Source: Lepidodermella squamata
Taxonomy: Eukaryota; Animalia; Gastrotricha
Assembly: GCA_047495785.1 (NCBI GenBank)
Contig: JBLDXI010000066.1
Coordinates: forward strand, 620,001-684,000
Reading direction: 5' to 3'
Length of the DNA stretch: 64,000 bases
The translations under genes were made by a program, and so were the position numbers. Below, one piece after another: positions 1 to 64,000 of this stretch. Every line of letters begins with the position of its first letter. Within the stretch, counting starts at the first letter, position 1. The notes under the pieces are model-generated. The model did no database searches and was not told the DNA's origin. It was given only the letters and a program-made list of their open reading frames with translations.

Positions 1-2
1 AG

Positions 3-122
3 CATACTGGAAATTTGAACGAACAAAGAAAATTTACGGAAAACAAGCGAGTAATTTTAGTGAGCGATTGTCAAATTTGCGGCTCTAAGAAGAGCCAATT
101 TGTGAAAGCACTTAGAGCCTAA
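3..122 (+). CDS. 3' part of a DUF5679-like small zinc-ribbon protein (5' end outside the window)
   Basis: Frame 3 reads HTGNLNEQRKFTENKRVILVSDCQICGSKKSQFVKALRA*. This matches the C-terminal 'xxNxRxxxxxxCxxCGxKKSxFVK' pattern. Confidence 0.65.
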   Translation, partial: HTGNLNEQRKFTENKRVILVSDCQICGSKKSQFVKALRA

Positions 123-145
123 AGTAGTAAGTGCTTTCACAAATT

Positions 146-622
146 ATGGATGAAGAATTCGAATATTGCCTCTCTCTTCTAGCCGAAATCGAAAACAAGA
201 TTGTGAAAAGCCAGTTGAAAACCGAGTGTGAACTCTGCTCATCACTTCTGCAAATTGATCACCATCTTTATATCAATTTTTGTCCTAAATGTGCTATCGT
301 TTATCCTTTTACAGATTATTATCAAAGGGTTAGGCGCTCCGAACCTTACAGGCGAAAATGGCACCTCATGGCTAAAATCAGAAAATTAGGACTAGTTCTG
401 AAATGGTATGAGCTCGATAACATCATGACTCACTTCAAGAAAATAGATAAGCTCTATTCCACGGAATTTCCTGGTAAAAACATGGTCAACGTAGAATTTG
501 TGCTTAAGTACGTTTCACTGAAGCTCGGTTACGAAAACGTCGCTAATAAAATCACTCTGAACCGTTCTAGGGATACGATATTACGTTGGCATGAAAAATT
601 AAATCTAATCAGTTCTTATTAG
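146..622 (+). CDS. VLTF3-like (poxvirus A2-type late transcription factor-like) zinc-finger protein
   Basis: CELC...CPKC Zn knuckles, then YRRKWHL, FKKIDKLY...KNMVNVEFVLKYVSLKLGY...ITLNRSRDTILRW. This parallels the VLTF3 pattern YxRxxH...RKNFLSYxYVLxxLLG...LLKSxxK. First ATG is at 146. Confidence 0.65.
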   Translation: MDEEFEYCLSLLAEIENKIVKSQLKTECELCSSLLQIDHHLYINFCPKCAIVYPFTDYYQRVRRSEPYRRKWHLMAKIRKLGLVLKWYELDNIMTHFKKIDKLYSTEFPGKNMVNVEFVLKYVSLKLGYENVANKITLNRSRDTILRWHEKLNLISSY

Positions 623-627
623 TTGAA

Positions 628-1341
628 ATGAAATCTAGTTCAATTTTTATTCCCAGCGAATGGTCAGGAGGTCTACATGGCTCCGATTTATACCTACGTG
701 CGGATGGAAAGAAAGGGTTTATGAGTAATTTGAATGCAAATAATTTCAAAATTGAAAACCTTGGCCGCCCCGTTTTCGACAATGATGCAGCATCGAAATT
801 GTGGGTTGAAGAAAACACATTGAATGAAAAAGAATCCAGGCGGCTGATCGAATCGTATAAGCCGCTGCAGTACGCTGATGACAGAACCATCGACATGAAT
901 GGCGGTCGAATAACAAACGTGGCATACCCTATAGCTCTTTTTGACGTAGTCAACAAGCAATACGTTGACGGGCAGGTATTTTCAGGCTCCGGCGAGGGTC
1001 ATGCGAGTGACCAAACGCAAATGGTGGTAACAAGGGTTATAACCCACACATTACTGGTTCAAATTAATGACGAATTGTCTTTTCTCGAAAATATTCTGGC
1101 TAATGTGCAATTTTGGTTTAGAGTTTGGGGAAATGTCTCACCTGGTTGCACTTGTGATTTCATGAAAAACGGCAGCGTCCTAATTTCCAAATATTTTTCA
1201 TTCGATTACGAGGCGATCCGTAATATAGCTGAATACTGTACTTTCGTAGAACAGTTTGAGAAAGGTGACACTTTCAATATCGTGATGTCTTCCAGCAAAC
1301 CTATGCCCGTTGAATTTTACTTGAAAATATCTAATTTTTGA
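628..1341 (+). CDS. Fibre/spike-like protein with two YadA-stalk-like repeats and a C-terminal beta-rich head
   Basis: Repeats LNANNFKIENLGRPVFDNDAASKLWVE and IDMNGGRITNVAYPIALFDVVNKQYVD are typical of trimeric fibre stalks. Intronless, 237 aa. Confidence 0.65.
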   Translation: MKSSSIFIPSEWSGGLHGSDLYLRADGKKGFMSNLNANNFKIENLGRPVFDNDAASKLWVEENTLNEKESRRLIESYKPLQYADDRTIDMNGGRITNVAYPIALFDVVNKQYVDGQVFSGSGEGHASDQTQMVVTRVITHTLLVQINDELSFLENILANVQFWFRVWGNVSPGCTCDFMKNGSVLISKYFSFDYEAIRNIAEYCTFVEQFEKGDTFNIVMSSSKPMPVEFYLKISNF

Positions 1342-1347
1342 TAAACG

Positions 1348-1968
1348 ATGAATAGCAGTGATACACAAGTTCATGTGCGAGCTGAGAGTAGTCAGATCTA
1401 TCCAACCGCACCACGCCTATCATTTCCTAGTTCACCAGTGCAAGAATTCAGGCTCTCTGAACTGCGGCGCCTGAAAGAATTTTTGAACAAAGAGATGGAA
1501 ATGAGGTACAAACTATATAGAAAATATAAAAAATGGGCTAAAATCTGTTCGAAATTAAACATTGGTTTAACTGGCGTATCAATCTTGACAGGAATCGGCG
1601 GAATTGGTGTCCTTACTACTGTTGCCGGAATTCCTATCGCAGTTATCCTAGAAGGAGTTGCACTTGGTGGAGGATTTATTAGCATAATTGTGAACTCCGC
1701 GGCGAGTGCCTTGGAAGAGAAAGCCCAGAAGCATGAACGTATATGCACGCTGGCTTCTTCCAAGCTCAACTCGCTGGGTGACATGCTCGCGAAAGCTTTG
1801 GAGGATGGAAACATCACTGAAACTGAATATAATTTGATTATAAAAGAGCATGATAAGTACGTTGATTTGAAACAAAGTCTCAGGGGAAGCCTGAAATTCC
1901 CAACAGATGATGACATGAAAACGCGTATATTGTCTCAAATCACCCACTCGAAATTCAAAAAAAGTTGA
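1348..1968 (+). CDS. Polinton/adintovirus-type membrane protein (PX/'gasderminX'-like)
   Basis: IYPTAP, FRLSEL...RYKLYRKYKK, a Gly-rich hydrophobic hairpin, KAQKHERI...SKLNSL...KALEDGNITETEYNLI. This layout is recurrent in Polinton-associated ORFs. Confidence 0.6.
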   Translation: MNSSDTQVHVRAESSQIYPTAPRLSFPSSPVQEFRLSELRRLKEFLNKEMEMRYKLYRKYKKWAKICSKLNIGLTGVSILTGIGGIGVLTTVAGIPIAVILEGVALGGGFISIIVNSAASALEEKAQKHERICTLASSKLNSLGDMLAKALEDGNITETEYNLIIKEHDKYVDLKQSLRGSLKFPTDDDMKTRILSQITHSKFKKS

Positions 1969-2435
1969 TTGATTGATGGCTTGCCATTTCGGGGCCATCG
2001 ATTTCGCTATTTTTGCATGGGTTTTCTCGCCATCTATTTTCGGTTCACGTTTTTAAGTTAATCACCGCTCATTAGTCTATACTTTGAGGCATCTTTGAGT
2101 GCTCCCGCTTCACCCTTAGCACCGTAATATTTTAGTGTATGCTTGCACGGACAGTAAATTCAAGCTATTCACGAATGGACGCCATTGATGAATGATAGGT
2201 TTTCTTAGCAAAACTAAGAAAGTAGTAAAAATAGCTTTAAACGGGCACCTGCCGCTGCACTTGTTGGCTGATAGTCACTGAATAGCACCTTTTCATTGAC
2301 ATGAGGACAGTGTCCTAATGCCAGAATCAAGGTCATTGGCGTTGTCATGGCTGGCGTCGCTTGGATTCAACGCATCCCTCTCATCCCTCAATCCATTTTT
2401 CTGTGTTCATTTCACGTTTATTGCATGCCATTAAC

Positions 2436-3120
2436 ATGAACTGCGCGGTCATCGTTATACTCATCGCTTTACAGTTAGCAAGTTTTGGGATGTGTTTCAG
2501 CTGTTGGAATGGGACAGTTCCAGACATCACGACAGTTGATGGATGCGGCCAATGTGTCGTAAGATTGCAACAAACGTTTGTATTTATTGATGTTGAAGCG
2601 GATTGTATTGCAGGCAAGTTTCGTAATCGACCAGTCTTCACAAATCAATAGCGTCTATACTTGCAAATTAGCTATTTATTCCTCATCTTGTGATGAGAGC
2701 AAATTGCAGTCACCTGTGGTCAAAGACAATCAGAATTGGGACAACCCGGGTTGGATGTTGTACTGCACGTGCTGCTCTGCAAAATGTTCATCCAGTGGAA
2801 CATTTTGCAATCCAGCTACTGTGCCTTACGACCGATCGGTTAACGATAATATATTCAAACCAGCTTGGCTCGCTTGGGGTGAAAGCCGGCTGAGGCAGCA
2901 GTGGACCGCGTGGCTCTCTTCTGTCGGGTCAAGCTGGACTGTGGATTGGCCCACATGGGCAGGTCTGTCCGCGTGGTACGGTTCGAGCTGGTCGACAAGC
3001 TGGTCGACAAGCTGGCCGTCATCGACCCCTAAATCCAAGGGAATGAAAAACGAGATCTCTAATATCACCTTAATTATGATAATTTTTTTCACCAATTTTA
3101 TATGCACATCTTTACTGTAA
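2436..3120 (+). CDS. Three-finger (Ly6/uPAR/Quiver-like) protein with a Trp/Ser-rich stalk and probable GPI signal; exons 2436-2558 and 2614-3120
   Basis: Signal peptide MNCAVIVILIALQLASFGMC, FSCWNG..CGQC, CTCC...FCN, 55-bp phase-0 GT-AG intron, hydrophobic C-terminus ITLIMIIFFTNFICTSLL. Confidence 0.7.
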
Positions 3121-3442
3121 CTCGAATTATATATAATTTAATATAACCGGCTCATTTGCATCTCAAAGTAAATCAAAGAAAAGGAAAACTACATTTGCTT
3201 TTGCAAGGTGCGCTCACGTCTTCCCATATTTTGGGCGTCCAATACTCCCCCCTTACGCTGAATTTTTGTCCTCATTCGCGGACGCGCAATTGTCATAACA
3301 AATCATTCCAGCAATTTCAAACTCACTAATTAATTATTTGAAACGCCCTTGAAATGTTTTGCCAATTTCCATGGTCAGGCTCGAATTGCCAAAAAGGGCG
3401 TAAGCCGTCAAGTGGCTTAGCTCCGGCAATTCCTATCTGCTA

Positions 3443-3827
3443 TTCCAGCTACTCGATCAGAGACACCTTCGCCAATGCTCTGGGGAGCGATCAGAATGCC
3501 AGAGGTGAGACTGCCTTCGAGGCGATCGAACCCCATAGCTGTGTCTTTATCCGCTCGCAACAGCCAGCACTCCTGCCGATAAGGAACGTAGAAGGCAGAT
3601 CGGCAGGGAGGGTTGTAACTAGCAAGGCATTTGCTTTGACATTGTTCCTGGCTCGAAACAGTGCGGTTGAACGGCTGAATAACGTACAGGTTGAAAGCCA
3701 GATCGGAGAGGTCCACATTTAGGGCTATTTCTTGGGGCTGGAAGTAGCTCGAGCATTTTCCTCGCATTATCATCTCAGCATTCATCGGGTCTAGCAGCCC
3801 TGCGAACAGAAGCAGCAAAGGCACCAT
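3443..3827 (-). pseudogene. Truncated copy (A) of the PAN-CTHRC1 gene family; part of exon 1 only
   Basis: Near-identical to exon 1 of copy C (MVPLLLLFAG vs MVTLLLLFAG) up to DRVAGI. Homology then stops and no downstream exons are present. The upstream region (about 3830-4300) also resembles C's upstream region. Confidence 0.8.
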
Positions 3828-4423
3828 CTTGGAACTTGCAGCTAGGATTAAAAATGACGGCTCCTGCCATTTGACATGCATTCGCCTGGTTCTATCAATA
3901 AATTATGGGAAATGAAGGCAAACAGAGTCATGGTGACGGTCGAATAAACGAGCATATTATTTTATCCTTTGTTCTTTATGTATATAAGTTAGTATCATAC
4001 CCCGGCGGGTAACATGTCGGCACAATGCGAGAGAGTTCACGTACTTATCGAAGTCGTTGGCTTCGTATTCAATATCGGTTCACGTGGTATGATGCTCAAT
4101 ATTCAAATGAATAAATTTAAGGTCACTGTCAATGCTCATGGCTCGAAACAGTGCGGTTGCCCGGCTGAATATCGAATTGCTTTACGAAGAGAATACGCCG
4201 CGGGAGCTATGAAGTTTACTCAATTCGTCAATGTTCTATTTGCAATTCATATTGCCTCTCATTGTCAGGCCTAACTCATTCTTCTATTTTTTGCAAGCTA
4301 TTTCTGGCTTGACCTAATTCACGCCATCAATTGAGATGGTTACACCAGTTATGTGAAGTATATGAACTGAAGGTATCTTGAAAACGCGACAATTATCAAT
4401 GAAGTGTCAAGATTGTTATAGGT

Positions 4424-7293
4424 TCACAGGTTCCCATCGTAGACCTCTTCGACCATCAAGTAAGAAGCGCCTCCCAAAGTGGCGGCGTAGGTCTTGAGGA
4501 AGGATCCCCAGTTTGGATCGAGTCTAGCAAGAGCGAGAGCAATGTTGACCGGACCGGCTGGGATGGTCATCTTACACACTCCTTCCACTGGAGAATTTCA
4601 AGTGACGAGATTCAGTTAAAATGATTGCTAATTGAACTTACCAACTGTAGGCATTGCTCGGCAAAGTCCCCAGCCAGGGGCGTTGAAGAACCACCAGGAC
4701 TCAATTCGCGTTGGATTGCTGCAATCGGCGCCATTGATTGTCACGTACCAGCGAGATGCCTCTGCAGCAGTATTGCCGTTACTGCAGAACTCCTGCATAC
4801 CGTACCATTTAACATGCAATGCCGAGCTATTCTGCAGTTTATTGTAGGTTCGCGTCTGCAGAAATATAAAATATTTGTTCTCAGTGTCCCAAAATACAAA
4901 TATTTACCACTTGCCTACAATTGAATCTACTATCTAGTGCTTATTCCCTTTCTTTATAAGAAATCGAGCTTATAGAAAACGGCTATTTTAAAGCTTTAAG
5001 CTAGTTAAGTTTAGCCCGAAAATAGGAAAGAGTGAATGAAAAATATTTTGCCATCAAATTGGAAATTCGAATGCATACTTACAGCAAGTGGATTCAAACA
5101 AGCATTCCCAGCAGTGGCCCGGCAACTTTCTGTGATCGAAAAGTACTGCCGGTTGTAGTATGGCATTTGAAGGACTGTTCCATCGTTGAGGAGCACTTGT
5201 ATAAGTAATCGAAAAGCAATTGCGGAAATTTTATATGCTGCGTAAAAACTCACAAACGTTGATGGGTAAATTTTCGTGAATTTCTTCGACAATCATTCCA
5301 GACGGCTTGTTTCTTCCAATATCTATCTGACCGCCACTCCCGCCATCGGGGTAGTAGGCGCAACTGTGGTCCCACCAAACTACTATGTCGTATCTGCCTG
5401 CCGGCAGACCACGGCAAACTCCATCAACTTGGCAGTAATTTGAATAAAAATGATAGAAATAATAGCGAATTCTACATACGCTCCAAGTTGTATTGTGATG
5501 GCCCCACGCGAGCTGTTCCAGTGTTGTAAGTATACTCCCTGTAAGCAGTTTCTATCGAATAAGGGTTTGTACAAAGCTGATCGTTGATGGTCACGTAAAA
5601 GCGCGTGCAGCGGTCGTACAGATTGTTGTAAACTGGAGCTTGCCAATAAATCCTGAGGAGGGATGTATCTGATCGCTTCTTGTACTTCCAAACCGCCTAT
5701 CAATGAATAAATTGAATAGAGGCTCTGATGTAAGGAATTAACTTACCCAATCGGTTTTCCCCTTTGTTTGCCAACCATCGAAGGACATTGCTTTCCACTG
5801 TTTCGAAAATGTGTTGTAAACCTTTTCGTATACACGAAGAATTGGTTCGGAATGTTTATGATAAAGCAATTATGTATTACCGTTGCACTCTGGCATCGAG
5901 CTGAGTCATCTGTTGAAAGCAACGGGTCAGTGTTTCAAATAATTTTAACTTGAACAATGGACCTATTTTCATGAGATAGTCCGAAGGGACGTATTCCTCG
6001 ATCAAGATGAAGTTAGGAGCTTTGAAGCCGTTTAGATTGAACCCGATATCACCGCCGTTGCCTTGCGATCCCCAATAGCGATAATCGTAGTAGAAGGTTA
6101 CCGGGTACGTTCCTTTCGGAAGATCAACCAGCATGCACGGGAATTCAGCGTGGAAACTTTTCCCGAAATTATCGCTAGTGTGACCATCGTTGAAGTCGTT
6201 TTGAATCGACCAGAACATGTTATCATCCCCAGCACAGTTGAGATCATTAATATTCGCATAAATATAGATAGTGCGGTAAGGGCAGCAGGCCTGGTTGTAA
6301 TGACCCCAGTGAGCGATTGATATGTGAATCCGAATGTGAGTGAAATCATGCTTCTTCACAAATGTCGTGGTCTGCGAGATAAAATCATGATAATTTAAAA
6401 ATTGGGAAACCACGTTGACCCACCCATAGTTGGAATGGCATGGCACTGCCATATCTTGGCTGGTACATGTCGCCATTCTGAATGATTGTAACGCGACGCG
6501 GGACGTCGAAGCAAGAAGCCATGTCACCTAAAGTTACACGAAATGGTGACTTAAATGAAGCTCAACGCCAGCCGGTTATTTTCAAATTCTGCCTTGAAAC
6601 TTGAACTCAGCAATTAGCAGACTACTCAGACCTCGAAATTTTACATGATACCGGATTTTATGAGTTTATATCAAAGTAAGCGTCAAGCTTAGCTTGAAAT
6701 TCTAATATTCCCTCTGCCCTTGAAAACTTTGAAGCTATCTGCCTAGAAACCATTCATTAGCTTGAGCAATTACTCAATGATTCGTGCACGGCTCTTAAGA
6801 TACCTGCGCAATATGCTGGCGTGCCAGGGCAGTCTTGCAAACAAACTGGCGAGATGGCATCGGCTGAAGGCTGACTGATGGCCGGGCAAAAGCTGTCGCA
6901 GTTATCGAACCCTGTGGTGCGATCGGAGACTCCTTCGCCTATAGTCTGAGGAGCGATCAATATTCCAGATGTCAAGATCCCATCATTTCGATCGAAACCC
7001 ATTGCTGTGTCCTTGTCAGCCCTGAGCAACCAACATTCGTTGCGATTAGGAATGTAAAATGCCGAGCGGCATGGTGGGTTTGCGTTCGACAGGCACTTCA
7101 CCTGGCACTGCTCATGGCTTTTCACAGTTTGATTGACCCCGCGAATGATGTACAGATTCCAGGCAAGATCTGACATGTCGACGTTGAGAGCGACATCTTG
7201 AGCGTGGAAGTAGCTTGAACACTTCCCGCGCATAATGAACTCGGCTGATGAGAGCTGAGCATGGGCTAGGAGAACAACCACTAATATCTCCAT
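4424..7293 (-). CDS. Secreted PAN/apple + 3x CTHRC1 C-terminal-like domain protein, copy B (multi-exon)
   Basis: Signal peptide; PAN-like CQVKC...CRSAFY...ECWL. Three repeats resemble CTHRC1-C (KxxxxSxLRIxW...RxYxTINGxxCxxPxxIE...EGVCxxxPAG...EE). Canonical GT-AG introns give a continuous frame ending YDGNL*. Confidence 0.8.
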
Positions 7294-8396
7294 TTTTGCT
7301 CGATTTGCTCGAACAATATCCCGGAATTACAGCCCCGTTGCGTCAAAAAGTTGCCGCGCGATCGCAATCAATAATGAGGTGACAGGTCCTTTCTACTGCG
7401 CACTCTCACTTTAAGCTGCCCGAAGCTTTGAACGGGCGAGAAATCATATAGCACCTCGGGGTCTGGATTCCTTAAATATTACGGTGTTTCTCTGCTTACT
7501 TAATTGCGCCTTATCGATGTGGAGAGCAGCGCGTGCTGTTCTGTCATTTTCCTTCCTCTCAATGCTAGGACTTGAAGAAACCCAAAAACCTCCTTATTGA
7601 AGTTTTGGCAGCTGTACACACCGAAGGCAAAAAAATACCGGAATTTTTGCCTCATGCCGTTTTTTACAAACTCCCAACCACTGTAATAAATAATTATTGC
7701 CTCAGTCTATGTTGATGACGGTGAAAAAATCAATCTACTTTTGATAAACTAGCCTCACAAGTAGCACAAAAAGCAAGGATAAATTCTGATAAGCATTCGA
7801 TACGCTTTGGGTCACGGAAAACTTAATTCAGACTAATGCGATGGGCAAATTCGCCCTTTCCAATTCAACGTGATGAACGATGAACCACGCAATTATTTTC
7901 CACCCCAATCTATCCTTTGTCACCCGACGTGCTCTGAGGGCGGCGTCTCATAAACGTGACATGCCTTACATAGGCTTACTGAAAAAAAAACCAAAAAACA
8001 AATAGATGAACCTCTTTATGGTCGAAGTCTGGAACTTATGACTGGACTTACGCTCGAAGCGATGATTTAAGTAATAATGGTTTTTTATATGCGTTTACGA
8101 AAAGTTTCACAAATTTCAAAGATTCTTCAGCGTCCTTAAGCTACAGAAATATTGGTCGCAAGCCTCACAATTGTCTTCGTCATTAATTTTATCGATGAGC
8201 CTGCTGAGAAAGAAGAAGCTAAAAAGTATAAGAAAGCACTAGCTAAATTACTTAACGGTGGGGGTATAGTACTATAAAGTAAAGCGATTGTTGAGACATC
8301 TATAATGTTCAATTTCAAACAAAGTCAATACGTTTATTCGAGTCGCCATGAGTTCAATGCATTCCTTTAGTAGTTTCGGCGATTCAAAGACCAACT

Positions 8397-11390
8397 TTAA
8401 ATGTTGCCCTCGTAAACTTCCTCAACCATCAGATAGGCCGATCCGCCAAGAGTTGCTGCGTACGTTTTGGCGAAACCTCCCCAGCTAGGGTGATTTTTCC
8501 CGAAAGCCAACGTGAGCGTTACAGGTCCCGCCGAAATTGGAACCCTGCATACCCCCTCGACTACGAAAAAATAAATTACAATAAAAATGAAATCACAATT
8601 ATTTTGGCAAAGTCATGTCTGACTAACCGACTCTGGGAACGGCTCTGCAGAGACCGTAGGCTACACCGTCGTAATGCCACCAAGATTCGATTGGTGACGG
8701 GCTAGCGCACTCAGCCCCGTTGATCATAATGTAAAACCGAACACTTTCAGCTCCGTTGTTCCCATTCGTACAGAACTCCTGCACTCCGTACCATTTGATA
8801 TGAAGGTTGGACTTTTCCTGTAGCTTTGAATAGGTTCGAGTCTAAGTAACGGAGAAAATGTCATTTCCATGGTTATCTGCGAAAAAATACCGCGATCGTG
8901 CTTAAACAGGCTGCCCCAGCAGTAGCCCGGCAACCTTCTGTTATCGAGAAATACCGCCTATTGTAATACGGCAGTTGGACAACAGTACCATCGTTCGTCA
9001 ATACTGTAACAAGAAGTGATATATCCGGAATGAATTTTGCCGCGAGAGTTGAACTTACAAACGTTGATCGGCAAGTTTTCGTTGATTTCTTCGACAATCA
9101 TTCCCGCAGATTTACCTCGGCCTATATTGATGCTATCACCTGAATTGCCGTCTGTATAGTAAGCACAATTGTGGTCCCACCAAACAGCTATATCGTATCT
9201 CCCTGCCGGCAGTCCTCGGCACACTCCATCAACTATAACGATTGACAAACCCGTTAATTATTTTCTGGTAATAAATGAAAAGTGGGGTTCGGCGTATATT
9301 CTGTATTTTTGAGCAAATAGCAAAAGGTGGGGACGAACTCTGGATTACTCCATGTCCTTACTCCGTTTTTCTTGGGGATTTCAAATTTTCGAAATTCAGA
9401 CCTCCAAGCCGAGACTCAAAAGTCGCCAAAATTCAGGCCGACGTAGAGCTTGATTCCCTCAACATTTTTGAACATCTGATTCATTACCTCAGATCAATCC
9501 AAACATCTCGACTGCACATAGGAATATAACGTCAGAATTGCGTGTCGGTCGCGATTTTTTTTAGAAATTAGCAATTTTGCACCCGTAAACTTTGAAGCTT
9601 ATTCTCTTCGCAACCTTGATGGCTATCAGCCTCTTTTTGATATCGTTCGACTCCTTGAACGCGGCATCAAAATCTCATGATGTTAGAAATTTCGCCAAAC
9701 CACTTGCTAACGGTCATTTGTAACGAGAATTATGTAAAATAAAAAATTGTGTAAGTATGCTCATGTTATGTTACATTTTAATCTTTAATTTAAAAAATAT
9801 ATGAGGCTTATATGAGGCACATATTAGCTAGGGATAAAACATACGTTCAATTGTGATGCCGTACGGTCCAACTCGATATTGGTTGACATTGTAAGTTATC
9901 TCACGGATAACTGTCTCGATCGAGTATGGATTTGTGCATAGCTGATCGTTAATCGTAGCAAATAGACGCGTACAACGATTGTAACTGTTGACAATGATCG
10001 TGGCTTGCCAGTAAATTCGCAGCAGTGAAGTGTCCGATCGCTTTTTGTACTTCCAGATTGCATAGTCTGTTCTGCCACTCGCAAGATTCCCATTGTACGA
10101 CAAACTTACCCATTGATCTGTTACGGTGTTGAAAACCTGGAAAGACGCAATAAAATCGGGGAAATTTCTTCAATACATACTTTCATATGCTTACTGTTGC
10201 GCTCTGACACCTTGCAGTATCGTCTAAAGTTTTAGTTTAGCGAAGTCATGATAAGTGAGGAAGAATTCACCTAGCTTGAATAAGTATTTTGCTGGGATAA
10301 ATTCCTCGACCCAAATCATATTAGGAGACAACCTTCCATTGAGATTGCCACCCAAGTCGATTCCGACGCCTTGGCCCATCCCCCAGGTACGATAGTCGTA
10401 AAAGGTTTTCACGTCATAAGTCCCAGCGGGAATTTCATTCAGCGTGCAAGGAAATTCGGCGTGATGCGAAAACCCATGGTAATCATTATAGCAGCCGTCT
10501 GTAAATTCATTTTGCAGAGCCCAGAAGGCACCCTCATCACCAGCGCAGTTGATTCCATTGACGGTCGCAAACACATAGCCGTCTCTATTTGTGATACTTG
10601 AACCGGCGTTGTAGTGACTCCAATACGCAATGGAAATGTGGATCCGAATGTGTGTGAAATCATGCTTCTTTGTGATAGAGGTTGTCTGACAACAAAATGG
10701 CAGGATTAAGGTTATTCTAGACTACGGGCGGCACAAACGTACCCAAAGTGGTAAAGGTGAAGAAAGTGAGCTTCGCGTATTGCAATTGACCCCATTTATG
10801 TTGATTGTTACTCGACGCGGGAAGTCGAAGCACGACAACATCTCTCCTTCAAAGAAAATAAGACTTATTCCCAAAAATGTGTTGCAAAGGAGTTAGGAAC
10901 CTGCACAGTAAGGTGGCGTATTCGGGCAATCTTGAACACAAACAGGCGAAATCGCAGTGGCCGAGGGAACTGTAATAGCTGGGCAGAAAGTGTCACAGCT
11001 ATCAATTCCAGCTACTCGATCCGAGACACCTTCGCCAATGCTCTGGGGAGCGATCAGAATGCCAGAAGTGAGACTACCTTCCATGCGATCGAACCCTATT
11101 GCCGTGTCTTTATCGGCTCGCAACAGCCAGCACTCCTGGCGATAGGGAATGTAGAAAGCTGTTCGACAGGGAGGGCTGTAGCTCGCTAGGCATTTGCTTT
11201 GACATTGTTCCTGGCTCGAAACAGTTCGGTTGAACGGCTGAATGACGTAAAGGTTGAAAGCCAGATCGAAGAGGTCAACATTCAAAGCTATTTCCTGTGG
11301 TTGAAAGTAGCTGGAACATTTGCCTCGCATTATCATTTCAGCATTCATCGAGCCCAGCAGCCCTGCGAACAGAAGCAGCAAAGTTACCAT
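8397..11390 (-). CDS. Secreted PAN/apple + 3x CTHRC1-C-like protein, copy C
   Basis: Same exon series as B; ATG at 11390; ends VEEVYEGNI* at 8397. Confidence 0.8.
9280..9705. mobile_element. Probable degenerate MITE enlarging an intron of copy C
   Basis: This intron is about 610 bp versus about 50 bp in paralogues. Imperfect terminal inverted repeat AAGTGGGGTTCGGCG / CGCCAAACCACTT. Confidence 0.4.
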
Positions 11391-12823
11391 TTTTCTTGCA
11401 CTCGAAGCTTGGATTGAAATGAGGGTTTTTTGCATAAATGACTTCCGGTGGTCCTTTTAACTATTTATGAAGACGAATAGAGCCATGGTGATAGTGATCA
11501 ACTAATAAATTAATTAATCCACAAAGGTGCTTCTTCTTGAATGTTAGCATACCAGACGCCAAAAAGGTGCGAGACGATTTAAATTAATTTGCTCAATTCG
11601 TCAATATCCTATGCAAAATTTATATTGCTTCTCCTAATTAACTCATTTTAATATTCGAACGCATGTGAGTGTTTTTTGGTTGACGCAGCTGGAAGTCACG
11701 GCTAGGAAATATTGGTTTAGCTGCACCCAGAATTGGCGGTTTTATAAGATTTTATAATATTGTCCACATCTAGGTCCACAGCCAAGGTTTCCACTCGAGC
11801 AGCCTTAACCATAATTGTACACAGATCGGAGTTGGGTATCGATTGCTTTTCATTTTCAGATTGTCTTTGATGTTTTATCTTCAATACCAACCTGAAATCA
11901 ATATCCTTTATAACGTTATTTATTCTTCAGATTCCCGATTCCCGAGGCTAACAAATCTTCTCAGCATCAATTTCATTTCAGCTTTCATCGATAGTAGGAC
12001 TCAACATTCATCATAATGAATATTTCCTGATGTGAAGCTCCAAGTCAAACGTAGTTTGAACCATTTTTCCGCCAGGTACCATCATTTATCTTTAATAAGT
12101 GTTGCTAATTTGGCTGCACTGAGTCATAGTGATGGAGGAAGGGGTGGGAAAACGAATGAAATAATCAATGTTGCCTTAATCACTCAGTTAGGGCTACAAG
12201 AAGCGGAAAAACCTGACTTATTATTGATTCGATAAGCTTTGGGGCAGAAGCTTGTAAACCCAACACCTGACATCATAGAAGCAAATACATTTGCTTATGT
12301 CGCCCGTAATTGCAGGTTTCCTATTTTATTTTTGTTAAGATTGCTAAGAGGCTGTAACTTGGAAAAAGTTAAAAGGAAAGAAAACATACAGCATACCGCA
12401 TACACTTGCAGGATTCAGAGCTCAGCTTTGCTAGGGTTTTGCTAATAAACCCGACGGTTGATTATTTATTTCCAGCCAGATATCAGCAGAGTAAACTCAA
12501 ATATGCTTACGCAAGAATGTAAAAAATGTTGTTTTAGCTAAAACCACACATCTACAAGTAGGCTGACATCGTTGAATGATTAGAAGCTGGTCGAAACTTT
12601 ATGAGGTTTAAAGCCAACACTTGCCTACTTTCTGCTCGGCACACATTTGCTGTGACTACGCACTACGCACAAATGAATGAACTTGACCTTGGCTGTTTCA
12701 AAAATATCAGGGTGTGCCTGATCTGTGCCCCTTGGTGCATATCGGCACATGACGCTAATATCAATATTCAACGCAGTAGAAGAAGTAGGATCCTCGAGGT
12801 AGGGGTTCGCTATCTGGGTTTTT

Positions 12824-12991
12824 CCCGTAGCAACATTTTCCACTTTTATAATTAATTATGCAAATGAGTTCGAGAAAAACAGGATACAAGAAAAATTTGC
12901 CAGCAAAAGGTTCGAGGAAAAAATCTGGTTTCTTGTATTTTTCAAACTCATTTGCATAATAAATTATAAAAGTGGAAAATGTTGCTACGGG
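12824..12991. mobile_element. Short MITE / foldback element
   Basis: About 46-bp near-perfect TIRs (CCCGTAGCAACATTTTCCACTTTTATAATT..ATTATGCAAATGAGTT). TSD not clear. Confidence 0.7.
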
Positions 12992-13558
12992 TTACAGTCC
13001 GAATTTATCTGATCAAAAGGTAACCCTGTGGTTTTTTGTGATGGTGGATTCAAATAGCGAGGAATCGATAGCGAGAACACACGAATGGGGTTATCGGGTA
13101 TCTAATATTGGTTGTTCCAGTAAGGTGAGGACCATCGCACTGTTACGAGAAATTAAATAGTAACCCCGCCGTACTTTTGTCCGTATCACAGCCGTAGCAA
13201 TGCCGTCGTTGCGAAATAGCACTCACCAGCCACCCAACTCACTAAAAATGTTTCTTCTTCTCACTTAGAAAACGCAGATATTCATTGTAGTAGTCAGACA
13301 TGGAAAACGCATCTTTATTCATTTCAAAAATTAAACTACTTAAAACTCGATAAACCTCAAACAACTCTCAAATATATCTCTCAAAAGTTTCTTCCCATCA
13401 CAATTTTCTCGCGTTCATCGCCACCAAAAGCGGTATCACTTGTCATGACAGACATATCACAGAAATATGCTTGAAACAGAAACAGCAGAGGCACTCCGAG
13501 ACCTGCTAGACGAAGATGCAGCTCGTTTCGGTTGCACCCGCTTGCTAACAGCGCCAGG

Positions 13559-14580
13559 TTAGATATCAGTCTCAGAAGATGTTCGCAGTATGCTCCTTGC
13601 AGCAGCTCTTCCACTCTCTACGCTGCTAGCATGGCTGTCATCGTCAATAGATTGAGCCGGCAGTTTCCTAGGTCGACCTCGCTTGCCTGAAGGCTTCACA
13701 CTCTGACTTTTACCACTCTCCTCACCGCTGGAAGATGCCTCGCTATCCGACTTCTTAGGTCGGCCACCACGTTTGGGAGCAGCTTTCGCGCATTCATCGC
13801 TGCTAACCAGTGCTTTCTCATCAGAGGTATAAGTGTCGATAACATTCTGAGCTGCTCGAGTCTTTCGAGATTGCAGGCCTAGAGTTATATCCGCTTTCGA
13901 AATTTTTGCGTTTGATATCTTCAGCTGATTCAACTACGCCGAAGGTCTTTCGCTTTCGGAATCCTCAGTATCTTCAAAACGGTAACGCGTCGTCATGAAG
14001 GACGCCTCGCGATCAGCCATCGTCGTTTCATTGAAATGACCCATTTTCGCGTGGGTGTCTGGAGCCATTGCGAGCTCATAAAACTTCCTCCCGACGCCTT
14101 GGCTAGTGAAAGTTGTTTACTATAATTAAATGATTCTGGAATTATTAACGGGCTTACCTATGAACCATGACTTTGTTAAACCATTTCAGATGAAGCTCAT
14201 CCTGACAGGTGTGCGCAAATATCGTTTGGCAATGTTGCCTAAACTCGGTGAAACCAAACTCCCTGCTTTTGTACCTCCGTTGAAAATATTCGCTGCACGA
14301 AACCCCAAGATCTCCACTAGTAAAAGCCGAACCATTCGGCTTCAATACTATTAGACGCTCGTTATCACTCACCGCTTTTTGTCGAAAGATTTTCAAAAAA
14401 TCAGAAAGAAGAGCGTGAATTCTTGCTGATAAGTTCACGAAACCATCGTTGCTTTTTGAACCGCTTCTTTGACATGCACCAAGTATGTAAATTCGTCAAC
14501 TTTGCGGGCATGTTTGAACTAGGCGATCGTCATCAAGGTCGATGCTCCAGGCCGAATCAAACAACGAAAGCAAGACCGAA
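13559..14580 (-). pseudogene. Decayed tyrosine recombinase (Crypton-like) with C-terminal AT-hook motifs
   Basis: Reconstructed IRPGASTLMTIA*FKHA...LVHVK, then FTEFRQHCQT...KVMVH|S-QGVGRKFY across a short GT-AG intron (about 14103-14157), then KRGGRPKK and KRGRPRK. In-frame TAGs at 14519-14521 and 13934-13936, plus a frameshift near 14460. Confidence 0.6.
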
Positions 14581-14942
14581 GCAAAAGGTTCATTGTTGTT
14601 AATTGTTGTCTAGGCCCTGAAGATGGTTTAAATAAAACCAAAACTAGTTGGCAGTCGCGCAAGGCGTCCGGTTAATTCAATCAGAATACAATTACACTAT
14701 GTGGACAGAGATTTGCCATTTTAATGGCTTGAGAAACCCTGGGGTAGGTGCAAATAGCAAGTTATTTACAACCAGTGGGGGTGTAGAAGATAGTGTAGAA
14801 GATACTTCCGAGAAATGAATTCTTCTCTGTGATAAGGCTGAAATACTATCGGTTATAATAGCAACACCCAAACAATTTATAGCAAGTACCACCATTGAGC
14901 TTGTAAGATTACAAACCTGCGAAGCTACAAATTAAATTGCAA

Positions 14943-15532
14943 ATGGCTCGTTGCATATATTTCTTAATACTAGTTGCTGTTTCATTTGCATGCACAGGTA
15001 ATAATATCTTAATCTAGTATATAATTCATAATTGCAGTGCCATCTTGTGGGTGGGAATTAGTTTCAAGTAACTTCAAAAATTGTCAAGTGAAATTAATCG
15101 GGAATTCCAAAACGAATTTTTTACTTATTCCTTTGTTCAACTGAAACAATAAACTTATATCATTCAATTTGTTGTACAAATTTAGCTGCCATAAAGTGCT
15201 ATGCAGGAACCAGCGATAAGTATGACGAGGTGGATGGCTGCGTTTTTTGCGAAATTCATGTAGCTGAAGTTGATGAAAGATACATGAAAGACATGAAAGA
15301 TACAACGAAGATTTGCCTAGCATTCAATGCCAGCCTTGAGCTCGGCTGCACATTCGCGACATCCGGAGTCGCAAGCGCAGCGGTTTGCTACTGCAACACC
15401 GACCTGTGCAACAACAACATCTGCACAACCGGCGGGTGCAACACCGACTTATGCAACAACGACCAGTGTAACATCGACAAGTGCTACACTGACGCGTGCA
15501 ACACCGCTGGTCTCGCGATGGTTAGCGCCTAG
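14943..15532 (+). CDS. Three-finger (Ly6-like) protein with a reiterated CNTDLCN tail; exons 14943-14997 and 15186-15532
   Basis: Signal peptide MARCIYFLILVAVSFACTA, AIKCYAG..CVFC, VCYCNTDLCN followed by further Cx4C repeats. TAG at 15530 interrupts a GPI-like hydrophobic tail that runs to 15580. Confidence 0.7.
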
Positions 15533-16300
15533 GCCGCAATCACGGTTTCGTTGTTCATTGCAGCTTATTTCGTGATGTAAACAAGCGCCGATTTTTCGTG
15601 AATTGATAAATTTTGATAATGCTTTTTTGATTCATGTTCATTTGCAATGTTTGATAAGAATTGCAAAGCAGCCGAGCAGCCTAGAGGCGCGGAATTATTA
15701 GTTTTGAATAAACTGGCGGTGTTTTTTCACAAATTAAATTCAGAAAATCTTCGATTGATCGAGTATATAGTATTCCGTAGCACAGGGAAATTTTAGAACA
15801 AGGTACATTTTGACACACTGGACAGTCAATTAGTGCTGTTGCCCAAGATCGCGGACATGATTTGCCTGACGATAGTCGTGAGTAGATCTTCGAGAATCTA
15901 TGGTTTAACTTGAATTCGTCGTGTGTACAAGACAAACAAAGGTGAAATGGAGGATTTGAAAGCGAAAGTGTGTTACTTATTTAGAAAATGAAGCGTTCGC
16001 GCGAGCGAGCGCCAAATTGTAAACCAATTTTAGCTGCATTACCGGCAAACTCTTCGGGATCCCGAACAATAGCAGCCTGATAACGCCATGGTATTAAGTC
16101 AGTAAACTCGCCGATTTGCTAAATCGTTACTGGAAATAGGAAACAACGAAGTTGGCTGAAGCACAACTTGCTCTTTTAACTTCTTGTCGTCACTTGCAAC
16201 CTTCACACTTCAAACTGACCATGGAGAACGTAGCGAGATCTATGGAACTGACATGGGATTAAGCTTAAATCCGACTGGCCTCACTCATAAACAGCTTGCC

Positions 16301-16709
16301 CATAGAGAAAAAATGACCAGAGAAAGCACTCAAGCTAAAATTTCTAAATCCTCATTTTAATTCAAAGTTGACTTTCTCAAAACGGATATCTCCGTTTTCT
16401 ACCAAATTTTGCATGCCTGTAGAACGCGAGCTGCTCTTTCACGTGGTATAAGATTTGAGGTGGGCAACCCAACCGTTGTTATGATACAAAAACCTCGTTT
16501 CCACTATGGTTTTACTTATTTTGATGCTATCAAGACTGAGCAGCAATTGCCCACCTCAAATCTTATACCACGTGAAAGAGCAGCTCGCGTTCTATAGGCA
16601 TGCAAAATTTGGTAGAAAACGGTGATATCCGTTTTGAGAACGCACTTCTATAATAATGGAGATCAAAATTTTAGCTTGAGTGCTTACTCTGGTCATTTTT
16701 TTCTCTATG
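16301..16709. mobile_element. Foldback MITE with 8-bp TSD (P-element- or hAT-type)
   Basis: Termini CATAGAGAAAAAATGACCAGAG / CTCTGGTCATTTTTTTCTCTATG; long internal inverted arms; AGCTTGCC duplicated at 16293-16300 and 16710-16717. Confidence 0.85.
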
Positions 16710-17134
16710 AGCTTGCCTTAGCTAAGTAGTGGCTTGAATCAACGAAGGGAATTGCCAGTTCATTTCTTGTAACGATCGATTCAGCAGGCAAACGCCTTTG
16801 TCAAGGATCAGAGAATGGACGTCAAGGACCCAGGTGCTAGCAAAATTCTCACCCCAAGCCACGTGGGAATCTATCAGCCTTCAGCGAAAGTGCGCAGTGA
16901 GGCCCAGCGGTAGGACCTCTCACCTTATTGTCAACTCAACTGCGCATCTGTATTTTTGTTCGACATGGACCAGAGGATGTACCTCTCTAGCTGATCTAAG
17001 CCAGGGAGATTTCGATCGACTCGAAATTAAATTGCGCAGTAAGACCTCACACCTCATCAAACTGCGCAGTAGGTTTTGGGGGTTCAGAACATCGGTTATT
17101 TTTGTCATTTTGTTATAGCCGTCGAAATCCAAGA

Positions 17135-19698
17135 ATGAAGCATTTCGTAATAGCTGTCCTGGCTTACGCTCAGCTCTCGTCAGCCGAGTTCATCATGCGC
17201 GGGAAGTGTTCAAGCTACTTCCACGCTCAAGATGTCGCTCTCAACGTCGACATGAAAGATCTCGCCTGGAATCTGTACATCATTCGCGGGGTCAATCAAA
17301 CCGTGAAAAATCATGAGCAGTGTCAGACGAAATGCCTGTCAAACACTAACCCACCATGTCGATCGGCATTTTACATTCCTAACCGCAACGAATGTTGGCT
17401 GCTTAGGGCTGATAAAGACACAGCAATGGGCTTTGATCGCAGTAATGGAGACCTTACTTCTGGAATTTTGATCGCTCCTCAGACTATTGGTGAGGGAGTC
17501 TCCGATCGTACAACTGGTATCGATGGCTGCGACAACTTTTGCCCGGCCAACAGTCAGCCTTCAGCCGATGCAATCTCGCCGATATGCGTGCAAGACTGCC
17601 CTGGTACCCCGGCCTACTGCGCAGGTATACACTTGAAGCTTCAGGTTTTGATAGAAACTATAAAAAAAAATCAAGAATTTTGTGAATATGCATTGAAGTC
17701 AGAAACTTGAGAAATAGGATGGCTCCGTATGAGAGTTGAAACAGCGTCAATTTTTCTTGCTACATTAGGTGATATGGCCTCTTGTTTTGACGTTCCGCGC
17801 CGAGTCACTATCATTCAGAATGGCGACTCGTTCTCACCTAGATACAGCAGTACCATGCCTTTCCAGTTATGGGTGCGTTAAGGAGCTTGAATGACCTCCT
17901 GAGTGATTAAAAATTGTATATTTAGACATCTACGTTCGTGAAGAAGCATGATTTCACTCACATTCGGATTCACATCTCAATCGCTCACTGGGCTCATAAC
18001 AACTATGCTAGCTACCCTTTCCGCAATATCTACATTTATGCGAATATAAATGATCTCAACTGTGCTGGGGATGATAACATGTTTTGGACGATCAATAATG
18101 ATTTCATTGACGGCTATTTCAACGACTATTTCGGGAAGAGTTTCCACGCTGAATTCCCGTGTATGCTGGTCGACCTTCCGAAAGGAACGTATCCTGTTAC
18201 CTTCTACTACGACTATCGCTATTGGGGATCGCAAGGCAACGGCGCGGATATCGGGTTCAATCTAAACGGCTTCAAAGCTCCTAACTTCATTTGGATCGAG
18301 GAATACATCCCTTCGGATTATCTCATGAAAATAGGTAATGTAATAGGCGGAACTGACAACTAAAAATTCTGATCTTTCGCTCAAAACAGATGATTCCGCT
18401 CGATGCCAGAGTGCAACGGTAATCATTGATTCATTCTAAATATTCCTATTTCCCAACCATGTCCTTTTTCCTTTCGAAAAGGTATACAACACGTTTTCGA
18501 AGCAGTGGAAAGCCTTGAGCTACGACGGTTGGCAAACGAGGGGTAAAACCGATTGGGTAAGTTAACTCCTTACATCAGAGCCTCTATTTAGTTTATTCAT
18601 TGATAGGCGGTTTGGAAGTACAAGAAGCGATCGGATACATCCCTTCTTAGAATTTACTGGCAGGCTACAGTGTACAACGTTCTGTACGACCGTTGCACCC
18701 GTTTTTACGTGACCATCAACGATCAGCTTTGTACAAATCCTTATTCGATCGAAACTGCTTACAAGGAGCTTACCTATAACACTGGAACGTCTCGAATGGG
18801 GCCATCAGCTTACACCTTAGAACGTATTTGGAATTCGCACTTGATTTTTTCCATTCCTTTACTATTAATGTTCAAGTCGATGGAGTTTGCCGTGGCCTGC
18901 CGGCGGGTAGATACGATATAGTAGTATGGTGGGACCACAGTTGCGCCTATTACGCCGATGGCGTATCCGGATCTACCGTCGATATCGGAAGAAACAAGCC
19001 TTCTGGAATGATTGTCGAAGAAATTCACGAAAATTTGCCCATCAACGTTTGTAAGTTTGGCGCAGCATTTTGTAATAAATCGTAGTTATCTGATCTGTTT
19101 CAGTGCTCCTCAACGATGGAACAATCCTTCAAATGCCGTACTACAACCGGCAGTACTTTTCAATCACGGAAAGTTGCAGAGGGGCTGGAACATCACTGTG
19201 TTTCAACCCCTTGGCTGTAGGACTGAGTATTCTTGATATTTCCTTGAATTAACTTTGCAATTTTCACAGTCCCGAACATTCAACAAACTGCAGAACAACT
19301 CTGCATTGCATGTTAAATGGTACGGTATGCAGGAGTTGTGCAATGCCGGTAACTATGCTGGCGAGGCATCTCGCTGGTACGTCACCATAAATGGCGCCGA
19401 TTGCAGCAATCCAACGCGAATTGAGTCCTGGTGGTTCTTCAACGCCCCAGGCTGGGGAGTTTGCCGGGCAATGCCTACAGTTGGTAAGCTCATTTAGCAC
19501 ATAAGGCTGCATCTTTTAACCCATAATTATAAAGTGGAAGGAGTCTGTAAGATGGCCATCCCCGCCGGCCCGGTCAACATTGCTCTCGCTCTTGCGAAAG
19601 TGGATCCAAACTGGGCATCCTTCCTCAAGACCTACGGCGTCACTTATGGAGGCTCTTCTTATTTGATGGTCGAAGAGGTCTACGACGGAAACCTGTAA
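17135..19698 (+). CDS. Secreted PAN/apple + 3x CTHRC1-C-like protein, copy D (inverted relative to the others; closest to B)
   Basis: ATG at 17135 (MKHFVIAVLAYAQLSSAEF); same exon series; ends VEEVYDGNL* at 19698. Confidence 0.8.
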
Positions 19699-20295
19699 TA
19701 ATCAATCTAAAAAAATCAATCTTGACTCTTGAATGACCGGTAGGGAATATGTATAACATTTAACCCAGTTTCATCATCTCAATCGACGTTAACAAGCATT
19801 CCGTCAAGCTAAAAATAGCGTAATTATACTTTGAGCAGAAAGTATTGACGACTTGAATGATCTTTGTTTGGAATAACATCATTGTGATACCATTGAATCA
19901 AAAACTTTTTTCTCGGCTGGCATTGGTCATTAACTTTAGACGCCATCGAACCAGCCTTAGACCAGTCTTATGGCAACAGCCGGAGTTTGCCTGGGCGAGG
20001 AAAAATCTGCTGACGAGAGCTGAGCCTAATTCAGAAGAAAAAGAAGATAGCTCTTCATTTATTAAATCCGACAGTTTATTTCGGAGAACGAAACAAAGGC
20101 TTTGCTAGCAAACCATGTAAATCTTGTATATCAAGCTTGAGTCCTGTTCTTTACAATAGCCCTAATCCATATGACCTCACAGGTATAATTGTTAATTATC
20201 GCACAGCGATATTACCGCATAATTTCATCATTATACAATATGATACAATAAATGATAGTCACACTGTAATCCCTTTCGCAGCCTCCAGCGTTCAG

Positions 20296-23200
20296 TTACA
20301 GATTTCCATCGTAGGTTTCTTCAACCATTAAATAAGACGCTCCACCAAGGGTAGCCGAGTAAATCTTGTTGAAAGCTCCCCAGCCACCAGCTGTGTCGAC
20401 CTTCCCGACCGTAAGCCCTATTGTTACAGCCCCAGCTGGAATCGGACCGCGACAAATGCCCTCCACTATTTCAAATTTGTACGAGTGTTCGAATCGAATT
20501 TAAACATGCTTACCGACACTCGGCATAGCTCGACACAATCCGTAAGCCGGTCCGTTAAAGTACCACCAGGACTCGATGCGCTGTGGGCTCGTGCAATCAG
20601 CTCCATTGATCGTGATGTAGAAGCGCGTCCCCTCATTATTATTATTTCCATTCGTGCACATTTCTTGCATTCCGTACCATTTTACGTGCAGGGAGGATGC
20701 GTTTTGAAGTTTGTTATACGTCCTTGTCTGAAAAATCAGGAAACGTAAAGTATGTCTTCGATGCTTGAATAGGCTCACCGTGATAGGGCTTAAACAGGCT
20801 GAACCAGCCAGCGCTCTGCATCCTTCAGTAATCGAATAATATCGCCGGTTGAAGTAGGGCAGAAGAAGGGCACTTCCATCATTAAGTAAAACTTAATGGG
20901 AACAAGATAATCACTGCTTAACGTATCAGCCTTAAGGTATCAGACTTACAGACGTTGATAGGTAGGTTTTCGTGAATTTCTTCGACTATCATCCCGGATG
21001 GCTTCGCTCTCCCGATATCGATGCTACCCCCAGAGCCTCCATCTGTATAGTAGGCGCAATTGTGGTCCCACCACAACCTGATATCGTACTTCCCAGCTGG
21101 CAAGTTGCGACACACCCCATCAACTAGATGAAAATGAAAAGGGACCTCGACTGTGAATTACGAAAAGAGACACCAACGTTCGATTGTGTAGCCGGATGGT
21201 CCAACTCTGCTCTGCCCAGTTCCGTATGTCAATTCCTTGTAGACGGTTTCGATAGAGTAAGGATCAGTGCAAAGTCGGTCGTTGATTGTGAAGTAAAATC
21301 GTATGCAGCGGTCGTAAAGGTTCAGAAGAACTGTCCCTTGCCAGTAAATTCGCAGCAACGAAGTATCAGATCGCTTTTTGTACTTCCAAATTGCCTTTCA
21401 AGGAGGAAATCTTGAAATTATATTGAAATTTCAAATAATCAGCCAACCCAGTCAGTCATTCCACCAGTAAGCCATCCATTAAAATTCAAAGCTTTCCATT
21501 GCTTGGAAACTGTATTGAAGACCTAGGGAATATTTCGAGAAGATCAAACTAAGGACAGTAGGGGAATACTCACAGTCGCGCTCTGACACCTAGCCGTGTC
21601 ATCTGTCGAAAGTCAATTGTAAAACCTGAGGTTTTCACGAACTTTTCAAACCTAATTTAAAGAAATAGTCTGAGGGTATGTACTCCTCGACCCAGATGAA
21701 GTGGGGAGGCGAAACGCCATTCACAGTCATGCCGATATTTGCTCCATTGCCCTGGCTCATGCCGAAGGAGCGATAGTCGTAATAGAAAACGACTTGATAG
21801 GTTCCAGCTGGAAAATCCGTGAGCGTGCATGGGAATTCACCGTGCAATGACTTGCTGAAAGTATCGCTGTTATGTGTGTCGTAGAATTCGCTTTCTAGGA
21901 CCCAGAAGATATTGTCATCCCCAGCGCAGTTGATACCGTTAATTGTAACATAGACGTAGCTGTCACGTAGCGGGCAACATGAGGGGTTTGAATTGAAGTT
22001 ATTCCAAGCCCCGATTGATATATGAATGCGGAAATGGGTGAAGTCATGCTTTTTGGTCACGGACATTGTCTGAGAAAAATATAATTTGTTTAGATCTCAA
22101 ATAGATTCATGACTCACCCAAAGTTGAAAGGGATAGGCGCTGGCAGATCGAGGCGAAAATACGGCCTTGTTTTGTATGACCGTGACTCGCCTCGGGACAT
22201 CAAAGCACGAAGCCATTTCACCTATAACAACGCGTGAATTACAGTGTGGGGCATAAATGTTGAGCCGATTTAATTTCTACGCAGCGCAGTCATTTTGGCT
22301 CCGATTTCTACATATCTTACACCGTTGGAAAGCCCATGAAAAACAATATATTCCCCTAAAGTTTTGCTCGAGTGATCCTGGGCGAATCCAAGTTACAGCA
22401 AATTTGAGACGTCGAGCTGGTCGCTCAAAAACACGTCACTTTTTGTTACAACTATGCCAGTTTTGAGCCTCACTGAACTCTAAAAAGTCCGGACTCCAAC
22501 TGGGCTAGCTATAAAATGGCACAGATACCAATGAATCTGATGAAAAAGGTCATTTTTCGCCTCGTTTTGTGGCAAAAGAGACTTTCGCAAGCATGCTACC
22601 GATAACGTGCTTTAGTTTGTTCACTTGCTTGCGAGCTTAATACGCATTTTCGTAGGCTTCATTGCATCCCAAAGCTCTCGAATGAATTTCTTTGCCTATA
22701 TGGTATACCTTCTCTAGACCAATCATCCTGTCGCGATAAGACTTATATTATTGTCCCAAACCATTGTCAGAGATGGCTGGAGTATGTCGGAATACTGATT
22801 TGTCAATTTATTAAGGTTTTGGGGCGTCATAAGATTGCCTTTGATACGTACAAAAGCTTGAGTTTAAATTTTTGAAATTTACGTGTTTTTGAGCAACCAG
22901 CTCGACGTCTCAAATTCGGCTCAACAAAGTCGGCTCAAAATTTATGCCCCTTACTGTAATTAGTCACAAAACTCAAAAATGTATGATCTCTCACCAGCGC
23001 AATAAGATTCGTTGTTTGGGCAATCCTTCAAGCAAACTGGGGAGATGGCATCGGCTGAGGGCTGGCTGATTGCAGGACAGAAGTCGTCGCAGCCATCAAT
23101 ACCCGTGGTTCGGTCCGGCACTCCCTCCCCTATCGTCTGCGGAGCGATCAAAATTCCTGAAGTTAAATCCCCACTATCGCGATCAAACCCAATCGCTGTG

Positions 23201-23487
23201 TCCTTATCTGCCCTGAGAAGCCAGCATTCCAAGCGGCTAGGTACGTAGAAAGCCGTGCGACAAGGTGGTGACGAGGTCGCAAGGCATCGCGTTTCGCATT
23301 GTTCTTGGTTCGCGACGTTTCGACTCGCGCCTCTTATCACGTAGAGGTTCCAAGCTAAATCGGATGTATCAACGTTCAACGCGATATCTTGGGCGTGGAA
23401 GTAATTAGAGCACTTCCCTCTGAATATGAATTCACCGGAAACATTGCAGGCAATCGTTAGTATCAGAATTGTGAAAACTTTTGCCAT
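20296..23487 (-). CDS. Secreted PAN/apple + 3x CTHRC1-C-like protein, copy E
   Basis: MAKVFTILILTIACNVSGEF; same exon series; ends VEETYDGNL*. Confidence 0.8.
22242..22956. mobile_element. Tc1/mariner-type MITE in intron 1 of copy E
   Basis: TA-flanked TIRs CAGTGTGGGGCATAAATGTTGAGCCGA / TCGGCTCAAAATTTATGCCCCTTACTG. The paralogous intron of copy F (about 29280-29334) is an empty site. Confidence 0.85.
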
Positions 23488-24275
23488 TTCCAGTTGCTCG
23501 TTTTTTGAATTCTCGCATGAACTATTTTGCAGAAGAGAAAAATTGACCTTGGCTTTTGTCCAGGCAAATGGTTAACTGACGTCAACGGCTTGACTTCACT
23601 CCTAACTATATTTACCTCATAAAATTTTTACTTTTCTTGCGTGAAAGGTTAGGCAAGGTGCGACACATTCTGCTAGCGTGTTCAAAATCATGGGAATAAT
23701 GAATAATGAATTGATGAGTATCTATTTATAGAAATGTAAATTATTGATTGGCCCAGGTGGCGTAACCAGCTGGTTGTTTTGGTTGTTCAAACAACTACCA
23801 AAATGAAAGCTCAAAACCCCCTCTTTGCCCTATTTCTCGGCAGTATAACAATGTCCATTAGGGCTCTGACTTCCGATCACTTCGACTGAGGCGAGGTTGT
23901 ATTTTTCTCTAAATTATTCGGCACATTGCTCGTAATGAGCGCGCTTTCCCCGGTCGACCTCAGCTGATTTTTTCGGCTGATTTTTCAAACTGGATTGTTG
24001 GGTCGAGGATGCAACCTTCTCTTGTTGCTTTGCTGGATGTAATGTCGTGGACCCTTTTGAGGCTGTCATTATCTGCTAGACAAGGTACCTCCTCACTGTT
24101 AAATGTTAAAGCAATGCTAAAAACCTGAAAGTTCATTTTCGGAAACTTCCGCTCGATAATTTCTCTGAAGGATAAAAAAATCATTATTTATGGAAAATGC
24201 ATTATTTCGCGCTTCTTAATAAAAGGCAAAGCAAGCGAACAATATGCACTATGAAGTATGTTATATTATATTATT

Positions 24276-24742
24276 CATGAGCGTGTCTGTGCTAACGAAG
24301 TGAAAAACTCGACAAATCGCCCTCTGGCGGAATGGTCGTTAATAAACAGCAGCCTTTGTGCTGCATGGCGCTCTTCAATCAGCCGTCCATGTTACGTAGC
24401 ACCAATCAAACTTGTGAACTCCATCCGCTATCGTCAGGGTGCGATCCGCGAGCTCCCAGGGATGGAAAAAAAAATTTTGCTGTTTTTGCCAAAATGACGA
24501 GTCATTTCGACGAGTCCCCCCTGAAAGTCGCACACTGGCTATCGTCCTCCAGTAGCTCGCGTCTATCCAGGTAACCATCAAATCGATCAAGTATAGCAGA
24601 CATCAAAACCTTCAAATGCCGATGATTGTTTGGAAAAGCGACATGATAGACCGGGTGTCGGCGCTGAAGTCACTGACAACACTTCCCACCATCAGGAGAT
24701 GGCTTATCCCAGCGAATGACAGCGTGATTCCACCGAAAACCA
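24276..24742 (-). pseudogene. Duplicated, internally deleted 3' fragment of the polycystin-like gene
   Basis: 24276-24590 resembles 30516-30720 (last exon) and about 24610-24742 resembles about 31066-31195. The intervening part is missing. Confidence 0.8.
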
Positions 24743-24789
24743 CAGAGTCAGAGTCCCGAGGAAAAAGAAATCGCACATTGAGGTTTAAA

Positions 24790-24979
24790 TATCGTTAGCG
24801 ACGTTTAATAGCGATTTGGGCTTGTTTACGTCAGTTTAAAGGTGAACTGTGGCAAGTGAAAAGTCATTTGTTTTTGCTTTTTTATTCAAGTAAAAAACAG
24901 CGCTTTTTACTTGTCACCGGTACCTTGAAAATGACGCAAATAAGCCTAAATCCGAGTTATTCAACGTCGCTAACGATAT
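24790..24979. mobile_element. Imperfect foldback / MITE-like hairpin
   Basis: ATATCGTTAGCGACGTTTAATA pairs with TATTCAACGTCGCTAACGATAT, with further imperfect pairing inward. Confidence 0.5.
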
Positions 24980-25774
24980 CACTAGCATTCTTGAAGGATA
25001 AGTTTCAAAAAGTTTGAGGCTATTTGAGGCTCACGACTATTTTCACCTTTTGAATAAATGCATTCAATTTAGTGTGCAAATTTCATAATTAGCGATAACA
25101 GGCGAGTGTCCGATCTATTACATCATCTGCTAGTAAAACAACAGGCGCCTGCTAAGCGGGCGCCAATGTATACTCACGGTGAAATTTCTCAAATTTCGGA
25201 TCACTGGTAACCGCGTCGACTGCACTGAGGGGTTCTAAATTCTCAACTAAAGACAAGTCCCTGAGGTTAACACACGTAAGAATCGTCGTCAACATGGTCG
25301 ATTTGATAAGGAAGCCCAAATCAAAATGTGGATTTATGAAAAGGTTAGCATATCTGATTCATGCATGAACAAGAACTCTTGTAACATGGATAATTAGTCC
25401 ACTGGGTTACTCCTCGAATGGTGATGGGTTACTTAAAAACTTAAACTTAAACTTAAACGTTATTGACGTGCAATTATCATATGCATGATTTGCATGATTC
25501 CGTTCCCCGCGACCTGAAGACCAAAAGTTCGCGAATGAACGCCCTCTAATTAGACCGATCACGAGTGGTCTCTTCAATTTTGTCACAATTCAGACATTTT
25601 TCAATGTAGACGCTTAAAAGATTCTGTTAATTTTCGAGATTTTTTGCGTGCAGTAAGCTCTAAGCACTACATTAATCCCATCCTACCCTTGGCTTTCCCC
25701 TTGCCCAACTTTCTCTGCCACTCATGGATCGGGTGTCGTTCATTCTAAGAAAGAAAGAAAGAGACGTAGTCGGT

Positions 25775-25990
25775 TATGTTCTGTTTGAGCTGAGATGGGT
25801 TCTATGCCCGCGCAAATTTACCTCATGTCTTCGTTTCCGACTTCGTCCATGATTGTGACGTTGGCTATAGCCCTAGGCCACCTCATCTGTACCACCCACA
25901 GCCGCATTTGGTGGGCTACGGTTGCATTCCAGTTTTCACAGGCGTAGAGGAATGTCGGAGTCATTACTTCTCGTTTCACCTTCATTTTAT
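25775..25990 (-). mobile_element. Non-LTR retrotransposon (RTE-like) ORF remnant
   Basis: Translates to KMKVKREVMTPTFLYACENWNATVAHQMRLWVVQMRWPRAIANVTIMDEVGNEDMR*. This matches the post-RT 'PxLLYGxExW...MRxLRxI...DxxxNExIR' segment. Confidence 0.65.
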
Positions 25991-26283
25991 AAATACTACT
26001 TTTTATAAATGTATTTAATGCCCCAGCTTTTACACGACCCGGCTTTTTGCACCCATTCTGCTATTTCCAGAGTGCAATTACCGTCAGAGCTAATTATGAA
26101 TGACTCATGGCAAAAGCTTGGGGTTGTCTAGACGAGGAAAAACTGCTGAGCCTTAATCAGGAGAACAACAAAGAAACACTTCCTTTGTGATTTTCGAACG
26201 TTCATTTCGGAGAACAAAACGAAGTCGTTATTGGCAAGCCATGTAAATACTGTTAACTATCAAGCTTGCGTCTCTACCATAGT

Positions 26284-27139
26284 CAGGGTATTCGGTTTAA
26301 ACTCAAACCAGTTTCTACCAGTTTACACCGGTGCCGGTAAAAACCGGTTTTTTCTCAATTACAATAAAAACCGCGGTTTTAATTAAACAGACTAATCCGA
26401 CGGTTAGATAGTAAGACATCACCAGGAATATGTCGTCCTAGCTGAAAGTGTTGGCACAAAGTTCAGCTACAAGACCAGGAGTTGCGTTAGTTATGATAAT
26501 CAGCTATGAATCTAAGCGTGAAGGATCATTTGAAAAGTAAGATTCGGCCAAATTCGAACAAAATCAATCATTCACTGTATAATCGATAATCCATTTTTGA
26601 TAACAGATACTCCCAGTGTAAAAACAGATGCGCTCAGCGTGTTCAGCGCCTCAGATTACCCCTAGAACTCAAATATCTCTACATAATTCGCAAATCTAAC
26701 GAAAATATCGGAAAATCAAAATTCACTTCCGGTTTTTCAATTGTTGAGCAGAAAATTGTAAAAAAAGTTTTTTCAAAAGAATCGGCAAAACCGCGTCTTT
26801 TGATCGCAAAATCCCCCTCAGGAACTCAATCCCGTTTTCAGAATTTTATTACTTTTAGCTGTTTTTTATTACTTTATTGCTTTATTGCTTTATTGCATTC
26901 AATCGAATTTTCATGAAAATAGTCGAGTAACACATCAAACTATGCAGTTTTTTGCGTAGATTAACGTGGTGTACTCGAAAATTCAATGGAAGCTAAGGCA
27001 TTTGAGTTGTTTGACTCTCCTTTGGTCAGATCCTTTGATTATTGAAATTCATTAAAAACCGGTGTTTATTAGCGGTATAAATCGGTTTAAACTGGTGGGC
27101 GGTTTTTTCAGAATAAAAACCGGTCGGTATAATACCCTG
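26284..27139. mobile_element. Non-autonomous hAT element
   Basis: CAGGGTATT / AATACCCTG termini, subterminal AAACCG/ACCGG repeats, 8-bp TSD ACCATAGT. Absent from the paralogous region near 20140-20170. Confidence 0.85.
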
Positions 27140-27260
27140 ACCATAGTCCTATTCTATCATAGGGCACACTTAAAATTAACAAAAGTTACCGCATTATCAC
27201 TATGTCAAATTACGAAAAACAATATTCACGCTGATATATGTTGCGTAGCCTGCGGTGCTA

Positions 27261-29827
27261 TTACAGATTTCCATCGTAGGTTTCTTCAACCATTAAGTAG
27301 GACGCTCCGCCAAGGGTAGCCGAGTAAATCTTGTTGAAAGATCCCCAATTGTTAACTGTGTCGACCTTTCCCAATGTAAGTCCTATTGTAACAGCCCCAG
27401 CTGGTATCGGACCGCGACAAATGCCCTCCACTATTCCAAATTTGGATGAATTTCCGAATTGAATACTGAATTTAAGCATACTTACCGACATTCGGCATAG
27501 CTCGGCACAATCCGTAAGCCGGTCCGTTAAAGTACCACCAGGACTCGATGCGCTGTGGGCTCGTGCAATCAGCTCCATTGATCGTGATGTAGAAGCGCGT
27601 CCCCTCAGGATTGTTATTTCCATTCGTGCACATTTCTTGCATTCCGTACCATTTCACGTGGAGGGACGACGCGTTTTGAAGTTTGTTATATGTCCTCGTC
27701 TGGAAAATCATAAAACGTCAAACGCTAAGTGAAATTAAGGATGAGAGATTGTCTTATTTCTAATTTCAAATTATGCAGAATTGGGTCCGAAAAATGGGAC
27801 ACGCTCTCTAGTTCACAAACTCGAAAGCACCCACCGTGATAGGGTTCAAACAGGCTGCGCCAGCCTGAGCTCTGCAGCCTTCTGTAATAGAATAATATCG
27901 CCGGTTGAAGTAGGGCAGAAGCAGGGCACTTCCATCATTGAGTAAAACTAAACAAGGACAATGTAATAATTTGACATGCCTTTACTTATTACTTTTTAGA
28001 CTTACAGACGTTGATGGGTAGATTTTCGTGAATTTCTTCGACTATCATCCCGGATGGCTTCGTTCTCCCGATATCGATGCTACCCCCAGTACCTCCATCT
28101 GTATAGTAGGAGCAATAGTGGTCCCACCACAGCCGGATGTCGTACTTCCCAGCTGGCAAATTGCGACACACCCCATCAACTAGATAGAAATGAAAAGGAA
28201 TCTCGGCTGTGAATTAAAAAAAAACCAACGTTCGATTGTGTAGCCGGATGGCCCAACTCGGCTCGTTCCAGTTCCGTACGTCAATTCCTTATAGACAGTT
28301 TCGATAGAGTAAGGGTCAGTGCAAAGTCGGTCGTTGATTGTGAAGTAAAATCGTATGCAGCGGTCGTAAAGGTTCAGAAGAACTGTCGCTTGCCAGTAAA
28401 TTCGCAGCAACGAAGTATCAGATCGTTTTTTGTACTTCCAAATTGACTGTGAGGGAGAAACTTTGAAATAATGTTTAAATTTCGAATAAGTAATAAGCCA
28501 ACCCAGTCAGTCGTGCCACCAAAAAGCCATCCATTAAAATTCGAAGCTTTCCATTGCTTAGAAACTGTATTAAAGACCTAGGGAATATTTCGAGAATATC
28601 AAACTAAGGACAGTAGGGAACACTCACAGTCGCGCTCTGGCACCTAGCCGTGTCATCTGTCGAAAATGCATTTTAAAACAATAATTTCGACTGAATCTTC
28701 GAACCTAATTTGAAGAAATAGTCTGAAGGTATGTACTCCTCGACCCAGATGAAGTTGGGAGACGAAACGCCAGACACAGTCACGCCGATATCGGCACCGT
28801 TGCCTCTGCTCATGCCGAAGTTACGATAATCGTAATAGAAATTTATTTGATAAGTTCCAGCTGGAAAGTCTGTGAGCGTGCATGGGAATTCAGCGTGCAA
28901 TGACTTGCCGAAAGTATCGCTGTTATGCGCGTCGTAGAATTCGCTTTGTAGGACCCAGAAGATGCTGTCATCCCCAGCGCAGTTGATACCGTTAACAGTA
29001 GCGTAGATGTAGCTGTCGCGTAAGGGGCAGCAGCCGTTGTTTAAATTAAGGTTATTCCAAGCCCCGATTGATATATGGATGCGGAAATGCGTGAAATCAT
29101 GCTTTTTTGTTACGGACATTGTCTGGGAAAAATATGAAATTATTCAAAAAATCTCGATTGGAATCAATACTCACCCAAAGTTGAAATGGATAGGCGCTCG
29201 CAGATCGGGGCGAAAATGTGGCCTTGTTTTGTATGACCGTGACTCGCCTCGGGACATCAAAGCACGAAGCCATTTCACCTATAACAACGCGTGAAATAAT
29301 TCATCACTAAACTCAGAAATGTCTGGTCCCTCACCAGCGCAGTAAGATTCGTTGTCTGGACAGTCTTGTAGGCAAACTGGGGAGATGGCATCGGCTGAGG
29401 GCTGGCTGATGGCCGGACAAAAATTGTCGCAGCCATCAATCCCCGTGGTTCGGTCCGACACACCGTCACCTATCGTTTGTGGAGCGATTAGAATTCCCGA
29501 GGTTACATCCTCGCGATCGCGATCGAACCCCATCGCTGTGTCCTTATCTGCCCTGAGAAGCCAGCACTCCATGCTGCTGGGTACGTAAAAAGCCGTGCGA
29601 CAAGGTGGTGACGAGGTCGCAAGGCATCGCGTTTCGCATTGTTCCTGATTCGTGACGTTTCGACTCGCGCCTCTTATCACGTAGAGGTTCCAAGCTAAAT
29701 CGGATGTATCAACGTTCAGCGTGACATCTTGGGCGTGGAAGTAATTCGAGCACTTCCCTCTGAATATGAATTCAGCGGAAACATTGGAGGCAATCGTTAG
29801 TATCAAAATTGCAAAGACTTTTGCCAT
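27261..29827 (-). CDS. Secreted PAN/apple + 3x CTHRC1-C-like protein, copy F (closest to E)
   Basis: MAKVFAILILTIASNVSAEF; same exon series; ends VEETYDGNL*. Confidence 0.8.
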
Positions 29828-30515
29828 TTTTCAGCGGCTCGTTTCGGCGTCTCTCGTCTTTCACAGTAAGTGTGAACACAAAATGCCCGCGTCTCACCTG
29901 TTTTTTGTCCAGGCATGGGTGTGACTTTTCACTCTTAAGGTGCCGATATTTACCTTATCGAACTTGCCATTTTTGTTGCGTGTTCGAAACAATGGTAGGC
30001 AAGGCGACGTATTACTGCGACGAATTCTGATAGTGCGTGAAATTATTTGCGGATCATGAATTATGAATCATGAATTGATGCCCATCCATTCGTATAGAAA
30101 TGTAAATTATTAATTGGCCACAAGTCGAAAATATGTTATCTAAGTATAGAAAGATAAAGCTTACGATAGTTCTAACGAACATTACTATCGTAAGGGGTTC
30201 TAACTTGGGACAAAACAGGTTTCAAACTTTGGTCTGAAAAATTTGTAAAACTGTGAATCTGAATTTTGCGAGTCCGAATTATTGGGACAATTCTTCTAGA
30301 CCTTCGCTCATGTGAGGCTTAAAGAATTAAGAATTAAGAAGCATTAGGTATTAAGAAGTAAATCGATGGTTCGGAAAATTAGTCCGGTCGGACAATTCCG
30401 TTTTATTTTCAAAATGTGGCACGCTCTTAGTCCTTTAAAAAAATTAGTGTTAAAGCGATACAAAAGTCTTGACAGTCCCAAGCAAGCAATCAATAGCCAC
30501 CATTTTTTATTATTT

Positions 30516-33500
30516 TCATATGCGTGCCTGTGCTAGCGAGGTGAAAAATTCGACAAAACGCCCTCTGGCGGAATGGTCGTTAATAAACTGCTGTCTCTGT
30601 GCTGCATGGCGCTCTTCAATCAACTCAGCCGTCCATGTCACGTAGCACCTATCCACCTTATGAACTCTATCATCCTCTTGCTCGCGTCTGTCCAGGTAAC
30701 CATCCAATCGATCGAGCATAGCAAGGACTGTTCAAACAAAAACCCTCAAAAAGCAATGAATAGGGCATAAAAAATAACTTACCATCTGCGAAACTCTCCC
30801 CAGTTGGTTTGAACTGAGGTTCAACAATGTCGCTTTTCGGTTTCTCCTCTTTCGCCTTCGAGCCACTGAACATCTCAGAAAAGCCATCCTCGATAAAGCC
30901 GGCCAGTTCATAGTCCCAATCCGTTTCTTCCTCGATATTGTCAACAACCCTCGAGTAAGCTCCCATAATTATCATAATGAAAATGTTGCAGCCAATGAAA
31001 GCAACCGCCATGCCGTAGAACAGCATTGTAACCATGAAACTCGGCGATTTCAGTAAATCTTTGAAGTTGAAAATGCCGATGATTGTTTGGAGAAGTGACA
31101 TGATAGACCGAGTGTAGGTGCTGAAGTCACGGACAGCATTTCCCATCAGGAGATGGCTTATCCCGGCGAAAGAGAGCGTGATTCCACCGAAAACAACGAC
31201 AAACGTCAACAAATCCCATTTACCTTTGGTCAGAGTTCCAAGGAAGATCGCCCAATACTTATTCGAGGTGAGATAGCGGAAAAAGCACATTAGGACCAAG
31301 AAGAACTCAATACCGAACAAGCAAAATAGCAGATCCTCCAAAACAGCCAAGAAATCGAGGCTGGTATAGACTGTTCGCATAGTTTGAATCTTCGTCAAGA
31401 ATCCGATGATTATGTAAATTCTAACCGCGAATAGGACAACTAAACCGATTGATAGCAGAGACTGGGTTACATCGAGTAAATTCCAGCCGTTAGTCCAGAA
31501 ATTTCGGCAACCCTGTTTGAACATTTGGTAAATCAAGCGAACGACATGGCTGATGACAAGAAGCACCCAAAGACCTTGAATAATGAAAACAAGCAGAGAA
31601 CCGACCCCGGAATACATGTAAAGCTGAAGGGGGAACATTTTCAGGTGATAAGTCATACCACCAGCACTCAAAGCCTCGAAAACAATTTTCGTTTGGATGA
31701 AAATGTTAGTTTGAGGATTGAATAAGTTGAAATCAACAAAGAAAACATTTGTCGCATTGTCGAGCCAACGGTTTTTGACCAAGTTACTCACAACAGTTCT
31801 GGCATTTTTCAATTTTCGAGGTAAATCGAGGTAGTAACCCCCGCTACCATATGAGGCTTCATTCCCAAGGTAAAAAAGATCATCTGTATCTCGATAGACC
31901 CAGGGTGATGAGAAAACAGTTAGATTAGCTCGCTTGAAGAAGTTCGATGGTGAGGCTAGTTGGTACCAACTTGAGTTGAAGTCTCGATTTTCAGATGAAA
32001 CAGCCCTTTCGAAGATATCTACGAACAAATCTTGACAGGGAACATCCATGTCATCGTAGGATAGCAAGGCCTTCGTAATAGATTCCTCCCACCATGGGGC
32101 AATTTTCTTACTCAAAAGGCAAGACACTGAATAAATAGAAAATCCAGCTTAAAGTTGCGTCAAACTTCAACAAAACTTACCAGGCCTCACACGTTGCTGC
32201 CGTAGTCGAATTGGTCCTAGAAGTACGACGTTAGGATTTGGGATTGAATACAGATGTTGGGGCGTGCTGAATATTCCGCCGAATTCCAATTGGTTTCCAT
32301 TTAAAAGAGCTGGCAAGATAGTTCCATTCAGCCATGAAAAGGCTTGGTTGTAGTCCGTTACTGTCCCCCTGACTTCATCAACTCCGTCCAGCTTGAATTT
32401 GTCCCTAAGGACCTGAATTTGTTTGTAAGAGTAGATGTTGGTGATAGAGGCCACTGTAGCTGCGAATACTATGACGTAAGCTGTGTGGTGGATTATCGAG
32501 ATTAGGACACTCCTAAGCTTTCCGAACAGCTCAACTTTTCGTTTGTTGTTTTCTACAAAAGCATTTGTGGAAAAGGAGAGTAAAGTAAGCCTTCTTACTT
32601 GGATTGTAAGTCATTCTCCCCAAATCCATCCCGTCATCAGGCAAACTAAGAGCAGTAGCATTAACCAAGGCTTTCAAAGCAACTTTGATAGGTTGGATAA
32701 GGATGATGTCTTGAATTATGCTAAGAATCATCCCTGAGAGCCATTGAAGCGATTTGTCTCTGCCCCATTGCAAGCTGTAGAGGGTACAGAAAAACGCCGA
32801 GGAAGCAACAGCTGCAGCAACAACTAAGTTCAAAAAATGAGAAATGAGGTCAGGAATTACTGAGAAATTACTCAGCCAGGCTACGATGATGAAGCCGAAG
32901 GGTAATTGAATTCTCTTGGTAGTAGCCATGCTAAGAGCTGATTCATCCGAGCCCAATACCATAGAATTGTCATTGATACTGCCCTGCTTCGTTACATTGA
33001 AAATCGTCGTGTATTCGCTGTCCTCTCCAGATTTTCGGCGAATTCGTTTGAAAATGAATGCGATCGCAGTGATGGGCGGTAAGACCATGACACAGCCAAC
33101 AAAACTGACCCAAAGCGTGAAGGACGATATCCGGAAAATATTACCGATTTTCAACCCAATCTTAGGCGAAGTCGATTCTTTCCCGTAAAACATCGCATTT
33201 ACCAACATCATCATGAATAAAGCCGAGACTACACAAGCAAGACGCTCCACCCTCGTCCAGTTACTGGGCAAAGGCCGCTGAGCGATTGAGAACCAAGGAT
33301 GGCTGTCAGTTATACTCGTCTTCGAATGGCCGCTGATAAGATAGGTGAAGTTTTTCAAGTCGTCCTCAGTCGCTAGACTCGCCTTTTTCATTTGACCAGC
33401 GTTTAAGCCATGTTTAACCAGGTAAATGTACTTTTGGCCGTTGGTAACATCTACAATGATCACACGGTCGAAATGGATGTGAGCTGACTTCCCGTGTAGA

Positions 33501-36500
33501 CCAGGCCGCTTGCTTTCTAATGAAATCGCTATAGCATCGATCCGACCCAGGTTGAACTTGGTAGTCAGAGTAAAATTAGCAGGGTATCGGCCATTGAACA
33601 AGTTCTGGGAAAATAACCTTGGAATCTCAAATTTAGGAATTATGAAGCTCACATTTCGAATTCCGTCATCCATTAGTCGCCACGAGCTATCGCAGACCGA
33701 GCCGAACATTCTCAACGAAACCAGAGGTTCAAGGCCGTAATTCCGAACATTGTTGTAGTGAAACGAGACCAGATACTTGAATTTGTCATCATGGTTTGCA
33801 CTCGAAGTGATCGGCAGATAGGCCCAGTTTTGCAGGTCGGCTCTATCAGCTCGATGGGCAAAGACTATCCCAATCAAGAAAGCTACTATTGCGAGGCATT
33901 CGAATACGAGAACAGCCGCATTTTCAGAGACCAAACTCGCGAAGTTCGCGAAAATTGCCGAGAAATTGATCGTATTAGGCGCAACGACTAGATCAGCCCC
34001 GAAATCGCCGAAATATGACGAAGTGAACGAAACCTTAGATTCGTCTGATTCTGGCTCCAACTCGAATTCGTTTGAATTAAGATCGTCCGCAGATCGCTTC
34101 GTCCTTGCATCGCCTTTAGCTGGACCAATGCGGAAATGATAGCCGGTTACTTTTTGGATTTGACAAGCCTCAGCTGGTAACTCATCAGCTGGGTAGGCAG
34201 AAAAGTCTCGCTTTGCGAAAACGTAAAGGTTCAGCGGTTTTCCAATGTTCCCAATCCTCTGATTGAACTTCAAAATAGCTAAGGAAGGTATCGCTACCTT
34301 CAAATCCTCGTTGTAACTAATTTTCACTGAGGAAATAGTGTTGTTCTGGGTTGAATTCGTCCATTGATCTGTTACGAAGATGCGCCAGTGGAATCTTAAG
34401 GTGGTCGGGGTGTTGTTGAAGGACAAATACGCCGTGTAGTTGAATTTACTCCTAGGAATTACAACCACGAAATCGCCGGCATCTTCCTTCAAAGTGAACG
34501 TGACTAGCGTTCCCAAAGAACCCGCGTTATCGTTAGGATCGCAGGAAACCTTGACAGGATCTTCACATTGAGAATCTTTCTTCATATCAGATAAAGAGTT
34601 CGCTCTTTTCGCCGATGGTTTCGACGTGATTTTGATTCGGTAACGGCCACTTAGTGGCATTTCGGCCTCTTCGGGGCAATAAATCCTAACAGCTATTGTT
34701 GGCATGTTGAACGGCTTATCAACATCCAGAACATTAACTGTATAGGCACTGAGCTGAAATAAAATCTCGAAAATAACAGAAAATTATAAGGAAACTTCCA
34801 GCTTACAACAACTGAAACAGGCAAATCCAAGGCCAAAACCGAGCAAATAAGCGGCAAAGGACCAAAAAGTGTAACGGGGTTCGAAATCGAAGGGAAGGAA
34901 ACATCGGCGAAACTAGTTGACAGAGTAAGATTCGATAAGTCCTTCACGTACACGTTGAAAACAGTCGCGCTGTAAAATTCGCCGTCGAATGACATGTTCA
35001 TGCCGGGCTTCAAGATGTTGCGAAAGCTGTCAAACATCGCCGAAGTCATCGACGTGAATGAATCGAACATTTTTTGAGTTTTCGCCTTATCGACCACAGT
35101 TGGCATGGTTGATGCTTGAATTTCAGCTTTCAGGGCTTCATTTTGGGGCTTGCAGATCTTTTTCACCGGTTTCGTGGTTGTAGTGGTCGGATCCGGGGAT
35201 TCGGTAGTCGAGGTTGTACTGATGAGCTTTTTGGGAGTATCTTCACTGGTCATAGCCGACATCATAGAGTCTGCTGAGGCCGAATATTCTGAAAATTTCA
35301 TGTTAGAGTTGAACCTAAGAGGTACAGGCTGAGCTTACTATTTGCGACATTCGAGAATTTCTCGGGAGTCATATCAGACATATTCCCAAGTCGCCCTATA
35401 ACACTGCCCAGGGTATCGAGAAGTCCAGTCTTAAAATATTAAGGTGGATTATGAGAAGAAATATTGATCCCGATTTCTACGTACAACAGCTTCTGGATCT
35501 GCATTCTCTGCCGCTGAAGAAGTCATGTTGGCCAAAACGTTGTTCACATTGTCTAAATTCGCCATTAAGGCTCCGTCAGACATTGTTGATAAATCATCGG
35601 CAGTAAACGTGCTGGTCGAATTTTCTGAAGCAAAGCTGAGATACCAAAATATTGAAGTAGAATGACAAATTATACCGCATTGATTTCCTCTGAATCCGAA
35701 AGCGCATTCACATTTATTTGGGGCGACACATGTTGCGTTGTTCAAGCACGGAAGGTCGCAAATCGGTGTTTTACATCTCTGACCAGTCCACTGTTTCGGG
35801 CAGCTGCAAAATCCAGGGCTTGAACAAGTCCCACCGTTCTTACATTTCGGATGGCAAACAGCTAAGAGAAAACTTATGAGTAACATCTCCATATAGAGGA
35901 ATTTACGTACGAATTTCACAAAAGTCCCCAGTCCATGCCGTTTCATTGCAAGTACAGGTGTCGACCTCCGAGCACCACCCTCCATTCAGGCAAGGAGTTT
36001 GACATACAGGAATGTCTGGAAATCGCAATTTAGCTACACGGTTAGGCGTTCCCGATCATAAACCTACGGCATTGAGTTCCAGTGTACCCCTCGACGCATT
36101 TGCAAGTGTTCGGGCCGATGCAAGTTCCATTGTTGAGGCATTTGTGGTCGCAAATTGGTCGATCACATTGCGGACCAGTCCAATGGTCATCACACGTGCA
36201 AAAATGAGGCGAAGTACAATTACCATTAATACATCTCTCGGAACAAATTGCTGGGGAAAAATTAGGACTATTTTCTCAAAGTATGACTATAATTTATTGG
36301 CTTACGAATTTCGCAGGTATCTCCAGACCAATCTGCTGCATTGCATTTACATTGATTTGGGTCGATACATTGACCGCCATTCTGGCACACCGGGCTGCAG
36401 ATAGGTATCTCGCAGTTTTCACCAGTCCATCGTTCTGAGCAGGAGCACCTAGCTGGAGCCGTGCAATTGCCCTCAATTCCACAACCGTTTTCACAAATCG

Positions 36501-39500
36501 CTATGGAAGTCTCAAAATAGTTAAGATTCATTGAAAAAAGGCAAACCTACGAGTATCGCAAGTTAGGCCGGACCAATAGATTTCATCGCATTTACACGTG
36601 TTAGGGCCGACGCAAATTCCGGCATGTTTACAGGGCGGGTCACAAATCGGTATTTCGCATCTCCCGCCAGTCCATTGGTCCGTACAATTGCAAATTCCAG
36701 GGGCAGTACAATTCCCATCGTTACCACACTTTGGGGAACATATAGCTGAAGAACAAATGTGCAAACTCGAAACAATCATCGGGATCAAATCAAACTTACG
36801 AATTTCACAAAGTGGCCCGGTCCATTGCTCAGGATTACAAGTGCATGTGTGAGGGGCAGAACAAAATCCGTTGAGACAAGGTGGGTCGCAAATCGGGATT
36901 TCGCATTGATTACCGGTCCAATCTGGTAAGCAGGAGCAAGTATTCGGCTCAGAGCAATTTCCATGTTCCGAGCACTCTGGTTGGCAAATCGGGATGTCGC
37001 AAAACGGCCCAGCCCATCCATCTGAACAGGTACAGTGCCCCGGTTCCGTGCAATTGCCATGATCTCCACATTCAGGGATGCAAATTGCTGTTAACACATT
37101 ACTACGCGTTATTCATTGATGGGTACGGGATGGAGAAAGCTTACGAGTTTCACATAATAGGCCCGTCCATCTTTCAGCGCCACAAGTGCAAACATTAGGG
37201 TTAGAACAAAATCCGTTATTACGGCATTCGGGTTCGCAAATTGGGACATCGCATGACTCGCCCTTCCACATCTCATCGCAGGAACAGACACCAGGTGCCG
37301 TACAGTTACCATGCTTGCATCCAAACTCGCAGATTGCTAGAAATATTGGCGTTAAGGAAACAGTTTCTCGTGTAAAATTTGGCTTACGGATCTCACACAG
37401 GGCCCCGGTCCATTTTGAAGGGTCACATGAACACGTGTTCGGACTGAGGCAACTGCCGTTGTTCTGACAATGTGGCTCGCAAATTGGGACATCACAGGAA
37501 TCACCCTTCCACAGCTCGTCGCAAGAACAAACACCGGGAGCTGTGCAGTTTCCATGATTGCATCCAAGCTCACAAATCGCTGAAAATTCAAAGGTTGAGA
37601 ACTTTCCATATAAACGAGTATTCATTCCGAATTGATTGAAAGCTTACGAATTTCGCACAGAGCGCCAGTCCATTTTGTATGGTCACATGAACAGCTATTC
37701 GGGCTAATGCAATTCCCACTGTTCTGGCAGGATGGCTCGCAAATTGGGACATCACATGAATCACCCTTCCACAGGTCATCGCAAGAACATGCTCCGGGAG
37801 CTGTGCAATTCCCATGCTTGCATCCCATCTCGCAGATTGCTAAACATTGAGTAGAGATTCATTTTTATACCTATTACTTTAAATTTTGCTTACGAATTTC
37901 GCACACAGCTCCAGACCATTTGTTGAGGTCACACGAGCACGTATTAGGACTGATGCAGTTCCCACTATTTTGGCAGGGTGGCTCGCAAATTGGGACATCA
38001 CACAATGGCCCAGACCACGAAGCGTCACATTCGCAGTAGTTTGGCTTGGTACACTTCCCATTCGCCGAGCAAGGCGGTTGGCAAATCGGAACTTCACACT
38101 GCGATCCTCTCCACTGATTCGTACATTCGCAAGTGTTTGGTTCGACGCATGTCCCATTGTTCAAGCAAGGCAGGTCGCAGATAGGGGTTTCACAGAGTCG
38201 ACCGGTCCAGTGATCATTACAGGTGCAAGTAGCCGGTGAAGAGCAGATGCCGTTCGAGCTGCATGAAGGCTTGCAGATTGCTAAATTTGGATTATTGAAT
38301 TAATAAGTGAAAACCCGAGATAGCGAGTCCCAAATTTAGTAAAAGAGAAAAATGGGCAAAAAAAACAACGGCATGCCCTCGTGAATCAGAGTGAGACAGG
38401 TTAGATTCCGAAAATTACCGAACCAGCGGGTTTTTTCGGTATTTTTCGGTTAATTTCGGTAATGTTCATGAACAAGTATAAAATAGGTAATTTTATGGGA
38501 CACAATGTCTCTTACGTTTCGCGCAAGTTTTCCCGGTCCATTCGACCTCATCACAGGTGCATAGGTTCGGAGCCGTACATTTTCCGCTGTTTTCGCACAA
38601 TGGATTGCAGATTGGGGTTTCGCAAGCTACTCCCGTCCAGCCTTCGAAGCACGTGCAGTTGTTTGGTGACGAGCAGTTCCCGTTTACGCAGCTTGGGTCG
38701 CAAACTGGTATATCGCACACGGAACCGGCCCAACCAGGTGCGCAAGTGCACTTGTTCGGCGCAGAGCAATTGCCATTAGGGCCACAACTAACTTTGCAGA
38801 CCGCTGAAAATTTGGAAAATTGACATTATAAATTTGTTTTTCTAAATATTTCTTATATTTCTAAATTTTTCATTTTCCCATTGTGCTGATTTTCGAAGAC
38901 TTACGAATATTGCAGACTGAACCTCTCCAGCTTTCATCATCACATGCGCATGTGTCTATAGCTGTGCATGTTCCACCATTCTTACATGGGGAAGCCGTGC
39001 AAGGTCCATTTGCAAAAATAGAATTGAAATTCCCGAAATTAGCCAACTCAGAAGAGAAAAATCGAATTCCACGAACGGTAACCGAATCGCCCTCAGATCG
39101 GCTCGTAGATCCAATTCCGAAATACATGGGCTCGCCGAACTGGGATAGATCGCCATTCATGTTAACATCGCGATAAACAATTGTACAGGGAAAGCCGAAA
39201 GAACACATTTGAACCTATGATTTTGAGACATTTTTAGAAAGTTCAAAAATATTTAGCTAAATTTTACCGATAGCAGTTTCCCGAATTTCACAGAAAACTG
39301 AAGTCGAAAGTATTGGCCCAATGGTACAGAACCGCATTTAGCTCTTAAGTTTGCTTGATTTTGGCATCGAGACCGATCGGAATCTTCAACAAATCGCGAA
39401 GAAAATGACGCGAAAACTGAGCTCGATTGCTGATCGGCGAAAATCGATAATCCTCTAAATCGATCGAATCGAATGCCAAAATCAGTGAGGTTCATTTGTG

Positions 39501-42500
39501 AACGGGTAAGGCTGATATTTGAAGTCAGGAAAATCCCAATGCTAGCAGTCGAACTTCTACCAAGGTCGAACGAAACTTCTCCGAAGAAATCAGTCGAATT
39601 CATGGGCTGGGAGAAAATTGAAATTTAATTGCAAACAAATCAATCAAGTAAACATACAATTTTAGCCCACATAGCTCCATTTCGGTTCTTTCCAGCTTCA
39701 ACCAAATGACCTTCGGCATTTTTCCCGAAGCTCGAGGGTTGGTCTTTAGGATAAAAGGTCCAGAAAGATGCTTCAAACCCAGAAAATTCAAGCTTTAAAA
39801 AATTCAAAAATTTCAGAAAATTACCAGTTTCGTTTTGCCCGAATGAAAACGGGGTCAAAAACACGGTCTGACGAAAGCTGACCTGGAACCCGGTTCCAAC
39901 CTGGTACCCGGGGTTGGAAATGAACCAAACCAGAACTTCATTGGACGAAGCAATAGTGAATAACATTTCATCAGATTTCGAACTTGAAAGCAACACGGCT
40001 GAATTCGGATTCGGTCCATCGAAAACACCAACAATGTCATTGTCGGGTTCCATTTGGAAAATGGTAACTTCAAGCCATATTGCGTAACCAGGGGGGACTT
40101 TAATGACGTAGGTACAGTTTGAACTACTAGCGTAGAATCCACTATTAACAAAATTTGCTGGTACAACTGAACCGATTGGGGCATTGGGCTGGGCGAGGTT
40201 GGTTAAGCACTCTAAATTTGACTTGATAGCTGCTTCGAATTTCAGCCGGAACCCAGTGCCACCCTGTAGGATGGAGCCGAATTTCGCTAGGAATGAATCA
40301 GCTGTTCCGGCGAACATGCCGTGGTAGTTGGCTTCGTCTGCTCGGATGATTTGAGGGGCTGTTAGATTTCGGCCGTCGTAAATTTCGATGTGATCTTTTT
40401 TCGGGGTGGTCAGTGTCCCAGTATCTAGGTCAAGCCAGAATGACCCACTAGAAGAAGGGTGACTAATGAGCCATTGGTCGTGTTGATTGGCGTAGTAAGG
40501 TCCCATTGGATAATTTAGTGATTTGACATAACCTGATCCGATAAACATATTTAAACTTGATTTAGTAAACATTTCAATAAAAATGAAAATAATATATAAA
40601 TTCAATCCTGTATTTTGAATAAATTCATAAAAAAAATTCGTAAAATTATGGTGAATTTTTCAAAATTTTCCAATTTTCCAAATAGGGGTTCTCAAATATC
40701 AAAATTCAAAAATTATAGAAAGAACAGGGTTGTGCATAAATGTAAAAACCTCCGATTTTTACATGTATAAACGGCAAAACTAGGAAAAACAGTAAAAACA
40801 TGTGTACAAATCCCAGAGTTTTTCCATCTAAGTGTATAAACCCCTTTTATAAATTTTTCATCATTTCATTGCCCTCCAAGCTCTTCGCCATGATACAAAA
40901 CTCAAATTTTACTAGTCAAACCTCTCCTCCTCTATAAATAGTGCCAATGTCTCAGCCGCGGCGCTGAAAGCTTCTTCCATGGTCATTACCCCGCATTACC
41001 GCGCGTCCACACCTTATTTAGGGCCCTGGATGAGAAGTTCATGCGCGCGCGCATGTGTGAGGCGGTGGAACTGGCGCTGCGAAGGAGACGGACCGCACAC
41101 TGCGAGGCGGTGGAACTGGCGCTGAGAGGTGGTGGACTACCTATGGCGCGCGTTACGATGGGCGACGGGCCGCATGCAGAGACAAGGGGGCTGACGTGAC
41201 TTGCCTTCTACCGCTGACTATTCCTACTGCTTGCCTTCACCTATAGCCGCCTGTCATCGCCTGCCATGGCCTGCCATTACCTGCCGAAATCAGGTCCATT
41301 TCGGCATGGCCGCTTATAGGTCTTCGGGAAATTGATACCGTATTACCGAGCTTTGAGTGTCATGCCACGATAAAGTGGAACAGTGTTTTTACCCATTTTC
41401 GAAAACCTCGATCATAGTGGCACTGAATGCTTAGCATTACAATTTTATCTGGAATGTCACGATAAACAGGGCACAGTGACATGCCCCTGTAAAACGAGCT
41501 ATAATGTCATGACTAAATGAAAATCAAGCTGTTTTCGCTTCTTCAAAGCACAAGTTTACGAATTTTCTTAACTAGGGGTTTCTACACGTGGAAAAACCCG
41601 TTCGATAAATACTGTCTTTACACTGTGTTTATACACGGTGTTTTTACATCAAGGTTTTTACATTGACAACCCTGAGAAAGAATGAAAATTACAAAATTAC
41701 AAAACCTTAAAAAAATTTGAAAAAATTAAAAAAATTGAAAATTAAAATATTAAAAAAAATTGAAAACTGAAATATTTAAGAAATTGGTAAATCAAATATT
41801 AAAAAATTTGATATTTAAAACCTGGAAAAAATTGAAAATTTGAATAAACTCACAATTAAAAAATTAAAAAAATTAAACATATGAGATTTGAAAAATCTGA
41901 GTGAACAATTACGCCTTTTGACTTAATGAAAATTACCCGATATTGCCTTCCCGGATGGTACAAGTCGATAGTCAGCCATGAACCCCGATCCAACTAGGTC
42001 GTCATCGTTCGATTGGAAAGTCAGCGTAGCCACATTGAAAGTCGTCGCAGTTACATTCATCATAAAATAATCCGCACTTGTCCGAAGTATTTGCCGATTC
42101 GTCGAATCGAAAATCGCTAGAAAATCGCCGTTATCATCGATAACCAGGCTTTTAACGACTATTTCAAGCACATAATTCGGGACCCGGCTAACCAACCTCC
42201 AACTGCACCGTTCATTGTTCGAATAATTACCAGGGTGTTCACTACTGGTTACGTAGCCGACATTTGAAGTCAACGTGAGTTCGATCGTTATATTTCGATT
42301 GCAAAACGTCTTCTCGCATGAAGGACCCGTATAACCCTGCTGGCATTTGCAGACACCCGGGGTGACGCATGTCCCATTATTTCGGCAAAAGGGTGCGCAC
42401 AACGGCGTCTCGCAGTTCGACCCCGTCCAGCCAGGTAGACACGGGCAATTTTCGTCGTAGCAATAGCTATTCACCGGGCATTTCGGTAGGCAATTCGCGA

Positions 42501-44315
42501 CGGTTTTGTAGAAAATCAACGATTTTACGTCGACCGTGTCGTAGTTTCTCAGGGTGTTGTAGGAGCCGAGGCCGACTAGAAGTGGTAGGGTGATTTTGTT
42601 GAAAGGAACCGCGAGAGGGTTGTCGAATGGCGCGGTTATCGCCTGGCACAAAGAGCCGTCGAAACAGGCGGTTAAAGACGCCAGGGCGCCGTTTGTGACA
42701 CCCAGTAACAGGGTGACCCGGGTGCGCAGGTTCCGGGAGAATCCGCCGCATTTTATTAAGCTGTTGGTTATTGATTCTAGGCAATTAGGCGGCGATTTTA
42801 TGGCGTCGGTCCTCGTGAAAATCGATCGATTAGCCGGGCTAACAATGGCGGAGATTCCGGTGTAATTGTTCCACAAAATTCCGTAGGCTGGAAAAATAAA
42901 AATAAAATTCGTAAAAAAAACGTGAAAAATTCGTGAAAATTCACGAAAAATAATAGACAAGGTTTAGTGACCTTGGGAGGTTGAAAACTATATTCAGGTG
43001 AAAAGATCGACTTGAAAAACATGTTGACGTATTACCTTTCTGAGTTACTAAATTAGTGATAGATCTTAACGATTAAGTTTAGGAATCACCTGTAATGTTT
43101 CGATTTTTATTAGAATTTATTTTCAATTTAGAGATAATTTTCATATCAGAAATTCTCAAATCGATCTACAAAGTTTTACAAAATGAGATATCAAATTTTA
43201 AAAAATTGAACAATTAAATTGGAAAATTGGAATTTAAAATTTTTCAATTTCACATTTTTTCAAAGTCTATACATCATCTTGAAATAATTGCGAACATATT
43301 TTTTCTGATTATTTTCAATTTTTACCGTTCGACCCAGCTGGTCTTGCAACTGATGTGTTTGTGACAACGAACAAGCCAAACCCCTCGCCGCCATTCGGTG
43401 ACCCAGATTCACTTCCTAGGGTGACCACAGCTTTGATAATGAAGTCAGTTTTAGTTGGATGCTGAAAATCAAATAGTTTTTCTTCAGTTGATTTTCTTTT
43501 CTGAATTGAGTATTTACCGCCATGGCCCAAATCGAGCCACTGAGTTCAGCCGAGCGATTTGTTCCAATTTTCAGATCACCTGACGGGTTCAAAGCCGATC
43601 CGCCCCAAACTGGCAGGTAAACGTCCCAATATTCTTTAGGAAATTCAAGGAAATTTTGAAAATTCAACTAAATGATCCATCTTAATTTTCGACTAACCAT
43701 AATTTCCGTTTTCGTAAGTTAAATCTGGGTCATCGTCGACTTGTTTGTAATACAAAATAAACCCAGTGAAATCCGCGCCGCTTAACCCAGCTTTCCATGA
43801 AATTAAGGCGTTATTCGACAACGTTAGCAAGGTTATTTTGATTGAAGAAGAATTCGATTGCCAATTGCCCAAAATCGGCGAAGATCTGTTAAGGCCATCG
43901 AATATCGTGAGATTCGAACCCGGGCCATTGTAAACTAAATTCAATTCGAATCTGAATTTTTTTTAATAAATTCAAGAAATTTTTTGGATTTAAAGTTGTT
44001 GTACCGAATAAAATTCCCACGATCCGCTGTTATAGCCCAGGAACATTGCTCATTTGCGTTGTAAGGACTAGGGTAATTTGAACTCGAGATGAACCCCGTC
44101 AAAGAATTGCTGATATTCGCGAAATTTTGGCCTGAAATAAATAGAATTTAAATGACATTTATTTGATTATTTTTCAAAGCTTTTTTACAGATGCTGCCAC
44201 TCGAGACGATTGTGCCAGATGCTATAATAATCAAACTATTTTGTATCAATTTTCTGAGAATTTGAGTATTACCTGTGCAAAGGATAACGAGAATCGTGTT
44301 GACATCTTGAATCAT
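30516..44315 (-). CDS. Polycystin-1-like (PKD1L/REJ-family) multi-pass receptor/channel: CUB x4, putative L-type lectin x2, about 25-30 EGF, degenerate GPS, PLAT, polycystin channel domain
   Basis: CUB motifs (GFISSSNYPSPYNANEQCSW; GYVTSSEHPGNYSNNERCSW). Many CxPxCxNxGxCxxPxxCxCxxxWxGxxC exons at 35.7-39.0 kb. VAPNTINF+TM1, a PLAT-like segment, DSHPWFSIAQRPLPSNWTRVERLAC, LLGPIRLRQQRV, YGSGGYYLDL, RWLDNATNVFFVDFNLFNPQTNIF, WTNGWNLLD. The start ATG at 44315 is tentative. Confidence 0.85.
40725..41674. mobile_element. Non-autonomous hAT element in a polycystin-gene intron
   Basis: CAGGGTTGT...AATGTAAAAACC / GGTTTTTACATTGACAACCCTG termini; 8-bp TSD AGAAAGAA on both sides. Confidence 0.85.
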
Positions 44316-45203
44316 TGCGGTGTAAAAACTTGTTGAGATTTACAATTTATGAAACTTCTGGCAATAGGTATAGCTATCTTTTCGACGGGCGATTCTAATA
44401 AGCGTCTAGGGAATTTCGCAACTTTTTTCTCGAAAAAAATCGTCTGGTCACGCGATCAGCTAATTTTCTGTGCGTAGAAATGTATTGCGAGGTAGACATT
44501 TACAGCTCGCTGGAGGTTTCAAGTCCCAAGTACGACGCAGATAAACAAATTATTCCTGAGAATTGCGTACATTCTAGTTTTTATAACATCTGTCGACGCA
44601 TTATTCGCATTATGTTCAAGAATATGGGATGAAAGCTGAAAGCTGAGTGCTGATTACTGATCATCATGTCGCGTTCCTTTCTGATGTTAATCTAATAGAT
44701 CGAATGAGTCAACATTCAGGTCGTGCAAAACACGGAAGTGAATAAGAAAGAATAGGTAACAACTGACAATGAATGACAACAACCAATCCAATATGTCCTC
44801 AGATGAAGCGCGGCTCGGGCCTTCGTGGATCGAAAAAGATGCCGCCAACCATAATGTCAAAAGATAGTAAATACCGGATGCGATACAAAACCACGTCAAC
44901 GCCTGAATTAGCTTGCCGAGACGGGTGTTGTAAGTTTTTTGGGACTTCATTCAAAATCGAACTCCGCCGGGCCTGAAAAAGCAGCACGGTCTGGTACTTC
45001 AGGAGACTTCATTAACACACTGGCTCCTGGGGTTTTTGCAAAAATGCACTTTTCAGACACCCCCCCATTTTTTTTCTTAATCGATAGAGGACATTGATAC
45101 AAAAGTTTTGGCACATATCAAAAAATCCGGATCGTCAGGGTTATTACGTAATAACGATTTTTGTAAATACACAAATGTGTGTATGTTTGCGTATGTTTGT
45201 GCT

Positions 45204-46197
45204 AGACGATACACACATGTGTGCGTATGGGGTGTGTTCATAGAGATGATAGAGTGCTCACTCCCCACCAAAACCATACAACGCTATGGGGGCCATATGG
45301 CAGGGGATTAACTCATTGTCCTGGAGTACAAAACTGAACTAATTACAAATCGATCGGTCACATAAATCGCTGGCGCCAGCGCTTCGATTATCTGTTACCA
45401 GGTCGGGCTTTGGGTCATCGCTTAACTGAGAGACGGCCGATTTTTCGATACCAAATTTATCCAGGTAGGATTTTTAGAAGTTGACGATAGGCGACCGTAA
45501 AGTCAACGTCCCTTTTCGACCTTTTACCTTTGAAGCGGTCCACACCTGGATCTAAGATGAAATTGAACGACCTTTTGAAGCCAAGTTATTCATCAGGTGG
45601 GGGCGATCATTTTGACTCCTGATTTAGATCTGGAACCCCCATATTTTGACCGTTGCAAATTTTCAAAATGAATTCACCCTTAAAAAGCAATTCTTTAAGC
45701 CAAAAATCGTAATTTTGTGCGAGCGAACAACCATGAGTCATCAAAATTGGATGTTCAAAAATAAGCTTTGCGCAAAAAAACTCTTTTTCAATAATTACGC
45801 AACAGTGTTTACTCAGTGAAAAACTGCTGAAAACAGTCAAAAAAGTTCTTTTTAAGAGTGATTTAAATTCGAAAATTTCCACCGATCAAAATATGGGGGT
45901 TCCAGATCGCCTATCGTCAACTTCTAAAAATCCTACCTGGATAAATTTGGTATCGAAAAATCGGCCGTCTCTCAGTTAAGCGATGACCCAAAGCCCGACC
46001 TGGTAACAGATAATCGAAGCGCTGGCGCCAGCGATTTATGTGACCGATCGATTTGTAATTAGTTCAGTTTTGTACTCCAGGACAATGAGTTAATCCCCTG
46101 CCATATGGCCCCCATAGCGTTGTATGGTTTTGGTGGGGAGTGAGCACTCTATCATCTCTATGAACACACCCCATACGCACACATGTGTGTATCGTCT
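45204..46197. repeat. 291-bp inverted duplication (45204-45494 / 45907-46197) around a 412-bp spacer
   Basis: The arms are reverse complements with no mismatch found by eye. Confidence 0.9.
45627..45908. mobile_element. MITE-like element in the spacer of the inverted duplication
   Basis: GATCTGGAACCCCCATATTTTGA / TCAAAATATGGGGGTTCCAGATC, with imperfect pairing continuing to about 65 bp. Confidence 0.6.
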
Positions 46198-47091
46198 TCC
46201 AAGTGCTTCCAAGGTGTTCCGCAAGGTTTCCGAATAATTTTTTTGGGAAGGCTTCGAAAATTAGCAGTTGTAAAATTGAAAATGTGTGATGCCGCCCACA
46301 ATTTTTAATTTAATTTTTTAATTTAATTTTCAATTTTTGGAAAATAAAAAATTGACCTGAGCCTTATGTGTTTTCCTGAGAAAGGGGAAAGGAAGAAGTG
46401 GTACCATTCGGCGTTTCATGTGCTATTTTTTTGCATTGATTAATTAAAGAAATTCATTTATTCAAACTTGAAAATTGATCAATTTTTAATAGCTGTGAAG
46501 TGCTTCCAAGGTGTTCCGCAAGGTTTCCGAATAATTTTCCCACTTTGCAGACGTATAAACGCTTTGCCGTCAAAAAATTGATAAAAATAACATTCATATC
46601 GAACCATTGTGACTAATCACGACGCACGTGAGTAATCAGGGAAAGTTTCAGACTGCTCGAGCAGCCTGAAACTTCGAACAATGCTTGTCCCTCACTGAAC
46701 GTTCTGAGCATTAAAAATTCGCCTGAAAGCGTAATCAAGAGCATCTGTGTCCCTTTCCTCTGAAACTAAACAATGCGAATAATCGCTCTGAACATTCGTC
46801 GCATTTACACTAGACTACCCATAATTATCCAAGTTAATTACTTTCCCTGTTATGCAATCATTTTCACGAAAGACTGAATGCGTGGTTTTATCCATTTTTT
46901 AAACAAATTCAAAATATTTGGCACTTGGTCGTGGAGAAATATCAAAAAGAAATATCAAAATTAGCTTGACTGAGGTCTTTGCATGCCTAGCACCTTGCTT
47001 CAAGCTTGCTATGAAAATAAAATCCGAATTTTTTAACGAATTTTTCCGAGAAAAAATAAAAATAATTTGAAACCTTGCGATTGTACAATTA

Positions 47092-47278
47092 CCGTATTTG
47101 TTCCTATAGCAGCCCGCGCTACTAAAATTTCAACCTCGAAATTTCGAAAATTTCGAAAATTAATTTCTCGTGAATCGTTCATTTTTCATGTTTTCGAACT
47201 GACCTGACCCCTCAACCCTGGGCTACTATTAGGGATGGGCGATTATTAGTGAATGGGCTATTATTGGAACAAATACGG
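47092..47278. mobile_element. Tc1/mariner/pogo-type MITE
   Basis: TA|CCGTATTTGTTCC ... GGAACAAATACGG|TA, with subterminal GGGCTAyTATT repeats. Confidence 0.75.
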
Positions 47279-49271
47279 TATACAATTATATTGTAGTTTT
47301 TAAACCCGAAACTTGTTGATAGCGATGGAAAACTGATGAAATCACGCCGAAGGTTATACCAATATTGTTAACATAATTTAGGTAGAATTTTCTCATAGAA
47401 ATATTAGAAAATTCAATGTAGTTTAGACTCCTGTTTGGACTATAAAAAGAAATGCTCAACAAAACCCACGAAAATCATGAGAAAATCTCAAAACTATCAA
47501 TATTTTCTGATATTTTCTTAATTTTTTCAAGGAATTGTCCGTACAAGATGGCTGGAAACTGCCCCAGTGACGCGATTCGTTGCATAATTCGTTTTAAGAG
47601 GATTTTGGCTACATTTAAGAATTTTTATAATTTATAAATCGATCGTTTCTATTTTTCCAGAATGAGAATTGTATAGATCGGGTGTCAGCCAAAAATGTGA
47701 TTACGAAATCGCGATTACTTGATACCTCAAAATTTCAGTTTTAAATCACCTTGCTGTGACTTGATAACAGCGCCCATAAAATTTGCACGCAAAAATAAAA
47801 ACAGCGCTCACTCGAGTTCAAGTAAAAATGATGACGCAACAACCGAAGTAATTAACATCGATAATTACGAAGTAGCTCGTGTAAATGCGACGATTAAAAA
47901 ACGCAATTATCGAGTAATTCTGAAAGATCAGCGTTCTGAAGCTCTGAGACTTTTTGAACACACCCATGGTGTACATGGATGTTTGTGTGAATTACACACA
48001 TGTGTGTATGTGGTGAGCCGACATATGTTGCAATGAACGTTTTCTAGAATATTATTCACACAAGTGTGAATTTGGTTTTGTTGAGTTCATTTTCAAAATT
48101 TTAATTTGAAATTCGTATCACTGTCAACCAATCAATGTCAAGAGCTAAACAAACAAAGCATGCGCGGGATTTCTCGCCGCCCCCTTCTTCCCCTTTCTTA
48201 TAAGGAAGGTGAAAGAAGAACGAGGACCTGATGGCCGAAGAAAACGAACAGATTGTCAGCTTTGTAAAAGACTCGGCCTAAGAAAAGCGATATCAGAATT
48301 TTGTCAGACATGCCTAATAGCCGTCTGAAAAAAATGCTGGATAAAACATCAGCTTGAAAAATGACGATCTTTTCTCTAGATGGAATTTTGTTTAATTGTT
48401 GATCATTCACCTGTTTTAAGTAAAATCGAATATGCTCTTTCCAGTGGTGATAATTAAAAAATTCGGAAAAATTGTTTTGGTATCGAAATCGATATCGATA
48501 ATTATCGATTTTTAAAATCACCTATTCCTGTGAGTGATGGTCCGAATCTGATGGCAGATTATTGATCTAGGCCCAAAAATTAGGTAAACCTGTCAATTTG
48601 ACTCATCCCACCCTCATGGTAATGGAGATAACGATCTATACACACATGTGTGTATATGGGGCACTATATAGTAAACTTATACACACATGCGTGTATATAA
48701 CAGTCAATGTGTTAATAGGAACAAATTCAAGGAGGCGAGGGTAGACGCCGGAATCGCGAAGTTCCCAATGCAATACCTCGGATTTCTGGCTAGTCTAACC
48801 GTAAATTTGAACGTTGATACATTATATCCCTTTTAGAAAACTTGCCCAGTTGAGTTATGGGTCGAAACTAGGGTCCCCAGATTTGGAAGGCTTGAAATAG
48901 AACAGAAGCGTTATGCCATCAAACGAGAACACCTGACGTGAAAGTTCAAACAATCCCTCTTTCTCCCAGTAAAAGTAAACAGCCCAATTTTCCTTTTATT
49001 TATTCTTGTTAAGGTGTATTTTCGAACAAATTTCTGAAATTGACGCCTTTCATTGAATCATCGGTTCTGGTGCAACAAGATAGAATTAGGTATCTCAAAA
49101 GCATCAATAGCTCAGAATTGTAGCATGCCCGTGACCTGAAAAGCGTGCCTTTCTGCATATTGTCTGCGGCTATTCAATGGTTACTTGGTAACTCATCAAT
49201 AACCTCGTAAATCTCACACGGCAAGAATGTGTCTTGGAATTAGTCAAATGTCCGCAGAGAACCTGGAATAA

Positions 49272-51075
49272 ATGGCTTTTTACAACGTTGTCCTTGGCCT
49301 AGTATTTGTCTCATTATCCAGCACAGCCTATGCGCAAAGCGTCGGCTGCAGCGTTAGCGGCATGAATTTCACCTCAGACCTAACTAATCTATGCACACTG
49401 GTCTGCAAATCTGATCCAGCCGCTGTATCGGCAACAGTTGGCAACGTGAGCTGCTCAGCAAGCGGTTCAAACTGCACGTGCAACCCGAATCAATGCGTTG
49501 ACTTCGCCCCACTCTTCTGCCAATACGTAATCTGCAACAGTTCGTCATCATTCTGGGCACCTTACACCTCAATCGACGCTACAACGCTATCTACCATCAA
49601 AAGCTTGTTGAGCCAATCTTTGAACTGCTCCTGTTCGACTACTACTACTAAGCCATTATCGCAATTTATCGTTAATAGAAGCACTTCAAGCAATGTGTGT
49701 CCTGCTACGACGAATACAACCCTTTCTGGATCTTGGGTAGTTTCCGACGCTTGCCGGAACCCAACGGGTGTTGATTGTTCTTGGTACCCGGATTGCCTGG
49801 GGCAGAATTACTTAAGCTGCCTCGGAGGGTCCGCCAACGATTTTCTGACAAATTGGGGCTTCAAGTTCTGTAAGCGCTTCTCAGATGCCGCGGATTCGTA
49901 CTCCGCAAATGGCAAGGCCTGGGTAACGCAATGGCGGAAGTGCGTTCTTCAGAAGTATGCCAATGCTGTGATTGGCAAGTCGCTGAGTTGCCTGGACGTA
50001 TCAGCCTACGGCTGGTGGGCTCAGGGTGATTGCTACGCCGACTCTGGATTCTGCAATCTCACCGCAGCTGATTACCTAGCAATTCGAACCTTGTTACGCG
50101 GGTCTGTTATCGACCGGCCGTTTCGCTTGATTCGGCAGGTTAGCTCGAGCATACTGAATTGCACGGTGACTGGGCGGCGCACTGGCCTGGCGATGAAGAT
50201 GAAATTCGCGCGGAGTTTGCCGTTTGTTGCCACAACGTTCTGCGACGATGCTGAGCTGACTGATCGGGCGAGTTATGTTGGCACTGCCGTTTTGAGCTCG
50301 ACTAGCTTTGTGTCCAAGGTTAGTGCTCTAACATCGCCTGTTATCAATTCGACATGCGACATCATGCTGCAAAATGTTACATCGAGAAAGCGGAGACAGG
50401 TTAGAAAAATTGTTCAACCTTTGCATTTTGCATCTCAAACCTTCCCCAACTTAATACAAAAATACTGAAATTTTGAATTAATATTAGAATCAATTAAATT
50501 AATAAAATTAATAAAATTGATAAATTAATACAGTAATTCAATTAGAAATTAATAAAATTAATAAATTATTTTAAAAAATTAAAAAAGTAAGTTTAAAAAT
50601 GAATAAGAATCAATTCGATGCGAGTTTTTGGTTTTCTGCATACATTTGATATTTTTTGTGGCACTACATAGCTCTATCTGCCTCTGCTGTCTGTTGACAG
50701 GTATCTCTCGGTACATCTACTAGCGAGTATTACATAACGTTCATAAACACCGATGGCTCCGCTATGTCATCCGCAGATTCCGCGAAACTGAAGTCCGAAG
50801 TAGAAGGAGTCGCTACTTCAGCTAAAGCTTTTACTGTCGACAGCATAACCTATACAGCTCAAAGCGCTAGCGAAGTCACGACGAGCGATTTACAGGCTAC
50901 TTTTCCGGTTGATCAATCTCCAAGCTCAAGTTCAAGCAGCTCGACTGGAAGTGGGAAGTCTGCCGCTTACACAATACACCACGCGAGAAGCAATCAGCTA
51001 TTTGTCACTCTTGCACTAATTGGACTTATCATAATAACACGTCACAATATTGATAATAATTCCGGGAAAAGATAA
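49272..51075 (+). CDS. Cys-rich cell-surface protein with a stanniocalcin-like domain, RKRR site and hydrophobic C-terminus; exons 49272-50399 and 50701-51075
   Basis: Signal peptide; CSWYPDCL...WGFKFCKRF...GKAWVTQWRKCV...GDCYADSGFCNL; SRKRRQ; Ser-rich linker; LFVTLALIGLIII. Confidence 0.65.
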
Positions 51076-51135
51076 GATACTTGATGAGTTTTTGGAAAAG
51101 TAAATCTCATTATTTCATACTTATTGTGACTTGGC

Positions 51136-53276
51136 ATGACTCTCAGCTTAGCGAAAAACGTACTTGCCCAAGTTGAAATCGGAGATTTTGATGGATTCAA
51201 GACTGCCATAGCAACAATGAGTATAGAAGCTTATCTTCAATCGCTTCACCAGCCGATTCTTTGGGAAAGCTTACCAGACAATGAGAATGCTGAAAGGCCT
51301 ATCCATAGAGCTGCAAGACTTGGCCATACTGAAATCGTTCGTTTTATGGTTGAAGATTTGAAAGAACCGTACGAGGCCCTTCGAACGAGCTCTGGTCAGA
51401 CTGCAGTGTTTCTAGCGGCGGAAAACGGCCATCTGGATATTTTGAAGATATTCATCAAGCGGAACCCGTTTTGCATCGATCCTGTTGATAAAGACGGTTT
51501 CACTGTGCTAACGAAGGCTGCTCAATGCGGGAGAACTGAAATCGTTAAATTCCTCCTGGGCGAGAAATTGTTCGAGCCGAACGCTCGAGATGCAAATGGT
51601 TGGACAGCTCTTCACGCTTCTTGTTATCGAAATCATATAGCGACAGTTGAATTTTTGCTAGCGATTGCTGACCCTGAGCTGTCGATCGATGATGAGGATT
51701 CCCCTCATAAAGGCGCATCTTGTATCCATTTGGCTGCTGAGCTGGGCCATCTTGAAATGGTTAAACTTCTTTTGGAAGCAAAGCCTTGCCTTATCGAAAG
51801 AAGAGATGGCTTCGACGATTCCGCCCTTAATTTGGCCTGCTCGAATGGTCACGTTGGTCTAGTCGGATTTCTAGTTGAAGATTTCAAGGCCGACATTGAG
51901 AGACCAGGCTATTCAGGTCGAACCCCACTTTTGAGTTGCTGCGAAGCTCCGGAACCGCAGAATCTTGAATGCGCGAAGATCCTACTCAGAAATGGCGCGA
52001 ATCTTCTGGCTAGAGATCATCAATTGAACTCGGCGATCCATCTTGCTTGTACCTTTTCGAGGAGCCCAACTCTGATAAGGCATCTATTGGCCCAAGGCCC
52101 GGATGAAATGGTCGAATGGAGGAACGAACGGGATGTAACCCCACTTGGAACCGCGATTATGATGCCGAATCAACTCTCGATAATTCGAGTCCTAACCGAA
52201 GAATTTGAGGCTGACATTGAGGCGAACACTTGCAGAGATGGCGTTACTCCGCTAATGCTAGCCGCAATGCAAGGTGATGTTAGAATCGTTCGGTATTTGG
52301 TTGGGAAAGGGGCGAAAACCGACTCGAGAACTAATGGCGAGAAGCACATGGCAATAGATTATGCAATATCTCACAATCATATAGATATCGTGAAATATCT
52401 GTTCTTACTTGAGAATCCAACTAGCTTCAAGGAGAGGGCAGCTACACTGATTCAAACGTGCTGCCGTTTAGGTCGACTTGAGATTCTAGACTTTTTCCTC
52501 GATAACTTCCCTGGAAATCTCGAGATGAGAGATTCTATAGGCATGACGCCTTTGATGACAGCGATTTGGCACGGTCGTTTAGATTTGGTGAGGTATCTAA
52601 TCGTGAAAGGCGGGAATTTGTGGTCGAAATGCGATTTTGGCTTCTTGCCAATTCATCTCGCCATCGACCAGGGCGAGCTTGAGATAACAAAGTTCCTGCT
52701 GGATTTGAGCCCGAGATTGATTGAAGCCCCGACGACACATGGCAGCTCGCCGTTACTCGTCGCAGTTCGAAGTGGCCAAACAAAAATTGTTGATTTCTTA
52801 CTAATGAAGTGTGGAGCTAACGCGAATGTTCAGGATTGTTACTACAGGACACCGCTGATTTTTGCCTGTCAAAATGGTAGTTTGAGAATGGTAAAGACCC
52901 TACTGGAACATGGCGCTGGTCACTTTCAGTCGGATGATTCCAGTGATGGGTATTGCGCGATTCATCACGCCATTATTTACAACCAGCTGGAAATTGTTCG
53001 GTTTCTGCTATGCCGAGAGCCTGATCTTGTTGATTTGTCAACAAGTCGTAGTGGTTTAACTCCGCTTTATTTGGCACTTTGGACCGGAAATTTGGATATT
53101 GCGAAACTCTTGCTAGATAATGGTGCTTCATACCACAGGACTGAGTTCTCGATTCAACTATCAAAGCTTTTCGAACAAGGTTTTTTTTTTATCAATTTTC
53201 ACTAATTTTTCATTTTTTTCCCCACTTCTCAGGAGCTTATGCAATGCAACTGGTCGAAAAAGAGCGATTCGAATGA
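51136..53276 (+). CDS. Ankyrin-repeat protein (many tandem repeats); short last exon 53233-53276
   Basis: Repeated GxTPLxxAxxxGxxxxVxxLL motifs across a 689-aa ORF. Probable intron 53180-53232. AATAAA follows the stop. Confidence 0.9.
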
Positions 53277-53340
53277 TGAATAAAAATAAAATCAGCAATC
53301 ATCTGTTATTTTTTGTAAGAAAGTTCGCAATATTCAAAAA

Positions 53341-54474
53341 TCAAAGCATCCATTCAGTATCGCGTTGATAATATCCCTTGAAGTGGCAAGCCGGTATGCC
53401 CTGCTCGCAGTAAGGAAGTGATTCACATTCAACAGCCGATAGATTGCGATAAAACGACCACGACCCAGGTTCCACGACCAAATTACACTCGTAATGCGGC
53501 CGTTTACATTCCCACGTAAAGATACAAGTTGGGTCCAGCGTCATTTGGCCATTTGTTCCGATTTGAGTTAAAAGCGTGCTTAGAACTAGCAGGAAAATCA
53601 TCCCAGCTTCAACGACGAAACTCAGCAATCTAATCTTCTTATTAGCCATAGGGTAAAGGACAAGATAAGGATTGCAGCAAGTTCGAGAATCATCGATAAA
53701 ATTGATATTGCTGTTATAGCTGTTGTAGCACTTTGTACAGAAGAAACCGCCCCATAGATAGAGCTGAAGGATGAAGAAAACTATTGCGAGAAGGAGAGCG
53801 CCGAAGTTAAGGCAGTACAACAGCCATTTCCAGGCTTCGGCACTCGGGTCGCAGATGTACATTTCTATGCAGCGATACAGCCCCCTCAAACTCCAGATGT
53901 TCGCGATAACTGACGAGAAAATGAAACCAATCGTACCTAGGATATGAATTGTCTTGCTTGCTTTCATCGAGAAGCAACCGGTTAAGTCTTCCGGGTCGTG
54001 AACTGAGCCATTTCCATCACTTGGGAAGAATCCAATGAGGAATACGCAGAAGGCTGAGACGAAGCCGAGGATGAACGGCATAACCTCATGAATTTCGTAC
54101 ATTTCGCCATCCCGCCAGGAGATGTACGAATCACTATGTAGAACCATGAAGCCAAGGGAGATGAAACAAGCGACTAGTAGCAAAAATCGATGTTCCTTCT
54201 TCTTAGGGTCAGCGCAGTAGGCACTGATTGTTGAGAAGCCAGTGTAATTCTCACTGTACAGATACTTAATCGCCCGATACATGAAGATTCCGCTGTATAG
54301 AAGGATCAATATGAAGATGTAGGTTACGAAATGGACCATTGGATTAGAGTTAAGGGCTATGATTGTATGGTTCGCGTCGCATCGAATTCCAGCCAATGAG
54401 TAATTTTTCTCCATTTCTAAGATATCTTTGTCGGGGACAGGGGGCTCCCCCCACCACCCCGCTCTTCCTCGCAT
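53341..54474 (-). CDS. Frag1/DRAM/Sfk1 (TMEM150-like) multi-pass membrane protein
   Basis: About six hydrophobic segments with family-like FSTISAY...EHRF, IHILGTIGFIF and SFVVEAG motifs; Cys-rich C-terminal extension. Confidence 0.6.
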   Translation of the reverse strand: MRGRAGWWGEPPVPDKDILEMEKNYSLAGIRCDANHTIIALNSNPMVHFVTYIFILILLYSGIFMYRAIKYLYSENYTGFSTISAYCADPKKKEHRFLLLVACFISLGFMVLHSDSYISWRDGEMYEIHEVMPFILGFVSAFCVFLIGFFPSDGNGSVHDPEDLTGCFSMKASKTIHILGTIGFIFSSVIANIWSLRGLYRCIEMYICDPSAEAWKWLLYCLNFGALLLAIVFFILQLYLWGGFFCTKCYNSYNSNINFIDDSRTCCNPYLVLYPMANKKIRLLSFVVEAGMIFLLVLSTLLTQIGTNGQMTLDPTCIFTWECKRPHYECNLVVEPGSWSFYRNLSAVECESLPYCEQGIPACHFKGYYQRDTEWML

Positions 54475-54822
54475 TTTTAAAACAAATGACTAAATTCAAA
54501 GTAAAGGTAAAAATTAGATCAGTTTCAAAATACGTGGCAAGGATAACATGTCTGTAATTATAAAACGCGATAAGACTGAAGTTATAAGCACAATTGTCTA
54601 CCACTCTCTTGGGGTGAAAAGATAAGAGGTGCGAACTTTAGCACTTGATAACGTTGTTATTGTTTCGAAAATAAGCTAGATAGGCAAACGTCCGACTGTA
54701 GCTTTCCGGGTCAAAACTTCATTATTGCATCATGCTGATTCACCCCTTTTGAATTTATCAAAAAATGCGGTTAATACGTAGCAAAAATATATGGTTTATT
54801 TCAATCACAATCTCTCAGTTGT

Positions 54823-56442
54823 TTAGCTAGGTCGTGGTATTAATGATTTATGGAAACTCCACTCAGGAATTCCTTGTCTACCGAGCCATACAATCAAAAT
54901 AAATGGGCATATCGCTAAGCCAGCTACGAAAAAGAAAGTGTATCCCCTGAGAAATGACTCGGCTGAATCGCTGGAATTTCCAGACACCAAAGCCCCGTAT
55001 AACGCGTTGAATGCAACACTGGCGCTTAAGAAACATGCGTTTTCCAACACAGCGATTACCGAGAATAATCGGCCTTGCTCAGCTTTTGGAGTTAGTTTCG
55101 ACATACCAGAGCGAAGTCCGACCACTGGGAAGCAGCCTAGACTGCCAACAACCGAAAAGACCCAGGGCGAATACGTCGCGTAAAAATCTCCGAAACCGAT
55201 CGTAATCAAACCCAAAATACGACTGGTAACTCCGGTTAGGCAAATAGCCGCGTCTGATAATGGGAAAATTCCGAATGGGGATTTCAACCGAAATAGTCGA
55301 ATCAAAACCGCCGCGGCAAAGCCAGTCAGCAAAGTGTAGACCGAAACGAAAATTGCATAGGAAAAATTGCTTATTGAAATCGGATCATGAGTTAGGAAAG
55401 CGTAGACAACAGATTGCAGGCCTAGATACCCGAAAATCACTGCATTGCAGCCATAAGTCAGCAGCATAATCAATCTGTATCTCGACGAATTAGTCTCCCA
55501 GTTGAAAATTGATTTGAAAGAAGCGATAATGACAGCATGAGGCGCGCAGAGGTACCGCAGCCACGATCCATCGCTCTCCTCTTGAACTTTAAGGCGGATT
55601 TCTTGTAACGAGCGCATTTCTGGCACAAAGCAAAGCGCGCACACAATTCCGAAGCAATTGATCGCGATTTGAATGACAAACGCTAGGAGGTAGTTTTTTG
55701 AGCTGAAGAAGAAGGCGTTCACTAGAGAACCGCTCGCTTGGCCAATGTAAATCGTGCCTTGAACTATAGCCAGCCTCACAGTTCTACTCTGTTCCGTTGT
55801 AATACAGCTGATATAGGATGAACATGCCAAAATTTCAGTCGCGGAGTATCCAACCAAGCCATTGATAAAAGAAAATAAGCCGAGATAGATAGGATTCAAT
55901 GAAACACTCAAGCTAGGCGAGTAATAGTAGCCTAAGTAGAGGATGGTTACGATAATACTGCCGATGTGTGGTAGAATCAACGGAATTTTGTGTGAAAATT
56001 TGTCGCACCAAATGCCGTAGATGACAATGGTCAGCATGGCAAGTGGCCATATTGACAGGGATGAGATCGTACTGAAGGTTTCGTAATCGACCTGAACCTG
56101 GTTCTCCTGATTAGCAAATTCTTTGTTCGTATCCAATTGGTTGCACAACTGCTGGTCATTGTTGTATTTGTATAAACAGATCCTTTCGTAGATAAATTCT
56201 TGTTGCGCCGGCGAGAATAGGCCGAATGTGAAGAAGTATAGGAAAAGTGGGATCTCGACACTAATCAAAGGCGGTTTTGGATAGGCTCTGATATGAACTA
56301 GCCATCGATCCATAGGCGAGTTCTGGTCGAAATCTGAGAAGGTCGAACCAGTTAGCGTGTAGCTATCTGTATCATCCTCCGGTATAGGAATGACGATCTG
56401 TAGATTGTCCCTGGAATTTCGGGCACTACCAGGGTTTTCCAT
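54823..56442 (-). CDS. SLC46-like (PCFT/heme carrier family) MFS transporter
   Basis: VEIPLFLY, YERIC...C loop, GIWCDKFSHKIPLILP, SYISCIT...RTVRLAI, LRSGMSKLTPKAEQGRLFS; about 12 TM; intronless ORF. Confidence 0.85.
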   Translation of the reverse strand: MENPGSARNSRDNLQIVIPIPEDDTDSYTLTGSTFSDFDQNSPMDRWLVHIRAYPKPPLISVEIPLFLYFFTFGLFSPAQQEFIYERICLYKYNNDQQLCNQLDTNKEFANQENQVQVDYETFSTISSLSIWPLAMLTIVIYGIWCDKFSHKIPLILPHIGSIIVTILYLGYYYSPSLSVSLNPIYLGLFSFINGLVGYSATEILACSSYISCITTEQSRTVRLAIVQGTIYIGQASGSLVNAFFFSSKNYLLAFVIQIAINCFGIVCALCFVPEMRSLQEIRLKVQEESDGSWLRYLCAPHAVIIASFKSIFNWETNSSRYRLIMLLTYGCNAVIFGYLGLQSVVYAFLTHDPISISNFSYAIFVSVYTLLTGFAAAVLIRLFRLKSPFGIFPLSDAAICLTGVTSRILGLITIGFGDFYATYSPWVFSVVGSLGCFPVVGLRSGMSKLTPKAEQGRLFSVIAVLENACFLSASVAFNALYGALVSGNSSDSAESFLRGYTFFFVAGLAICPFILIVWLGRQGIPEWSFHKSLIPRPS

Positions 56443-56640
56443 TCCGTTTATACCGGCCAAAAAATATTCCCAGTGCAAAGCGAAATGCTATAAGGCAAAA
56501 CGGGCCATAATTAGAGCTGCTTTATTATCACAGCCCACCTTATCAAACTCAGCGAGAAATCATGTGACGTAGAAGGATGGATAAGATAGGAAATTGTAAT
56601 ACTTGTTACGCCTCCAACTCTCATCTCTTTTCATTGAATC

Positions 56641-57837
56641 ATGCTTCTGCCAGAGTTTGAGGCGATGATGGATGAATGCCTGGATAATCTTCGGAATACG
56701 TTGATTCATTTAAGCGATTTCGGGCCTTATAATGTTATAATCGACGGCTTATCGAAAAATATCTGGCACCTTGGAGAAATCCTAAGAGGCAGTCTTTTGG
56801 TAAGTTCAAGTTCAAGAAAAACAGCTTCAAACCATTTTTCGCAGGTGGATGTGAATTTGAGCAATGTTCTCGAGTTCCTTGAAGCAGGCCTCTACTTCGA
56901 AGACCATAAGATCATTCAAGCCTGCGAACGATTCATTATGAAGAACATAGAAGCCGTCTTGAAATCGAGTGACTTTTCGAAATTATCCGGATACGCGGTT
57001 TGTCACATCATTGATTTGGTTAGGAAAACCGACTTCAAGGCTGAACTCTTGCTTGCAGTCAGTTTGTGGCATCGAGCTAAGCAGCCTTCAAATTTGGCCG
57101 TCATTATGAATCGAATCAATCTAGCTGAAGCCCGTGAGTCAATGCAGTCGAGGAAAACATCGCTACGAGAATCACTGGCACTATATTCGTTGCTGGACGA
57201 CTACGAAAGAAGCCTTCTGGCCAACCCATCGAGCGAAAAAGCCTCAAAACGGTCTAACTTGCTCACGATTAAGCATTACCAAACAACTGTTGATTACGAC
57301 GAGGGAAATCATACTTTCTTTACGTCGATATTGAGCGATGCAATTTTCAATGACCACGCGGTTCTGACGTTCATTTTACCTCAGGAAGTTTTGATCAGCT
57401 CATTTCAGTTCATGATTGATTGCGAATCGTCCTCCTTTCAAATTGAAACTTATGACGCTTCACATAACTACGGACCATTTCCTGTCGTACTAGGAAAAAC
57501 TCCAATTGCGAGGCAAAGGGGCCTCAAGGTGATATCTGTCCAGCCTCACTGCGTTAGGCAGGGTAAGCGAATTGGCGGAAAGCGGAAATAACAATTAAAT
57601 TCATATTTTCTATAATTTTTCGGTGCAGTTCGGATTTACGCCTCAGCTCTTGGAGGAGGGCGAATAGCGATTTCTCAATTCCGATGCCCGGCTAATTTGA
57701 ATCATGAAGATCGCAGCCGGTTACGAAATGCCTTCGCGATGGACCCATCATCGGCCTATCTTTATGAAGTTATGAACTCCAAATACTATATTGGCAAGCT
57801 TTTCAAGACCGCGAAACACTTCTTCGCATTGAAGTGA
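56641..57837 (+). CDS. BTB/BACK-type protein with a C-terminal beta-sandwich (BTBD9-like), divergent
   Basis: NVLEFLEAGLYF...ACERFIMKNIEAVLKSSDFSKLS...ELLLAVSLW (BACK-like). Probable introns at about 56799-56844 and 57563-57628. Confidence 0.6.
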
Positions 57838-59168
57838 TATTATTTTATATTTTAGCGATATTATAATCACTGAAACAATTCTACGTATAGAAAAAAATCA
57901 GCATCATTCATTCAGGTATTAATCTTGAAGCTTTGTTTGCATGAAAATTATAACCAGTAACGAGGCAGCGACTAATTTGATTCAACAACATCGCAATGCC
58001 CTAGATGCAGCAGGACGCGATGATGTGTGTCCTATTAAAAAAATAACCACTTTACACCCGTCGCAAATTATCCGGCTGATGGATCAGGATATACAGTAAT
58101 GATTTTTATAGGTCATCGGCAGTAAATTTGCAGTCACTATGTATTTAACAGTCATTACAGGAAAAATGCTTGCCACGGAAGTGTATATAAGTATTGTGAA
58201 GTCCCCAATTACAGGTATGGCGGAGCGTGACTGATCCGTGTTGACAGATCCGCCGTAAAAATTGTTAGAAAAACACGGTCTAATTAGAGAATGAAAACTC
58301 GTTTTACGCTATTTTTAGATCCTATATTGGCCGCTAACCTTCGAAAAAGCTATGAGGTACGGATAATCTTTATTTAGTGAATTGAATAAGAATAATGAAT
58401 AGTGAAACCTGATAAATTCGTCCTGAATTGTATAATCCATTAAGTGCAATTGCTTTCATAAATTTATAAGCATAGTGTGTATAGTGTTGGAGCACTTCTC
58501 GCACCTTGTAAAACTGTTCGGATGTTCTAGTCATTTTATCGCAAATTAAAGTAGCATGGCATAGGTATTCTCACGTTCAAGTCACCAATCAACTTACGCA
58601 CTCATATCCAACGATTATTTCCTCGTTTGTTGAAGCAACGGAAAAATCGAAAGCGAGTTCGCATTTCCATTTGCCTGAAATGCTAAGATAATATAACATA
58701 AACGCAAAAATTCTGCAGCCCTTGCATAATCTGGCTAATAAGCGACTAACGAAATCAGAAGTTGATAACTGCACCTCACTATGCGCATTACAAATTCACT
58801 TGACTGGCAACCTCTCATGCTTTCGCATTTCGCATCAATCATTCACCTTAGACACAGTGGCCCTACAATGCAGCATAGGCGGAGAAGAAAACATGTTACG
58901 CTCTACTTTTCACCCTTCAACTTGAGCCGCCGTAAACAATTCCGAGGTGATCATCCACGCAAAATCCTAAATGCAACAGTGCTTCCTGTTTCCTACTCTA
59001 TAAAGCTCTTTTCCATCCATCAAAATCGATGAGCTTGTCACACCTTATACATGCGGCTCATATATAACCCGCATTTCTATAAGCCCTTTTATCATTTGTC
59101 ACTGTTTTACAGTAGCATTTTTATAAGCATTTTACTACTGATCACTCTGTTGTCTCAACATTTCACCG

Positions 59169-60465
59169 ATGATATCATTACCCTCCCCGAAATGTAAGGT
59201 CTGCAGTTGCCCCGTTGTGCCACGGGTTGGCTATCAACCGCGAACTTGTACTGCTTGTCAGAAATTGTGGCTGTGAGAAGTGGCAGCGATTGAGATGCAT
59301 CCATAATCGCGAGGATTCGACCGAGAAAGAAACAAAACCTCGAAATTGGTACAAATTCGGGTGTCCGAAATGTCGATTCGAAGCATGTATTCGCGCAGGT
59401 CTTAAAAGTAAGTTCATTTAGGAAAAACATCAATTCTTTGAATGTTCAGTTCAATAATATTAGGCCGGTACTACAAGTCGCCTGGTACGACTGAAGGAGA
59501 GAGCAATTATTCGGATTTCTCCTCAGAAGGACGAAGCAGCGAGTGTGCTCTGATACAAAACCCGACGGTTTACAATGGCGAAGACGTCGAAAACATCATA
59601 CGGCTGGCAATAACGGCACAAACTTATCTTCACCAGCTTGAATTCGTAAGCCAATCGAATTTCCTGTGCCTGTGTGTGGATTAAATTGACATTTTCAAGC
59701 TTCCTTTGAGGGAACAAATCAGCATTGAAGATGTGCACAATCCTCAAATTTTCTCTCAAATCTTGGTACGGAGCGGTATCGAAATATTGCGGATTGGCCT
59801 TGAATTCTCAACATTCTTGAAAGGTTTGCTAGGCCTAGATCTCAAGAATACGATGAATTGAAACGCGATGTATTAGATTCATTTCAGATACCTGAAAATG
59901 ACGCTGCAGCAATGATGCGTCGTAGCTGGAAGCAAATATATTTGGCCTACTCAGCTCTGCCATCAACTACAGGCAGAATACTAATAGGGCAGTCTAATCT
60001 GGACAATTTTTTGGCCGTGGATCCTGAAGTGCGGGTTCGTTTGAAAGAAAACCAAATTCAACACAAAGTAAACACATTTTCCAGTGTGCGGTTGAGGCTG
60101 AAGAAGAGGTTTCGTCTGAAATTAGTAAATGGGATCCTACGCTGCCGGAAATCGCAGTCTTTAATCTTCGGCTATTCTTGAAAAGTAAGTATGACAGGAA
60201 ATTTCTGATACAAATGCTGGGTCCTGTTTCAAAAACAGATGTGATGGCATGCAGTTATCATTCTCGCCGTCTCAAGCAGCGAGTTGATACAGCTTTCTCG
60301 TTGGTTTGCTCAACGCGATTCAGGGAGAATCCTGGTCAAGCTCTCGTGCAGGTGGGAGCAGTCGAGCGACTGCTCGCCGTAGAAGCAGACCTAATAGACC
60401 AGAGCGCAGCGGCCGTTTCGGCACGGCGCCGTTTGGATGAACAGTCCGCCGAATTCTTTTCGTGA
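59169..60465 (+). pseudogene. Divergent nuclear receptor (C4 DBD + LBD-like) with an apparent frameshift in the DBD
   Basis: CKVC...TCTACQKLW in one frame; RCIH...CPKCRFEACIRAGL in another. The spliced downstream sequence EFSTFLK|IPENDAAAMMRRSWKQIYLAYSA resembles the LBD signature. Confidence 0.55.
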
Positions 60466-60681
60466 TTGAAAAATTCCGAAAAACTGAACATTCATTATGT
60501 TTCCGGGTCAAAGTCCACAGTCAGCCATTGCTGTCATCCATCAGCCAATCATCCATGCTGTCAGCTCGCGTGTTGTCGTCCAGAGAGCGTGGTGACTTGG
60601 CGACTTGGTCGTTACGTTGCAATTTTCATCGCAAATTTCGCATGATTTTTAAGGTGTAAGAAAATCAATAAAATAAGTTAA

Positions 60682-61589
60682 TGATCAGCGCCTACGGAAG
60701 CGCGTGTCTATGTGCGCGTATACACGCGAAGGCCTTTTTCGGTGATTTTGCGTGTTTACACGTCGACTTGGACGCGTATACCCGCTTTTTCAAAAACTCG
60801 ACGTCTATACCCGCAAGTTGTGAAAAAAAATTACTAAGACGTCTCGACACGCTAATGAGGCGTCTTCACACGCAGAAATTGAGGCGTCTTAACACGCCCA
60901 TATGCTAATTTTATTCATGATTTTGACCATTTTTATTCGGAAATCGCAGGAATTTCAACGATCTTCGCTAAAATCAACAATAATCAATCACTCAGCTTGC
61001 AAATTAAAAAAATTAAATTATAAATTATAAAAATAAATAGTTCAGGTTTTCATTGATTAGTGATTGAATTGGCAAGGCGCGCGATGTCGAAATCAAGCCG
61101 CTTGCGCAATCAATTTGATTGTTTTCGGTAGTGATACCCAGCGCGGTATTCAGCAGGTTCACCTTGTGCCCTTGCGCCAGAAGCCGTGGATATGCCAGTT
61201 GAATTGCCAGAAAAAGATCAGAATATCTCAAAAACTAAGTATCGATGAAACTCGGTTTTTTTGCGTTTTATAGCTATTTTTGCCCTAGTTAATGTCTTTG
61301 GCGTCTTGTGACGCAACATTGTTCGCGTGTGAACACGCACTAGCTGTGTGACCATTGTGGCGTGTTAAGACGCACCATAAGCGTGTAAACCAGCGATTAG
61401 GCACTTGCCAACTTTGCGTCGACAGAGGGCACAGGTGTTTCAGCAAAATATTTTCGAGGTCGATATTTTGTATCGCAATCATAGTGAAATAAATTATCAG
61501 GTGGAAAGAAAAGGCTGATTGATAAAATCTGAATTTGTCGAGTATTAAAAGTGAAAAACGCGTGTATACACGTCGTAGGCGTTGGAGGG
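60682..61589. mobile_element. Possible piggyBac-type non-autonomous element
   Basis: TTAA at both ends. The right end read inward is CCCTCCAACGCCTACG..GTATACACGCG; the left end is TGATCAGCGCCTACG..GTATACACGCG (partly degenerate). Confidence 0.4.
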
Positions 61590-62559
61590 TTAAGGATGCC
61601 GCACACGCAATTGTTTTTTGCTTGTGAATTCGCCAGTAATGTTCAGAAGATGTGATGAGATTAATGACTGCCGCCTCAATCCAAAAAACTAGTATCATAG
61701 TGCAAGATGATTTCCTATTATTATGCTTACAGTAGGATGGTTCTTCTCTGCGCTATATAAGCAATATAAGCTGGGTGCTGCTACGTGCGCTTATAATAAT
61801 AGAGCAATGTTCTGAGTTGCATAGGCGATTCAGTTTCACCAAGGGATACGGGATCTTCATCAGAGGTCGCTAAGATTTTTGTTTCGGTTATCATTTCGCG
61901 CAGATCGGGAAATGCGTTTCAGAGACACAAAAACCCATGTCACCACGGTGTTTCTGTGGCTATCCCTATCTTATTGGTGTAAATCCGGTGAAAAATAGCT
62001 CCGAGTAATCTCCAAGTACGCGGTATACCGTGAAATCTAACTGGACGAGTCCGCAACTTATTGAGTAATTAAAAGAGTAATTTGCGAAAAAGGTAAAGTC
62101 GTAATGTGTCACCGTGGATTTTTTAATTAATTTAATTTAATTTAATTTTGTAACATGGACAAAAGAGAAAGCTGCGAATAACTTTCTGGCTATAGCTGCG
62201 TAATTTTGCTCAATTCGCCCCTGGCAGAGGGCGACTTAGACAGTAATGCCGAAGTTATGAGGTGAATAATAGTTATTGCAAATATTTGCTTATGGAAGTT
62301 TTATTAATAATACAACTTTTGCTATGATCATCTTTAATATTACTATTATTATTATTTTACCGTTGGTGCCTGCGAAAAATTAATGCTTATCCGCCCCCAG
62401 CACAACCAAGTTGTTTTTCGGCGGAGCGTATGCTCAGTTGTCAATCTAAATATAACTCTTTCCAAAAAACCACAAGAAGCTCCAACGGCCGAATTGTCTT
62501 CTAGTCATTCATCCGCATTTCGCTTTATAATCTACCGTGAATTGCAATTTTTTCAAAAG

Positions 62560-63086
62560 ATGAGTTTGAGACTGGCTCTTCTCGCAGCGACCTTAGGCAT
62601 CGCCTGCAGTCGTGGGTTTCCGCCTCTATCATCAATCATTTTAGATCATGTCTAATTTTCCAGAAAATAACACAGCTAGCAAGTTGGTCGAGTGCTCGAA
62701 TGAAACAATTTCAACCGGCACCGGCGCTACCTTGGCCGTGACATTGTCCGCACTTGCCGATCATCGCATCTACTGCGCTGCCGGCAGCTACCTGAGTTCG
62801 TGGTGGGGCGATGTTAGAGGAGCGATGGGAAATCCATCTCTATTCATGAGCATGGGATTCAAGTGTTGTAAGTCCTCGGTGGTTGGAAAATGCTATCAGG
62901 TTATCACCAACCGCACGGATGACTCTAAGCTCGCCTATCTGGCCAAACAGGATGTCAAGTGCAACGGCAATGAAGTTCTGCAAGGTTTCAAGTCGACCAG
63001 TCAGAACGGTCAGATGAATTACAACTACACTTGTTGCGTGGTAAGTATCAATATCATGACGACCAAATTGAAATTACTGCCAGTAA
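62560..63086 (+). CDS. Small secreted Cys-rich protein with two 'LxxHxVxC...L..F...YxCC' repeats
   Basis: Signal MSLRLALLAATLGIACS; LADHRIYC...FKCC and LAKQDVKC...VLQGF...YNYTCC; introns about 62612-62662 and 63041-63083. Confidence 0.65.
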
Positions 63087-64000
63087 AGCTTCGCTGACAA
63101 CAAGAGCAAGATTCCTATTTCAGGGGGTATCCTGGGAAATGGCCTCAAAATCTTGTAAACCTTTAGTGCCAGCTTGATCAATTCGGCCCGTGGTTATAAG
63201 TTATAAACAAGGTAGATTCTTTGTGAGTTTCCTGTGCTTGCGTAAAGTATCCTGGCGAAATGCTCCCTGTAAGCCGATTTTAAGTTTGCTGTTCTAGAAC
63301 TTGGTGGCTTGGATTTTCTTGTCTGGTTCGGCCTTTGCCAGGTCTTCAAAAACCCCTAGCACTTTGGCGACTCCGAAAATTCTTTGCCAGGCTGCGACGC
63401 CTAGCGATTTCTTCCATTTTTCTAATTTTCAGTGTGGGAAAATCTGCTAAAAAATTCAAACATTTTGCGTTCAAGCAATCAAATTTCTTCAAAATTTACA
63501 GCATTTTCTTTCATAATTTCTTCAAAATTTAAAAGAAATCTCACCCACAATTTCGGATGGTTTTCAGTCGGATAACATTGGATGCGAGCGAAGCGAGCTT
63601 TAGCTAACGCTATTTTTCTAGATTTTTCCCCCTTCAGGGTTCGCGACCCTCAGTTTGAGAAACCCTGGTCTTTGCTGTCATTATAATAGGTCCACCCAAA
63701 ATAAGCTTTTTTGCGGAATCGGGCACGTGATATTTAGAAAATAAATATAAAAGCCCCAAGGTAAGAGATCGAAGGGCTCACAAAGATGACCTGAGATCTC
63801 TCCTACTAAGGGCTATAAGGGGGTGCTAAGGCGTCGTAGGGGCAAAAAGTCGATTTTTCCGACCTAATGGTATAGGAACGGTTTCTCGGTAATTCAACCG
63901 CGCTGGATTCAACGAAATTTAAAGAATCGAACGAACGAAAACCCGTTGCTACTGTAAACAAAATATATAAAATATCGTATTTCTTACAAATTTCTAACAA

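Follow-up and report, generated by a model that had tools for sequence, protein, structure and literature searches.

The window analysed here, the whole 64,000-nucleotide stretch of Lepidodermella squamata DNA, carries a family of secreted proteins without collagen that is specific to this lineage and has grown by tandem duplication. Each intact member joins an N-terminal PAN domain to three consecutive domains of the CTHRC1_C type, which may together make up the equivalent of one trimeric head in a single chain.

The window is eukaryotic DNA with a G+C content of 40-46%. When the spliced protein of gene F was used as a tblastn query, six copies were found at 3441-29827 and none in the rest of the 64 kb. 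Gene F was modelled by hand from the sequence and served as the basis for the other copies; the exons of B to E were searched for by keeping the phases of F and requiring AG/GT borders and stop-free frames. Complete models with nine exons were obtained for B, C, D, E and F, and the encoded proteins are 635-643 aa long. All 40 introns of these genes are GT-AG, internal stops are absent, and the exon phases (0,1,0,1,0,1,1,0,1) are identical in the five genes. The tblastn search and the nine-exon models thus bear out the first-pass annotation, which had counted five intact genes (B-F) and one fragment (A).

Copy A (3441..3881, minus strand; tblastn, PAN_1 28.9 bits) is a truncated exon 1 of which only the portion for the signal peptide and PAN domain is left. 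It retains only about the first 129 residues of this exon, and the homology with the family breaks off at 3441. Its open reading frame starts from the ATG at 3881 or 3827 and runs to a stop at 3417-3419, and its DNA is 89% identical to exon 1 of gene C. Gene B (4424..7293, minus strand, 637 aa) has its exons at 7293-6804, 6527-6424, 6371-5963, 5909-5881, 5696-5480, 5427-5254, 5195-5083, 4855-4642 and 4587-4424, and matches PAN_1 with 32.9 bits and CTHRC1_C with 25.9 bits in exon 5 and with 35.9 bits in exon 8. The exons of gene C (8397..11390, minus strand, 635 aa; PAN_1 26.5 bits, CTHRC1_C 30.7 and 28.9 bits) lie at 11390-10901, 10846-10743, 10685-10271, 10223-10195, 10049-9845, 9232-9059, 9003-8891, 8841-8628 and 8560-8397. 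Here the splice acceptor of exon 5 is shifted inwards by 12 nt relative to the other copies, as the AG at the ancestral position is missing, and the protein is 4 aa shorter at this point. Gene D (17135..19698, 637 aa; PAN_1 34.6 bits, CTHRC1_C 26.2 and 36.4 bits) is on the plus strand, with exons at 17135-17624, 17769-17872, 17926-18334, 18390-18418, 18607-18823, 18877-19050, 19104-19216, 19270-19483 and 19535-19698. Gene E (20296..23487, minus strand, 643 aa; PAN_1 24.5 bits, CTHRC1_C 33.6 and 31.6 bits) has exons at 23487-22995, 22221-22118, 22069-21652, 21602-21574, 21394-21178, 21123-20950, 20891-20779, 20727-20514 and 20465-20296. Gene F (27261..29827, minus strand, 643 aa), which matches Pfam PAN_1 and CTHRC1_C, is described below domain by domain.

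The copies are of different ages. The youngest pair is E and F (dS 0.29, 91% amino acid identity), where F is a direct duplicate of E in a unit of roughly 7.05 kb, flanks included. B and D follow, with dS 0.53 and 87% amino acid identity, D being inverted; in all the other paralogue pairs dS is saturated. For the two young pairs, dN/dS comes to 0.14-0.16 over the genes as a whole, with values of 0.07-0.33 in the individual regions. Judged from their sequences, the paralogues are old and maintained under purifying selection, and are neither pseudogenes nor amplification artefacts. The rival reading here would be that the gene models are artefacts, either unexpressed pseudogenes, duplicates created in the assembly of amplified DNA, or separate genes wrongly joined. 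In its favour, the one public sequencing run holding the locus is of genomic DNA and has no splice joints, and the Lepidodermella squamata assembly was made by multiple-displacement amplification, which can give chimeras (PMC11660948). Against it stand five intact open reading frames of 1905-1929 nt with canonical splice sites, dS values from 0.29 to saturation and dN/dS of about 0.15. Moreover, chimeric duplicates are not a suitable explanation because the copies differ by 9-37% in protein, and a misjoining of separate genes is opposed by domains 2 and 3, which lack both a separate start codon and a separate signal peptide and whose exons start in phase 1. We consider an artefact of any of these kinds very improbable.

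Exon 1 of gene F (29827-29335, minus strand) encodes a signal peptide (residues 1-18), a PAN domain (about 20-115) and a Cys-rich linker (116-164). In B to F, the N-terminus has a hydrophobic core with a maximum 10-residue Kyte-Doolittle mean of 2.1-3.1. This core is followed by S-S-A, V-S-A/G or M-N-A and then by E-F/E-M, which places small residues at -3/-1. Judged by eye, the N-terminus is signal-peptide-like and predicted to be cleavable. No other hydrophobic segment is present in B-F, and hence no membrane segment. The PAN_1 profile (PF00024, gathering cut-off 21.4 bits) matched all six exon-1 peptides above the gathering score, with 24.5-34.6 bits. When language-model neighbours of exon 1 were retrieved, 53 of the 60 named Atlas clusters that lay closest carried PAN families. 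The AF2 model of exon 1, covering PAN and linker, was unusable (pLDDT 37.5), and the PAN fold is predicted from the profile match. The linker is 49 residues long and has five conserved cysteines, two C-x3-C pairs among them; a sixth conserved cysteine stands at the start of domain 1, and the whole protein has 24.

The rest of the protein is made of three domains. In gene F, on the minus strand, domain 1 (aa 165-338) is encoded at 29278-29175 and 29122-28705, domain 2 (aa 339-478) at 28656-28628, 28446-28230 and 28179-28006, and domain 3 (aa 479-643) at 27947-27835, 27699-27486 and 27430-27261. Domains 2 and 3 were recognised by the Pfam profile CTHRC1_C (PF25815, cut-off 27 bits). The N-terminal half of domain 3 (exon 8) scored 28.9-36.4 bits and exceeded the cut-off in all five genes, and that of domain 2 (exon 5) scored 25.9-33.6 bits and did so in three of five; both halves aligned to profile positions 27-79. 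Weak colinear matches to positions 97-126 were also seen in two of the ten peptides from the C-terminal halves (C exon 6 and E exon 9). None of the scanned exon peptides matched the Pfam C1q profile, with E limits of 1 or 10. When the core of domain 3 was compared by sequence with the PDB, chance cytochrome b matches were all that came back, and no solved structure of a CTHRC1 head was found in this way.

Domain 1 is more difficult to place. It had no Pfam match at E up to 1, and by hhalign it was not significantly similar to domain 3. A language-model search for look-alikes put CTHRC1_C only at rank 11, with a score of 0.87. The AF2 model of the domain (exon 3) is of low confidence (pLDDT 59.8), and its matches in the PDB by Foldseek and VIA-align were weak (Z at most 6.4, Foldseek E at least 0.007). 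The PDB matches included trimeric TNF/C1q-type heads (the Pgp3 C-terminal domain, Cbln1, EDA and TNF), but these did not surpass generic beta-sandwiches, C2 domains for instance, and the resemblance of the model to the Cbln1, C1QL1 and C1q heads was likewise weak (TM 0.34-0.41). The lack of a Pfam match, the hhalign result with domain 3, the low language-model rank and the generic character of the PDB matches would favour a protein in which PAN is followed by an unrelated beta-sandwich and by two CTHRC1_C domains. Other evidence argues against this reading. In hhalign, 112 columns of domains 1 and 2 aligned (E 5e-6), the motifs following one another in the same order, and domain 2 aligned with domain 3 at E 1.4e-8. 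In an alignment of the 15 domain sequences, the three domains have in common the motif Y/F-x-T-I-N-x-x-x-C, then P-A-G (P-A-G-x-Y) and then V-E-E. The intron before the K-K/Y-K-K strand has the same position and phase in domains 1, 2 and 3, and the best shape matches of the domain 1 model in the ESM-Atlas were CTHRC1_C clusters (TM 0.56-0.63 over 108 residues). An unrelated domain 1 is therefore unlikely in our opinion.

By these comparisons the three domains are mutually homologous and domain 1 is the divergent one, with pairwise identities among the three of 21.6%, 18.9% and 30.9%. The number of CTHRC1_C-type domains per chain is exactly three in all five paralogues, one of them being detectable only by profile-profile alignment. 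The first-pass annotation had described a signal peptide, a PAN domain, a Cys-rich linker and three CTHRC1-C-type domains with no collagen, and this overall architecture is supported by Pfam, hhalign and the scan for Gly-X-Y. Its claim that each of the three repeats carries the CTHRC1 C-terminal signature held in Pfam for domains 2 and 3; for domain 1 it is supported by the hhalign match to domain 2, the common motifs, the intron position and the shape of a low-confidence model. As for collagen, no run of at least three G-x-x units was present in C, D, E or F. Gene B has one chance run of four such units, in a loop of domain 1.

The gene structure indicates how the domains arose. The domain units start and end in intron phase 1, and both internal intron positions are common to domains 2 and 3; exon-block duplication therefore made the domains. 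Furthermore, domains at the same position are 60-90% identical across the paralogues, compared with 18.9-30.9% between positions in one protein, so the triplication is older than the gene duplications. In our reading, an exon block bounded by phase 1 introns was duplicated within the gene, giving three CTHRC1_C-type (C1q/TNF-like beta-sandwich) domains before the genes multiplied.

What such a triplication may have produced depends on how the CTHRC1 head works. The free head is thought to act as a trimer that is held by the collagen stalk. For the head itself, Leclere et al. 2020 give a predicted C1q-like structure, able to trimerise without clashes (PMC7058181). In the gastrotrich proteins, 22 residues separate the E-E-Y-I-P end of domain 1 from the point of domain 2 that corresponds to profile position 27, which leaves no room for a free linker. 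Because the head is predicted to be trimeric and C1q-like, and because there are exactly three heads, no stalk, tight junctions and divergence by position, we propose that the three fused heads form a single-chain intramolecular pseudo-trimer. The packing is something that we purely infer, and we give this proposal a little less than an even chance. If the three fused heads pack together in one chain, the collagen stalk would become dispensable, and the single-chain fusion would leave the three 'subunits' free to diverge.

The main competitor is that the heads are beads on a string, either independent of each other or trimerising across chains, so that the protein would act as an intermolecular cross-linker in a multivalent network (cuticle, scales, adhesive secretion or apical matrix). 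Old, conserved paralogues with dN/dS of about 0.15 resemble genes for matrix or structural proteins more than they do receptors caught in an arms race, and PAN domains are present in many extracellular matrix proteins. Moreover, the tight junctions suit a rigid rod equally well. In support of independent heads, the C1q domains of the bivalve protein HcC1qDC6 each bind ligand alone: all three were produced as recombinant domains and bound ligands individually (PMC5519582). However, exactly three domains in five of five paralogues fits a closed trimer, and a string need not stop at three. In addition, the positions have diverged from each other and are yet conserved across the paralogues, as would be the case for non-equivalent subunits of one head. 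We regard the string or cross-linker as a real possibility, somewhat less likely than the pseudo-trimer.

Returning to the intramolecular pseudo-trimer, the PAN domain would serve as a second binding module, and the whole would be a soluble extracellular binding or bridging molecule. It may recognise ligands in the manner of a lectin, or attach to matrix, cuticle or mucus. The strong conservation would rather suit a matrix protein or one with a housekeeping task outside the cell, and the analogy with the bivalve C1q domain-containing (C1qDC) proteins would rather suit pattern recognition. Sliding windows gave only three small pockets in which replacement exceeds silent change, with few substitutions and not convincing as positive selection. 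There is one such pocket per domain, always in the corresponding late loop (in F, at residues of about 311-330, 441-460 and 611-630). Hypervariable loops and positive selection were rejected on these windows, on the regional dN/dS of 0.07-0.33 and, for domain 1, on the variability of strand and non-strand positions, which did not differ significantly (p = 0.19). The fullest version of our proposal, which we advance with somewhat more reserve, is that of an asymmetric natural pseudo-trimer that replaces collagen trimerisation and carries a PAN domain, whose late loops may contribute to one composite binding face, in a gastrotrich-specific recognition or matrix system. A family with a triplicated head in one chain and no stalk would be a natural experiment, showing that function resides in the head rather than in the stalk. 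For structural work, it could in addition supply the trimer as a monomer that can be expressed.

Next, we looked for relatives. A profile of domain 1, built from exon 3 of the five paralogues, was searched against 1.84 billion representative proteins, and no true relative was found in them. Four matches were to bacterial repeat proteins of the SpaA, CARDB and CarboxypepD_reg types; they were rejected as relatives because all that they have in common with the profile is a short motif of P-A-G-T-Y type in a beta-strand. Metagenome contigs were scanned with one pattern from domain 1 and one from domain 2, with no confirmed relative, and a combination of CTHRC1 with PAN/apple was not found in our searches of papers. 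The arrangement of PAN and three CTHRC1_C domains without collagen is new within these searches; the principle of three heads in tandem is already known. The first-pass statement that no described family has this architecture is supported within the papers searched and, for domain 1, the 1.84 billion proteins. The pseudo-trimer idea is less unprecedented than that annotation supposed, since collagen-less proteins with three C1q domains, the fold predicted for the CTHRC1 head, are described in bivalves.

Finally, we compared the family with known systems. Most work on CTHRC1 concerns vertebrates, where it regulates collagen deposition and Wnt/PCP signalling. Flatworms are the sister group of gastrotrichs. 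According to Leclere et al. 2020, flatworms have lost the CTHRC1 family and gastrotrichs were outside the sampling (PMC7058181); our results extend CTHRC1_C to this previously unsampled phylum, Gastrotricha. As the family is described in the same source, the gastrotrich proteins are like other CTHRC1 proteins in being secreted, in having CTHRC1_C (domains 2 and 3) and in being prone to tandem, clade-specific expansion (PMC7058181). They are unlike the canonical members, which have a collagen repeat and one head: Gly-X-Y is absent, each chain has three heads, and PAN stands at the N-terminus, followed by the Cys-rich linker. Term searches of the text of Leclere et al. 2020 gave no mention of tandem C-terminal domains (PMC7058181). 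The same paper mentions that choanoflagellates and Symbiodinium have proteins in which the CTHRC1 C-terminal domain occurs without a collagen repeat (PMC7058181). Compared by this description only, these are alike in the collagen-less head, and tandem heads or PAN are not part of the description.

The closest architectural parallel is offered by bivalve C1qDC proteins with three tandem C1q domains, namely HcC1qDC6, HcC1qDC5 and CfC1qDC-2 (PMC5519582, PMC10672478). In HcC1qDC6 the three domains occupy residues 24-159, 167-302 and 305-443 (PMC5519582; PMC10672478). Like the proteins described here, the bivalve ones have a signal peptide and three consecutive C1q-type heads, are collagen-less and secreted, and are tandemly expanded. 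Their heads are joined by linkers of few residues, and their role in the binding of microbial patterns has been demonstrated. An intramolecular trimer is not mentioned in the papers on the triple-C1q proteins (PMC5519582, PMC10672478). Unlike the bivalve proteins, ours have no Pfam C1q match; the bivalve ones have no PAN domain and belong to another phylum. On this comparison, the two are tied by analogy, or by a homology that is very remote, and not by membership, and the gastrotrich family would parallel the triple-C1q proteins that arose independently in bivalves. The principle is also familiar from engineered single-chain C1q and TNF heads, in which very short linkers join three subunits into a functional trimeric head. 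Those constructs are artificial; the fusion described here would be a natural one, and its three units are strongly diverged.

In these secreted PAN/CTHRC1_C-type proteins, the stretch just after the PAN core is conserved even more strongly than the PAN domain. This stretch, which occupies residues 100-130 of each protein (29528-29438 on the minus strand in gene F), has the consensus L-T-S-G-I-L-I-A-P-Q-x-I-G-x-G-V-x-D-R and is nearly invariant across all six copies, including the truncated exon-1 fragment A.

The young duplicate genes E and F differ in the length of intron 1, which measures 773 nt in E (22222-22994) but just 56 nt in F. Since contig depth peaks within this intron of gene E (bin 22220-22419), our results suggest that a repeat was inserted there.

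We also analyzed the sequences surrounding the family. At the left edge, window positions 1-2000 contain three plus-strand ORFs (131-622, 628-1341 and 1348-1968), separated by about 1.5 kb from fragment A (3441-3881). On the other side, gene F is directly adjoined by a polycystin-type gene (30670-35301, minus strand), whose last large ORF matched Polycystin_dom (74 bits) and PKD_channel (70 bits), while the Pfam search returned no match for its upstream ORFs (724 and 202 aa). Next to it, a minus-strand run of ORFs (35449-42960) carries many teneurin/Delta-type EGF repeats together with CUB domains, and probably represents a single large gene, or two of them, for extracellular proteins with multiple domains. 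Further right are two long intronless ORFs, without Pfam match at E 0.001: one of 398 aa (49272-50468, plus strand), Cys-rich and with a signal-like start, and one of 377 aa (53341-54474, minus strand), which is multi-pass membrane-like.

Finally, genes C and D are separated by a spacer that contains a plus-strand ORF (15230-15575) with repeated cysteine motifs of the C-N-T-D-L-C-N-N type. Note that a Thr/Ala-rich alternative frame overlaps this ORF. The same spacer carries a near-perfect inverted repeat (16374-16640), with 94-nt arms that are 98% complementary and separated by 79 nt. This repeat may be a small element of the foldback or MITE-like type.
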